Below the pieces are notes generated by a model that saw only the letters and a list, made by a program, of their open reading frames with translations, had not been told where the DNA came from and made no database searches. Of a stretch of DNA of 64,000 nucleotides, positions 1 to 64,000 are shown piece by piece. Location of the stretch: contig NC_092376.1 of assembly GCF_030028105.1 (NCBI RefSeq), positions 179,962,080 to 180,026,079 of the forward strand, in the 5' to 3' direction. The position numbers were made by a program, and so were the translations under genes. Every line of letters starts with the position of its first letter. The stretch's first letter is position 1. This DNA is from Mobula birostris. Lineage: Eukaryota.

Positions 1-939
1 AAATATCTAGGCAAATGTTGCGAAAACAATAGCATTCGATGTAACATCTTTTACGTTCGATCTTTCTTCCATGCACCATTTCTTCTTTGAGGTGAGCATG
101 ATTAAACGTTGACACCCTTTCTTGAAAAGAAGCAGAAAAATGATCGACAGAAAAATAGTGTTTTTAAAGCTGTTTCTGATCACTATCGGACTGTAGTTTA
201 GTGGACTGGTTACACACAAGCTGGATATTGTATTTCCTGAACTGCAACAGTGATAACATGATAACACCTCAAAATATTGTTTGCAAGATGCATTGGGATG
301 TCCTTATAGGAAGCCTTTTATAAGTTTTATCTGATCTTCGCATTGTCTTCTACGAATTGCAAGACATTATATTCATGCAAGTAACCACGTAAGTACAGAG
401 CGCTTGACTTCAGTATAATTAATTTCTGGTCTAAACACTTTAACAGGTTTCGATGCCATGGTTTAACATTTGAATATCCAGAATTTTCTTACTGTCAAGC
501 CAATAGAAATATGCATATTTGTCTTCGGTGTTTGGAAATGGATCACGAAGACTGTTCTTCTCTTTTGCCTCATAGATAATTGTCCTTGGGACGTAGATGT
601 GAATGCTTTTTTGACCAACCATAGCCGTTGGGATAAAGATGTTCACATTTGAGGGTCGTTGAGTGAGTCCCAGAGTTGTTGACTCTATAATTATGAAGAG
701 GCAACGGTATATTTTCTAGTCAGGGAAATGTGGCATATTTATCCTGGTGCTCTAAGTCTATTGTCTCTTTGTAAGCACGTAATAGGAGTATTGTGCATTC
801 TCCTGAATGGTTGTATATTTCTCTACATGCTACTGTGGACTGGGAGATTGTCTAACAAATATTATGTACTACGAATTAAGTTGGAAGATTTGTCCGGAAT
901 ATTGTTAAGTTTTCGAAATGAGTTATACATCCAGCAACG

Positions 940-1800
940 AAATATTGATCTGGTAATTGCTTTGATTCGTGTGTTTTTAGACGACACGCAGAGTGACGGA
1001 AATTTGGAGATATGGTTGGTGACAAAGTTACAAGATATAGATCACATGGAAAGTTGTAAGAAGAAGTGTAAGATGGAATTTAAACCAGATGTGTATGACG
1101 TTCAAATAAGAGGATCCTTAGTTTAGGATCACTGAAGTTTAGAGGAATTTTGTGGAGGAAGTACCTAACTCCCTGGAACAGGAAACGTGCAAGTGTTACT
1201 AAAGGCATTTACATTGCTTCCATCATTGGTTAGGTGGAATAATGGGGAAAAAGTCAGAAAAAGTGTCGTATGTGTAAAATTTAATATTGGACAAATTTAT
1301 AAAATTATTTTGCGTTCCCTTCGCCGAACTATGAAAGATGTTGACGTTTTGGAAATGGTGCAGCAGACATTTGCCAAAGTTTTGCATAGAATTGCTTAAA
1401 GTAAATGACCTATGAGAGATGCTTGACAAACGTGGATTCCCTTTTCTTGTGTACCAAAGGCTGAGAGACAATTATATAGAAACATATAACATTATGTGTG
1501 AGCTAATTACAATACATTGGCAGAGTGCTGCACATGGTGGAAATATCAAATACTGGAGGCCATTGATTACAGATGCTGGGGACTTGGGAAAAGTTCAAAG
1601 AGTGTTTTCGGGCAAGTTTTGGTCTTTACGCAGAGAATTGCAGATACTTGTAACTAAAAAACGCTGGACTTAAAAGGAATGGATATGATAGCAATGTTTA
1701 ATAGACGACGAGACAGATACTCAAACAGGAATGGAATAAAAGAATACGAAGTGTATGCCCACAATTGCGATTGGTCAGGCATGCTTGCTGCACATTTCTA
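940..1800 (+). mobile_element. Old, degenerate CR1-type LINE 3' fragment
   Basis: Decayed RT C-terminal segments (DDT..G, W.M.FN..C.V, RGDL..TY.I-like) resembling the younger CR1 copies in the window. Confidence 0.55.
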
Positions 1801-1929
1801 TTTTCTTTCCATGTCTGCTGTAAATCTGGAAATATCTCAGAAACATGACCCTTTTCATTTCAAATACTTTATGCAGCGTTTTTTTTAGATTATGGTAAAT
1901 AGTGACACCGATTGCCACAAGGGACTTAT

Positions 1930-2645
1930 CATGTTGTATAATTTACTCGGGATGCTACTAGATCAGCGGAATAACAATGGCGAAAAGCCTACCACAAGTG
2001 CTGAATACAGCCCAGTCCATCACAGGGATAAAAAGCTCCACCGTTTTGAGCATATCTGCAAGGAGAATTGCCCTAAGAAAGCAACACCCATCGTCAAGGA
2101 CACCTACCGTCAAGGCCATTTTCTATTCTTGCCTTCGCCATCGGGAAGGAGGTAGAGAAGCCTTAGGTCTCACATCACCAGGTTGAGGAACAGTTATTGC
2201 CCTTCAAACATCACACTCATAAACCAGCGTCAACGCACTTCACTCACCTCAATTCTAAACTGATTCCACAGATCCACTTTCCTGGACTCTACAACTCATG
2301 TTGTTAATACTATCTATCTATTCATTCATTTATTCATTAATATGTTCATTCATTTACTTACTTAATCATCTATTCATGTGTTTGCTAATTTATCAATCTA
2401 TTTATTTGTTAACCTACTTGTTATTTAATGATTTATTTATTTGTCTGTTTATTAATTTATTACTTGTTATTTTATTTCCGCAGTTTGTCTTGGTTGTTGG
2501 TTGTTGTACATTGGTTTTTTGTCAATTTTTGATTGAATATAGCTTTTCAAAGACTCTATTCTATTTCTTTGTCCTGTTGTTATTGCCTGCATGGAAATTA
2601 ATCCCAGAGTAATATATGACGACACTTACGTATTTTGATAATGAA
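1930..2645 (+). mobile_element. Rex1/Babar-like LINE 3' fragment with TTTA/TTCA-rich tail
   Basis: KDTYRQGHFLFLPSPSGRR*RS..RLRNSY C-terminal motif followed by a low-complexity tract at 2310-2470. Confidence 0.6.
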
Positions 2646-3111
2646 TTTATTTTGAAAGTTCAAACTTGAAATATTATAAATTACAAATAAAAGTTAATTG
2701 ATGAGCTAAAGGGCATAAGCAACTGTAGTTCTACTCACACCAGAAATGAAAATAAAGTACTATGAGAATGATGAGAAACAGATTAATTTATACATAATGC
2801 AGAAAACTTTTTCATTTTGATAAAATAAATTAATATATTATTTTGTTATTGATGCTACTGAAACAACAGTTTTACAGACTATTAATTAATTGATGATTTT
2901 AGTTGAAAAATTGTGATGCAGAGATACATTACTGCATATGATCATGGTTTTCACCACTATTGTTTTGATATCTGACCTTTAAAGTATTCAGTGCCTTTGT
3001 TCCTGAAAATTCGGTTCTAAAGCAACCATTTCACAGAAATCTGAACGATGCAAACTGCTCAAAGGAATTTCAATTGTGCAACAAAAATTAGAAACAAATT
3101 CTGCACTTCTT

Positions 3112-3253
3112 GCTTTAAGAAGTGAGCTGCACTCTCATTGGCCAGATATGAATGCAATGTTGTTCACCAATCAGAGGTTGAGATGTGCCTGGTGATCCGC
3201 ACAGTCCCTTAAATATGCAGCCGCCATCTTCTAAGTTCAGACGCCGTGAAAAC
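3112..3253 (+). promoter_or_regulatory. Conserved promoter module of exon 1
   Basis: GCTTTAAGAA 3112, ATTGG 3137, CCAAT 3167, GTGATCCGCACAG 3192, YY1-like CCGCCATCTT 3221, CAGACGCCGTGAAAAC 3238; module repeated before all six exons. Confidence 0.85.
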
Positions 3254-3434
3254 TGGATAACAGCAGATCGGGAAGGTCTGTGTACGATTTACCTCGAATA
3301 GAAGACTACATGTTAACATTTAAATGAAAATATTACTGCAATTTCGAAGAAGGTATAGATATATTCAGCGTCATATTTGTCCCATCTAAATTAAATCGCC
3401 GTTAAAAGGCATTGTCTCGGATGAAACCATTGGT

Positions 3435-3461
3435 ATGATTTCTCCTGGAAATGAGATATAA
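3435..3461 (+). other. Overlapping uORF MISPGNEI* (counterparts at 13729, 28185, 42391, 50139 and 55706)
   Basis: ATG 16 nt upstream of the main ATG and out of frame, present before all six exons; translation is inferred, not shown. Confidence 0.6.
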
Positions 3462-5913
3462 TATAAACGGGCTGTTGAAATACCAACTGTTTTGCGCTCT
3501 GTTCTGTCGTTGGAATCTAGCTTCTGGGCAGATTCGTTACTCTATTCCCGAGGAATTACAACTGGGTGCCTTTGTTGGAAATATCGCAATTGATTTGGAG
3601 TTAGATTTAAAGCAGCTGTCAGCTCGCAGATTGCGGGTGGCGCCCAGCCCGAGGAAGCAGTATGTTGAGGTAAATTTGGAGAATGGGATTTTATTTGTGA
3701 ATGAAAGAATCGATCGGGAACAACTTTGCGGACCGAGCAATGATTGCATTTTATCCTTGAATGTTGTACTTGAAAATCCACTCGGTCTGTATCAGGTGGA
3801 AGTGGAGATTATCGATGTAAATGACAACGCTCCCAGTTTCCCTGAAAGCCACATGCGCCTGGAAATCTCAGAAATTATGGCACCGGGAGCGCGATTCCCC
3901 CTCGAGGCCGCTCACGATCCTGATAGTGGAACTAACTCCTTACAAACATACCAGCTCCTTCCCAATCGATATTTTATTCTTGATGTACAGGAGCGCAGTG
4001 GGAAAGGGAAGCTACCGGTGTTGATGTTGCAGAGCCCTTTAGACAGAGAAACAGTAACCAGTCTCCAGTTAACGCTTTTAGCCGAAGACGGCGGAGTTCC
4101 GATGAAATCGGGCAAGGCCGAGATAACAATCATAGTGCACGATGCGAATGACAACTCTCCTGTTTTTTCGCGGTCCGTTTATACCGTGAGTCTGTTGGAA
4201 ACGGCTCCATTAGGATCCCTCATCATGACAGTAAACGCCACGGACTTGGATGACGGACCAAATGGAGAGATCACGTATTCCATCAGCAGCCACAGTTCTA
4301 AAAATATTCCCGAAGTATTTAGTGTCGATTCAAAAACCGGAGAAATCAGATTGAAAGGACACTTGGACTATGAACAAAATAATTTTTTTGAGATTAATAT
4401 ACAAGCAGTCGATAATGGCCCTTACGCGATACCGCAGCACTGTGATGTGCTGGTGAATGTTGTCGATGTGAATGACAATGCTCCTGACATGAAGTTAACG
4501 TCTACGTTAAGTGCAGTGCCAGAGGATACCTCAGTTGGGACAATAGTGGCACTACTCAGCGTAGATGACAAAGATTCTGGACAAAATGGGCGAGTGCAAT
4601 GCAAAATATCAAGCCAACTGCCGTTTAAAATCGAATCGTCTGTAGAAAACTTTTATAGACTGCTTATACGGCAATCGCTGGATCGTGAAACTGCTTCCAG
4701 GTATGACATTACCATAACATGTACGGATGCAGGGTATCCTAATCTAACGTCCACAGAAACGATTCGAGTAGATGTTACAGATGTTAATGACAACGCTCCG
4801 AGGTTTCTACAAGCAGTACACACTGCGCATGTCATGGAGAACAACGTTATTGGGGCTTCTATATATTCGTTAACTGCTTTTGACTCCGACATAGGACAGA
4901 ACGCCCGTCTGAACTTTTCCATCCTGCCATCTCAGGTTCAGAATTTCGCTATTGACTCTTATATCTACATCAACTCACAAAGTGGTGTCATATATGCTCA
5001 GAAATCTTTTGACTACGAGAAATTAAAAAAATTCAAAATTTACGTTCAGGTGCGGGATTCTGGAACCCCACCCCTCTGCAGCAACTCCTCTGTAGATGTT
5101 GTTGTCCTTGATCAGAACGACAACGCTCCAGTCATTGTGTATCCTTTGCCCCAATATGGGTCAACAGTAATGGAGACGATATCCAGGTTTGCTGAACCTG
5201 GACACCTCGTTGTCCAGGTATCTGCTACTGACGCCGATGCCGGTCAGAATGCTCTTCTAGTTTATCAGATTGCCCAAGCCACTCATCGCAATCTGTTCAC
5301 AATTTCAGCGGATACAGGGGAAATTTGGACTATCCGCGGTATTGAGAACAAGGATGCCTCCAAACAAAGGCTGATGATTGTCGTGAAAGATAATGGAACG
5401 CCTTCGCTCTCTGCAACTGTAACCATATTATTATCTGTGAAAGGGGGCCAAACGATGTCCAGTGCCACCAGTTTATCTAAAAAGGACGATTTTGCGCCCG
5501 ATTTGAACTTCTCCTTGGTCATCGCCTTAGGAACAACTTCTCTGATTTTCCTAATTATTTTGGTTATCCTAGCGTTTAAGGTTCATAAAACAAGAAACGG
5601 TGGTGGATGTCGATACAGTTCTCTGACTACCTGTTGCTGTTTGGGATCAAGGAATTCTGTGAATGGAATTCAAAAGGCCAGTAGGAGCCTTCAGATACCA
5701 CCGAACTACGTTGAGGTATTCGGAGGTGATCCACTTTCCCAGAGTTTCCGTTACAAGTCGTGTTCAACGTTGCAGTCTGTGAAGAGAGACCTCGCGATCC
5801 CGCAAACTTGCGGGTTGTCTACAGATATGCATTACAACCAGCTGAAGTTTGTTGCGAAAGAGAATGCAGGAATGATAAAGCCAGAGGAGAGCAATTGCAA
5901 TGTAAGCACTGAG
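3451..5913 (+). CDS. Clustered protocadherin variable exon 1 (821 codons to the donor; the ORF reads on to a stop at 5928)
   Basis: Signal peptide then GQIRYSIPEE; six EC repeats with LDRE/LDYE and DxNDNxP motifs; EC1 Cys-X5-Cys (CGPSNDC); TM LVIALGTTSLIFLIILVILAF; cytoplasmic IPPNYVEVFGGDPLSQ; phase-0 donor GAG|GTGAGG at 5913/5914. Confidence 0.96.
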
Positions 5914-6384
5914 GTGAGGAGCTGCTGAAGAGAATCGAAATTGTTCACTATTTAATTTGATTATCATGCAAATATTTGGGTCATTGTGATCACTGTACTA
6001 TGATGAAATTAATGTTACGCTCACAATCTCAGTGTGGACGCAGTGATCGAATAATATTTCTAATTGCTTAATGGGTTTATGTTACAAAGTGTTTAGTTTT
6101 TTTCGCAATTGCATGTAACTCCAAGACATTGTTTCACTTGTTTGATCTCTCTGTGAGAGGCTGTGTGGGGGCAGGTTCTAGGCCGTTTAGAATTTATTGT
6201 GATAACAAATTGCGTTAAAATTAACTTGTAGCAAATTACTGAATAAGTATGTTCCAGGCACTATGAACACTGCCTTTGAAGAAAAAAAATGTTTTGGCTG
6301 CTTAAACCCCTTGGTTAGGTATGAGCAAAATGGTTTTGGTGCCGCTTTTCGGTCACACGAGATTTATTCACTCTCTTTGTATTC

Positions 6385-6590
6385 GGAAATCAAAGATACC
6401 TGAAATAAAGCGAGGAAGTAGGAAAATTCTCAGCAACCTCCACGTTGGGAGAAATTAGAGCTAACGTTCTAGACCGGTAAAGAAGTCGATGAAAAATGCT
6501 CATACTGAAACGTTAACACATTTCTCCACCCGCCGTAAGAAGTTTTGAACGACTCCTGTGCTCAGTATGATTGCATTTAAACAATCATTC
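6385..6590. mobile_element. Ancient palindromic Penelope-derived element with a degenerate hammerhead motif
   Basis: Inverted arms GGAGAAAT..TAACGTT (6448-6468) and AACGTTAAC..ATTTCTCC (to 6527); CGATGA...GAAACGTT; related copies at 45295-45475 and 53040-53225. Confidence 0.45.
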
Positions 6591-6789
6591 GAGTTGTGGA
6601 ATTGGGCAGAACAACTGGAATTAGGGAAAAGTGTTTCGAATCCAGATGCTGTAGTTTGATTGGCTAATGACCAGTCGCAGGGTATTTCACCGAATAAGAC
6701 CGTGGTCGTATTTTTATCTACATTTGATATTGAGAATACATTAATGAGGCGGAGCAACGGCAATTTGAATTTACTCAAGGCGATGCGTA

Positions 6790-7380
6790 TTCAGTCGACC
6801 AGTAAAGGCAGGGACGACAAAATAAATGGTAATACCATACAGAATATAGTGAAAGATGGTGACCTTAGCAAACAAGTCGAGTGACATTCAAGGTGGCAGC
6901 ACAAATTTCAACATAAAGCTGCCTGAGGCAGAGAGTTTCAGTCCTAACAAGTAACTGAAGACCCTGGGCATATTTTCATAGGAATTGAGCAGGCTGGACG
7001 AGGCTGGGGGCTTCTTTGAGATTTATGCAAATAAGTGGAAGGCGAACTGGGTAGGTAGTAAGAACATTTTCCCCATAACAGAACTGCCAAAGATATTGGT
7101 TTACGGAAATGTCAAAGAAGTTGAGCCAGAATGTAAAGAAGACCTTTTTTTTTGCACTCAAAGGATGTTAGGAATTTGAAATGCATTGCTTGGGTGGGTG
7201 GTGGAAATAGGTACGTGGCAACAATTAACCAATATCTCTGTGAGCACTTGAATGACACAAACCACGGAAAACCGCAGAGCCAGTCGTGGTAAATATAATT
7301 AATGTAATTATTAATTTGCTCATAGATATGATATGAATCCGATGGGCGAAATAGTCTGTTTCAATGCCATGACTAACATG
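6790..7380 (+). mobile_element. Ancient CR1 3' fragment, paralogous to 20620-21340
   Basis: Decayed CR1 3' motifs (FFTQR..WN.L); colinear with 20648-21350. Confidence 0.55.
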
Positions 7381-7676
7381 ACCATCTTCTTGAATAATCA
7401 CGGTCAATGTGGTGTCAAACCGCTCGTGCGCATTTTCTGGAGTCTTCTTGTGATTATAATGACACTTGTTAAACTTAAGCCCATCGCCCCTACTGGGACA
7501 TAGCCAACCGAAAGCAACTCGCCGGATTCCTCTATCCTGGCCCAGTCTTTGCCCAGATATAGCCCATTTAGACGAAGGTTCTAACTCTCTTCCGAAGAGA
7601 AGTTTTTGGAGTTTCTGTCGCCGTTTCTGTAGCTCTGGGTTTTTAAACAAATGGGTTTCTCGTGCCATGAACAAAA

Positions 7677-7812
7677 GGTCATGACGAAAGGTCTCGGCCC
7701 GAACCGTCGACTGTACCTCTTCTTATAGATGCTGCCTGGCCTGCTGCGTTCACCAGCAATTTTTATGTGTGTTGCTTGAAATTCCAGCAGCTGCAGATTT
7801 CCTCGTGTTTGC
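7677..7812 (+). mobile_element. Solo Penelope pseudo-LTR fragment with a mutated hammerhead
   Basis: Matches 12307-12392 and the reverse complement of 10863-10998. Confidence 0.75.
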
Positions 7813-8089
7813 GTTTTATTGTACTGAGATGTTGACATAATGTCAGAAACCGGTTGTTGAAAGAAGTCTTTGATATGCTTTGGTATTACACTTGTGTTGA
7901 TCTACCTGGGTTACATGCGCAATTATTTAGAAGATTCTCTTGAAGCATCTGGGATAAATTTCTACAATGCGCTCTTTGGAGACAGGAATGAATATTTTAG
8001 ATTTCAGATTAAATTAAAAAGTGAACCAAGAAGCTTCATCTCGGTAGTGTAATCAGTTTTGTATGTTTTGTTGTTACCATAAGATGATA

Positions 8090-9985
8090 AGACCATAAGA
8101 TATAGGAGCAGAATTAGGCCATTTCATCATGGCTGATCCAATGTTGCTCTCAGCCCTAATCTCCTGCCTTCTCCCTATGTCCCTTCATGCCCTAATCAAT
8201 CATGAGTCTCTCAATCTCTGCATTAAATATGCATAGAGACTTGGTCTCCACAGAGGAGTATGGCAAAGAATTCCACAGATTCATCACTCTCTGGGTAAAG
8301 AAATTCCTCCTCATTTCCCTTCTAAAGGAGACCCTTCTATTCTGAGCCTGTGTCCTCTGGTCTTAGACTCTCCCACCATAGGACACATCCTCTCCAGGTC
8401 CACTCTATCAAGGACTTTCACCATTCGGTTGGTTACAATAAGGTCACTCCTCATTCTGCTGAACTGCAGTGAATACAGCCCCAGAGCCATCAAATGCTCT
8501 TCATATGACAAGCCATTCAATCCTGGAATCAATTTTGTGAACCTCCTTTGAAACCTCTTCAGTTTCAGCACGTCCTTTCTAAGATAAGGGGCACAAACCT
8601 GCTCAAAATACTCCAAGTGAGGCCTCACCAGTGCGTTATAATGTTTCAACATTACATGCTGTTTTTTTTTTCTCTTAGACCTGTAGAAATGAATGCGAAA
8701 ATTGCTTTGGCCATCCACACCACAGACTCAACCTGCAAATTAACCTTCAGGGAATCCTGCACAATTGAATTGAATTGACTTTATTTCTTACATTTTTCAC
8801 ATACATGAGGAGTAAAAATCTTTACGTTACGTCTCCAACTAAATGTGCAATCATAGTAATTTATAATAATTTATAATAAACAGAACAGTCAATGTAATAT
8901 AGAGTACACTCAAATCAGCGTGAGTTCATCAGTATGATGGCTTGGTGGAAGAAGCTGTCCTGGAGCTTGTTGGTCATTGTCTTGACAGGGACTCCAAAGT
9001 CCCTTTGCGTCTCAACTCTTTGCATTTTCTCTCCATTTAGAAAATAGTCAACACTTTCATTTCATTTCAAGTGTGTGTATGACCACACACTTCCCATCAC
9101 TGTATTCCATCTGCCTTTCTTTGCCCATACTCCTAATCTGTCTGTCCTTCTGTAGCATCTCTAGTTCCCCCAAACTACCTGTCACTTCAACTGCCGTCAT
9201 GTCATCTGCAAACTTGGCAAGAGGGCCATCAACTACATCATCCAAATCATTGACATGTAACATAAAAAGAATCTGTCCCAACACAGATCCTCATGGAACA
9301 CCAGTAGTCACCGGCAGCGAGTCAGAAACGGCTCCTTTTATTCCCACTCTTTGCCTGTCAAATAGCCACTGGTTTATCCATGCTAGAATTGTTCCTGTAA
9401 GTCCATTGGCTCGTAGCTTGTTAAGAAGTCTCATATGTGGCACCTTGTCAAAGGCCTTCTGAAAATCGCAGTACACAACAAGAACCGATTCTCCTTTGTC
9501 TATCTTGCTCGTTGTTTCTTGAAAGTATTCGAACAGATTTCTCGGGTAATACTTCCCCGTGAGGAAACCATGCTAACTATGGCTTATTTAATCATGTGTC
9601 TGACCAAACTTTTGGTATCCTCTTTAATATTATTGGCTAGTTTAATTTTGCATTCCATCTTTACATTCTTGATGACTATTTAGTTGCCTTCTGCTGTTCT
9701 TTTTTAAATCTTGCCAACCCTCTAACGTCCCACAAATCTTTGCTCTATTATATGCCCTCTCTTTGGCTTTTATGTTGGCTTTGACTTCTCTTATTAGCCA
9801 TGGTTTTGTAATATTTCCTTTAGAATACTCTTCCTCTGTGGGATGTATATATCACGTGCCTTCGGATTTGCTTCCAGAAATTCCACTTATTGCTGCTCTG
9901 TCGTCATCCCCGCCAGTGTTCTTTTCCAATTAATTCTGGCCAACGCCTTTCTCATGCCTCTGTATTTCCCTTTACCCCAATGTAA
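8090..9985 (-). mobile_element. CR1 LINE ORF2 3' portion, frameshifted and interrupted at ~8763-8977 by another LINE 3' end
   Basis: Minus-strand [35 protein letters not shown]; tail-like ACCATAAGA repeats near 8090. Confidence 0.9.
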
Positions 9986-10960
9986 TTAACATTCAGTCAT
10001 AATACGGACCAGTGTTCTACATGTGGTAAAAGGTTATGGGAAATCAGCACGTGTGGCTGCCACTTCTATTTGGCTTCAATGCTATTTCCGTGTTGTTAAT
10101 ATAAATCAAGGCATCTTTCGATTTAGTTCAATGTCGAATAGATTTGGACCGAAGATGTTTGCTAATTCCCCTTTTTAGTCATTAAAAAGAAATTTATCAA
10201 TTTTAAACCTTCTAGATTTCAAAGAGAGCCGACGGCTATATAAAAAGTAAATTGGAAAATATCACAAATGTCAAAGCTTAACTGGACATCAAAACTTTCA
10301 GGGCCTTTCAAAAGCAGTGGCATCCGAATTACTGAAGGTAACCAAAATGGTTGCTTTTGGTATCTAGATTTCAATAGACGAGCACTGAGATCATGAATAA
10401 CATGATCATGTAGAACCATTCAACAGCAAATTTCGGCTGGTTTTCTTTTATTTCACAACTTCACTTACCACACTCACCACAATTTTTTTGCTACAAACCA
10501 ATTAGTATGGTCCTCTTTTTCCAAAATAGACTACCCAGAACTCACTAGGAGATGAAATTAAAACAAGCACCCCTAAATACCTCCCTCAGTTTTATGCATG
10601 AAGATAACCACCAAAGGTTACTTATTAATTCAGGTGGAATTTGACTCTTGCCTATGTCCTCTGAGTTACACCAAATTCACCAGAAAATTCCCTGCAAAAC
10701 ATAAATAAATATTAACCAGTGACAGAAACGACTGCATGGTGGGTATCAGTTTACGCAAAGCAGATATGACGCAGCCATTTGAAATGTAACCAACGAAAAT
10801 CACTTCATCCGTTCATATGAGGATAATTCTGGTACTAAATAGCCATGCCTTTGACCTTTGGGAAACCAACAGGAATTCTGCAGGTGATGGAGATTCAAGC
10901 AACACACATCAAAGCTGCTGGTGAACGCAGCAGGCCAGGCAGCATCTCTAGGAAGAGGTG

Positions 10961-10998
10961 CAGTCGGCGTTTCAGGCCGAGACCCTTCGTCAGGACTA
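10961..10998 (-). ncRNA. Minimal type I hammerhead ribozyme motif (cleavage triplet mutated to GCC)
   Basis: Minus strand reads UAGUC-CUGACGA-AGGGUCUCGGCCU-GAAAC-GCC-GACUG. Confidence 0.7.
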
Positions 10999-12306
10999 AC
11001 TGAAGGAAGAGTGAGTAAGAGATTTGAGAGGGGGAGGGGAAGATCCAAAGTGATAGGAGAAGACAGGAGGGGGAGGGATGGAGCCAAGAGCTGGACAGGT
11101 GATTGGCATGTCTACTATAAGCCTACTGACTCTCACAGTTATCTGGACTATTCCTCTTCTCACCCTGTCTCTTGCAAAAATGCAATCCACTTCTCGCAAT
11201 TCCTCCGTCTCCGCCGCACCTGCTCTCAGGATAAGGCTTTTCATTCCAGGACGAGGCAGATGTCTTCCTTTTTTAAAGAAAGGGGCCTCCCTTCCTCCAC
11301 CATCAACTCTGCTCTCAAACGCATCTCCCCCATTTCACGCACATCTGCTCTCACTCCATCCTCCCGCCACCCCACTAGGAATAGGGTTCCCCTGGTCCTT
11401 ACCTACCACTCCACCAGCCTCGGGTCCGACATATTATTCTCCGTAACTTCTGCAACCTCTAACGGGATCCGACCACTAAGCACATCTTTCCCTCCCCCCC
11501 CCCCCCCCCCGCTTTCCGCAGGGATCGCTCCCTACGCGACTCCCTTGTCCATTCGTCGTCCCCCACCCCCATCCCTCCCCACTGATCTCCCTCCTGGCAC
11601 TTATCCTTGTAAGCGGAACAAGTGCTACACATGCCCTTACACTTCCTCCCTTACCACCATTCAGAGCCCCAGACAGTCCTTCCAGGTGAGGCGACACTTC
11701 ACCTGTGAGTCGGCTGGGGTGATATACTGCGTCCGGTGTTCTCCATGTGGCCTTCTATATATTGGCGAGACCCGAAGCAGACTGGGAGACCGCTTTGCTG
11801 AACACCTACGCTGTGTCCGCCAGAGAAAGCAAGATCTCCCAGTGGCCGCACATTTTGATTCCACATCCCATTCCCATGCTGACATGTCTATCCACGGCCT
11901 CCTCTACTGTAAAGATGAAGCCACACACAGGTTGGAGGAGCAACACCTTTTATTCCGTCTGGGTAGCCTCCAACCTGACGGTATGAACATTCACTTCTCT
12001 AACTTCCGCTAATGCCCCACCTCCCCCTCGTACCTCATCTGTTATTTATTTTTATACACACATTCTTTCTCTCGCTCTCTTTTTTCTCCCTCTGTCCCTC
12101 TGACTATACCCCTTGCCCATCCTCTGGGTTTCCCCCGTCCCTTGTCTTTCTCCCTGGGCCTCCTGTCCCATGATCCCCTCATATCCCCTTTGCCAATCAC
12201 CTGTCCAGCTCTTGGCTCCATCCCTCCCCCTCCTGTCTTCTCCTCTCATTTTGGATCTCCCCCTCCCACTCCCACTTTCAAATCTCTTACTATCTCTTCT
12301 TTCAGT

Positions 12307-12344
12307 TAGTACTGACGAAGTGTCTCGGCCTGAAAGGTCGACTG
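12307..12344 (+). ncRNA. Minimal type I hammerhead ribozyme motif in the Penelope pseudo-LTR
   Basis: UAGUA-CUGACGA-AGUGUCUCGGCCU-GAAAG-GUC-GACUG; core boxes intact, stems imperfect. Confidence 0.7.
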
Positions 12345-13391
12345 TACCTCTTCCTAGAGATGCTGCATTCACCAGCAACTTTGATGTGTGTTACCTCTGG
12401 GCAACTGTCAGTTTGCCATATGAATTGACTGTAGAATTAAGCTATGAATGAATCTTGACCAATGACACAAACGAATGTACGATGGGTATGAATTTACAGA
12501 AATAAGAGAGGACACAGTCTTTCGGAATGATGGCATCGATTGATAGGTGTTACATAAGTAAATAGAAGTGGTTTCACTAAATATGTAAACTTTGTCATGA
12601 ACAGAGGATTTCAGTTTACAACACACAGAGTAAACAGAAATCACCTGGTCGTAATGAAGTTCAAGGTAGTAATGAACCTGCAAATTGAGTTCATGAAGGT
12701 ACTTGTTTCCAAGTTATAAAAGAAAACAGTGATATACTAGCAATCAATGCAATTTATTCGACTTCCAAACGTTTTTGCACTTTTGTTCTCTATCGGATCC
12801 AGGGTAGCAATTATTTCACCTCTACACTTGTGTACAGGAAGTGGCACCAGAAATTTTGAACTTGAGCACTCATAAACCTAAGGGTTTCAACAAGCTTTTC
12901 TTAAGTGTTACGGTTGTCTCTCGCTCAACGTCACGAATTTGTTCTAGTATTTTCTGTCTTACATATTTCCAGCACATAATATTTCCCAATTAGAGTCTGA
13001 TTATTTGGGTAAATTACCGAAATATCTCTGTTTGAAAGCTAGAATGGCTTCATAAAACCTCGTGATGATTTCCTCTTGAATGCACAGAAATAATTTTGAT
13101 TTCTAGACCCACAATCAGCAGCTAATAATAGTGGGAAATTCAAGAATGAATGATATATAAGTATTATAAATAAAATGGAATCATTCAGCTCAACAATGTT
13201 TCTTATATTACCTTTCCTCTGATGAACAAGTTACTTATACTTCCCCTTTAATACATTAATCTGAACATAGATACTGATAACTCGGATCAGTAGAACTGTA
13301 AAAAGAACAGAAAATAGATATCCACAGGCTAAAATAAAATATAACTGTGCAACAATAAATATCATATTCTCCGCACCTTCTAGTCTTGCTA

Positions 13392-13535
13392 GCTTTAAGA
13401 AACGACCAGATTCCTGATTGGTTCGAATATCAATCAGGTTCTCCACCAATCGTGAGCTGAGATGTGATTAGTGATCCGGACAGCCCTCCTTACGACACAG
13501 CAACCATTGCGTCAGATCAGACACAATGAAGACAG
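13392..13535 (+). promoter_or_regulatory. Conserved promoter module of exon 2
   Basis: GCTTTAAGAA 13392, ATTGG 13417, CCAAT 13446, GTGATCCGGACAGCCC 13471. Confidence 0.85.
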
Positions 13536-13744
13536 GATAGCCAGCAGCTCCACGAGTCCTCTCACATTGTAAAGAAATACGACCATTTCATTGATATAAT
13601 TCGAGCGATTGCCAAGCGGTACGGATCTATTCTGTATCGTTTCTTTTTCTCTCTCACACACACTGTTTATCACTTATGCACTGCAGAAAGGAAAATACGT
13701 AATACTGCCTGGGCCTATAACATTTGGAATGACTTCCACTGGAA

Positions 13745-16204
13745 ATGAGATATAAAGTATATTGGTTGCTGAAATGCCAATTGTTGTTCTGTGTATTCTG
13801 CCTATTGGACATGGTGTGTGGTCAGATTCGTTACTCTATTCCTGAAGAACTACAACCGGGAGCCTTTGTTGGAAAAATCGCTGCCGATTTAGGTTTAGAT
13901 GTGGAGCAGCTGTCGGCTCGCCGCTTGCGGGTAGCGCCCGGTCCTGGTAAGCAGTATTTCGACATAAATTTGGAGAATGGGATTTTAATTGTGAAAAAAA
14001 TTATCGACAGGGAGCTGCTTTGTGGGTCGAATCTCGACTGCCGCTTATCCTTGGATATTGTGCTTGAAAATCCCCTGAGCCTCTACCAGGTGGAAGTGGA
14101 TGTTCTCGATGAAAATGATAATGCCCCCAGTTTTCCGAAAAGCCAGCTTCATCTTGAAATTATAGAGCTTGCAGGACCCGGAATGCGATTTCCTCTTGAA
14201 CCAGCGCACGATCCGGACATTGGCACAAACTCCTTACAAACCTACCGTTTACAATCAAATGACTATTTTAGTCTAGATGTACAAATGCGTCGTGGAAAGG
14301 GCAAATGGCCAGTATTGTTGTTACAGAAACCTTTGGACAGAGAAATAATGGCGACGCATAGTATAACGTTAACGGCAGAAGACGGCGGGTTCCCTACGAG
14401 ATCGGGCACAGTGCAGATTATAGTAGCAGTGAAGGATGTTAATGACAACGCGCCTGTTTTCTCCCAGTCGGTTTACAGAGTCAGATTATTGGAATCTGCA
14501 CCAAAAGGGACTCTGATTATCACATTAAACGCTACTGATATGGATGATGGGCTGAATGGAGAGATAATGTATTCTTTCCGTAGCCATATGTCTTCGACTT
14601 CCCGCAGTCTTTTTGATCTGAATTCCAAAACTGGTGAAATCAGACTCAAAGGGAAGTTGGACTATGAAGAAAGCAACGTCTTTGAAATTAACATACAGGC
14701 GACGGATAAGGGTCCTGGCGCTGTTCCTGAATACTGTGATGTATTGGTTGAAGTTGTCGATGTAAATGATAATGCACCGGAGGTGAAATTGCGGTCTTCC
14801 TCTGCGACTGTTTCGGAAGACGCTCCGCTTGGGAGTGTAGTGGCTCTGTTCACTGCAGAGGATAGAGATTCCGGACAAAATGGTCAGGTACGCTGTCAAA
14901 TTTCAAATCGACTGCCCTTTCAGCTGGATTCGTCTTTAAAGAACTACTACAGAATCCTTGTACAGCACCCACTCGACCGCGAAAACAACCCCAAGTATGA
15001 TATCACTATTGAATGCATGGATGCAGGGGAGCCTCCCCTCACTTCTAAGAAAACCATCCGAGTAGAGGTTTCAGATATAAACGACAACCCGCCAAGGTTT
15101 TCTCGCCCAGTGTACACAGCACATGTTATGGAAAACAACGTTATTGGAGCTTCCATATTTTCTCTGACGGCCGTCGATACAGACGCTGGAGAGAACGCCC
15201 GACTGAACTTTTCTATCCTAGAGTCTCAGGTTCAGAATTTCTCAACAACCTCTTATGTTTCAATTAATTCAGCAAGTGGTGTGATCTATGCTCAGAGATC
15301 TTTTGACTATGAACAATTGAAAAACTTCCAGATTCAAGTTGAAGTGCGGGATTCTGGTACGCCATCTCACACGACCAATGCGTCGGTGAACGTTATTATC
15401 TTGGATCAGAATGATAATGTTCCAGTGATTGTGCATCCTTTACCCGAATACGGGACGTCAGCAATAGAAACAATCTCCAGGTTCACTGAATCTGGCTCCT
15501 TGGTTGTCAAGGTCTCTGCCACCGATGCAGACTCGGATCAGAATGCTCGACTCTCGTATCAGATTCTTCAAGCCACCCATCGCAACCTTTTTACCATTTC
15601 TGCAGACACTGGTGAAGTTTGGACTATCCGTCGAATATTGAACAGAGACGCTTCTAATCAGAGACTGGTGGTTTTGGTAAAAGATAATGGAATACCATCC
15701 CTTTCTGCCACCGTGTCTATATTATTATCTGTGGTTGGGACTGATAGTGAATCGTTCTATGGTGTCAGTAACTCATCAGCAGATTCGGGGAGCATTCCTG
15801 AACTGAGGCTTTCTTTGGTTATAGCCTTGGGAATAATATCTAGCTTACTCCTCATAATGTTAATCATCCTCGCCATTAAAGTTCACAGAAACAGGAAAGG
15901 GATGGTATACCAGCACCGTTCTCTGGGTAGTTGTTGTTGCTCTGAATCAAGAAACTCTTTGAATGGAATACAGAAGACCAGTAAAACCCTTCAGATACCA
16001 CCAAACTATGTTGAAGTATTTGGGGGCGATCCTCTCTCACAAAGATTCCGTTACGGGTCATGTTCGACATTGCAGTCTACCAAGAGGGATTTCACCGTCT
16101 CCATCAACAGTCGATCCTCTGCAGACCAAAATTTTGTTCTGAACGAATCCGCCTGTAAAGGAAATGTTGCAATGGTGGATTCTGAAAAACATAGCGTTCC
16201 TGAG
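13745..16204 (+). CDS. Clustered protocadherin variable exon 2 (820 codons; ORF stop 16240)
   Basis: Same 6-EC/TM architecture; CGSNLDC; donor GAG|GTAAGG at 16204/16205; closest paralog is exon 3. Confidence 0.96.
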
Positions 16205-16499
16205 GTAAGGTCATTTAAAACAGAGAGCGAAAACCTTTAAAGTTTTGCTGGAAAGCACAAGAATTTGGATAGCTACCAGTATATTAAGATAAACAGCGTG
16301 AATCGTGTAGCTAAAGAGAAACACTGCGCTCATTGTTAAATCTGTTTGACATTACTTTTTTTTTGTCCAGTGTGATGTTTTGCAGACAAAAATGATATAT
16401 AATTCTAATATATTGCCAAAGAGTTACAAACCTTTCTTGACATCGCCTTGATTTTTCGAGGTATGGTTACTCCTTTCTGCATTCTTTCCTCCAGGAGAG

Positions 16500-17030
16500 G
16501 GGAACGTAATAATTGTTACTCCTGATCCAATGCACCCTAAAATCAGCACAATAAGATAAAGAAGACAATAACAATAAAACACAATAAATATAAATACGTA
16601 GGATGCCGTATGAACGTAGATTTATCACCCATAAACTGACGCTTGGCGTAGGAGTGTCTGACAGGGAATAATAAAGTAATGGTGGTTGAGGGTGTGGAGC
16701 GATGAGTAAATGGTTGGAGTTGTTGATCAGCGTTACTGCTTGGGGAAAGTAACAGTTTATGAGTCTGGTGTTCCTGCCGTGGATGCTACGTAGAGTCCTC
16801 CCTGATGTGAGTGGGACAGTCCATGAGCAGATAGGGTCAGATCCTTCATGATGTTATATAAATCCCTGATAGCTGGTAGGCTGGTGCCGGCGATGCGTTT
16901 GGCAGATTTGACTACCCGTTGTAAAGCCTTCCTGCCGGTTGTAGTGCGAATTCTATCCCATACAGTGATGCTGCTTGTCAGGATGCTCTCTACAGCGCAT
17001 CTGTAGAATGATGTGAATATAGAAACCATC
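16500..17030 (-). mobile_element. Rex1/Babar-like LINE 3' fragment
   Basis: Minus-strand FYRCAVESILTSSITVW..RKALQRVVKSAKRI.G..LP. Confidence 0.75.
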
Positions 17031-17547
17031 ACAACTTCTATCCAGGCACATTCCAACCCTCAAATTCAATATGCAAAACAGTAATTTTACACAGCTATCC
17101 CTTGTCTGACATATGTGGAGATGAGTCTGCAATATCTACTCGATATTTCTCTCTTCCGATAACCGACTGAGTACTTCCACCACATGCTTCATCTTCAGAT
17201 TTACAATTGTTTTATTATGTACTTTACTGATCCAACAGTATTTTTAAATCCACTGTATGTACCTTTATTTCTCGTAATCTACTTCCATGCCTCCATACGT
17301 CCCTTAGCAGTAAAAGCTATTTTGTCACTAACTCAAGGATGTTGTCCTACAACAGAGATGACTTGTGCTCTCGCGTCCTCATTCATCCTATCCAAACACT
17401 GTGCACCTGAAAACGTGCTTGATTTTTTTTCCCTCTTGCTCTGCACAGCAATTGAAGATTGAGCTAAATCATTAACATTGGTCATCTCTCCACACATACA
17501 GTTTTTCCTGGCGCGTTGACCCAGATTTCCTGTTCTTCTTTTTACAT

Positions 17548-18170
17548 AGAACATGGAAATCTACATTACCTTACAGGCTCTTCGGCCCTCAGTGTTGTGC
17601 GACCGTGTAACCTACTCTAGAAACTGTCTAGAATTTCTCTACTGCATAGCCCTCTACATTTCTAAACTTAATGTGCCTATCTAAGAGTCTCTTAAAAGAC
17701 CCTATTCTACCTGCCTCTACCACCGTCGCTGGCAGTGCATTCCACGCACCCACCATTCTCTGTGTGAATAACTTACCTCTGACATCCCCACTGTACCTAC
17801 TTCCAAGCATCTTAAAACTATGCCCCTCATGTTAGCCATTTCATTCTCTGGCTATCCACACGATCAATGCCTCTCATCATCTTATACACCTCTATCAGGT
17901 CACCTCTCATCCTCTGTCGCTCCAAGGGCAAAAGGCAAAGTTTATTCAACCTGTTTTCATAAAGCATGCTTTCCAATCCAGACAATATCCTTGTAAATCT
18001 CCTCTTCACTCTCTCTATAGTATCCACATCCTTCGTGTAGTGAGGTGACCAAAACTGAACACCATACTCCAAGTGGGTAAAACTATGGACTTATATGGCT
18101 GTAACATTACCTGACGGCTCTTGAACTGAGTCCCATGGTGGACAACACATACGCCTTCTTAATAACACTT
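17548..18170 (-). mobile_element. CR1 LINE 3' fragment
   Basis: EYGVQFWSPHY.KD..IERV, RMRGDLIEVYK, FTQRMVGAWNALP. Confidence 0.85.
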
Positions 18171-18269
18171 TTAGATACAGTTTATGGGTAAACGACTTCC
18201 ACCAACTCTGCGCAACAACAATGTACAGTAATTTGCCTCAGATGACGGTGACAGATTATATAGATAGAT

Positions 18270-18668
18270 AGTCATAGTCATACTTTATTGATCCCTGGAG
18301 AAATTGGTTTTCGTTACACTTGCACCATAAATAATTAAATAGTAATAAAACCATAAATAGTTAAATAGTGATATATAAATTATGCCAGGAAATAAGTCCA
18401 GGACCAGCCTATCGGCTCAGGGTGTCTGACCCTGCAAGGGAGGAGTTGTAAAGTTTGATGGCCACAGGCAGGATTGACTTCCTATGACGCTCTGTGTTGC
18501 ATCTCGGTGGAATGAGTCTCTGGCTGAATGTACTCCTGTGCCTAACCAGTACATTATGCAGTGGATGGGAGACATTGTCCAAGATGGCGTGCAACTTGGA
18601 CAGCATCCTCTTTTCAGACACCACCGTCAGAGAGTCCAGTTCCATCCACACAACATCACTGGCCATCC
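18270..18668 (-). mobile_element. Rex1/Babar-like LINE 3' fragment
   Basis: RMLSKLHAILDNVSHPLH..CNTERHRKSILPVAIKLYN followed by a 3' tail. Confidence 0.7.
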
Positions 18669-19039
18669 CAGATAGATACCCTCTCAGTCGTCCAGAGTCA
18701 AGATAATGTACTTTTTTGTTGTATACAGTTGTCCAGAACGCGTTTTAAACCGGTAAACGGTATCTAAAAAGATGCAATAGATAGATAGATAAATTCCGTA
18801 TCCTTGAGGCGACTATACTTGGTGCACCCTTTCATGTCTGTGGTGGACGGTTGAGCTGCTTGGTGAAAAAGCAAAGATAACATCCATGATAATTGTACAG
18901 CGACCTTGAAAACAATGAGGTGGTAAGCAGCAGAGAGGAGCCCCACAGGGCCCTCTCTAATCCTAAACTAAACTCTGCTGTAAAAAAGTAGTAGTAATAG
19001 TAGGGGACTCAAATATCAGTGGGTTTGAGAATCAGTCTT

Positions 19040-20170
19040 TCAGAAGGCCTTTGACAAGGTACTGCACGAATGGTTAATAATCAAATTACAGGAGGTCGGA
19101 ACTCAGTGTAAGGTGTGCGGATGGGTGCAGAATTGACTGAAAAGCAGAAAAAACGAGTTATGGAGACTGAAAAGCAGAAAAAACGAGTTATCGTTTCACA
19201 CCTAGAAGATGTTAAAAGTGGGTTCCACGGGGATGGGTTTTGGTAATGCTGCTGTTTTTATTTCATATTAATGATTTGAATAACACATGGGAAATAAACT
19301 AGTAAAGTTTACCGCTGACAGAAAACTAGGGAGACGGGCTGATAACATGCAGGCAGCAGAATCAATACAGTTAGATCTGAACAAAATCCAAATGAAGGCA
19401 GACAATTTTTAATGTAGGTAACTTTAAAGTATTACATATAGGAAGTAGAAAGATTATGTATAAATATACAATGGGGGGGGGGGTCTTGGGTTAGAAAGTG
19501 CAATGCATGAGAAGGATTTTGGCGTCCAGGTAGACTCATCAGTATCAACACACCTGGACAATGCACAGAGGCGGTTAAGAAGGCTAATAGAATCCTGGCC
19601 CATATAAAGCGCTGAATCGAGTTCAACTCGAGAAGTTCTCCTCAAGCTGTGTAATGCGCTAGTTTATTCATTTCCACGCCTGAGTACTGTGTACAATTTT
19701 GGTCCTCATATTCTGAGACGGATGTGAAGACAATGAAGCGAGTCCGGAGAATGGCGTCTAGACGCATTCCAGGTCTGCAGGGAAGGAGCTATGAAGAAAG
19801 ATTGAAAGAATTAAATCTTTTCAGTTGAGGTAGACGTGGAATAAGAGGAGACATGATAGAAGTGTTAAAAATCCTTAAGGGTGAGAAGTGGATGCCAGCT
19901 GCTACTCCAAAATTCGCCCATCATCACGGACACAGGGCCCTAGGTAGAGGCAGACTGGTTAAGGAGGGATTTCAGACATTTATCAGGAAGCATCACAGCG
20001 ACTTGTGGACACCTGGAACAAACTATCTAGTTGTGTAATTTAGAGTAGTACCTCAGAGAGTTTCAAATCTAAACTGGACAGTTCTTTCAACACAATATGT
20101 GAATGGGAATTTGATAAACCTTGTTGGGCGGAAGGGCCTGTTCTTGTCAAAAACTTTGTTCTAATGTTCT
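19040..20170 (+). mobile_element. Degenerate CR1 RT 3' fragment
   Basis: FQKAFDKV start; LEYCVQFW and RGDMIEV motifs; TTCTAATGTTCT-like tail at ~20160. Confidence 0.75.
19135..19191. repeat. Tandem duplication with a 30-bp period
   Basis: GACTGAAAAGCAGAAAAAACGAGTTAT at 19135 and 19165. Confidence 0.9.
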
Positions 20171-21412
20171 ATTATACAGTACTTTTATTTCAAATAAAAT
20201 CAGATTGCATGATGACTAGAATGTCCTATTGTACCTATAGTATCGCCGATACTCAAGATGCAGTGGACTCGGCAATTATACGCTCATGCGAGATATTCTG
20301 CGCATGGTGTTAAATGTTTATGTACAGAACACTTGTCTTCAGTTTAATTCACTTTCACTCTTTTCACCCAGTGTTTGGAAATGAGTTCCAACAAGTAGAT
20401 CGGAGATCATTGCCCTGGTGCATGTTGCAGTAAACATGCCCATAAAGACAACTATAATATAATGCCATCCAGTTACTGTAGTATCATTGGCAACTGATCA
20501 GTCTTATGATATTTTACCGAATAAGACTTATACTTTTAATTATTCTTGTGAAAGCATTAATTAAGCGGAACAACGGCATATAGCTTTTACTGCAGATAAG
20601 TGCAAGGCCATGGACTGTATGAGGACTAGAAATGGCGTGGTATACACAATAAATGGGAGTGCCATCAGAAATATTGTGAAAGACAGGAACTTTGGCAAAC
20701 AAGTCGAAGTATTATTCAAGTTGTCAGCATGGGTGGATAAATGGTGAAGAATGCATGCGGGATTATTGACTCCCTTTGCCAGGGCATATCATATAAGAAC
20801 ATGAAGGTTATCGTACCACTTCTTACAGCACTGGATTACTGCATCATTTCTATTGACCACACAATAGGAGGACGGTGACTGCAATGGAGAGGTACAGGGT
20901 AATTTCAGCACGATGTTGTCAGGTGCAGAGAGTTTCAGTAGTAACTTAAAACTGGAGAGTCTGGTCGTATTGTCCGTAGAATTGAGGAGATTGAGTTGGC
21001 TTGGTTGAGTTATACGTTATTAAGGAGAGGGTGAACTAGATAGATAGCAACAAAATTTTCCCCATATCAGAACTGTCAGATCTATAGGTTCATGGAAACA
21101 TCAAAGGTGTTTAGAGGGAACTTGAGGAAGATATTTTTTTCACTCAGAGGGTGCTGGAAATTTGGAATGCATTGCCTAAGCACGTGGTGGGAATGGGTAT
21201 ATGACATCCTTAAAAAGTATTTATATGAGCAGTTGAATTGCCACCCGCAGAAGTCTTTGTAAAGTAAATTAATGTAGATTCATAATTTATGCTGGATATG
21301 GACACGATGGGCGACAGGCTCTGATTCAGTGCCTTATGAGTGTGTGAGCTCTTTGAATAATAATGGTCAATGTGGTGACCTTTGGAAGTAAAATTTATTT
21401 TCAGGTTACATA

Positions 21413-21900
21413 CAGTAGTGCTAGAAATTCTGTGAACCTTGTAAAATATTCTCTATTTCTGCAAAAATATGACCTACAATGTGATCAGATCCTGACGTAA
21501 GTCCTAAAACTAGATAAACAGAATCTAATTAAATAAATAACACAAAACATATTACGCTTGTTCATTTATTTATTGAGAAAAATGATCAAGTATTACGTGC
21601 ATTTGTTGGAAAAATATATGTGAACTTTTGCATTCAGTAACTGGCGTGACTCCCTTGTGCAGCAATAACTTCAACCAAACATTTCTGGTAACTGCTGATA
21701 AGTCCTTCATATCGCCTTGGAGGAATCTTAGGCCATTCCCCCTTACAAAACTGCTGCAACTCTGGGATGACTGTGGGCTTCTTTGTATGAACTGCTTGCT
21801 TTTCTACAGGATGAAGGTCCGGTCTTTGGCTCAGCCACTGAAGAACATCAAGTTGGTCCTTTGCAATCTTGAGACGTGCAGCAATGTTTTTGACTGAAGA
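21413..21900 (-). mobile_element. Tc1/mariner fragment, internally deleted
   Basis: TA followed by TIR-like CAGTAGTGCTAGAAATTCTGTGAACC; minus-strand transposase remnants (IAARLKIA, EEW.KIP-like). Confidence 0.6.
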
Positions 21901-23237
21901 TGTTTGCCAAATTCCCCTTTCTTAAAGTTCACTTCGTTAATAGAAAAGCGTCATTTTACGCTTAACACTAGCCGTCCCCCGCCCCCGAAGCGACACCCTG
22001 ACTTTCAATCTGGACTGGCGATTAAATCGGTCAAGCATCGGCTCGTTCCTTCCTCTCGGGCACAGACTTGGGCCTTGCCTCTTCGATCCGGCCCCGAGTC
22101 CGCTCCAGCAATGGCAGTGTCGGTTATACGTCCGGGACTCCAGTCTCCCAGAAAATCGCTGAATCTCGCCAGCACCATCTTTCCCACATCAATATAATAT
22201 CTATAGTATATATTTTAGAAATAACGGTTTCTAATTTTTAAAGTCAGCTAACAAGAATACAAAATGAATGCCAATTTCTAGTAGCAACCCTGGAACAGCA
22301 ACTTTCGGTCGATTTACTTCTCTTTTCGCAACTTTAAGTTTATATTCACCTCTATTTGAATTCCAAAATAGACTGTTGGAATTCACTGGAGGCTGAAATT
22401 AAAATAGGTATACCCAAACTTCCTTCTCCGTTCTTTGCATGATGATAACCACCGAAATTTACTTATTAGTTCTGGCGCTCTGTGCTTCAAACCTGCAGCC
22501 TTTGAGTTGCACTAACTTTACCAGATAAATTGTCTGCAAAATTAAACCATAAATAAATCTTCGCCAGTGACAAAAAGGAATTCATGATGTGTGTAAGTTT
22601 ACATGAACAATAGGACTCAGCCATTTGAATGATGTCACCTAATAAAATCACTGATAGATATTACATTTGTTCTTTTCTAAATAGGTAAATACCATTTGAC
22701 GTGAACAGGTGACTGCAGTTTACAACGCACAATAAACAGAAATAACCTGGTCACAGTGAAACTATAGTTGATAAAAAACTGTAAATTCTGTTAAGGGGGT
22801 ACCTGTTTTCAAGCCATGAAAGACAATAATAATGATATTCTACGAATTAATGCTATGTATTCAATTAATGATGTCCTCAACACGTTTTTTTTAAGTGGAA
22901 CATTTCTCATCCCGCCGAAGGTCCTGAATCTAGTCACTTGTTCTAGCATTTTCTTACTTTCAGATCTCCAGCACTTCATACTTCCACATTAGGGTCTGTT
23001 CATTTCGGTAAATTCTCCAGATAACTATATGTTTGAAAACTATAACCACTCAGTACGGTCAGGCGATGATCCCTTCTTGACGGCACAGAGAGAGTTTTGC
23101 ATATCTAGCGACATAACCAAGAGCCAGAGATGGATGGATGGATATTCAGGAAAGAAAACCGTGCATTTATCAGAAGTAAAATGGGATCCTTCAGCCCAAT
23201 AATGTTGCTTATATAAATTCTCCCTCTCACTAACAGC

Positions 23238-26200
23238 TGCTATGTACCCCTAGGGTTCATTGTTTCTGTGGATTGTCAGTTTAAAACGCTGAGAGAATAT
23301 AGACTGACTTTTCGACACTGTTGGATTTCTAATGACTACAAAATTGCTTGGTTACTATGGTGACAGAGGTGGAGATGTTTGATGGACAATGAATGTTTAT
23401 GGTTTCATGCAGCTTGTTTTGAATAAGCAAGGTCAGATGATCCTCTTACAGACACACACATGGCAGAGTCGAGATGATTTCGATCAATGAAAGACACCAG
23501 TAGGTTGGGTCGCTGGTTTATACTTTCAGTAAACCAGAAGGGGTGAGTTAAGATCGATCCAGACTATTGATAATTGACTCTCACAAGTGCTGCAACTATT
23601 AGAAGTTTGTAGAGACGAGGGGAGAGGTCGTTTTGAAACAGGAGAAACCTAGCGACAAAGAGGTCACTGTTTGGACTCTCTCCAAGTAGCTCATAAAGGC
23701 CAGTTTGATTCCATTCAAATACGAAAATGTGATTGTCACGTAGTTAGTCCACAGGAGTGGATTCTCAGATGAGTGGAGACCTTTGTAAATACCACGTGTG
23801 TGTTTACACTTTGTCTGGGTGTGGTATTTCACTAAAGACAGGCACTCCTGTGGGAAATCACTGTTGGAGTTATTTCGTATGTCGTGGAACTGGATAGGTG
23901 GCTATGAAGTTGTGTCACCATGTGGAATCTACCAGTGTGTCTACCCTTACCTGAGTGGTGGTTATCTTGAAGATGGTCCCCTTTGTGATAAACTACTGTT
24001 GGTGATACTTAGTGTGTGGAGTGGAAGAACTTCGGAGATGAAACCTACTGCTATTGTTATTTTGTACTGCTGTCGTGGAATCTGTGGAATATCGACGTAA
24101 TTGCCTTCTCACAACATTCGCCTTTGGATTACAAATATCTTGCATTAACTAACCTGAGGATTGAACTGAACTTTCTTACATACCATCGTAAGACTGTAAC
24201 TCTTGCCACCTGAGCTTTAATAAATTTGGGAACTTTATGTATACAACTCTATATGTATAACACTGCTGACTTTCGATCGCCTGGTTAAGTTACTATATTT
24301 AATAGTTACTAATAAAGATAGTGGATTTTAACATCAAAATCAGACTCCAGGTGTGTTCTGTGGCTGCTGATACTTTTACAGTGTTGCGTGCTTGAACTGG
24401 TAATTTACCCAGGGTTGCGTGTTCATAAAATTAATTGGCGGCTCGTCTGGAATATGAGCATATTGTTTAGAGTGAAATTGTTTGGGGGCTTAATTGATTG
24501 ATTATTGATCTACCTGATTGGGGAACAGCCCTTTTGATTTTTTTTTGAGTAGAAAATCAGCAGCAATGAAGGTTAGTATTGATTGTTTTCTGGTAGAACC
24601 AGCCCCTGAAGCACTGGATGACGCGAAGAGGGATGTGCTGTTGGGAGTTGCTCAAAAGTTAAAACTTAAGGTGACCACTAAAATGAGGAAGGCTCAGATA
24701 CAGACGTTAATAGCACAGTTTTATATATCCAAGGGAAAATTTGAAGAGGGTGTGTTGGAAATGTTTGCTGAAAGTAAACCTACTGAGGCTGAGCTTCAGC
24801 TCCAGTTAGAAAAATTAAAGTGTCAACATGAGTTGCAACTAGAACAGCTCGAGGTTGAAGAGCCAGAAAAACAGAGAGAAGAAGCAGAAAGGCAGAGGCG
24901 GTATGATGTAGAAGAGGCAGGAAAATAGAGAGAGTTCGAGAAGGAGAGATGGCAACAAGGATGTCACATGCCAGATCTTGATGATAAGTTTAGTGTCAGT
25001 CGAGAAATTAAGTTGGTACCTCCATTTTAAGGAGCAGAAGTTGATAAGTACTTCCTGCATTTTGAAAAGGTGACCCAGAATCGGAAGTGGCCGAGGGACC
25101 AGTGGGCTGTTTTGTTACAACGTGTAATTAAAGGGAAAGCCCAGCAAGCGTGTTCTGCTATGACACTGGCAGAAGCAATTGATCTTAAGATGCCGTGCTT
25201 AAGGTTTATGAGTTAGTTCCGGAGGCATACAGACCTAAGTTTAGAGATTTGAGGAAATCTGGGAACCAAACATATGTGGAGTTTGCCTGTGAGAAACTTG
25301 TGTACTTCAATCGTTGGTGTACCATGAAAGGGGCGAATGAGGATATTAACAACTTGAAAGAGTTGGTGTTGATTGAGGAATTTAAAAGTTGCTTCCCTGA
25401 TGAAGTAAATATATACCTAGATGAAAAGGATGCTGTCACTTTGCAGGAGTCTGCTAGACTGGCAGATGAGTATGATTTAACCCAGAAGGTTAAGTTTAAC
25501 CTGAATGAAAGCTTCCAAGAGAGTAGCTGGGATGATCAGGGTGAATTGGAATTTGAAGCTGACACTCGTGATGAAAGCGAGGAAGAGCAGGCAGTCCCAA
25601 TTGCCTGTGTTCAGGTTGTTGAAGCATCTGTAAATCTGCAGGATGCTGAACATGGTGTTGAAACTCAGTTAAAACCTGAGATGTCGGATTTGGTTGAAAA
25701 GGAATTCAGTCATTTTGTGAAGTCTGGATTGGTTTCAAAACCTTTGACCTTGCTGAGAGAAAGAGGTCTCTCTGATGCTGAGAAAGTGCCTGCTAGTCTA
25801 ATGAATTTTGTCTTGGAATTTAGAAATAAACAACTTGGTGATGTTTTTCCAATTTGTAATTTGGAGAGACAGGGTTTGGAGACAGGTATATGGAGGAATT
25901 TAAGTGGGGGATTATATGGGAGGTAGGATTTAACGGTTGGCACAACATTGTGGGCCAAAGGGCCTGTACTGTGCTGTACTATTCTATGTTCTATGTTCTA
26001 AAACAAAGAGAAGTGTTGTTTTGACCAAGAGGGACCATCTGTGAATGTTACTATGGGAACATGTAAACCAGAGATCTTGAAAATGGAACAAAGGACTTGT
26101 TTGGAAGTTTAATGAATGTGCTTAGTTTAGAAAACATGAGTGATGAGTCGGCACCTGTGCAGGATAACGTTCAGGCACTCTGTGAAGGTCCTATGCGAGT

Positions 26201-27688
26201 TGGTAAGCAAGCTGATCACATGATGGTTAAGTGTTCTGTGGTGAAGTGGAAAAGGGAAAAAGGCTGACCAAATGCCATTTTGAATATAACAGGATCTGGT
26301 TCTGCAGGAATTTGATTTTGTAACAAAGCGTGTGAAAGGTAAAGGCAATATCATGGTAGACTGATTATCTCGATGCCAGGTTTAAAAAATGAAATAGAAA
26401 CTAGTATTTGTATACGCTACTGTAATGTGCTACAAGTTAATGACATATGTACAGCTTTTGTAATCTACAGTTAAAAATTTTCTCCTTGATCAAAATTCTG
26501 CTTTATGGGGGGAGGTGTTATATACCCCTAGGGTTCATTTTTTCTGTGGACTGTCACTTTAAAATGCCTAGAGAATGAAATTGACTTTTGGACATTGTTG
26601 AATTTCTACTGACTACAAAATTGCTCGGTAACTATGGTGAGTGAGGTGGAGTTATTTGATGGAAAAGGGATGCTTATGGTTTCTCGTGGCTTGTTTTGAA
26701 TAAGCAAGGTAAGATGATCCTCTTACAGACACACACAGGTCAGAGTCGAGATGGTTTCGATCAATGAAGGAAACCAGTGAGCTGAGTCACTGGTTTAAAC
26801 TTTCAGTCGCTCAACAGGGGTGAGTTCAGATCGATCCAGAGTATTGATAATTGACTCTCACAAGTGCTGCAACTAGAAGAAGTTTGCAGAGAGGAAGGGG
26901 AGAGGATGCTTTGAAACAAAAGAAACCTAGTGACAAAGAGGTCACTGTTTGGACTCTCTCCAAGTAGCCCGTAAGGGTGAGTTTGATTTCATTCGAACAC
27001 GAAAGTGTGATTGTCACATAGTTAATCCACAGGAGTGGGTTCTCTGGTGAGTGGAGGCCTTTGTGAATACCACGTCTGTGTGGTATTTCACTGAAGAAAG
27101 GCCTCCTGTGGGAAATCACTGTAGGAGTTACTTCGTATGTTGTGGAACTGGATAAGTGGCTATCACGTTCTGTCACCATGTGGAATCTACCAGTGTGTCT
27201 ACCCTTACCTGAGTGGTGCTTTCCTTGAAGATGGTCCCCTTTGTGATAAGCTACTGTTGGTGATACTTAGTGTGTGGAGTGGAACAACTTCGGAGATGAA
27301 CCCTACTGCTATTGTTATTTTGTATTGCTGTCGTAGAATCTGCGGAATATCGACGTAATTGCCTTCTCACAACATTCGCCTTTGGATTGCAAATATCTTG
27401 CATTAATTAACCTGAGGATTGAACTGGACTTTCGTACATACCATCGTAAGACTTTAACTCTTGCCACCTGATCTTCAATAAGTTTGTAACTTTATCTATA
27501 TACCTATAAATGCATAACAGTGCTAACTTTTGATCATCTGATTAAGTTACTATATTTAGTAGTTCCTAATAAAGATAGTGGATTTTAACATCAAAAACAG
27601 ACTCCAGGTGTGTTCTATTGCTGCTGATACTTTTACAGTGTTGCTTGCATGAAACTAGGACTTTCCCCAGGGTTGCGTGTACGAAACA
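23238..27688 (+). mobile_element. Non-autonomous Gmr1-like (Ty3/gypsy) LTR retrotransposon
   Basis: LTRs 23238-24430 and 26516-27688 (TG..CA at the 3' LTR); PBS TGGCGGCTCGTCTGGAAT 24436-24453 (15/18 match to the tRNA-Pro PBS); PPT GGGGGGAGG 26507-26515; flanks CAGC/CAGA; broken gag with SCAN-like YELVPEAYR.KFR..LIEEFK; RNase H end LQEFDF..VKGK.N..D*LSR at ~26300-26375. Confidence 0.92.
25870..26000 (+). mobile_element. CR1 3' tail inserted in the internal region of the LTR element
   Basis: GGGCCAAAGGGCCTGTACTGTGCTG followed by a (TTCTATG)n tail. Confidence 0.7.
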
Positions 27689-27853
27689 CAGATTCTTCTC
27701 ACTTCTTCTTTGATACATTAATCCAAACATGGATTCTGAAAACTCGGATGGGCAGAAGAGTAAACGGAACAAGACATATATATCCACAGGATGAAAATAA
27801 TTTTAATTGTGCAACAACAAATAGCACGTTCTCGGCCACTTTAAGCCCTGCTA

Positions 27854-27996
27854 GCTTTAAGAAACGTCATAAATCCTGATTGGTGGAATATCAATACACT
27901 TCTACACCAATTGGGAGCTGAGATGTGTTTAGTGATCCGGACAGCCCTCTTTACGGCACGGCAACCATCACGTTAGATCAGACACAATGAAAACTG
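27854..27996 (+). promoter_or_regulatory. Conserved promoter module of exon 3
   Basis: GCTTTAAGAA 27854, ATTGG 27879, CCAAT 27907, GTGATCCGGACAGCCC 27932. Confidence 0.85.
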
Positions 27997-28200
27997 GGTA
28001 GCCTGCAGCTCGGTGGGATTGTTGCACGAATCATTTCGCATCTGTAAGGAAATGTGAGTATTTGATTGAAATAATTCGGGCGATTGGCAAGAGGTACAAA
28101 TATGCCTTGTGCCGTTTGTCCTATTTAACATTGAATCACTTCTAAAAGGACAATAGAATACTGTCTGGGCTTAAAACCATTGGAATGACTTCTACTGGAA

Positions 28201-30660
28201 ATGAGATACAAAATATATTTGTTGCTAAAATGCCAATTGCTGCTTTGCGTGTTCTGGCTGTCGAATATTGTGTCTGGTCAAATTCAATATTCTGTTCCTG
28301 AAGAACTCCAACCGGGAGCCTTTGTTGGGAAAATCGCAGCCGATTTAGGTTTAGATGTGAAGCAGCTGTGGTCTCGCAGATTGCGGATAGCGCCCAGTCC
28401 ACGGAAGCAGTATTTCGACGTAAATGTACAGAATGGAACTTTATTTGTGAAAGAAATTATCGACAGGGAACTGCTTTGTGGGTCTAATCTCGATTGCCGC
28501 TTATCGTTGGAAATTGAGCTTGAAAATCCCCTGAGCCTCTACCAGGTGGAAGTGGAGGTTCTCGATGAAAATGATAATGCCCCCAGTTTTCCGAAAAGCC
28601 AGCTTCATCTTGAAATTATAGAGCTTGCAGGACCCGGAATGCGATTTCCTCTTGAACCAGCGCACGATCCGGACATTGGCACAAACTCCTTACAAACCTA
28701 CCGTTTACAATCAAATGACTATTTTAGTCTGGACGTACAAATGCGACGTGGAAAGAGCAAGTGGCCAGTATTGTTGTTACAGAAACCTTTGGACAGAGAA
28801 ATAATGGCAACGCATAGTATAACGTTAACGGCAGAAGACGGCGGATTCCCTCCGAGATCGGGCACAGTGCAAATTATAGTAACAGTGAAGGATGTTAATG
28901 ACAACGCGCCTGTTTTCTCCCAGTCGGTTTACAGAGTCAGATTATTGGAATCTGCACCAAAAGGGACCCTGATTACTACATTGAACGCAACTGATTTAGA
29001 CGATGGCCTCAATGGAGAGATAGTGTATTCTTTTCGTAGCCATATCTCTTCGACTGCTCGTAAACTTTTTGATCTGAATTCCAAAACTGGTGAAGTCAGG
29101 CTGAAGGGGAACCTGGACTACGAAGAAAGCAATGTTTTTGAGATAAAAATACAAGCGACAGATAAGGGTTCTAACGCTGTTCCCGAGTACTGTGATGTAT
29201 TTGTTGAAGTGATTGATGTGAATGATAACGCGCCGCAGGTGATATTGCGGTCTTCCTCTGCGACTGTTTCGGAAGTTGCTCCGCTTGGCAGTGTAGTGGC
29301 TCTGTTCACTGCAGAGGACAGAGACTCTGGAAAAAATGGTCAGGTGCGTTGTCAAATTTCAAATCGACTACCCTTTAAGCTGGACTCATCTTTAAAGAAC
29401 TACTACAGAATCCTTGTACAGCACCCGCTCGACCGCGAAAGCAATCCCAGGTATGATATTACTATTACATGCACGGATGCGGGGGACCTTCCCCTCATTT
29501 CCAAGAAAACCATCGGAGTAAAGGTTTCAGACGTAAATGATAACGCACCAAGGTTTTCTCGCCCAGTATTCACAGCAAATGTTATGGAAAACAACGTTAT
29601 CGGGTCCTCTATATTTTCACTGACGGCCTTCGATACGGACGCTGGAGAGAACGCCCGACTGAACTTTTCTATCTTGGACTCTCAAGTTCACAATTTCTCA
29701 ACAACCTCCTATGTCTCAATTAATTCAGAAAGTGGTGTTATCTATGCTCAGAGATCTTTTGACTATGAACAATTGAAAAACTTCCAGATTCAAGTTGAAG
29801 TGCGGGATTCTGGTACGCCACCTCACACGACCAATGCGTCAGTGAACGTTGTTATCCTGGATCAGAATGATAATGCGCCAGTGATTGTGCATCCTTTACC
29901 CGAATACGGGTCGTCAGCAATAGAAACAATATCCAGGTTCAGTGAACCGGGGTCCTTGGTTGTCAAGGTATCAGCCACCGATGTAGACTCGGGTCAGAAT
30001 GCTCGACTCTCTTATGAGATTTTTCAAGCCACGCATCATAATCTTTTTACCATTTCGGCAGAGACTGGCGAAATTTGGACTATCCGTCCAATTGTGAACA
30101 GGGATGCCCCTAATCAAAGACTAGTGGTTGTGGTAAAAGACAATGGAATGCCACCACTTTCTGCCACTGTGACAATTGTATTATCTGTGATTGGGACTGA
30201 TACTGAAACGGTCTCTAGGGTCAGCAGTTCTTCGGTGGATCCCAGAGTCCCTCCTGAACTGAGCCTTTCCTTGGTTATAGCCTTGGGAATAATATCTAGC
30301 ATTTTGCTCATAATGTTAATCATCCTCGCCATTAAAGTTCACAAAAACAGGAATGGTGCGGTATGCCAGCATCACTACCTGAGCTCCATTTGTTGCTTCG
30401 AAACAAGAAATAGTTTCAATGGAATTAAAAAGGCCAGCAAAAGCATTCAGATACCACCAAACTATGTTGAAGTGTTTGGGGGCGATCCTCTCTCCCAAAG
30501 ATTCCGTTACGAGTCATGTTCGACATTGCAGTCTACCAAAAGGGATTTCACACTCTCCAGCAGGAACAGGTCATGTGCAGACCAGAACTTTGTTCTGAAC
30601 GAATCTGTCGGTAAAGGAAATATTGCAATGGTGGATTCTGAAAAATACAGCATTCCTGAG
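28201..30660 (+). CDS. Clustered protocadherin variable exon 3 (820 codons; ORF stop 30684)
   Basis: Same architecture; donor GAG|GTGAGG at 30660/30661; same length as exon 2 and colinear with it. Confidence 0.96.
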
Positions 30661-31759
30661 GTGAGGCAATTTGAACCAGACTGAAAAACCTGATAGGTTT
30701 GGCTTGAAAATACAAAGTAGTTTAGATGGGTACCGGTATATTAGGATAAATAGTATGAACGATGTAGCTTAACGGGAAATACTCTTTGATAAATCTTTCT
30801 AGATTACTTTTCTGTCTAGTGTGATGTTTTCAATGATGATTATTATATATTATTCCAATATATTACTAAATAACTTTAAATTATTTTCTAGAAGACCTGG
30901 TTTTTAGAAGTTTGTGTAATTCTTCTTCATAACATTCTTTCCTCCAAATCAATTGGTAACACACTAGTATTTAAGCCTGGAACAGTTTTTCCAGTCGAGT
31001 GGACAATTTCTTTATAATTCTTCCAATCTGATACATTGTGCTCTGAGCTCATTTTTTGGTCTCCTCTACCATGGGGTATATAAACGTAGAATGAGTGCAC
31101 AGTTCTTCATTTCGGCCCTTTCCAGTGTCACGAGCTTCCAGGCGTTCTTCACTTTTATTCTGCATTCCACTACACTGAGCTCTGAACGAAGTTTTGCGTA
31201 TTGTCGAAGAATACCATCTAATCTTCCATCCAGGCATATTATAATCTTTGAATTCGGTATGTAGTTCAACAATTAGCTTGCAAACCTCCCTAATGTAGGA
31301 TGGTTAACTGAGCACTTCCACCAGACACTTTTGTTTTAGATTTCCAACAGCTGGCTTAATCTGTACTTTACTGTGATAACTTTATTTTTAATCTCCTCTA
31401 TATTCCTTATCCCTCAGTGTTTATTTCCACACATCCATACGTCCCTTAGGCGGCAGTAAAAGCAATTATGTGACCAACACAGCAAATACTTTGTCCTACA
31501 ACAGAGATGTGTTTGCTCTCATGTCACCAGCCAAAAAACCTATGCTCAGTGCACTAACTAACATGATTGTTTTTGCCAGTTTGCACTGCAGACCAATGGA
31601 AATTGAGCCATGATATATAGCACTGGTCCTAGCTCCACACATGATGTTTTTCATGACGAGTTTCCCAAGATGTCCTGGTCTTGCTTTTAGATACGTTTAC
31701 GGGTTTAGCACGCATTCTAGGCATCAAAAAATGTATGTTAATGAGTCTATGGACAGCTG

Positions 31760-32260
31760 ACAGAGCTATAATGCTGGTGGAGCATAGCAGACAGGCAGTA
31801 TCTATGAAAATGATTAAGGAAAAGGTGACGATGAGGCCACACTCACTGTGGGGGTGCAGCATCATATTCCTTCTAGGTAACCTCCGACCTGACGGCAGGA
31901 ACATCAATTTCTCCTTCCGGTATGTTTTTCCTCCTCCCTTACCTATTCAATTCCACATTCTGACCTCTTACCTCTTCACGTCACCTGCTCACCACCTCCC
32001 CTTCTTTCCTTCCTCCATAGTCCACTCTCCTCTCCTGTCAGATTTCTTCTTCTCCAGCCCTTTACCTTTCCCACACAACTGGCTTCACACATCATCTTCT
32101 GGCTAGTCATCCTTCTCCTCCTCCACATTTTTATTCTGGTTTCTTCCCCTTCATTTCCAATCCTGAGGAAGGGTCGTGGCCCGAAACGGCGACTGTTCAT
32201 TCATTTCCAAAGACGCTACCTGATATACTGAATTCCTCCAGCATTTTGTGTGTGCTACTC
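31760..32260 (+). mobile_element. Penelope-like 3' fragment with a hammerhead motif (32159-32195)
   Basis: End of the GIY-YIG region (..LG.L.PDGRNINFS), pyrimidine tract, CUGAGGA-AGGGUCGUGGCCC-GAAAC-GGC-GACUG, short inverted arm near 31765-31810. Confidence 0.75.
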
Positions 32261-32390
32261 TAGATGGACAGTTAAAGATAGATAATAGTAGAAAGACAGA
32301 GATAGACATAGATAGGTACTGATATAAATACAGATACATGGTTAGATATAAGAGACAGATGAGATAGGTGCATAGATATACAGACTGATT
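32260..32390. repeat. Degenerate (GATA)n-type microsatellite
   Basis: Run of AGAT/AGAC units; a shorter counterpart lies near 18260 and 18780. Confidence 0.6.
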
Positions 32391-33282
32391 GTCTGATGTA
32401 AACACGTCCAGTCTTCTAGTGACACGTTAATGTATATTTTTGCTACTTACATTTGTCTGGAACGCGTTATAAACCTGTAACTGTATCTAAAAAGAAGCGA
32501 CAGATAGATGCGCAGATGGATAGATGCCGACTTATGGAGAAGATGGTTCTTGGTGCATCATTTCATCTCTGAGATAGGCGGTTGCGCTGCTTGGAGAAAA
32601 ATGAAAGGTAACATCCATGGTGAATATAATTAGCAGTAATTTTAAATTCAACCAAAGGGGCAAATAATTTGGCCAGTATCACAATGATGTTTGGGGAATC
32701 GTTGGCACGCAAATTGACAACGATGTTTACGGAATCACATTAAAAATACAGGAGTTAGCTCTTGTTGGAAAAGTGCTCTTGAGATGTCCTATAGGACCTA
32801 TAGGATTGTCAAGACTAAAAGACCTGAAGTAGTCTTGCATAGAGGTAATGTGGTCTGTACTCTTAACTGTTATACGTTCATTCGAAAGTTCTGCGCATGT
32901 TTTTAAAGGTACATGCAGTACCGCTGCCGTCAACATAATTCACTTTCTTTCTAATAATGTAACGGAGTCGGATACCGCAACCCAACGAATAATTATACGT
33001 AAATTACTGCAGTTTTAGATCATTCCATTTCGAAATGCTTGAGTTTTCATCCAGTGTTTGGAAATGAGTGCCATTATGTTGATAATTTTGGGATTTAACG
33101 ATCAATGTAAAGTAACTTTGCATTTTGATTATGGGTGCCATAGTCAGAGTGTTGTGCATTGCTCATTGTGCTTGAAGGAGATCACAAACAGCCTCGTGAA
33201 CCAGTGAGGCCCGCGTTCTTACAGAATTTTTATGCGTAAAAAATTCCAAGATTTCTATCTGGTAACAGTGAAAAAATGGCGA

Positions 33283-34811
33283 CAGAATGCCTTGAAGAGT
33301 ATTCAACCCCAGCCCTTTGTTCACAAAATTCTTATCAATTTAACTGAGAATTTTTATTTGTGAATTGTATGCTCTTTTATCCCAGTAGAGCCCCAAAACA
33401 GGGAAAATTGCAAAGCACGAAAAAATAACAATTCAAAATCAAATGTCAGCAGTACAATAGTATTCATCTCTCTTTGCACAGCGCGTAATTAAACCACCAC
33501 TCGCAGCTATTACCGTCAATACTCTTCTTGAATATGTCTCCTTCAGCTTCGCACAACGTGATGGGGTGAGATTTTGCAAATTGCTCAAGCTGTGACAGGT
33601 GAGTTGGATAGTGGCGAAGGACAGTAATCTTGAGGTCTTGCCAAAGGTGTCCGATCGGTTTAAGGTCAGGTCGCTGACTGGGTCGTTCAAAGACACCAAT
33701 TTCCTTCATTTGCAGCCACTCCATGGTTGATATACTTGTGTCCTTTGGGTCGTTATCCTACTGAAAGACTAACTTCCCCCCACTAGTTAAAGTTTTCTGT
33801 CAGAGGCTGGTAGATTTTTATCCAGGATACCTCTGTATTTAGCAGCATTCATTTTCCCATGAATCCTGACCAGATTTCTAATCCCAGCTGCTGAAGAACA
33901 TTTCCATAACATAATGCTTTCTCGACCATACTTTACAGTATGGATAGTGCTACCTGGATAATTCACAATATTAGATTTATGCCACACGTATTGACGAGGC
34001 CAAATATTTCCACTTTATTCTCATCCGACCGCAGGACCTTCTTCCACATCTTTCCAGTATATGCTAAGTATTTTTCAAAGTCTTTACGAGCAAGGATACG
34101 CATTTTTAGCCAAAGAGTCTTCCTTGCCAGTTCCATAAATCTTTATGCAAGGTTATAGAGATTGTGGAACTATGACCTTCATCTCCATTTGCATCCACTG
34201 ATTTCTGCAGATCACTCAATCAGCGTTACTGTGGCCTCTCTTACAAGTGCCATTCTTCTCCAACAACTAAGTTTGGAGATGGACCTGACCTAGGCAGTTT
34301 GGCTGAGGTTTCATATTTTTTCCCACTTTTTCCACGATGAACCTCATTGAGCTCCAAGGTATGTTCAGAGCCTATGAGATAGTCTTATGTTCTTTCCCAT
34401 ATTTGTGCTTCCCTATTATCATTTCACTGACTGGCCTCGAATGCTCTTTTGTCTTCAGTTTTGGTTTGGTCTATTGAAAATCTGTCATACCTTTTACAGA
34501 GAGGGGGTATTTCCTCCAATTTTCTACATCTTCAAATTGGGTGAGTTGTTAAGATAATATACCGGATTTCACCTGAGGAAAATTAGCTTAGTAATTACAA
34601 AGCGGTTGATATTTTTATCAGCCTTAAATGTTTTGGTTTTAATTGTTAGTAAATTGTTGACATGGTTTGGAATTTTGCTTTTGATTTGACATGATGCATA
34701 ATGATCGTTTTTAGATGAGCTAAATCGCAACAAGATATTTTAAATTTAGAAAATTGGACAGCAAATTGTGAAAATAGTTGTGGAGCCTGAATACTTTTTC
34801 AAGGCATTCTA
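33283..34811 (-). mobile_element. Near full-length, decayed Tc1 transposon
   Basis: TIRs CAGAATGCCTTGAAGAGTATTCA (33283) and TGAATACTTTTTCAAGGCATTCT (34788-34810) followed by TA; minus-strand TVKYGRESIMLW and PSQRPDLKPIGHLW motifs. Confidence 0.85.
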
Positions 34812-35089
34812 TATGATCATTAGGCAAAATTTAACGTACATCAGTAGTAAAACAAGGGTATGTGAAACAATCCAAGTCAATATTGAGTTGCAAGTCAGTG
34901 GAGTAGCATACTACAAAATAATCTTGCATCCATTTCTGGAGTAAGGCCTATAGGTGACGTCTTATCAGATCTTGAAATAGATTTAGTGGTAGATATGATG
35001 GCATTGCAGTTTACATTCTTGACATGGCGATTACATTAGCTTTACTTTTAGTGAAAATTATGCAGAATATTTGCCATTTACCCATTAAG

Positions 35090-36148
35090 TACCTCTGCTA
35101 TGACCTCCGGCTCCATACACACGTTTCCACTGTCACACTTGAATGGTCCTATTTTCTCACGTCTCATCCCCTTACTCTTTACATACTTATAGAATGCCTT
35201 GGGGTTTTCCTTAATCCTGTCCGCCAAGGCCTTCTCATGGCCACTTCTGGCTCATCTAATTTCTTTTTTGAGGTCCTTCCAGCTAGCCTCATAATCTTCT
35301 AGATCTCTATCATTACCTAGTTTTTTGAACTTTTCGTAAGCTCTTCTTTTCTTCTTGTCTAGATTTACAACAGCTTTTGTACAGGACGGTTCCTGTACCT
35401 TACTATCCTTTCCCTGTATCAGTAGAATGTAACTATGCAGAATTCCACGCAAATATGCCTTGAAAATTTGCCACATTTCTTCCGTACATTTCCCTGAGAA
35501 CATCTGTTCCCAACTTATGCTTCCAAGTTCTTGCCTGAGAGCTTCATATTTCCCGTTACTCCAATTAAACGCTTTGCTAACTTATCTGTTTCTATCCTTC
35601 TCCAATGCTGTGGTAAATGAGATAGAATTGTGATCACTATCTCCAAAGTGCTCTCCCACCTAGAGATCTGACACCTCACCAGGTTCATTTCCCAATACCA
35701 GATCAAGTACAACCTCTCCTCTTGAAGGCGTATCTGCATATTATGTCAAGAAACCTTCTTGAACGCACCTAACAAACCCCACCCCATCTAAACCTCTCGC
35801 TCTAGGGACATGCCAATCGATATTATGGAAATTAAAATTTCCCACCACAACAACCCTGTTAGTATTATACCATTCCAGTATCTGTCTACCTATCTGCTCT
35901 TCGATGTCCCTGTTACTATTGGGTGGTCCATAAAAAACACGAGGTAGAGTTATTGACCCCTTCCTATTCCTAGCTTCCACCCACAGAAACTCCATAGACA
36001 ACCCTTCCAAGTCTTCCTCCTTTTCTGCAGCCGTGACAATATCTCTGATCAACAGTGCCACGCCCCCACCTATTTTGCCTCCCTCACTGTCCTTCCTGAA
36101 ACACCTAAAGCCTGGTTTGCCTCCCTCCCTGTCCTTTCTGAAACATCT
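35090..36148 (-). mobile_element. CR1 ORF2 endonuclease-region fragment
   Basis: GGGVALLIR, FYGPPNS, VVGNFNF and SDHN motifs on the minus strand. Confidence 0.85.
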
Positions 36149-36804
36149 AATATACTTGATTAATTGAAACAGAAACGAGTGTAGAAGTAATCAAATTGGG
36201 CGAAAATCAACTAGACTAAAAGGTGAGGCTGAGGCACATGTGACAGGTTAACGTTTAAATCATCAATTCTTATCCCATAGCTATTCAATACACAAGGTGG
36301 GCATCGTGCATCAGCAACGTTTCTCCCAAACACAAATTTCACGGCCGACAAGCGTTTCAAGGTGTGCTGTCAAAACTCTTCTTAAAGAGTACAAAGAAAC
36401 GAAAAAGGCTGTGGACCAGAAACGTATTTGTCTGCCACAGAAGCTGAACGCAGCAGGTGAATGATATATTAAACTGACGTCCATTCTAAATTGAAAGAAG
36501 TTCAAAACTTGAAAGTCTGAGTGGGAGTGCTGAGAAAGACATTTTTGAAATTTTCGTTATTTTTTTTCTCCAACGGCGTTCTGAGAGGCGGGACTGCGCA
36601 GGCGTGTGACGTCGGGCTGTGCAGCGCGGCAGATTTAAAAGGAACAGAGCCTCATAGAGCGGGCAGCGTAGTTTGCGGGCTGCGGAGTGAGCCGGGAGCA
36701 GAGTGAAGACTTAAGGGCTTCGGCTCAACGGGCTTAGGCGGAAACAGGCGAGGCGAGGGAGGTTTGGCATTCATTTTCTGTTGTTATTTGAGGAGAGGGG
36801 CAGT

Positions 36805-37726
36805 ATGAGTGTGAGGGCAGTTTGCTGTTCTCGGTGTCGGATGTGGGAGGCCCTGGAGTCTACAAGCCTCCCGGACGTCTACATCTGCGCCAGGTACATC
36901 GAGATGCAGCTCCTTAGGGACCGCGTTACGGAACTGGAGCTGCAGCTCGATGACCTTCGTCTAGTCAGGGAGAGTGAGGAGGTGATAGAGAGGAGTTGCA
37001 GGCAGGTGGTCACGCCGGGGCCACGGGAGGCAGACAAGTGGGTCACGGTTAGGAGGGGGAAGGGGAAAGGTCAGGTAATAGGGAGTGCCCCTTAACAACA
37101 GGTACTCCTGTTTGAGTACTGTTGGGGGTGACAGCTTACCCGGGAGAAGCGACAGTTGCCGTGCCTCCGGCACAGAGTCCGGCCCTGTAGCTCAGAAGGG
37201 TAGGGCAAGGAAGAGGAGGGCAGTTGTGATAGGGGACTCGATAGTAAGGGGGTTAGATAGGCGATTCTGTGGACGCAGTCCAGAGACTCGGATGGTAGTT
37301 TGCCTCCCTGGTGCCAGGGTCCGGGATATTTCTGATCGTGTCCAAGATATCCTGAAGTGGGAGGGTGAGGAGCCAGAGGTCGTGGTACATATAGGTACCA
37401 ATGACATAGGTAGGAAAAGGGATGAGGTCCTGAAAGGAGAATATAGGGAGTTAGGAAGGGAGTTGAGAAAAAAGACCGCAAAGGTAGTAATCTCGGGATT
37501 ACTGCCTGTGCCACGCGACAGTGAGAGTAGGAATGCGATGAGGTGGAGGATAAATGCGTGGCTGAGGGATTGGAGCAGGGGGCAGGGATTCAAGTTTTTG
37601 GATCATTGGGACCTCTTTTGGCGCAGGCGTGACCTGTACAAAAAGGACGGGTTGCACTTGAATCCTAGGGGGACCAATATCCTGGCAGGGAGATTAGCGG
37701 GGGCTGCGGAGGTGACTTTAAACTAG
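36805..37726 (+). pseudogene. CR1 ORF1 (zinc finger/coiled coil plus SGNH/GDSL esterase), frameshifted
   Basis: C..C zinc motif and heptad LELQLDDL; GDSIVR, LPGA, HIGTND and DGLH blocks. Confidence 0.88.
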
Positions 37727-37731
37727 AATGG

Positions 37732-40700
37732 TTGGGGGGTAGGAATCAAATTAAAGAGGCTAGGCGTGAGGAGGTTAGTTCACCACAGGGGGATGGGAAC
37801 CAGTGCAGAGAGGCAGAGGGGTGTAAAGTGAGGGTAGAAACAAAAAGTACTATGGAGAAAAGTAAAAGTGGCAGGCCGACAAATCCAGGGCAAGCATTAA
37901 AAAGGGCCACTTTTCAGCATAATTGTATAAGGGCTAAGAGAGTTGTAAAAGAGCACCTGAAGGCTTTGTGTGTCAATGCAAGGAGCATTCGTAATAAGGT
38001 GGATGAATTGAAAGTGCAGATTGTTATTAATGATTATGATATAGTTGGGATCACAGAGACATGGCTCCAGGGTGACCAGGGATGGGAGCTCAACGTTCAT
38101 GGATATTCAATATTCAGGAGGGATAGACATGAAGGAAGGGGAGGTGGGGTGGCGTTGCTGGTTAAAGAAGAGATTAACGCAATAGAAAGGAAGGACATAA
38201 GCCGGGAAGATGTGGAATCGATATGGGTAGAGCTGCGTAACACTAAGGGGCAGAAGACGCTGGTGGGAGTTGTTTACAGGCCACCTAACAGTAGTAGTGA
38301 GGTCGGAGATGGTATTAAACAGGAAATTAGAAATGTGTGCAATAAAGGAACAGCAGTTATAATGGGTGACTTCAATCTACATGTAGATTGGGTGAACCAA
38401 ATTGGTAAAGGTGGTGAGGAAGAGGATTTCTTGGAATGTATGCGGGATGGTTTTTTGAACCAACATGTCGAGGAACCGACTAGAGAGCAGGCTATTCTGG
38501 ACTGGGTTTTGAGCAATGAGGAAGGGTTAATTAGCAATCTTGTCGTGAGAGGCCCCTTGCGTAAGAGTGACCATAATATGGTGGAATTCTTCATTAAGAT
38601 GGAGAGTGACATAGTTTATTCAGAAAGAAAGGTTCTGAACTTAAAGAGGGGTAACTTTGAAGGTATGAGACGTGAATTAGCTAAGATAGACTGGCAAATG
38701 ACACTTAAAGGATTGACGGTGGATATGCAATGGCAAGCATTTAAAGGTTGCATGGATGAACTGCAACAAATGTTCATCCCAGTTTGGCAAAAGAATAAAT
38801 CAAGGAAGGTAGTGCACCCGTGGCTGACAAGAGAAATTAGGGATAGTATCAATTCCAAAGAAGCAGCATACAAATTAGCCAGAGAAAGTGGCTCACCTGA
38901 GGACTGGGAGAAATTCAGAGTTCAGCAGAGGAGGACAAAGGGCTTAATTAGGCAGGGGAAAAAAGATTATGAGAGAAAACTGGCAGGCAACATAAAAACG
39001 GACTGTAAAAGCTTTTATAGATATGTAAAAAGGAAAAGACTGGTAAAGACAAATGTAGGTCCCCTGCAGGCAGAAACAGATGAATTGATTATGGGGAGCA
39101 AGTACATTACGACTAATTGAATAATTACTTTGGTTCTGTCTTCACTAAGGAGGACATAAATAATCTTCCAGAAATAGTAGGGGACAGAGGGTCCAGTGAG
39201 ATGGAGGAACTGAGCGAAATACATGTTAGTAGGGAAGTGGTGTTAGGTAAATTGAAGGGATTGAAGGCAGATAAATCCCCAGGGCCGGATGGTCTGCATC
39301 CCAGGGTGCTTAAGGAAGTAGCCCAAGAAATAGTGGATGCATTAGTGATAATTTTTCAAAACTCGTTAGATTCTGGACTAGTTCCTGAGGATTGGAGGGT
39401 GGCTAATGTAACTCCACTTTTTAAAAAAAGAGGGAGAGAGAAACCGGGGAATTATAGACCGGTTAGCCTAACGTCGGTGGTGGGGAAACTGCTGGAGTCA
39501 GTTATCAAGGATGTGATAACAGCACATTTGGAAAGCGGTGAAATGATCGGACAAAGTCAGCATGGATTTGTGAAAGAAAAATCATGTCTGACGAATCTCA
39601 TAGAATTTTTTGAGGATGTAACTAGCAGAGTGGATAGGGGAGAACCAGTGGATGTGGTATATTTGGATTTTCAGAAGGCTTTTGACAACAGGAGATTAGT
39701 GTGCAAACTTAAAGCACACGGTATTGGAGGTAAGGTATTGGTGTGGGTGGAGAGTTGGTTAGCAGACAGGAAGCAAAGAGTGGGAATAAACGGGACCTTT
39801 TCAGAATGGCAGGCGGTGACTAGTGCGGTACCGCAAGGCTCAGTGCTGGGACCCCAGTTGTTTACAATATATATTAATGACTTGGATGAGGGAATTAAAT
39901 GCAGCATCTCCAAGTTTGCGGATGACACGAATCTGGGTGGCAGTGTTAGCTGTGAGGAAGATGCTAAGAGGATGCACGGTGACTTGGATAGGTTGGGTGA
40001 GTGGGCAAATTCATGGCAGATGCAATTTAATGTGGATAAATGTGAAGTTATCCACTTTGCTGGCAAAAATAGGAAAACAGATTATTATCTGAATGGTGGC
40101 CGATTAGGAAAAGGGGAGGTGCAACGTGACCTGGGTGTCATTATACACCAGTCATTGAAAGTGGGCATGCAGGTACAGCAGGCGGTGAAAAAGGCGAATG
40201 GTATGCTGGCATTTATACCGAGAGGATTTGAGTACAGGAGCAGGGAGGTACTGCTGCAGTTGTACAAGGCCTTGGTGAGACCACACCTGGAGTATTGTGT
40301 GCAGTCTTGGTCCCCTAATCTGAGGAAAGACATCCTTGCCATAGAGGGAGTACAGAGAAGGTTCACCAGATTGATTCCTGGGATGGCAGGACTTTCATAT
40401 GAAGAAAGACTGGATGAACTGGGCTTGTACTCGTTGGAATTTAGAAGATTGAGGGGGGATCTGATTGAAACGTGTAAGATCCTAAGGGGATTGGACAGGC
40501 TAGATGCAGGAAGATTGTTCCCGTTGTTGAGGAAGTCCAGAACGAGGGCTCACAGTTTGAGGATAGAGGGGAAGCCTTTTAGGACCGAGATGAGGAAAAA
40601 CTTCTTCACACAGAGAGTGGTGAATCTGTGGAATTCTCTGCCACAGGAAACAGTTGAGGCCAGTTCATTGGCTATATTTAAGAGGGAGTTAGATATGGCC

Positions 40701-40754
40701 CTTGTGGCTTCGGGGGTCAGGGGGTATGGAGGGAAGGCTGGGGCGGTGTTCTGA
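37732..40754 (+). pseudogene. CR1 ORF2 (APE endonuclease plus reverse transcriptase), frameshifted
   Basis: NARS, ITETW, YRPP, GDFN, SDHN; YRPVSL, QGSVLGP, FADD; KAFDNRRL lacks residues of the FDKVPH motif seen in other copies. Confidence 0.92.
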
Positions 40755-42043
40755 GTTGGATGATCAGCCATGATCATAATAAATGGCGGTGCAGGCTCGA
40801 AGGGCCGAATGACCTACTCCTGCACCTATTTTCTATGTTTCTATGTTTCTAAAACTGCTATCAACTGTGAACTCACAGAAACCGCAAGAGCCCAAAGTAC
40901 CACCTTCTACAGTACGGAGAAGTCTTGTAGGAAATGGTCTCCATGGAAGAGTTGCTGCCAAAAAGCCATTCCTCCGAAGTGGAAACAAAGCCAAGAGTCT
41001 CGCCAACGCACAAAAACACAAGCACTGGGGTGCTGATCAATGGCAGCAAGTACTCTGGGCTGACGAGTCAAAATTTAACAATTTTAGCTCAGATAGAAAT
41101 CAGTTTGTCAGTGGAAGAGCTGGAGAGCGCTACATGGATGATTGTCTACAGCCAGAAAAGAAGCTCGCCCAAGGTTCCCTGCAGGTTTAAGGCTGTATTT
41201 CTGCAGATGGAGTTGGTAATCTAGTCAGAGTTATTCAAATTCTCAATGCTGAGAAGTACAAGCAGATTCTCATCCATCACGCAATCGGTGGCGTCCGATC
41301 TGTCCCATCTTCATTCTGCTGTAGGACAATAACCCCAAACACACGACCAAGATCATAAGGAACTATCTTCAGTGAAAATGAAGAACAAGGGATTCTGCAA
41401 CGGTTGGTATGGCCTCCACAGAGCCCTGATCTCAACGTCATCGAGGCTGTGAGGCATTACCTGGATATACAGGAGTAAGTGAGACAGCCAATGTCTGATG
41501 TTGAATTGTGGCAAGTTCTCCCAGATGCTTGGATCAACCTATCAGCCCATATTTTTATAAAACTGCACGGCACTATACCTAAGAGAACTGATGCAATATG
41601 AAATATAAAAGGTAGACACATCAAATATTGATTTTATTTAGTTTTTACTGTTTATTGCTTTTTATGATAAATTCTTTGATATTTAGAAACTTTTCATTTA
41701 TATAAATATTGAAAATTGCTTTGGTCTGTTGGAAAGTGCGACAGGATTGTTCAATGAGTATTAACAGGTGGCAGTGTTTGTAATATCACGATGTAACACT
41801 CTACATGTAGCATGCATTTAATTAGAAACTCTGCAAAAGGACTTATGTAGTTAACTTTAATCACTTTCCAAAGGGTTTTTTTTCTTTACAATTTATCTGC
41901 AACAGATTCACTGTGCCGTAATTGTTGAAACCGTGGTTCTGGGGATAAATACCCGTAAAAGTCTGAAAGGTCTGAAATACTAAAAGCAATTTCGACTGTG
42001 CAGTAATAAATACAACGGCCGAGCGCCAAATTAACGACTTATT

Positions 42044-42185
42044 GCTTTAAGAAATGAGCTGACTTCCAATTGGGCAGATATGAGCGCTACCTTGTCAACC
42101 AATCAGAAGCTAAGATGTGACTGGTGATCTGCACAGCCCCCTTCATACCCAGCTGCCTTCGCGTAAAATCAGACGCCGTGAAAAC
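42044..42185 (+). promoter_or_regulatory. Conserved promoter module of exon 4
   Basis: GCTTTAAGAA 42044, ATTGG 42069, CCAAT 42099, GTGATCTGCACAGCCC 42124, CAGACGCCGTGAAAAC 42170. Confidence 0.85.
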
Positions 42186-42406
42186 GGCAGAGCCAGCAGT
42201 AACAGAGCATTTACTTGTTTCAGGACCGGAGACAATTCGATTCCTTTCTAACCGGAGACAATATGAGAGCATTTCAATAGAAACAGAAGAGTAAATTTGG
42301 TAAAAGGTACAGATATTTTTTGCATGAATTTATCCGTTATAATTGAAACCGCAATAAAAAAAGATTTTGCATCCGGGCGAAACCATTGGAATGATTTCTC
42401 CTGGAA

Positions 42407-44839
42407 ATGAGAGATAATATAAACTGGCTATTGAAATACCAACTGCTTTGCTCTTTGTTCTGTCGTTGGAATCTAGCTTCTGGGCAGATTCGTTACTCTA
42501 TTCCCGAGGAATTACAGCTGGGTGCCTTTGTTGGGAATATCGCAATTGATTTGGGGTTAGATTTAAAGCAGCTACCGTCTAGAAGATTGCGGGTGGCGCC
42601 CAGTGCGAAGAGTCGGTATGTTGACGTAAATTTGGAGAATGGAATTTTATTTGTGAATGAAAGAATCGACCGGGAACAACTTTGCGGGCCGAGCACTGAA
42701 TGCGTTTTAACATTCAACGTTGTGCTTGAAAATCCCCTCGCTCTGCACCAGGTGGAAATTGAGATTCTCGATGTAAATGACAATGCTCCCAGTTTCCCTA
42801 AAAGCCAGATACGCCTGGAAATGTCAGAGATTATGGCACCGGGAGCGAGATTTCCCCTTGAAGCTGCGCACGATCCGGATATTGGAACTAACTCCTTACA
42901 GACATACCAGCTCCTTCCCAATGATTACTTTGTTCTTGATGCAGAGCTACGAGATGGTATAAGGAAGTTCCCGTTATTGGTGCTGCAAAAGGCTTTGGAC
43001 AGAGAAAGGATATCGACCCATCAGATAACTCTAGTTGCCGTAGACGGCGGAGTCCCTGTGAAATCGGGCACGGCCCAGGCAACAATAACGGTGAACGATG
43101 CGAATGACAACTCTCCTGTTTTCCAGCAGTCGGTTTATAAGGTCAATATTTTGGAATCGGCTCCCACAGGAACACTGCTTATCACGGTAAATGCCACTGA
43201 TTTGGACGATGGTCGAAATGCAGAGATAATATACGCCCTCAGCAGCCATAATTCAGCTGAGGTTCGCGACTTAGTTAGCGTGAACTCCAAAACTGGTGAA
43301 ATCAGACTGAAAGGACCGTTGGACTATGAACAGCAAAGAACATTTATGATTAATATTCAAGCAATCGATAATGGTCATCCCACGATGTCCCAACACTGTG
43401 ATGTGCTGGTGGATGTAATGGACGTGAATGACAACGCTCCCGAGCTGACCTTCACATCCAGTGCAAATGCCGTAGCAGAAAATGCTGCAGTGGGAACTAT
43501 TGTCGCCCTTATCAGCGCAGAAGATAAGGATTCTGGGCAAAATGGGCAAGTACAATGTCAAATTCCGAGTAAACTTCCCTTTAAGTTAGATTCGTCCATA
43601 ACTAACAGTTGGATATTGCTTATACAGCGTTCGCTGGATCGCGAAACTACCTCGAGTTATGACATCACTCTAACTTGCATGGACACAGGGAGCCCTGCCC
43701 TCACATCTAAGGAAACGATCCATGTGGAAGTCTCAGATGTAAATGATAATGCCCCAAGCTTTACACAGCCTACATACACGGCAAATATCATGGAAAACAA
43801 CGCCATTGGGAATTCCATATTCTCTCTGAACGCATTCGATCCAGACTCGGCACAGAATTCCCGCTTGAACTTTACTATCCTGAATTCATCCGCAGCTTCG
43901 TATGTCTCCATCAACTCGCAGAGTGGTGTGATATTTGCTCGGAGATCCTTTGACTACGAGCAGTTAAAAAACTTTCAGATATACATTAGGGTTCAGGATT
44001 CTGGAGTCCCACCCCTCGCCGGTAACGCTACAATCAATGTTAATATCCTTGATCAGAACGATAATCCCCCGGTGATTGTGCATCCTGTGCCCGAGTATGG
44101 GTCAACCGTAATGGAGACAATAAGTAGGTTTGCTGAACCTGGATATCTCGTTGCCAAGGTCTCGGCTACTGACGCCGATACTGGTCAGAATGCTCGGCTG
44201 TCTTACCAGATTTTTCAGGCTACCAATCGTGATCTTTTCACTATTTCAGCAGACACCGGTGAAATTTGGACTATCAGAGCGATTCAGAGCAAGGATGCTT
44301 CTAACCAAAGACTTGAGATTGTCGTAAAAGATAACGGAACGCCCTCACTTTCAGCCGCAGTAACCATAGTGATATATGTGTCAGGAAGTGAAACGATCTC
44401 CAGCTCCACCAGCTTAAACAACGATCGTGAGTTCTCTCCCAAACGAAATCTTTACTTAGTCATAGCGTTAGGGTCTATGTCTATAATTTTCCTCGTAATT
44501 TTAATTATTCTTGCTATTATAGTTCATAATAATAGAAACGGAATGGAATGCCAATACAATGTTTGTTACTGTTTGGAAACAAGCAACTTTCTAAATGGGA
44601 CCCAAAAAGCCAGTAGAAGCCTTCAGATACCTCCGAACTATGTCGAGGTATTCGGAGGTGATCCACTTTCCCAGAGTTTCCGTTACGAGTCGTGTTCGAC
44701 TTTGCAGACCATGAAGAGAGACTTTGCAACCCCGCACGGACCATCTTCATCTGTTCCCTGCAGCCAAAAGAAATCCATAGTGAAAGAAGACCCTGGCATG
44801 TTAAACTCTGAAGTCTACAGTTGCAAAACAAAGAACGAG
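42407..44839 (+). CDS. Clustered protocadherin variable exon 4 (811 codons; ORF stop 44866)
   Basis: Same architecture; donor GAG|GTGAGC at 44839/44840; shortened EC5 loop shared with exons 5 and 6. Confidence 0.96.
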
Positions 44840-46071
44840 GTGAGCTACTTCGCAAAGAAAAAATAGTTTTGGAATCTAGGGCGAATGCGCTTAAGGGGCC
44901 AGCATTATTATCTAGGTCTAAGCATTTTGTGCATAGTGGTTTTGAACCAAATGCCTAATTTCCATATATTCCTTTTAATCTATTTGAATTCTTGCAACAT
45001 TAAATATATTGAAATCGCATTACTGCACCAGGTCCCGGAAGCTCACGTGATTCTGTAAAGAATTGCTATCTCAATTGACGTTTATCGTAGTGGTCTGTGT
45101 GAGGTAAAACTTGTCTATATTCCCTACACTTTATATTTTCACTATCGTGCAAAAACTGCGAGTAAACTGGTGAACATCCTTGTTCTGAGCGCTTCCGTTG
45201 AAAGCAGCAGTTTTCCCCAGATTCCGACGATCGCCACGTGTTTCAAATCTGGCGGGTGGGGGCGTGGAGGCACGTAGGTGCTGCAAAGCGTAAATACTGT
45301 ACGTAATGCAAAAATTACTGCGACATCTCAGAAGCGAGAACCAAGGCTGCACGTTTCCAGCCGTTAACCTTAAATCCGAATTCGATGTAAGTTGATCAGT
45401 CTGTAAATTTATATTTGGTTTTCTCTTCGGCGGTGCTGCTTGACAAGATGAGTATTTCAATACATTTTGGTTCCTTAATTCCTATCTAAATTATCCACAG
45501 TACCTTATCTGCTACAAATGAGCCTAGACCTTCCGTACTAGGCCTTATGGAACTCTCTATGCTCAGGGAGTTACCAGTTTAATGCAAGAGAATATATTCC
45601 AACAAGATTCTGAATACCTCCTTCTTATTGGTGAAGGGCTACGGAGAGCTCCCAAAGCCCACAGAATCAAAATATACGGTCTCTTATCAAAGCCAATGTA
45701 TGCATGCGGCAATTTCAAATGTTGCTGATACATAGAGAGGTATGACTTAGTAGGGCATGGGACGTTGCCGTGCAGTTCCTGCCTAGTTCATTTACATTCC
45801 TTTATTGGCCAGGTCTGGGAGAAAGTTGAGTTAGGCTAGCGAATTCCGCGGTGGAATGAATTTTCCGTACTGCTAATCAGGATGAAGGTTTTGCTTTGAA
45901 TGGTATTGAGTGTTATGTGTAATGACACAGTTAGATATTCGGGTAGATTTTAAATATTCAAGCAAAAAACTGATTTGTGGCTTTCAATTTTCAGAAGGCT
46001 AGAGGAACAACAAAAATCCATCATAACTATAGCACTTAAGTTGTCAAATCAGTATTTTGTGAAAATGCGAA

Positions 46072-47093
46072 TAGAAACATAGAAACATAGAAAATAGGTG
46101 CAGGAGTAGGCCATTCGGCCCTTCGAGCCTGCACCACCGTTCAGTATGATCATGGCTGATCAACCAACTCAGAACCCTGTACCTGCCTTCCCCCCATACC
46201 CCCTGATCCCCGTAGCCACAAGGGCCATATCTAATTCCCTCTTAAATATAGCCAAAGAACTGGCCTCAACTGTTTCCTGTGGCAGAGAATTCCACAGATT
46301 CACCACTGTCTGTGTGAAGAAGCTTTTCCTAATCTCGGTCCTAAAAGGCTACCCCTTTATCCTCAAACTGTGACCCCTCGTTCTGGACTTCCCCAACATC
46401 GGGAACAATCTTCCTGCATCTCACCTGTCCAATCGCTTTAGGATTTTATACGTTTCAATAAGATCCCCCCTCAATCTTCTAACTTCCAGAGAGTATAAGC
46501 CTAGCCGATCCAGTCTTTCATCATATGAAAGTCCTGCCATCCCAGGAATCAATCTGGTGAACTTTCTTTGTACCCCCTCTATGGCAAGATTGTCTTTCCT
46601 CAGATTAGGGGACTAAAACTGCACACAATACTCCAGGTGTGGTCTCACCAAAGCCTTGTACAACTGCAGTAGTATCTCCCTGCTCCTGTACTCGAATCCT
46701 CTTGCTATGAATGCCGGCATACCATTCGCCTTTTTCACTGCCCACTCTCAATGACTGGTGTATAATGACACCCGGGTCTCGTTGCACCTCCCCTTTTCCT
46801 AATCGGCCACCATTCAGATAATAATCTGTTTTCCTGTTTTTGCCACCAAAATGGATAACCTCACATTTATCCACATTAAATTGCATCTGCCATGAATTTG
46901 CCCACTCACCTAACCTATCCAAGTCACCCTCCAGCCTCTTAGCATCCTCCTCACAGCTAACACTGCTGCCCAGCTTCGTGTCATTCGCAAACTTGGAGAT
47001 GCTGTACTTAATTCCCTCGTCTAAGTCATTAATATATATTCTAAACAACTGGGGTCCCAGCACTGAGCCCTGCGGTACCCCACTAGTCACTGC
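46072..47093 (-). mobile_element. CR1 3' fragment of the same subfamily as 36510-40850
   Basis: Reverse complement closely matches ~39812-40850, including the tail. Confidence 0.92.
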
Positions 47094-47839
47094 ATGTGAC
47101 ATCAATGATGGCACCGTGACTTAACTCGAGGAGAAGTGGTTGCTCAGGACGGGAAATGGAAAGCAATTCTGCTATATAGGAGTGCTTCCTAAGTTACAAG
47201 TCAAAGCAACAGTATTCTGTGGAGCTTCTTTCATGTGAGTATGGATAGCTTGCCTATTTAGAGAATGTTGAATATAAATTTGCATCGTGTGGTCAATAAC
47301 AAACTTTCCCAATTATAATACTATGCTGGAACATAGCTTACGAAGTGTCCGAGATGGAAGCGTATACTCAGAACCCTAAGGAATTACTGAAGAGATGCTT
47401 TGCTTTACAGATTAGCAGAAAGTTATGATTTTTTGTATAGTGCTGTAGGTGTCATCGGTAAGGCTAGTGTTACCCATCCGACGAGGCCTTTAGGAAAGTG
47501 GCAAAGAGACATCATTATAAAGCAATGAGGTGGTGGATCTCCTGCAAAGTTACTGCAGAAGAAATTCCAAGAATTCCATTTAGGAGCAGTGAAACAATTG
47601 TGATTTATGATTCCTAGTCAAAGCTAAACGTATAACAAGGATGAAAGCAGAGAATATTAAAGTACTCCAAAGAATATTGATTTTTGAGTTACTAGCGAAG
47701 TATTCTACAAGTTACTATTCTATTCATTTCGCTAAAAGGAAGACACTTAATGGATTGCATTATGCATTACATTTTGAACACAGTCAATCACTCCAGCTTT
47801 TGTTTTTGGAGTGCGTTTGCATGCTGTGCGTTTACATGA

Positions 47840-48844
47840 TCAGAATCTGTATCAGAAGCAGGTTTAATATCGCCGGCATACGTCGTGAAATTTGTTAACT
47901 TTACAATACATGATAGCACATGATAAATATAGAAAAAAAGCTGAATTACAGCAAGTATATACGTGTATACTAAAAGGTTAACTTTAAGTAAGTATTGCAA
48001 AACAGAAATAAAAGAACGAGTGAGGTAATGTTCATGGGTTCAATGTCTATTTACAAATTGGATGGCAGAGGGGAAAATGTTCCTGAAACGCTGAATATGT
48101 GCTTTCAGGCTTCTGTACCTCTTTCTTGATGGTAACAATGAGAAAAGGGCATGATGGACACCGCTTTTCTGTGGCAGCACTCCCTGAACTTGTCTTGGAT
48201 ACTACACAAGGTTGTACGCATGATGGAGTTGACTAATGTAAACACTTCCAGCAGTTTACTTCGATCCTATGCAGTAACCCCCACCAACACTTCCGCCCTC
48301 CCTCCATACCAGACGGTGATGCTGCCTGTTAGAATCCTCTCCACGGTAGAAGTTTTCGAGTATTTCAGGTGATAAACTAAATTTCCTCAAACTCCTAATA
48401 AAATATAGCCGTAGTCTTGCCTCCTGTATAGCTGCATCGATATGTTGTGACCAGGATAGATCCTTAGAGATGTTGACACCCAGGAACTAGCAATTGCTCA
48501 CTCTCTCCACTTCTGATTCCTCTGTGAGTATTGGTTCATGTTTCCTCGTCTTACTCTTTCGGATGTGCACAATCAGCTCTTTGGTCTTATTGTCAATGTG
48601 TGCAAGGTTGTTGCTGTGACACCACTCAGCCAACTGGTATATCTCCCTCCTGTGCGCCCGCTGTTACCATCTGAGATTCTGCCAACATGGTTGTATGATC
48701 AGCACTGGAACCATGCCTAGCCACACAGTCATGGGTATAGAGAGAGCGGATCAGTGCGCTAAGCACGCATCTCTGAGATGCGCAGTGTTGATTGTCAGTG
48801 AGGTGGAGATGTTATTACCAATCCACACAGATTGTGGTCTTCAC
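47840..48844 (-). mobile_element. Rex1/Babar-like LINE 3' fragment
   Basis: ATCAGAATC-type tail; minus-strand LLPSRKRYRSLK..RFRN-like motif. Confidence 0.65.
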
Positions 48845-49102
48845 AATCACTTTGAATGATGCGAATGACAAATCTCCTGTATTCTCGTAGTTGCTGTAAT
48901 CAGGTCACTATGCTCTAATCAGCTTCCATAGTATCTCCCATTATTACGTTAAACGCCATTAATTGGATGCTGGCCCGAATGGAGAGAAAACTTCTGCCCT
49001 CAGCAGTCATAACTCAGATGAAATTCGCGAAGTAGATGGCGTGAATTCGAAAACTGAGGAATTAAAATTGCAAGATCTGCTGGTCTATGAACCAGAGAAA
49101 GT
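48845..49102 (+). pseudogene. Decayed protocadherin relic (EC2/EC3 junction and EC3)
   Basis: Reads ITLNDANDKSPVFS*...ITLNA..LDAGPNGEKTSALSSHNSDEIREVDGVNSKTEELKLQDLLVYE with stops and frameshifts; aligns by eye to 50833-51085 and to the same part of exons 4 and 6. Confidence 0.85.
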
Positions 49103-49813
49103 TAAAGTACCTTAATGACTATTGGTTTTTGCCTCAGTAGAGCGGCGTCTATCGACTAAGTTTCCATTCATTTCTTTAGTAACAGCAATAGATCACATTT
49201 GATATTAGGACTAAACAGAGACTTAATGCTAGGCATAGTGGAATTCTGGCTGACATTTTACGAAGAGGCAAAAAATATTAGCTTTTGCTTTACGTAACGA
49301 CAACCGGGAGCATTTCATTGATAACATTTAAATTATGAAAAGCTATAGACAAACAAATTTACTCGGCAATTTATTATGGACAGAAACATATTTTGGCTAT
49401 ATAAATATTCGTTTAAAACTGCTGCAAAGAGAGATTTTTCATCCTGGTAAAGGAATTTTACCAGGATGGTAAAGGAATCTTCTTTTTCTTTTATTTTATT
49501 TGGTTGGCGTTGACAGGGTTCTATAAGAATTAATTAGCAGGTGCCCACCATTGTAAACCCATGATGTAACAAATATATATGGATCCCGCATGTCATTTGA
49601 TTATCAGCAAGAGGAGTCGCTTGATTGAATTTGATTGCGATCCTCGGGGTTTTATCTCGTGGTTGTCATTTAAGATATTCACTGTGTCATAGTTTCTGAA
49701 ATGACAATCAAGGACTGAAATGTCCGCAAAAATCAAAATAATCTGGAATGCTGAAACAAATTTCAATTGTACACTATTAAATGTAAGCAGTTGCGCCAAA
49801 TTGAGCACTTCTT

Positions 49814-49956
49814 GCTTTAAGAAATCAGATGAATTCCAATTGGTCCGATATGAATACTGCATTATCGACCAATCAGAAGCTGAGGTGTGACTGGTGATCC
49901 GCACAGCCCCCTTCAGTACCCAGCCTCTATGGCTTAGGCTCAGACGCCGTGAAAAC
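49814..49956 (+). promoter_or_regulatory. Conserved promoter module of exon 5
   Basis: GCTTTAAGAA 49814, ATTGG 49839, CCAAT 49869, GTGATCCGCACAGCCC 49894, CAGACGCCGTGAAAAC 49941. Confidence 0.85.
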
Positions 49957-50154
49957 TGTATAGCAAGCAGCACCGGAGTATTTATACACAGTTTGTTTCA
50001 AATTGGAGACGACGTAAGAACATTTCAATGCAGATAACAGAGAATATCGTAAAAAGGGGGCTGGTGTTTTCTGCATCGCAAATTATCATTTGCCTAAATC
50101 GCTGCTAAAAGGCTTTGTCTCTGGTCGAAACTATTGGAATGATTTCTCCTGGAA

Positions 50155-52590
50155 ATGAGAGATAATATACACTGGTTGGTGAAATATCAGCTGTTTTGCT
50201 GTTTGTTTGCCCATTTGGATTTTGTTCGTGGCCAGATTCGTTATTCTGTTCCCGAGGAATTACAAGTAGGTGCTTTTATTGGGAATATCGTGCTTGATTT
50301 GGGGTTAAATTTAAAACAGCTGTCGACTCGCAGATTACGGGTGGCGCCCAGTCCGAGGAAGCGGTATGTTGACGTCAGTTTGGAGAATGGGATTTTATTT
50401 GTGAATGAAAGAATCGACCGGGAGCAACTTTGCGGGCCAAGCACCGAATGCGTTTTATCATTCAACATTGTGCTTGAAAATCCCCTCGGTCTGTACCAGG
50501 TGGAAGTGGAGATTCTCGATGTAAATGATAACGCTCCCAATTTTCCTGAAAGCCAGACCGGACTGGAAATCTCAGAGATTATGGCACCGGGAGCGCGATT
50601 CGCTCTCGAGGCCGCGCAAGATCCGGACATTGGAACTAATTCCTTGCAGACATATCATCTCATCCCCAATGAATATTTCATTGTCGACGTACAAGTACAC
50701 GATGGTATAGGGAAGTTCCCAGTATTGGTATTGCAAAGGGCATTGGACAGAGAAACGATATCGACCCATAGGTTAACGCTACTTGCTGAAGACGGCGGGG
50801 TCCCTGCGAAATCTGGCACAGCCCAGGTAACAGTCACAGTGAACGATGCTAATGACAACTCTCCTGTGTTCTCCCAGTCGGTTTATAAGGTCAATCTGCT
50901 GGAATCAGCTCCCATAGGAACTCTGATTATTACGTTAAACGCCACTGATTTGGACGATGGCCCGAATGGAGAGATAACGTACTCCCTCAGCAGCCATAAT
51001 TCAGCTGCGGTTCGCGAATTAGTTGGTGTGAATTCCAAAACTGGTGAAATCAAACTAAAAGGACCGTTGGACTATGAGAAAAGCAGAGCACTTATGATTA
51101 ATCTGCGAGCAGTCGATAACGGCCCTTACCCAATGCCCCAGCACTGTGATGTGTTTGTGGGTGTCACCGATGTTAATGACAACGCTCCAGAGCTGTCAGT
51201 GACGTCCCTGTCAAATGCCGTGGCAGAAAATGCTCCAGTGGGAACCATTATCTCCCTCCTCAGTGCGGAAGATAAGGATTCTGGGCAAAATGGGCATGTC
51301 GAATGTCGAATTCCGAATAATCTTCCCTTTAAGTTAGATTCCCCTGTGAAAAACAATTGGAAACTCTTTGTACAGCATGCGCTGGATCATGAAACTACCT
51401 CCAGGTATGACATTACGGTGTCTTGCACAGATGCAGGGCGTCCACCCCTCACAGCTAAGGAAATTATCCAGGTGGAAGTTTCAGATGTAAATGATAATGC
51501 GCCAAGATTTACACAACCTGTATACACGGTAAATGTTATGGAGAACAACGTTATTGGGGACTCCATATTCTCCCTGACAGCTTTCGATCCAGACACAGGA
51601 CAGAATTCCCGATTGAACTTTACTATCCTGGATTCATCCGTAGCTTCGTATGTCTCCATTAACTCGCAGAGTGGTGTCATATATGCTCAGAGATCCTTTA
51701 ACTACGAGCAGTTAAAAAACTTCCAGATATACATTAGGGTTCAGGATTCCGGTGTCCCACCCCGCGCCAGTAACGCTACTGTTAATTTTGTTATCCTTGA
51801 TCAGAATGATAACGCCCCGGTGATTATACATCCTTTACCGGAGTACGGATCAACAGTAATGGAGACAATATCCAGGTTTGCTGAACCTGGATATCTTGTG
51901 GTCAAGGTCTCTGCTACTGATGCCGACGCTGGTCAGAATGCCCATCTGTCTTACCACATTTTTCAAGCTACGCATCCCGATCTGTTCACGATTTCTGCAG
52001 ACTCTGGTGATATTTGGACTATCCGTGGTATACGAAGTAAGGATGCTACAAAACAACGGCTGGTGATTGTCGTAAAAGATAAGGGAACACCCCCACTATC
52101 AGCCACGGTAACCATAGCAATATCTGTGACAGGAAGTCAAAAGATCCCCAGTGCCACCAGCTTAAGCAAAGATCGCGAGTTCTCCCCTAAACTGAACCTT
52201 TACTTAGTTATCGCATTAGGAACGACATCTATCGTTTTCCTCATAATTTTAATTATCCTTGCTATTAAAGTTCATAATAACAGTAACGGAATTAGATGCC
52301 AATATAATGTCTGTTACTGTTTGGAAACAAGGAACTTAAATGGAACTCAAAAAGCTCGCAGAAGCCTTCAGATACCGCCTAACTATGTTGAGGTATTCGG
52401 AGGAGATCCACTTTCTCAGAGCTACCGTTACGAGTCATGTTCAACTTTGCGGTCAGTGAAGAGGGAATTCCCGACACCCCACAAGCGTGGAGCGTCTACA
52501 GATATTCCCTATGCACAGCAGAAACCTCTTGGGAAAGGAAGTGCAGGAATGGTAAACTCTGAAATCTACAGCTGCAATACGCGTAATGAG
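50155..52590 (+). CDS. Clustered protocadherin variable exon 5 (812 codons; ORF stop 52599)
   Basis: Same architecture; donor GAG|GTGAGT at 52590/52591. Confidence 0.96.
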
Positions 52591-53554
52591 GTGAGTTAAT
52601 TCGCAAAATAAAGTAAATCGTTTTGATTTTCTGGCCATTGCATATCCTGGGACTGCTTGAACTCTCCGTCAAAGTATTATTGGTTCATGTTTCGCAACCC
52701 TACTTGTCGTGCATATTTTTTATTTAAGTGTTCCGAATTCTGTTGGATTGTATGTAATTCCAACGCGTTGCTCCACAAAGTTCTGGAAGCCCACAGGCTT
52801 CTCTCAAGTGAGGTTAATCGCAGTCCTTGGTGGGGGGGGGGGGTGCGAGGGAGATTAAACTGCTCCACATTTACTACACTCATACTTTAGATCTGTTGGC
52901 AAAACCCAGGAGCATACCGCTGAGCGTAACTTACTGTGAGCACATCATTGGAGAGTAACAGTTCTTCTCGGTTTTTTAAAGTCACTTGTATTTAAAAGCT
53001 GAAGGAAATAATCATGTCGCCGCTGAAAAGCGGAAATCGAAACGAGCTTGATGTACAGAAATTACAGCAACATCTGTGGAGCGAGAATCAAGCGTCAACG
53101 TTTCGTTCGATGACCTTAAATCGAACCTTGATGTAGGGTGATCATTCCGGAATACTATGTTTCAGTTTGTCTCCATCAGGGCTGCTTGAGATGATCAGTA
53201 TCTCAAAATATTTTGGATTATTATTTAGGATCTAAACTATGTATTGAATCTAAATTATCTGCTACTGAGCCGGAGAGTCAATTTTGACAATAATTAACTC
53301 TGCATATATTATCGGCGTTACATAATCAGTCTAAGAGAGATTGTTCCAACAAGACGCTGATTGCCTCCTTTTTAGTGGCTAAAGTGTACCGAAAGCGCTC
53401 AAACACCATAGAAGCCAAATATGCATCTTGTGACAGCCAACGTATGTATAGCTCATTCACAAGTTTCTAAGAAATAGTGAGGTATATTTTAGCAATACAA
53501 GGGATCTTGTCATGCTGTTATTTCCTTCTGCATTCACATTTCTTTATTAGAGTC

Positions 53555-54115
53555 ATAGCTCCATAGAAAAATAGAGGACAGAAACAGTTCCTTCGGCCCG
53601 TTTTCCAGGTCGAGACCATTTAAACTACCACCTCCCATCGAACTGCACCGGGACCATAGCCTATTATCCAGATACCTATTCAAACTTCAAACGTTGATTT
53701 CGTCCTCGCATCCTGCACTTGTGCTGGCAGCTCATTCAATACTCACAATCTTCTGAATGCAGCAGTTTACCCCCATTTTCCCCTTAAACTTTTCACATAT
53801 CGCTCTTAACCCATGAACTCTGGTTGTAGTCCCACCCCAAACTCAATGGAAAAAACCTGCTTGCATGTACCCTTTCTATATCCCTTCATTAGTTTGTACA
53901 GCGCTAGCAAATCTTCTCTCAACCTTCTACGTTCTGAGGAATAGAGTCCCAACCTATTCAATCTTTCTTTATAACCCAGGTCCTCCAGACCTGGAAACAT
54001 CCTTGTAAACTTTCTCTGAACTCTTTCAAACTTATTTGCATCTTTCCTGTCGGCAGGTGACCAGACCTTCACACAATACTCCAAAATAGGCCTCACCGAT
54101 GTCTTACACAACAAT
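53555..54115 (-). mobile_element. CR1 3' fragment
   Basis: VRPILEYCVKVWSP, ERVQRKFTRM, RLREDL. Confidence 0.8.
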
Positions 54116-54467
54116 TATCCAGATCTGAGAGAGAACTGGGAGAAATATCAGTGAATTATTCCAGTGCATTCTGTGACGGACTGAATAAATATTTAAGGCA
54201 TTTTATGTACTGCTAATCAGAATGAAGGCTTTGAATGAATGGTTTTGAGTATTCCGGGTGATTTTATATTTACATATTCGAGTACTTGTAAAATATTTAA
54301 GCATTGTGTTGAGCTTGTTCCAAATAAGTACGGACTATCTACTATCTGACGAATGTTAAATACAAATTAACATCGTGTGGTCAACAGCGAACATTCACGC
54401 ACATAATAATGAGCTGCTTTTTTCGGAAGTCTTCGAGATGAAAAATTCCACGCCAATTCCCAAACAA

Positions 54468-54489
54468 CTAATTAATTAATTAATTAATT
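54468..54489. repeat. (TAAT)n microsatellite
   Basis: TAATTAATTAATTAATTAATT. Confidence 0.8.
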
Positions 54490-55382
54490 GAGATATGGTT
54501 TGATTTGGGGATTAACCTTCTTCGATATCAACGTTGTGATTCTTTGTATCCTGGATATGGGTGTTACATGCAAGGCTAATGTTTCTCTCATCCATGTTGC
54601 CCTTGGAGAAGAAGTGAGGAGACACCTCCACGAATCAGTGAGTCCGTTGTGTTGAGACAGCTCCCGTAAACTTATTGCGTAAAAGTTCGAAGGTTTAGGT
54701 CCAGGATTAGTGAAGGAAATGTGATATATAATTCCCAGTCAAAGTTAAAGGTAGAACAGGAATGAAACCAGAGCATATTAAAGTACATAGGAGAATATTG
54801 AATTTCGAGTCAGTGGAGTGGCATTGTACAGGTTACCTCCATTCAGTTCTGCAGTGATAGTCTTCGATGTCGTCAGATATCGGGACAGGAAAGGGATTTA
54901 ATTATAGACATGATGGCATTCCAATTTACATTTAAAACAACGCCGGTTTCATTAGCCTTTGCTTCATCAGAAGACCATAGGGAGTACATACATGGAAACC
55001 TTCACATTATGAAAAGCTATTATTAATATTCAACTTGCAGTTCTATATTTGTTTTTGGTTGGGTCTGTATAAAGGAAGGTGTGCGAAATAATTCTATGAG
55101 TATTAACTATTAGCTGGCAACAACTCTAAAAGATGATAAAAATATATACATAGAACATTTCTATAATTAGATTCTCAGCAAGAGCGGATACTTTTTTGAA
55201 TTTTATTTGTTCCTGAAGATATTTTCCAACAGTTGATCTTAAGGTATTTACTGCACTGAGTATGTGAAACTATGATTCGGAAGCCAAGTTTCTGTAAAAC
55301 TCTGAATCATCTAGAATGCTGAAATTAATTTCAATTGTGCACTCTTAAATGTAACAACTCTGCGCCAAATGGAATATCACTT

Positions 55383-55525
55383 GCTTTAAGAAATTAGCTG
55401 AATTCTAATTGGCCAGATATGAAAGCTGCATCGTTCACCAATCAGAAGCTGAGCTGCAAGTGGTGATCCGCACAGCCCCCTTCAACACGCAGCCGCCATC
55501 ACGTATGATCAGACGCCGTAAAAAC
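55383..55525 (+). promoter_or_regulatory. Conserved promoter module of exon 6
   Basis: GCTTTAAGAA 55383, ATTGG 55408, CCAAT 55438, GTGATCCGCACAGCCC 55463, CAGCCGCCATC 55490, CAGACGCCGTAAAAAC 55510. Confidence 0.85.
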
Positions 55526-55721
55526 AGGATACCAGGCAGCACCGGAGGATTTACACACGGCTCGTTTCGAATTGGAGAAAAATGAGAAAATAGCAATCCA
55601 AAAAATAGAGGAAATATAAAAGACGTAAAATATTTTCTGCATCGCATTGCTCCCAGTTAAATAAACCGCTGTGAAAAGGCATTGTCTCGGGTCGAAACCA
55701 TTGGAATGATTTGTCCTGGAA

Positions 55722-58169
55722 ATGAGAGATAATATACACTGGTTAGTAAAATATCAGCTCTTTTGCTGTTTGTTTACCCGTTTGGATTTTGTTAGTGGCC
55801 AGATTCGTTATTCTGTTCCCGAGGAATTGCAACTGGGTGCCTTTGTTGGGAATATTACAATTGATTTGGGGTTAAATTTAAAGGAACTGTCAGCTCGTAG
55901 ATTGCGGGTGTCGCCCAATCCGAGGAAACGGTATGTTGACGTTAATTTGGAGAACGGGATTTTGTTTGTGAATGAAAATATCGACAGGGAACAACTTTGC
56001 GGGCCGAGCACCGAATGCGTTTTATCATTTAACGTTGTTCTTGAAAATCCCCTCGGTCTGCACCAGGTGGAAGTGGAGATTCTCGATGTAAATGATAACG
56101 CTCCCAGTTTCCCCAACAGTCAGATCCGACTGGAAATCTCAGAGATGATGGCACCGGGAGCGCGATTCCCCCTCGATACCGCGCACGATCCGGACATTGG
56201 AGCTAACTCCTTGCAGACGTATCAGCTCCTTCCCAATGAATATTTCATTCTTGACATAGAAGAACGCGATAGAATAGGAGCGTTACCGTTGTTAGTTCTG
56301 CAGAGGGGTTTGGACAGAGAAACGATATCGACGCATCAGTTAACGCTACTTGCTGAAGACGGCGGAGTCCCTGTGAGATCAGGCACTGCACAGATTTTAA
56401 TCATAGTGAAGGATACGAATGACAACTCTCCTGTTTTCTCACAGTCGGTTTATAAGGTCAATATGTTAGAATCGGTTCCCATAGGAACGCTGATTATCAC
56501 GTTAAACGCCACTGATTTGGACGATGGTACAAACGGAGAGATAACATATGCCCTCAGCAGCCATAATTCAGCTGAGGTCCGTGCGTTAGTACGTGTGAAT
56601 TCCAAAACTGGTGAAATTAGACTGCAAGATCACTTGGACTATGAACAAAGAAAGAGTTTTGTAATCAATATTCAAGCAGTGGATAATGGTCAACCCGCAA
56701 TGTCTCGGCGCTGCGATGTGCTGGTGGATTTAATTGATGTGAATGACAACGCTCCTGAACTTACGGTGACATCCATGTCGAATGCCGTGCCAGAAAATGC
56801 CCCTGTGGGAACTATTGTCGCCCTTCTCAATGCAGAAGATAAGGATTCTGGGCACAATAGGCAAGTGCAATGTCAAATTCCGAATAAACTTCCCTTTAAG
56901 TTAGATTCCCCGGTGAAGAATAATTGGAAACTGCTGATACAGCATGAGCTGGATCGCGAAACTATCTCTAGGTATGACATTACTGTAACCTGTAGAGATG
57001 CGGGGAACCCTTCCCTCACCTCTAAGGAAACGATCCCCGTGGAAGTTTCAGATGTAAATGATAATGTTCCAAGTTTTACAGAGTCTCGGTACACGACAAA
57101 TATTATGGAGAACAATATTGTTGGGGGTTCCATATTCTCTGTGACAGCCTTCGATCCAGATACTGGGCAGAACGCCCTACTGAAATTTAGTATTGTGTAT
57201 TTATCTGTCGACTCGTCTGTCTCCATCAATTCAAAGAGTGGTGTCATCTTTGCTCAAAGATCGTTTGATTACGAGAAATTGAAAAGCTTCCAGATCCAAG
57301 TTCAGGTGCAGGACTCTGGAATCCCAGCCCTCAGCAGTAACGTTACAATCGATGTTGTTATCCTTGATGAGAACGATAATACCCCAGTGATCGTGCATCC
57401 TCTACCCGAGTATGGGTCAACAGTAATGGAGGCAATATCCAGGTTTGCTGAACCTGGATATCTCGTGGTCAAAGTGTCAGCCACTGACGCCGACGCTGGT
57501 CAGAATGCCCGCCTATCTTACCACATTTTTCAGGCTACACATCGCGATTTGTTTACTATTTCAGCGGACACCGGTGAAGTTTGGACTATCCGTAGTATAC
57601 AAAGGAAGGACGCTTCTAAACAACGACTGGTAATTGTTGTAAAAGATAATGGAAGGCCCTCACTTTCAGCCACAGTAACCATAGTAATATCTGTGGCAGG
57701 GGCCGAAACGATCACCAGTGCTACCAGTTTAAGTAAAGATCGTGAGTTCTTCCCTGATCTGAATCTTTATTTGGTCATAACATTTGGAACGACATCTGTT
57801 ATTTTTCTAGTAATTTTAATTATCCTTGCTATCAATGTTTATAATAACAGAAACGGAATGTGGTGCCATTACAGCTCTCCGAGTATCTGTTGCTGTTGGA
57901 AAACAAGGAATTTCCTAAATGGAACTCAAAAGGCCAGTAGAAGCCTTCATATACCACCGAACTATATTGAGGTATTTGGAGGTGATCCACTTTCTCAGAG
58001 TTACCGTTACGAGTCGTGTTCAACGTTGCAGTCCGGAAAGAAAGAATTCACGGCCCCGCACAAACGTGGACCACCTGCAGAAAATTCCTATGCAGAGCAA
58101 GCAACTCTTGCGAAAGAAAGTGCAGGAAGGGTAAGCTCTGAGATCTACAGCTGCAATGCAAGTAATGAG
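55722..58169 (+). CDS. Clustered protocadherin variable exon 6 (816 codons; ORF stop 58274)
   Basis: Same architecture; donor GAG|GTGAGT at 58169/58170. Confidence 0.96.
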
Positions 58170-60416
58170 GTGAGTTACTTCGCAGAAGAAAACAATTATT
58201 TTTGGAAACTCGAGGCATTGCTTTTTAATGGGACGAATTTAATTTCTGCATCAAAATGTCCTTGTGCGTATTGATTTCGATTCTCATATCCATTTGCTAT
58301 CTGTTGCTTTTTATTCTATTTTTTTCAGGATTTTGTAGGTCCAGTACAAAATTAGGGGTAGTGGAGGTGTAATTTGTCCATCTGTACTGATCACCCCGTC
58401 CTTGACTAAGCTGTTCCACCGGGAACACGATGTTATGAGTCATCATGATGCTTTCAGATCAGGTCATGCATAGCACATACCTCCGCCGCACCGCTCAGGT
58501 GTGTTTCTGGGGTACAGGGGCTAGTAACCCTTGTGCCTGTTTTGTGTTCTATCGCTGAGCAGCAGTGAACCATCTGATTGGCATATCAGAGTTCTCTTCG
58601 GGAACTAGTTGACTTGATCAGCATTTCTGATCTGACTATTGTTCACGATTGCACTTAATTTTTTAAAAAAAAGTGATTGCTCCACCAGTTTCTGGAATCC
58701 CACATGATTCTCTTTTGCCTGTATATCCTATTTGAATTTTATCGAAGTTCTCGTGGGTTGTGTATTTGGTTATTCCACTCAGTATTTGAAGCACATTATT
58801 TTTGAATAATAATAACGTTATTCATAAAAACAATTTTCATACACAGGGCTTTACAATGTGCTTTACAATGGGTTGTAAGTATAAACAGGAAAATAAAATG
58901 AAAATAATAAACATGAAAATAAAAGACAAAAAGATTTTAAAAACACCGTTAAATAAATTAGCTTTCAGCTGGCATTTAAAACTGTCTAATGAGTCTCCAT
59001 CTCTTATAATTTTAGGTATTGAATTCCACGGTTTAGAAGCATAGCTCAAAAAAGCTAACCTGTCAATTATCTTTTGTGGAAGGTTTTTTAAATCTAAGAG
59101 ATTGGCAGTAGAAGAACTAAAAGCTCGAGCAGGATTATAAAGCGAAGACGATTTTGCGATGTTCACCGGTTCTAGACCATTAAGAGCATTAAAAACAAGA
59201 CAGAGAACTTCAAAATCGCTTCTATAAAGTACAGAAAGCCAATACAAAGTAGCTAGTACGGTAGTGATATGTTCCCTCATCTTGGATTTGGCTTTAAAGT
59301 ACAACAGCGGCGTTCTGAATAATTTGAAGTTAGGCAATTGATTATTTTGGAAAACCTGCATTGCAGTAATCTAGCCAATTGAATTAGCTTTTCAGCATCA
59401 TTGCGTGACAGAAGTGAACGTACCTTTGCAATATTTCTTAAGCGTAGAAATGCTGCTCTGGTCGCTTTCTTTATGCGAGATTTAAAACTCAAATCTGAAT
59501 CAAGGACAACACAAAGGCTTGTTACTTCTGATTTTACAAGGGGAGCCAAATTTATCCGGAAGTTTATCTCTTTTGATTTTGAGACCAACCAAAGGCATTT
59601 CAGTTATATCTTCATTTATCTTCATTTTATTATAGGAAATTAGGGCTTATCCATTAGTTTATTGTAGCCACATCAGAAGTCAGAAAAAATAGGATGTTAT
59701 TATTAGGCTCAACCGAGATATTCAATTGTGTATCATCTGCATAACTGTGGAAATCAATTTTATGCTCTCTAATTATGTCTCCTAAGGCGAGTATATATAA
59801 GGAGAAGAGTAAGGGACTAAGACAGCTTCACCGAGTAACAGCAAAATGTACATTGTATCTCTTAGAAAATATGGCTGCAAGACTAACAAACAAAAATTTT
59901 AAGATATATGAAAAAAACAATTAAGGGCACGAAGAGACCAATCCATTCCTCAAGAGTCAAGGCGATCCAGAAGAATGCCGTAGTCAATTTTGTCGAAGGC
60001 AGCACTTAGATCTAGAAGAATTAGAACTGAGAATCTGTTGGCGTCAATGCTAAACCTAAGGTCTCTGACAACTTCGGTATGGGTCTCCTCTATGCTATGG
60101 GTTGCTCAAATCCTGACTGAACTTTTTCTAGAGTTTTGTTCTCATTCATAAAGTTGTTGAGCTGGTTGAGTTGAGAAATGACTTTCTCAAGAATCTTGTT
60201 TAGGAAGGGAATATTTAGTGTAGGCCTGCAGTTAGCTGGTGCCTCACTATCGCTTCTTAAATAGCGTTTTGACAGCCACTGTTCGAAGGCATCTGGAAAA
60301 ACACGAGTTTCAATAGATAGAAACATAGAAAGCCAATGCACAATACAGGCCATTCGGCCCACGATGCTGTGCCCAACATGTACTTACTTTGGAAATTACC
60401 TAGGGTTACCCATAGC

Positions 60417-62293
60417 CATAGTTCCCGCTAAACTGTGCGCGTGTGCGCGAGCACACACGTTTTTCAACCAGCGCACAAAGGAAATTAATGTGCGCACAAA
60501 AGGTTAGTTGCCTTAAATAATGTAGTAGTTAATAATTATACTTATTGAAGATAATCTTTTAGCTAGCTGTTTCTGTTAACTAGTTAGTCGGTTTTTCAAA
60601 TGCCACAATGCACGTTACTAATTTACGTCACCTCACCTTTCCTGTTCCAGTTTGTACAGCTGCATCACCGCGGCAGCCATGTTTGGCGGACAATGTTCAT
60701 ATCGTACAGTTTACAAAGATCTGTTTCAAGTCCTGTAGATAGCTTACTGAATTTTTATTGAAAAAAGTATTGATTCACTATGTCGAATTCAAAAGAAGCG
60801 AAGGGCGTGAAGCGCAAAAGAACTGCAAATTTGTTTAAAGTTGAATGGCTTAACAAAACAGTAGAAACTGTTACACCGTAAGCTCATGAGGTCATGAACG
60901 TTCAGCTATGAGAAATATTTATGTATGATTCGGAAACTGGAGTTATCTGTTTGTATTGTCGTGGTGCGAAAGTTGCTGGAGAATTTGCTGGTGGAAAGAA
61001 GTAGGATGAAATTTGGAAACTTGGCTTTTGAAGCGTCATTTGGCAAGTAAATCGCATTTGGATGGTGTACAAAAGCTCAGGCAACGGAACCCGTCATTAC
61101 CCGTTACAGGAGTGCTACGCATGTTACGGTTGAGTGCAGATGAGCTACAGCAAAAACGATCAATCCCAGAGGAGATTAAAGTTGAGGTACAAGAATGGTC
61201 AACTTTTGATTTCTCTGCAATTTCAGATTGTGACTTCACATTTGGCGATTAAGAAATTAATGCCTTATGTCTAAAATATCATGATTTTCTAGCTGAAAAT
61301 ATTGTAATAGTCAGACAGTTTAATGATTTCAAATTTTCCGTGCAAGAAAAAATTAAATCCAAACCGATTTCAAACTTTGTTCAGATGGTGGCAGTTGTAC
61401 TTCAAAATGAACAGTTTTGCGACCTTGCACAGTTGGTGGGACATTGGGGGAACCTTTCTTGCGTCCAGTGCGGACTGTGAACGAGCTTTCAGCCTAATGA
61501 ATTAACTCAAGAACAAGCTGAGAAACCGTTCAGGTGAATGTCATTTGGATAAAGCTATCAATGGGATAGAAGTTCTATTAGTCGAGATAGAGTTTGCAAA
61601 GAATGGGTAAATGCCAAAGACAGGAGAGAGAAAAAATAGCTGAGTGACTTAAATATGATAAAAATTAAATATCTCCAACCTGATGGCAGGAACATTGACT
61701 TCTCTAACTTCCGTTAATTGTCTTCCTCCCCTTCGTACCCCATCCCTTATTTATTTATTATGATTTTTTTCTTTCCCCTTTTTTCTCTCTTTTTTCCTCC
61801 CTCTGTCCCTCTCACTGTAACTTCTTGCCCATCCTCTGGGCTCCCCCCCACCACCTTTCCTTCTCCCTAGGCCTTCTGTCCCATGATCCTCTCCTTTCTC
61901 CAGCCTCGTATCCCTTTTGCCAATCAACTTTCCAGCTCTTGGCTCCATCCCTCCCCTTTCTGTCTTCTCCTATCATTTCGGATCTCCCCCTCCCCTTGTC
62001 ACTTTCAAATCTCTTACTATCTCTTCTTTCAGTTAGTTCTGAAACGTCGACTGTACCTCTTCCTATAGATGCTGCCTGGCCTTCTGTGTTCACCAGCATT
62101 TTTTGTGTGTGTGACTTAAATTTGTATGTTATTTTGTTGTTATTCTGTGCAGTTTTATGTCAAATATTTTGTAAACCTACATAAACTGTCCCATGTGTGC
62201 ATTCAGGGCGCACATACTTTTGTCACAGGAGAAAAATTTGCACAACGTAAGATTTTTGCGCACACTGACTACAAAAAATTAGAGGGAACGTTG
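60417..62293 (+). mobile_element. Non-autonomous hAT DNA transposon
   Basis: TIRs CATAGTTCCCGCTAA and TTAGAGGGAACGTTG; 8-bp TSD CCCATAGC/TCCACAGC; decayed N-terminal zinc finger (CLYC..RHLASKSH) from ATG 60780; hATC-like ASSADCERAFSLMN. Confidence 0.85.
61673..62120 (+). mobile_element. Penelope-like 3' fragment inside the hAT element, hammerhead core deleted
   Basis: LQPDGRNIDFSNFR* followed by a pseudo-LTR like 11967-12392; reads TTAGTTCTGAAACGTCGACTG. Confidence 0.85.
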
Positions 62294-62811
62294 TCCACAG
62301 CCCTTTATTTTTCTAAGCTCTATGTACCGATCCAGAACTCTCTTAAAAGACCCTATCGTATCCGCCTCCACCATCGTCGCAGGCAGCCCAAGTATTAATA
62401 ATTTAGTAATTTTCCTAACAGAACTGAAAACACTGCTAAAGAAGTCGTTAAAAAGTGTGGTAGGGCAGAGTAGAGACAACAAGTAGACCATTTACTCTTT
62501 GCTACTTTCTTATGGAGTTCTGAATCAGAAATACATGTAAATTTTTACATGGTAACGGTCATCCTAAGAAATTTGCTGCAGATGTTAGCAGTATCTGAAG
62601 CTATAATCTCCTGAATGAAAAAAACTTGGTTAATAAAAAGAATTGCGAAATCCTTACATTCTGTGGCATATGCTTGACAGGTGACATTCTACGTGGTACA
62701 GGTTTCAACAGTCGTTTTATAGTTGAGAATAATATTCTTGAATCGCCTCTATTTTCTATATTAATACTGTTGCTAAACTTTAACCACTTTGCTAAAACTG
62801 AGCAAACACTT

Positions 62812-64000
62812 GATAGACAATAGACAATAGGTGCAGAAGTAGACCATTCGGCCCTTCGAGCCTGCACCGCCATTCTGAGATCATGGCTGATCATCTACTA
62901 TCAATACCCGGTTCCTGCCTTGCCCCCATAACCCTTGATTCCCCTATCCATAAGATACCTATCTAGCTCCTTCTTGAAGGCATCCAGAGAATTGGCCTCC
63001 ACTGCCTTCTGAGGCAGTGCGTACCACACCTCCACAACACTCTGGGAGAAGAAGTTCCTCCTCAACTCTGTCCTAAATGACCTACCCCTTATTCTTAAAC
63101 CATGCCCTCTGGTACTGGACTCTCCTAGCATCTGGAACATATTTCCTGCCTCTATCTTGTCCAATCCCTTAATAATCTTATACGTCTCAATCAGATCCCC
63201 CCTCAATCTCCTTCATTCCAGCGTGTACAAGCCCAGTCTCTCTAACCTCTCTGTGTAAGACAGTCTGGACATCCCAGGAATTAACCTAGTGAACCTACGC
63301 TGCACCTCCTCCACAGCCAGGATGTCCTTCCTTAACCCTGGAGACCAAAGCTGTACACAATACTCCAGGTGTGGTCTCACCAGGGCCCTGTACAAATGCA
63401 AAAGGATTTCCTTGCTCTTGTACTCAATTCCCTTTATAATAAAGGCCAACATTCCATTAGCCTTCTTCATTGCCTGCTGCATTTGCTCATTCACCTTCAG
63501 AGACTGATGAACAAGTACTCCTAGATCTCTTTGTATTTCTCCCTTACCTAACTCCACACCGTTCAGATAATAATCTGCCTTCCTGTTCTTGCTCCCAAAG
63601 TGAATAACCTTACACTTCTTCACATTAAACGCCGTCTGCCAAGTTTCTGCCCACTCATCCAGCCTATCCAAGTCACCTTGAATTCTCCTAACATCCTCAT
63701 CACATGTCACACTGCCACCCAGCTTAGTATCATCAACAAACTTGCTGATGTTATTCGCAATGCCTTCCTCTAAATCATTGATGTAAATCGTAAACAGCTG
63801 TGGTCCCAATACCGAGCCCTGTGGCACCCACTAGTCACCACCTGCCATTCCGAGAAACACCCATTCACTGCTACCCTTTGCTTTCTATCTGACAACCAGT
63901 TTTCTATCCATGTCAATATCCTCCCCTCAATGCCATGAGCTCAGATTTTACCCACCAATCTCCTATGTGGTACCTTATCAAATGCCTTCTGAAAGTCAAG
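62812..64000 (-). mobile_element. CR1 3' fragment running off the window end
   Basis: [23 protein letters not shown]; (TAGACAA)n tail. Confidence 0.92.

Follow-up and report, generated by a model that had tools for sequence, protein, structure and literature searches.

The window, a 64,000-nucleotide stretch of DNA from the batoid Mobula birostris, contains six intact variable exons of clustered protocadherins (Pcdh), genes of nerve-cell identity; they are of the nu type (g1–g6) and all lie on the plus strand (Table 1). The genes show the clustered-Pcdh architecture, namely tandem single large variable exons with cadherin repeats, a TM segment and a splice donor. The window covers the promoters and variable exons, with the distal enhancers and its own constant exons lying beyond its ends; in two close orthologs, P0001 and P0004, the constant region is nu-like. 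In a quick tree of 52 rows, made up of 46 of the 120 listed matches and the six window proteins and containing no epsilon, mu or delta proteins, the window proteins group with Callorhinchus nu8/13/15/17 (SH-aLRT 99), and they fall within a catshark-plus-batoid clade (SH-aLRT 100), with all five Callorhinchus proteins of the tree lying outside it. The six genes form three lineages in this tree, each with skate, sawfish or torpedo-ray relatives, which argues that the lineages are old and predate the skate/ray split. No seventh promoter or orphan module is present within the window, and no Rfam match to a structured RNA is found there.

Table 1. Coordinates of the Pcdh variable exons, promoter modules and exonic CTCF-like sites in the window
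Feature	Position	Strand	Details
g1 nu-type Pcdh variable-exon ORF	3451..5928	+	825 aa to first intronic stop; GAG/GTGAG donor near end
g2 Pcdh variable-exon ORF	13745..16240	+	Cadherin_2, Cadherin repeats, Cadherin_C_2
g3 Pcdh variable-exon ORF	28201..30684	+	recent paralog of g2
g4 Pcdh variable-exon ORF	42407..44866	+	
g5 Pcdh variable-exon ORF	50155..52599	+	
g6 Pcdh variable-exon ORF	55722..58274	+	
g1 promoter module	3112..3242	+	A 3112-3121; ATTGG 3137-3141; CCAAT 3167-3171; D 3192-3204; YY1-like 3220-3231 (minus); TCAGAC 3237-3242
g2 promoter module	13392..13522	+	A 13392; ATTGG 13417; CCAAT 13446; D 13471; TCAGAC 13517
g3 promoter module	27854..27983	+	A 27854; ATTGG 27879; CCAAT 27907 (weak NF-Y context); D 27932; TCAGAC 27978
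g4 promoter module	42044..42174	+	A 42044; ATTGG 42069 (weak NF-Y context); CGCT 42085; CCAAT 42099; D 42124; TCAGAC 42169
g5 promoter module	49814..49945	+	A 49814; ATTGG 49839; CCAAT 49869; D 49894; TCAGAC 49940
g6 promoter module	55383..55514	+	A 55383; ATTGG 55408; CCAAT 55438; D 55463; TCAGAC 55509
Exonic CTCF-like site, best copy (g6)	56057..56075	+	score 13.6
Homologous exonic copies, g1–g5	3786, 14080, 28536, 42742, 50490	+	scores -1.5, 9.6, 9.6, 8.6, 4.5

The initial annotation had described a module of four motifs, and the order GCTTTAAGAA (motif A), ATTGG, CCAAT and GTGATCYGSACAG (motif D, 13 bp) is indeed seen ahead of the ATG in all six genes. Scanning the window returns exactly six occurrences each of motifs A and D, every one on the plus strand, with motif A located 339–363 bp ahead of the ATG. 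All four motifs are present in each promoter, but the count of four is too low, as ATAT, TCAGAC and GCAG are further invariants.

The entire upstream block of ~500 bp is alignable among the six paralogs, and the six promoters are for this reason not independent; the block appears to have been inherited by duplication along with the exons. Invariant columns amount to 63 of 133 in the module, compared to 62 of 190 gap-free columns in the leader and 26 of 148 at four-fold codon positions. In neutral simulations, a 10-base invariant run is seen in 0.05% of 4000 runs, and in 0.6% when the tree is scaled down to 0.8x. Conservation of the motifs across the three lineages is beyond neutral expectation. 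The shared motifs could lack any particular function and simply be left over from duplication or gene conversion, in keeping with the alignable block, with spacers that are 56–71% identical in pairwise comparisons, and with a four-fold identity that is greater in the 5' part of the exon than in EC3–EC4, a sign that the promoters may owe part of their similarity to gene conversion at the 5' end. However, the neutral simulations rarely or never produce such invariant runs or as many as 63 invariant columns, the flanks of both CCAAT boxes favor the NF-Y matrix, and the three lineages are old, all of which makes an origin as passive relics very improbable.

Scoring with the NF-Y matrix (working versions of the CTCF, NF-Y and YY1 matrices, rather than database copies, were used throughout) places the 12 boxes at seven of the top eight ranks among the 149 CCAAT cores. 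Each promoter has one box scoring at least 13.6, and 10 of the 12 boxes score at least 10; the weak ones are the CCAAT of g3 (7.8) and the ATTGG of g4 (7.4). The rank test gives p = 1e-7, a value that overstates the evidence because the six promoters represent about three independent lineages. With the NF-Y footprint of −7/+17 relative to the box (PMC4982600), two NF-Y trimers would leave 9–11 bp between them, 2 bp to motif A and 7 bp to motif D. Of the NF-Y dimer proposed initially, the back-to-back, NF-Y-like twin boxes stand and the footprints could fit, but an obligate dimer is doubtful, with one weak box each in g3 and g4. Two boxes about three helical turns apart are also found in known twin-CCAAT NF-Y promoters, which include 31-bp direct repeats and an inverted pair at 32 bp in TOP2B (PMC4982600); the ray boxes differ from both in being back-to-back at 28–30 bp. 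Inverted or everted pairs are described there as a recognized, rarer class.

The mammalian CSE contains a CGCT box, whose equivalent register we take to be five bases before CCAAT, the CCAAT box presumably corresponding to the 3' half of the vertebrate CSE. The 4-mers at this register read TGTT, GGTT, ACTT, CCTT, CATT and CATC, as had been stated, and CGCT occurs there in none of the six promoters. Its reported absence holds for this register only, as g4 has a CGCT within the module (ATG−322, 10 bp before CCAAT) and another CGCT is found at −55 in both g5 and g6. At the CSE-equivalent register, the CTCF matrix scores −18.6 to −36.8. Strong CTCF-matrix matches on the modules had been named as evidence against the initial proposal, and in our search, with the working matrix and no mammalian CSE as a positive control, no module reached the threshold of 8. 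The skate genome paper (PMC10115646) applied this numeric threshold to scores from the same matrix, and the score scales may differ. Between −600 and −20, promoter maxima are 4.1 on the forward strand and 7.6 on either strand (g5 module, 49902, minus); a single minus-strand score of 8.6 lies at −18 of g3. A decayed CTCF site overlapping the ATTGG box, in the register seen in g4, was considered and scores −6.3, too weak to call.

Like the mammalian SSE-CSE, the ray module is an element common to all the variable exons, lying a few hundred bp ahead of the ATG, with a CpG-rich promoter and exon (CpG o/e of 0.72–1.11 from −400 into the exon, compared to 0.53 in intergenic DNA). The mammalian element is spacing-sensitive, has a YY1 site nearby and is killed by +5, +10 and +15 linkers (PMC3333863). 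Similarly, g1 has a strong YY1 match. Because linkers kill even the mammalian element, spacer reporters would not tell the two systems apart. The ray module differs in its position (~−290 compared to ~−200), in having neither CGCT at the equivalent register nor a CTCF-matrix match, and in its twin CCAAT boxes and motifs A and D. In setting these promoters apart from the mammalian CGCT/CTCF system, the initial annotation was right insofar as no CSE core is seen here, but it overstated the difference, as CGCT-less or CSE-less promoters have been published for zebrafish and Xenopus alpha CSEs, for Xenopus gamma2 15–36, and for mammalian alpha-c2, beta1, gamma-c4 and gamma-c5 (PMC4978886; PMC7811963). 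The 22 Xenopus gamma2 15–36 genes have no CSE and carry a 13-bp motif ~200 bp upstream (PMC4978886). These arrays resemble that of the ray in having cPcdh promoters without the CGCT box, but belong to another subcluster and lineage. The elephant shark nu subcluster is the same subcluster as the ray genes, as judged by the protein tree and the constant-region homology of orthologs. A CGCT element is reported second-hand for the elephant shark cluster, with the subcluster not stated (PMC2926608), whereas the ray modules have none at the CSE register. Among the literature matches listed, no paper treats elasmobranch Pcdh promoters or NF-Y at clustered-Pcdh promoters; the elephant shark cluster study falls outside that scope.

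On the basis of its sequence, the ray module appears to be a genuine promoter variant of this lineage, for which fish and frogs offer precedents; a new mechanism of gene choice does not yet follow from it. The intact CCAAT boxes with favorable flanks point to a putative proximal promoter of the NF-Y type that lacks the CTCF core of the CSE. Our preferred reading, to which we assign a probability of roughly 0.6, is that the module is such a promoter, shared by the elasmobranch-expanded nu Pcdh exons as a common activation platform, in which spacing is at most loosely constrained and small indels are tolerated, like in ordinary core promoters. Tandem duplication would have spread the promoter together with its exon, and purifying selection would then have retained it. 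In NF-Y promoters, CCAAT lies 60–100 bp upstream of the start site. Here, NF-Y would occupy one of the back-to-back boxes at the least, and probably both in many cases, and would maintain a nucleosome-depleted region that fixes the start site ~70 bp downstream, near TCAGAC; a role for NF-Y in start-site fidelity has been described (PMC6624317). Motifs A and D, just outside the NF-Y footprints, may bind two further putative sequence-specific factors. In the earlier proposal of NF-Y plus two extra factors, the conservation of the two motifs is confirmed, and the binding of factors to them is presumptive. How a promoter is selected, or whether selection is stochastic, is not readable from the module sequence. 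The standing model of Pcdh barcoding is promoter choice by loop extrusion, and is based on mammals. An old, expanded shark/ray array without a promoter CTCF core would offer a natural way to ask whether CTCF at the promoter is ancestral and whether it is necessary, and at minimum the locus yields two strongly conserved orphan motifs, A and D.

The distances in the initial annotation are reproduced exactly: A to ATTGG and CCAAT to GTGATC each measure 25 bp start-to-start in six of six promoters, and ATTGG to CCAAT measures 30, 29, 28, 30, 30 and 30 bp in g1–g6. The 25/25 symmetry is an artifact of the start-to-start measure, since the gaps between the motif edges are 15 and 20 bp. While the distances are real, selection for rigid spacing is borderline and exceeds chance only under some nulls. 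This bears on a stricter model, in which a rigid NF-Y dimer and factors on A and D form an enhanceosome that replaces the CSE and makes choice CTCF-independent, possibly with a methylation switch at the motif D CpG. Such a model accommodates the zero indels in the A–ATTGG and CCAAT–D spacers, the changes of just 1–2 bp in the rest of the module, the close packing of the NF-Y footprints, the retention of the CpG in five of six copies of motif D and the absence of a promoter CTCF site; the probability of at most two events in 60 spacer bp is 0.064–0.010 with the intergenic indel rate (0.07 per substitution). In pairwise alignments, gaps number 12 per kb in the module and 41–43 per kb in the flanks, which favors stricter spacing than the preferred reading allows. 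With the leader indel rate, however, the probability of at most two events rises to 0.38. Considering just the two spacers that had been singled out, P is 0.15–0.007, or 0.54–0.025 once the choice of two spacers out of six is allowed for. Equally exact 25-bp intervals are abundant (71/113 upstream, 31/103 in the module and 25/165 in the leader, with an overall range of 15–63%), and landmarks 138 bp upstream of A hold their distance within 1 bp in five of six promoters. The ATTGG–CCAAT interval is not constant but has a 2-bp spread, one box is weak in each of g3 and g4, and nothing links the module to choice; skates have CTCF loop extrusion (PMC10115646). We therefore consider the enhanceosome unlikely. 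An equally low probability attaches to the broader proposal that the nu array makes single-neuron diversity without promoter-anchored CTCF, with a twin-NF-Y element and two new factors, gated by methylation of the motif D CpG, replacing the CSE and motif D perhaps being the Xenopus gamma2 13-mer; this last identity, if true, would imply an ancient second Pcdh promoter type.

CTCF could also act from within the exon. A forward CTCF-like site at ATG+335 scores at least 8 with the working matrix in four of the six genes (Table 1), and CTCF/cohesin may organize choice through this site and distal anchors with the promoter itself being NF-Y based, an arrangement that is compatible with the preferred reading. 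Skates use CTCF loop extrusion with a CTCF orientation code (PMC10115646), and the site follows the CCAAT box at ~630 bp, a distance comparable to the ~700 bp between the CSE and the mammalian alpha-type eCBS (PMC7811963). The codons CAG GTG GAA are invariant in all six genes, and synonymous resampling reaches the observed score in a fraction of only 0.005–0.084 for g2–g6. The site was chosen after a scan, however, and its sequence follows in large part from the encoded peptide, (H/Y)QVE. The score of g1 is negative at this position, with its best site (13.9) on the minus strand at +441, and per-gene maxima beat resampling in g1 and g6 only (P 0.03 each), not in the other four. Across the window, 16 matches at p<1e-4 are found where 12.8 are expected. 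The FPLE region, which we take to be where the mammalian eCBS lies, scores −14.2 to 3.3 on the plus strand. On balance, organization of choice by the exonic site is a possibility that we hold only tentatively.

Other identities were considered for the individual motifs. Motif D might be a REST/NRSF site (the right half of an NRSE), like in teleost Pcdh promoters, and g2 and g3 do have GGACAG in register with TYAG, with three mismatches to the consensus TYAGMRCCNNGGMSAG (PMC2926608); right-half-only sites exist in PCDHA (PMC8096226). The other four promoters have six mismatches to TYAGMRCC-NN-GGMSAG and have lost the GG dinucleotide, the mutation of which is the means used to inactivate NRSEs, and the invariant part of motif D (GTGATC) lies outside the NRSE. 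A REST site is thus highly unlikely, and the NRSE was rejected. For motif A, a CHR cell-cycle element was rejected, as TTTGAA, TTTAAA, TTCGAA, CTTGAA and TAGGAA, five of the ten variants, are absent on both strands; TTTAAG and CTTAAA do not appear in the main text of PMC4176359 on CHR variants. YY1 was rejected as a general component, with 17.6 in g1 (the best match in the window), 9.1 in g6 and at most 4.7 in the other four. An AAYTGTGCA-like element upstream of the module is largely conserved, and a palindromic CCAATTGG box occurs once each in g3, g4 and g5.

Every motif and distance described in the initial annotation was found in the promoters of the six protocadherin variable exons (g1–g6), all of which are intact, on the + strand, and carry a GAG/GT donor near their end. 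Motif A and motif D (whose invariant part is GTGATC) occur six times each in the window, confined to these promoters, where they enclose ATTGG (box B) and CCAAT (box C); three of the module boxes are CCAATTGG palindromes, and ATAT, TCAGAC and GCAG are also invariant. The 25-bp distances are exact start to start, the edge gaps being instead 15 and 20 bp. TCAGAC lies 70–71 bp 3′ of CCAAT, roughly where the CCAAT-to-start-site distance rule would predict a start site. The arrangement is an old, selected promoter module of elasmobranch nu Pcdh genes, and we read it, with a probability of about 0.6, as a proximal promoter of the NF-Y type that has two orphan motifs and lacks a CTCF core. The module is not described in the literature searched, outside which most subscription papers fall. 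The g2 module also has an 8-bp inverted repeat, CCTGATTG ... CAATCAGG, flanking the B–C spacer, which creates a near third CCAAT-like box in this gene only.

The g1 protein finds its best matches in batoids (80% to a sawfish protein), and its subcluster-named matches are Callorhinchus nu17, nu8, nu15 and nu13. A quick tree was built from 52 rows, namely 46 of the 120 listed matches and the six proteins of the window. It joins every chondrichthyan row, the Callorhinchus nu proteins included, in one clade (SH-aLRT 99), and a catshark-plus-batoid subclade (SH-aLRT 100) contains the window genes as three lineages: g1, g2/g3 and g4/g5/g6. Skate proteins are present in both the g2/g3 and the g1/g4–6 clades, so this split is older than the skate/ray divergence. 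The constant region of close orthologs is nu-like, and the nu subcluster is reported to be without ortholog in bony vertebrates (PMC2764143).

The promoters are copies of one another, since they are alignable over roughly 500 bp. Among the paralogs, identity is 0.44–0.80 at four-fold codons and 0.56–0.71 in the spacers, and all six promoters agree at 63 of 133 module columns. Of the neutral simulations (4000 per tree), 0.05% produced a 10-base invariant run, the share being 0.6% when the tree was shortened and 0 when it was lengthened; 63 invariant columns were reached in 0%, or in 1.7% when the tree was shortened. Such invariance is rarely or never reached neutrally. Selection therefore acts on the module motifs; raised 5′ four-fold identity is a caveat, hinting at some gene conversion, or at DNA-level constraint. 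Over the first 130 codons (signal peptide and EC1) this identity is 0.55–0.82, and in EC3–EC4 often 0.2–0.5; tests on other Pcdh arrays have, in contrast, looked for 3′ homogenisation.

The verdict on spacing rigidity varies with the null chosen. Pairwise alignments show 12 gaps/kb in the module versus 41–43 in the flanks (15 non-independent pairs), and the chance of at least two of six clean spacers is 0.12–0.025 at the intergenic rate (0.07 indels per substitution, from 17 non-LINE repeat pairs, 3 LINE pairs being dropped); at the leader rate it is 0.54. In the multiple alignment, 25-bp intervals are equal in all six promoters in 71/113 cases upstream, 31/103 in the module and 25/165 in the leader. 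Indel events number 4 in 133 columns for the module, 14 in 261 for the leader (module versus leader, p = 0.22) and 4 in 144 for the upstream part. Alignment-free landmarks 138 bp upstream of motif A sit at the same distance, to within 1 bp, in five of six promoters. The pairwise gaps and the intergenic rate favour a constraint on spacing, which, judged from three lineages, is no more than plausible. Mammalian SSE-CSE activity is also lost with 5, 10 or 15 bp linkers (PMC3333863), and therefore spacing sensitivity would not set the ray module apart.

Scored with an NF-Y-type matrix, the module boxes hold seven of the top eight ranks among 149 CCAAT cores, and no promoter lacks a site of at least 13.6. 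Taking the footprint of −7 to +17 from PMC4982600, two back-to-back trimers fit with 9–11 bp between, and motifs A and D fall outside the predicted footprints by 2 and 7 bp. These results agree with the NF-Y dimer first suggested; against it, g3 box C scores just 7.8 (rank 39) and g4 box B 7.4 (rank 41), a weakness more suggestive of redundancy than of an obligate dimer. NF-Y has been linked to start-site fidelity (PMC6624317). YY1 fits in g1, partially in g6 and in none of the other four, and is dropped as a general component. Motif D is not an NRSE (REST site) in 4/6 promoters (PMC2926608, PMC8096226), and motif A matches none of the CHR variants examined from PMC4176359.

CTCF was scored across the window, outside which the constant exons and distal enhancers are located, with an MA0139.1-type matrix uncalibrated against real CSEs (the CGCT-core mammalian promoter elements bound by CTCF/cohesin). 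At the CSE-equivalent register it gives no match, with scores of −18.6 to −36.8. Between −600 and −20 the highest score by the same matrix is 7.6, on the minus strand of g5; a minus-strand match of 8.6 lies at −18 in g3, and the window holds 16 matches at p<1e-4 versus 12.8 expected. The g4 module contains one CGCT, and the bases around box C may resemble the mammalian CSE in its 3′ half.

That the module is a CTCF-independent promoter-choice device, as had been proposed, we consider improbable. Promoters departing from the CSE have precedents in two papers: zebrafish and Xenopus alpha CSEs without a CGCT box, 22 Xenopus gamma2 genes with no CSE and with an unassigned 13-bp motif (PMC4978886), and mammalian alpha-c2, beta1, gamma-c4 and gamma-c5 without a CSE (PMC7811963). 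A second-hand report places a CGCT element in the elephant shark cluster (PMC2926608). CTCF might, tentatively, work through exonic or distal sites, which is compatible with the NF-Y promoter reading. A forward CTCF-like site recurs at ATG+335 (−1.5, 9.6, 9.6, 8.6, 4.5 and 13.6 in g1–g6) and exceeds synonymous expectation in g2–g6 (fractions 0.005–0.084), although it was picked after the scan and its sequence is largely set by the peptide. In mammalian alpha exons a forward site lies within the exon, some 700 bp away from the CSE (PMC7811963), and skates have a CTCF orientation code (PMC10115646).

All six genes conserve a second, out-of-frame ATG, which precedes the main one by 16 bases and opens a frame of 8 codons that overlaps the start in five and of 38 codons in g3. 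This ATG might lower translation, or it might be a product of 5′ homogenisation. Direct repeats upstream of g3 enclose a broken gag-like ORF and are probably an old LTR retrotransposon, ending ~175 bp upstream of g3 motif A, just beyond the conserved promoter block. The g5 module is preceded, at a distance of about 700 bp, by a degenerate protocadherin fragment that has no promoter module.

Positions of start codons and neighbouring features in the window
Feature	Position	Strand	Remark
g1 out-of-frame, main ATG	3435, 3451	+	
g2 out-of-frame, main ATG	13729, 13745	+	
g3 out-of-frame, main ATG	28185, 28201	+	
g4 out-of-frame, main ATG	42391, 42407	+	
g5 out-of-frame, main ATG	50139, 50155	+	
g6 out-of-frame, main ATG	55706, 55722	+	
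g2 inverted repeat	13413-13438		
Direct repeats	23235-24422, 26513-27680		1.19 kb, 87% identical
gag-like ORF	25189-25926		weak SCAN match under Pfam cut-off
Protocadherin fragment	48822-49103	+	EC2-EC3
LINE-type piece	37082-40851	+	endonuclease and reverse-transcriptase domains; Pfam on this copy
LINE-type piece	46072-47120	-	endonuclease and reverse-transcriptase domains
LINE-type piece	62813-63997	-	endonuclease and reverse-transcriptase domains

Follow-up and report, generated by a model that had tools for sequence, protein, structure and literature searches.

Why should a family of protocadherin (Pcdh) genes keep an out-of-frame ATG at one fixed position just upstream of the start codon? 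The question is raised by a window of 64,000 nucleotides, the whole stretch of DNA analyzed here, in the Pcdh cluster of Mobula birostris, where six variable exons share this feature.

Genes carrying the upstream ATG

The main ATGs of the six window genes (W1 to W6) are located at positions 3451, 13745, 28201, 42407, 50155, and 55722 and open protocadherin reading frames of 814-850 codons. As the preliminary description had reported, another ATG (uATG) lies exactly 16 nt before each of them, at 3435, 13729, 28185, 42391, 50139, and 55706. The peptides and stops given there for the resulting upstream frames (uORFs), all on the plus strand and overlapping the main ATG, were likewise confirmed: MISPGNEI in W1 (3435..3461), MTSTGNEI in W2 (13729..13755), MISPGNER in W4 (42391..42417) and W5 (50139..50165), MICPGNER in W6 (55706..55732), and a 38-codon frame in W3 (28185..28301, stop 28299-28301), which lacks the usual stop, removed by a change that is synonymous in the Pcdh frame. 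Each of the six uATGs is preceded by G (-3) and followed by A (+4); the word TGGAATG ascribed to them does not hold for W1, which reads TGGTATG.

The Pcdh-nu-like variable exon coding regions occupy 3451..5913 (W1), 13745..16204 (W2), 28201..30660 (W3), 42407..44839 (W4), 50155..52590 (W5), and 55722..58169 (W6) of the plus strand, with predicted donor GT dinucleotides at 5914, 16205, 30661, 44840, and 58170 in all but W5. At the W5 donor GT (52591), contigs of three runs (X1, X2, and X3) leave the genome at a junction that matches full-length homologs, consistent with splicing of this exon to a shared constant exon. The variable exons encode a signal peptide, cadherin repeats, and a membrane segment, and their homologs contain cadherin Pfam families.

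The M. birostris genome has 69 cluster matches on one sequence (C8), arranged as tandem large exons on the plus strand. The window genes form one clade with elephant-shark nu8, nu13, nu15, and nu17 (FastTree support 0.994), and 25 of the 26 intact M. birostris genes of this clade have the uATG at -16, including 19 paralogs outside the window; the sole exception, L004, also has a 1-nt deletion there. The initial claim that every variable exon has the uATG thus stands for the nu-like clade and fails for the rest of the cluster, where an ATG at -16 was found in none of the 41 other non-pseudogene genes examined, with main ATGs chosen according to how far they lie from the start of EC1 (four of them manually), so that a few may be wrong. 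An out-of-frame ATG of some kind occurs within 30 nt of the start in 14 of these 41 genes. Pseudogenes L003 and L060 and the unlinked outgroups L064 and L065 are outside the counts; the truncated L059 was omitted from the trees and is included among the 41.

Start-proximal conservation is present in other clades too, with parts other than the proximal ATG conserved best. In particular, the start-proximal block of a second clade (L048-L058) is distinct and highly conserved, includes a GAATG word, and has an ATG at -10 in 9 of 11 genes. Its fourfold tree length is 1.95, with 22 of 117 fourfold sites invariant; since this clade is young and the G of its ATG is among the variable bases, it lends no independent support.

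In all seven N-terminally extended homologs, which come from sharks, rays, and chimaera, codons -7 to -5 spell L-[EQG]-C, and the TG of the uATG is therefore old. A region search for further extended proteins yielded eight matches and one new informative protein. The register of the block is kept in all three lineages.

Selection on the start-proximal block

The uATG is embedded in a conserved block at -28..-1, which corresponds to 3423..3450, 13717..13744, 28173..28200, 42379..42406, 50127..50154, and 55694..55721 (plus strand) in W1 to W6. Six columns, T-21, G-19, A-16, T-15, G-14, and T-11, are invariant over the 25 uATG-carrying genes, and T-10 is nearly so (23/25). Neutral sites of the same genes are saturated: none of 47 fourfold sites is invariant, and the fourfold tree length is 11.6 substitutions per site. 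Against this background the uATG required zero parsimony changes in all 25 carriers, compared with a mean of 6.6 at fourfold sites, and thus it is under strong purifying selection. In a held-out check, 19 block columns were invariant in the window genes and six stayed invariant in all 25; these survivors include the three uATG bases and the G at its -3 position (hypergeometric p ~0.02 for the ATG bases, calculated by hand).

The context of the uATG is conserved unevenly. Position -3 is G in 25 of 25 genes and never A, though either purine would serve; position -2 (19 G, 5 A, 1 C) and position -1 (23 A, 1 G, 1 T) vary, and +4 is A in only 16 genes and G in only one. Nor is the product kept: uORF length ranges from 4 to 52 codons with varying residues, and testing peptide and length in the 25 genes revealed no conserved-peptide uORF. 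The stop is at +11 in only 13 genes; it lies downstream of the main ATG in 24 of 25, the uORF of L063 ending at -1. Regulatory uORFs in general have a conserved start and a neutral peptide, as described in PMC7889888, and an invariant -3 position combined with variable -2, -1, +4, peptide, and stop is the pattern that would be expected of a regulatory start codon. The additional constraint on T-21, T-11, and T-10 is real, and Kozak context or translation gives no account of it.

The block keeps a fixed register with the main ATG, with no gaps in -22..+12 versus 62 distinct gap extents in -200..-29, and the promoter-to-ATG distance takes 17 different values among the 25 genes. As ATGs are normally depleted near vertebrate coding sequence starts, according to PMC4890304, keeping the uATG has a cost. 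An out-of-frame AUG in good context so near a start is normally purged by selection, so that its retention in 25 paralogs amounts to a strong, unexplained constraint, whichever of the explanations below holds.

Leader coverage, promoter elements, and competing explanations

The uATG is covered by contigs from a set of six runs, X4 left aside; the contigs are unstranded, and the RNA nature of the runs is a guess, the records having no RNA label. Run X2 contributes an identical contig (49956-50162), which suggests a W5 leader at 49956..50154, and run X1 another (55522-55743), which connects the uATG with the coding region of W6 and suggests a leader at 55522..55721, both leaders presumably on the plus strand and with presumed starts; X1 has no coverage upstream of 55522, which was not counted as proof of a start. 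Four contigs from four genes start near -195 to -200 in W6-equivalent coordinates, a weak hint that the uATG lies in the mRNA leader. However, 5 of 11 informative 5' contigs extend beyond the promoter module, reaching positions from -284 to -534, and, the contigs being unstranded, antisense or upstream RNA could account for the coverage. An ortholog contig of organism B contains the uATG; that of organism C has no difference listed at 55700-55712, with one of its 22 differences unlisted, so that its uATG is not strictly proven. The predicted leaders contain 63 other ATGs, present in 23 of 25 and unconserved, and the depletion of ATGs is modest (56 observed, 74 expected). A splice acceptor (branch point, pyrimidine tract, and AG after the ATG) was considered and rejected, the AG not being kept across the clade and one contig running through unspliced.

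Further upstream, W6 has a conserved promoter module (55438..55500) composed of a CCAAT box, a GATC box 25 nt later, and CTCF-like and GCCAT stretches, and the same module is present in all window genes. Factor binding at these motifs is putative, and the CTCF likeness of the stretch with the conserved GATC box, at about -260 to -245, is tentative. The promoter cores are as invariant as the uATG block, over 4-5 bases, and DNA elements are thus able to produce such a pattern.

This bears on a different reading, in which a DNA- or RNA-binding protein would recognize the -28..-1 block, the ATG being kept as part of the motif and any translational cost being a side effect. Its core would be T-T-G-[G/A]-A-A-T-G-N-N-T-T, or a double GGAATG/GGAAATG site. 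The invariance of T-21 and T-11, the G-19 that never becomes A, and the other ATGs in 23 of 25 leaders make it a strong rival, which we consider possible but somewhat doubtful. It is also favored by the spacing, exact to the base, by the like conservation of other promoter motifs in the same genes, and by the second clade, whose block with the GAATG word stays highly conserved though the ATG is lost in 2 of 11 genes. The block nevertheless holds its distance to the start codon and not to the promoter, and named candidates fit poorly: the TEAD-, CCAAT-, and STAT-like words put forward in the preliminary description (TGGAATG, ATTGG, and TCCTGGAA) are exact in only 15, 13, and 7 of the 25 genes, respectively. 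A looser TEAD-like core, R-G-[A/T/C]-ATG, occurs in 18 genes; G-18, a core base of TEAD motifs, has changed three times, and -19 never. Improbable, in our estimate, is a core-promoter initiator that would mark an antisense start or a second sense start near the ATG, placing the uATG outside the mRNA or at its extreme 5' end. The minus-strand word TCATTCC fits the consensus YYANWYY, with a match in 16 of 25 genes, but any purine-N-N-ATG-purine resembles an initiator on the opposite strand, and the BBCABW form fits only 7 of 25. Several contigs do run upstream through the promoter, and mammalian Pcdh-alpha uses antisense lncRNAs across the sense promoter; as described in the same source, however, that antisense promoter is tied to an in-exon CTCF site ~700 bp downstream of the CSE (PMC7811963), and the contig starts near -200 weakly favor a leader that includes the uATG.

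The remaining explanations are less probable still and were rejected. In one of them the block has no function and owes its uniformity to simple common descent or to conversion between the paralogs, the latter having been raised at the outset; according to PMC2764143, gene conversion has been recorded in the Pcdh clusters of teleosts and mammals and is limited in elephant-shark Pcdh genes. One non-sister pair (W4 and L012) has identical blocks, but mean block identity is only 0.72, block distance tracks EC2-6 distance (Spearman coefficient 0.69, 300 non-independent pairs), fourfold sites are saturated, and the register persists in chimaera, sharks, and rays, which makes this suggestion very unlikely. 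An RNA hairpin governing access to the main AUG is equally hard to credit: some genes could form a short stem across -13..+8, but the mean folding z-score against shuffles is +0.10 and the consensus fold of the 25 genes is empty. Most remote is a main-frame N-terminal extension (L-E-C/W-F-x-L-E) with TGA as selenocysteine or a relic. Extended annotations exist, and codon -15..-13 is TGA in 16 genes, TGC or TGT in 8, and TGG in 1; against this, the invariant G-19 and A-16 occupy third codon positions, the reverse of coding constraint, and an upstream in-frame start is lacking from most genes, which have a nearby in-frame stop.

A candidate decoy start and its relation to known systems

We propose, with a probability of roughly 0.5, that the uATG is a decoy start, a leaky overlapping-uORF gate that would catch part of the scanning ribosomes and so cap translation of each isoform. 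Sense transcripts would begin ~200 nt upstream, placing the uAUG inside the leader, where 43S complexes would encounter it in a context of medium strength (-3 G, rarely G at +4). Initiation there would produce a throw-away peptide of 8-9 residues that ends beyond the main AUG, and no signal-peptide-bearing Pcdh; the remaining 43S complexes may arrive at the main AUG through leaky scanning or through competition of the two neighboring AUGs, with movement back and forth between them. The same gate on every nu isoform would set a common ceiling for each chosen isoform and would not tell isoforms apart. More tentatively, this family-wide gate may predate the split of chimaera from sharks and rays, with a decoy AUG at the edge of the AUG-competition range holding the output of all stochastically chosen isoforms to the same cap. 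The translational governor suggested initially therefore gains from purifying selection, the invariant -3 position, and contigs with the uATG, and loses its scope as the sole gate, given the 63 other leader ATGs, and as a cluster-wide one, being confined to the nu-like subcluster.

Neuronal self-recognition depends on the isoform mix at the cell surface, so that a translational cap common to all nu isoforms would, if true, be a new control layer. Clustered protocadherin control has so far been understood almost wholly as promoter choice; the known components, as described in PMC7811963, are promoter choice, CTCF, and antisense RNA. In the literature searched, a scope outside which the elephant-shark cluster paper (PMC2268768) lies, we found no description of a start-proximal uATG in clustered Pcdh genes. 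A gate of this kind would add dosage control after promoter choice and provide a natural 25-copy test set for rules of start-codon competition, and an element of only 30 bases is suited to simple reporters. According to PMC2764143, bony vertebrates lack an ortholog of the nu subcluster, which limits the reach of the finding. The elephant-shark nu subcluster treated there (named proteins P0100, P0101, P0103, and P0104) belongs to the same clade and has the same variable/constant junction.

The inhibitory uORF2 of ATF4 and ATF5 is an out-of-frame uORF overlapping the main start, as is the Pcdh-nu uORF. It differs in that no conserved, reinitiation-permissive short uORF precedes the Pcdh-nu one, upstream ATGs varying among the 25 genes in number (0-6) and in place, and the two AUGs, 16 nt apart, are probably too close for delayed reinitiation to choose between them. 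Work on Brownian-ratchet scanning, as reported in PMC9743702, offers another likeness: out-of-frame AUGs within ~17 nt compete, and inhibition weakens nearer the main AUG. A spacing of 16 nt lies at the edge of this range, established mostly in yeast, which qualifies the earlier statement that only leaky scanning reaches the main ATG, since a strict first-AUG rule would there give way to competition between the AUGs. That study relied on synthetic reporters in yeast, with mammalian tests to a limited extent, and observed a depletion of such AUGs from genomes, whereas Pcdh-nu keeps one throughout a gene family. Vertebrate overlapping uORFs, as described in PMC7889888 and PMC4890304, share with Pcdh-nu the out-of-frame upstream AUG, the frame ending past the main AUG, the kept start with a neutral peptide, and the expected repression. 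The Pcdh-nu uAUG, a candidate start site, differs from them in lying inside a block with extra invariant bases and in keeping the same position throughout 25 alternative first exons that are paralogs within a single tandem array.

Distribution of the upstream ATG

The six out-of-frame upstream ATGs (uATGs), peptides, and stops reported for the protocadherin variable exons W1-W6 of the window (main ATGs at 3451, 13745, 28201, 42407, 50155, and 55722) were all confirmed at their coordinates. Each uATG lies 16 nt upstream of an ORF of 814-850 codons, and the named proteins nearest to these genes are ray proteins with 76-80% identity. Querying the M. birostris genome (G000) with the N-terminal 100 residues of W5 yielded 71 matches, 69 of them in a single 2.3-Mb array on the cluster contig (C8). 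We retrieved 63 array genes beyond the window and two unlinked genes, and scored 67 cluster genes, excluding two pseudogenes. At the 3' end of the array, 26 intact genes, W1-W6 among them, form a clade that joins elephant-shark Pcdh nu8, nu13, nu15, and nu17 (tree support 0.994) and is hereafter called the nu clade. An ATG is present at exactly -16 in 25 of these 26 genes; the sole exception, L004, also has a 1-nt deletion within the start-proximal block (-28 to -1 from the main ATG). None of the 41 cluster genes outside the clade has an ATG at -16, and an out-of-frame ATG within 30 nt is found in 14 of them (nine at -10, in one young clade). The proposal that every variable exon has the uATG thus holds for the nu clade, but not for other cluster genes.

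The second clade L048-L058 (G000:C8:178.72-178.98 Mb) has its own strongly conserved pre-start block, in which 9 of 11 genes carry an out-of-frame ATG at -10; two members of a three-gene group (L035 and L037) have an out-of-frame ATG at -25. Both positions are in the frame of the -16 ATG. Three variable exons are broken (L003, L059, and L060), and in pseudogene L003 (G000:C8:179855582) the uATG has decayed along with the main ATG; L019/L020 and L048-L051 are near-identical recent duplicates. In the window, LINE-like retroelement ORFs or fragments (37082-40754, 46079-47120, and 62813-63838) and further repeat-derived ORFs (10888-12012 and 25189-25926), all classified by eye, lie between variable exons. 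A 250-bp fragment at 48843-49101, 73-78% similar to the interior of the W4, W5, and W6 exons, is evidently a variable-exon remnant.

Among 122 homologous proteins, we used those annotated with an in-frame N-terminal extension as a proxy for the survey of position -16 across cartilaginous fishes. Seven nu-type proteins of other species, from sharks (P0048, P0056, P0105, P0121), rays (P0058, P0115), and a chimaera (P0087) extend to codon -7, and all seven contain L-[E/Q/G]-C, a set that cannot include genes with TGA at the Cys codon. The cysteine fixes TG at -15/-14 in the identical register, whereas A at -16 is only compatible with these sequences. Contigs from related organisms B and C have no listed difference at the W6 uATG, which is unchanged in B and likely so in C, where one of 22 contig differences is unlisted. 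The uATG is a real, strongly constrained feature of the Pcdh-nu subcluster, and probably an ancient one.

Constraint on the start-proximal block

The block containing the uATG is under constraint in the nu clade. Among the 25 carriers, none of 47 fourfold sites is invariant (tree length, 11.6 substitutions per site), and mean identity is 0.43 at fourfold sites versus 0.72 in the block. The six window genes share 19 invariant columns, of which only six remain so in all 25 (T-21, G-19, A-16, T-15, G-14, and T-11), including the full ATG and its -3 base. The alignment is gap-free in -22..+12, compared with 62 distinct gap extents, a number that depends on the alignment, in -200..-29, and 17 different promoter-to-ATG distances occur. 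Block distance tracks coding distance (Spearman 0.69, non-independent pairs), therefore gene conversion, raised in the preliminary description, does not explain the block; one study reports little gene conversion in elephant-shark Pcdh genes (PMC2764143).

Relative to the uATG, position -3 is G in 25/25 carriers, while -2 (G19/A5/C1), -1 (A23/G1/T1), and +4 (A16/C5/T3/G1) vary. Thirteen genes have a uORF of 8 codons, six of 9, five of 25-52, and one of 4. The uORF overlaps the main ATG in 24 of 25; its usual stop is a by-product of signal-peptide codons and is abolished by synonymous changes. No RNA fold common to the carriers was found. The DNA words suggested earlier for this block match exactly in only some of the 25 genes (TGGAATG in 15, ATTGG in 13, TCCTGGAA in 7).

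Promoter, leader, and RNA contigs

All 26 nu-clade genes have a conserved promoter module in the equivalent place (55438-55500 in W6), consisting in order of a near-invariant CCAA(T/C) box, a GATC(C/T) box, a stretch that we take to be CTCF-like, and a presumably YY1-like GCCAT. The first box is exactly 25 nt upstream of the second wherever both are found, and many nu genes have a second, inverted CCAAT further upstream. Many nu genes also contain, roughly 100 to 125 nt upstream of the main ATG in the putative leader, a partly conserved, splice-donor-like AG|GTA word with a T-rich stretch after it (examples near window positions 3350 and 42304); no spliced joint at this word was seen in the contigs.

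Contigs were taken from six sequencing runs guessed to be RNA, none recorded as such. W5 contigs from X1, X2, and X3 depart from the genome at the splice donor, so these runs behave like RNA. An identical X1 contig (55522-55743) bridges the W6 uATG, and an identical contig from X2, a run flagged 'probably DNA', covers 49956-50162 of W5, reaching only 21 letters past the uATG. In W6-equivalent positions, 4 of 11 informative 5' contigs (from two studies) start near -195 to -200, two near -245, and five extend to -284 to -534, these being loose ends read against the alignment that reveal neither strand nor start. They weakly hint at a sense start about 60 nt downstream of the GATC box; antisense or upstream RNA is a possible source of the coverage. 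RNA-like contigs of some nu genes from X3, X5, and X6 pass through and beyond the promoter module (-284 to -534), resembling, in strandless data, the pattern expected of antisense lncRNAs like those of mammalian Pcdh-alpha.

Possible role of the upstream ATG

We consider it about an even chance (0.5) that the uATG acts as an overlapping-uORF gate damping translation of the nu exons. Provided that the leader contains the uAUG, ribosomes scanning it would encounter a medium-context AUG 16 nt ahead of the main AUG, and initiation there would yield a short peptide terminating beyond the main AUG. According to PMC3308164, an AUG that has a purine at -3 but lacks G at +4 allows leaky scanning. Yeast reporters, as described in PMC9743702, indicate that AUGs about 17 nt or less apart compete, that uAUG inhibition declines with proximity to the main AUG, and that out-of-frame initiation can set off decay. 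Given the medium context and this competition, partial, uniform damping would be expected rather than shut-off.

A protein-binding motif could instead account for the block, which we regard as the less probable explanation, although a substantial one: T-21 and T-11 are invariant besides the ATG, the -3 G is never replaced by A, and promoter cores of the same genes are equally invariant. These points count against a purely translational role, as do the other ATGs, 63 in total, in 23 of 25 predicted leaders. The translational gate and a binding motif are mutually compatible. That the block is an initiator is unlikely, and each remaining explanation is more improbable still.

Clustered Pcdh control has been described via CSE/CTCF, enhancers, and antisense RNA (PMC7811963). 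A literature search for protocadherins with uORF, upstream ATG, or leaky scanning found no matching description among the papers listed, some of them judged by title; the elephant-shark paper (PMC2268768) or its supplements may cover nu 5' flanks. An ATF4-type stress switch is unlikely, as the nu genes have no conserved upstream uORF and the 16-nt spacing is presumably too short. If translated, the uATG feature would be a variant of the overlapping uORF, and the nu uORFs resemble regulatory uORFs in general, in which, according to PMC7889888, the start is retained and the peptide is unconstrained.
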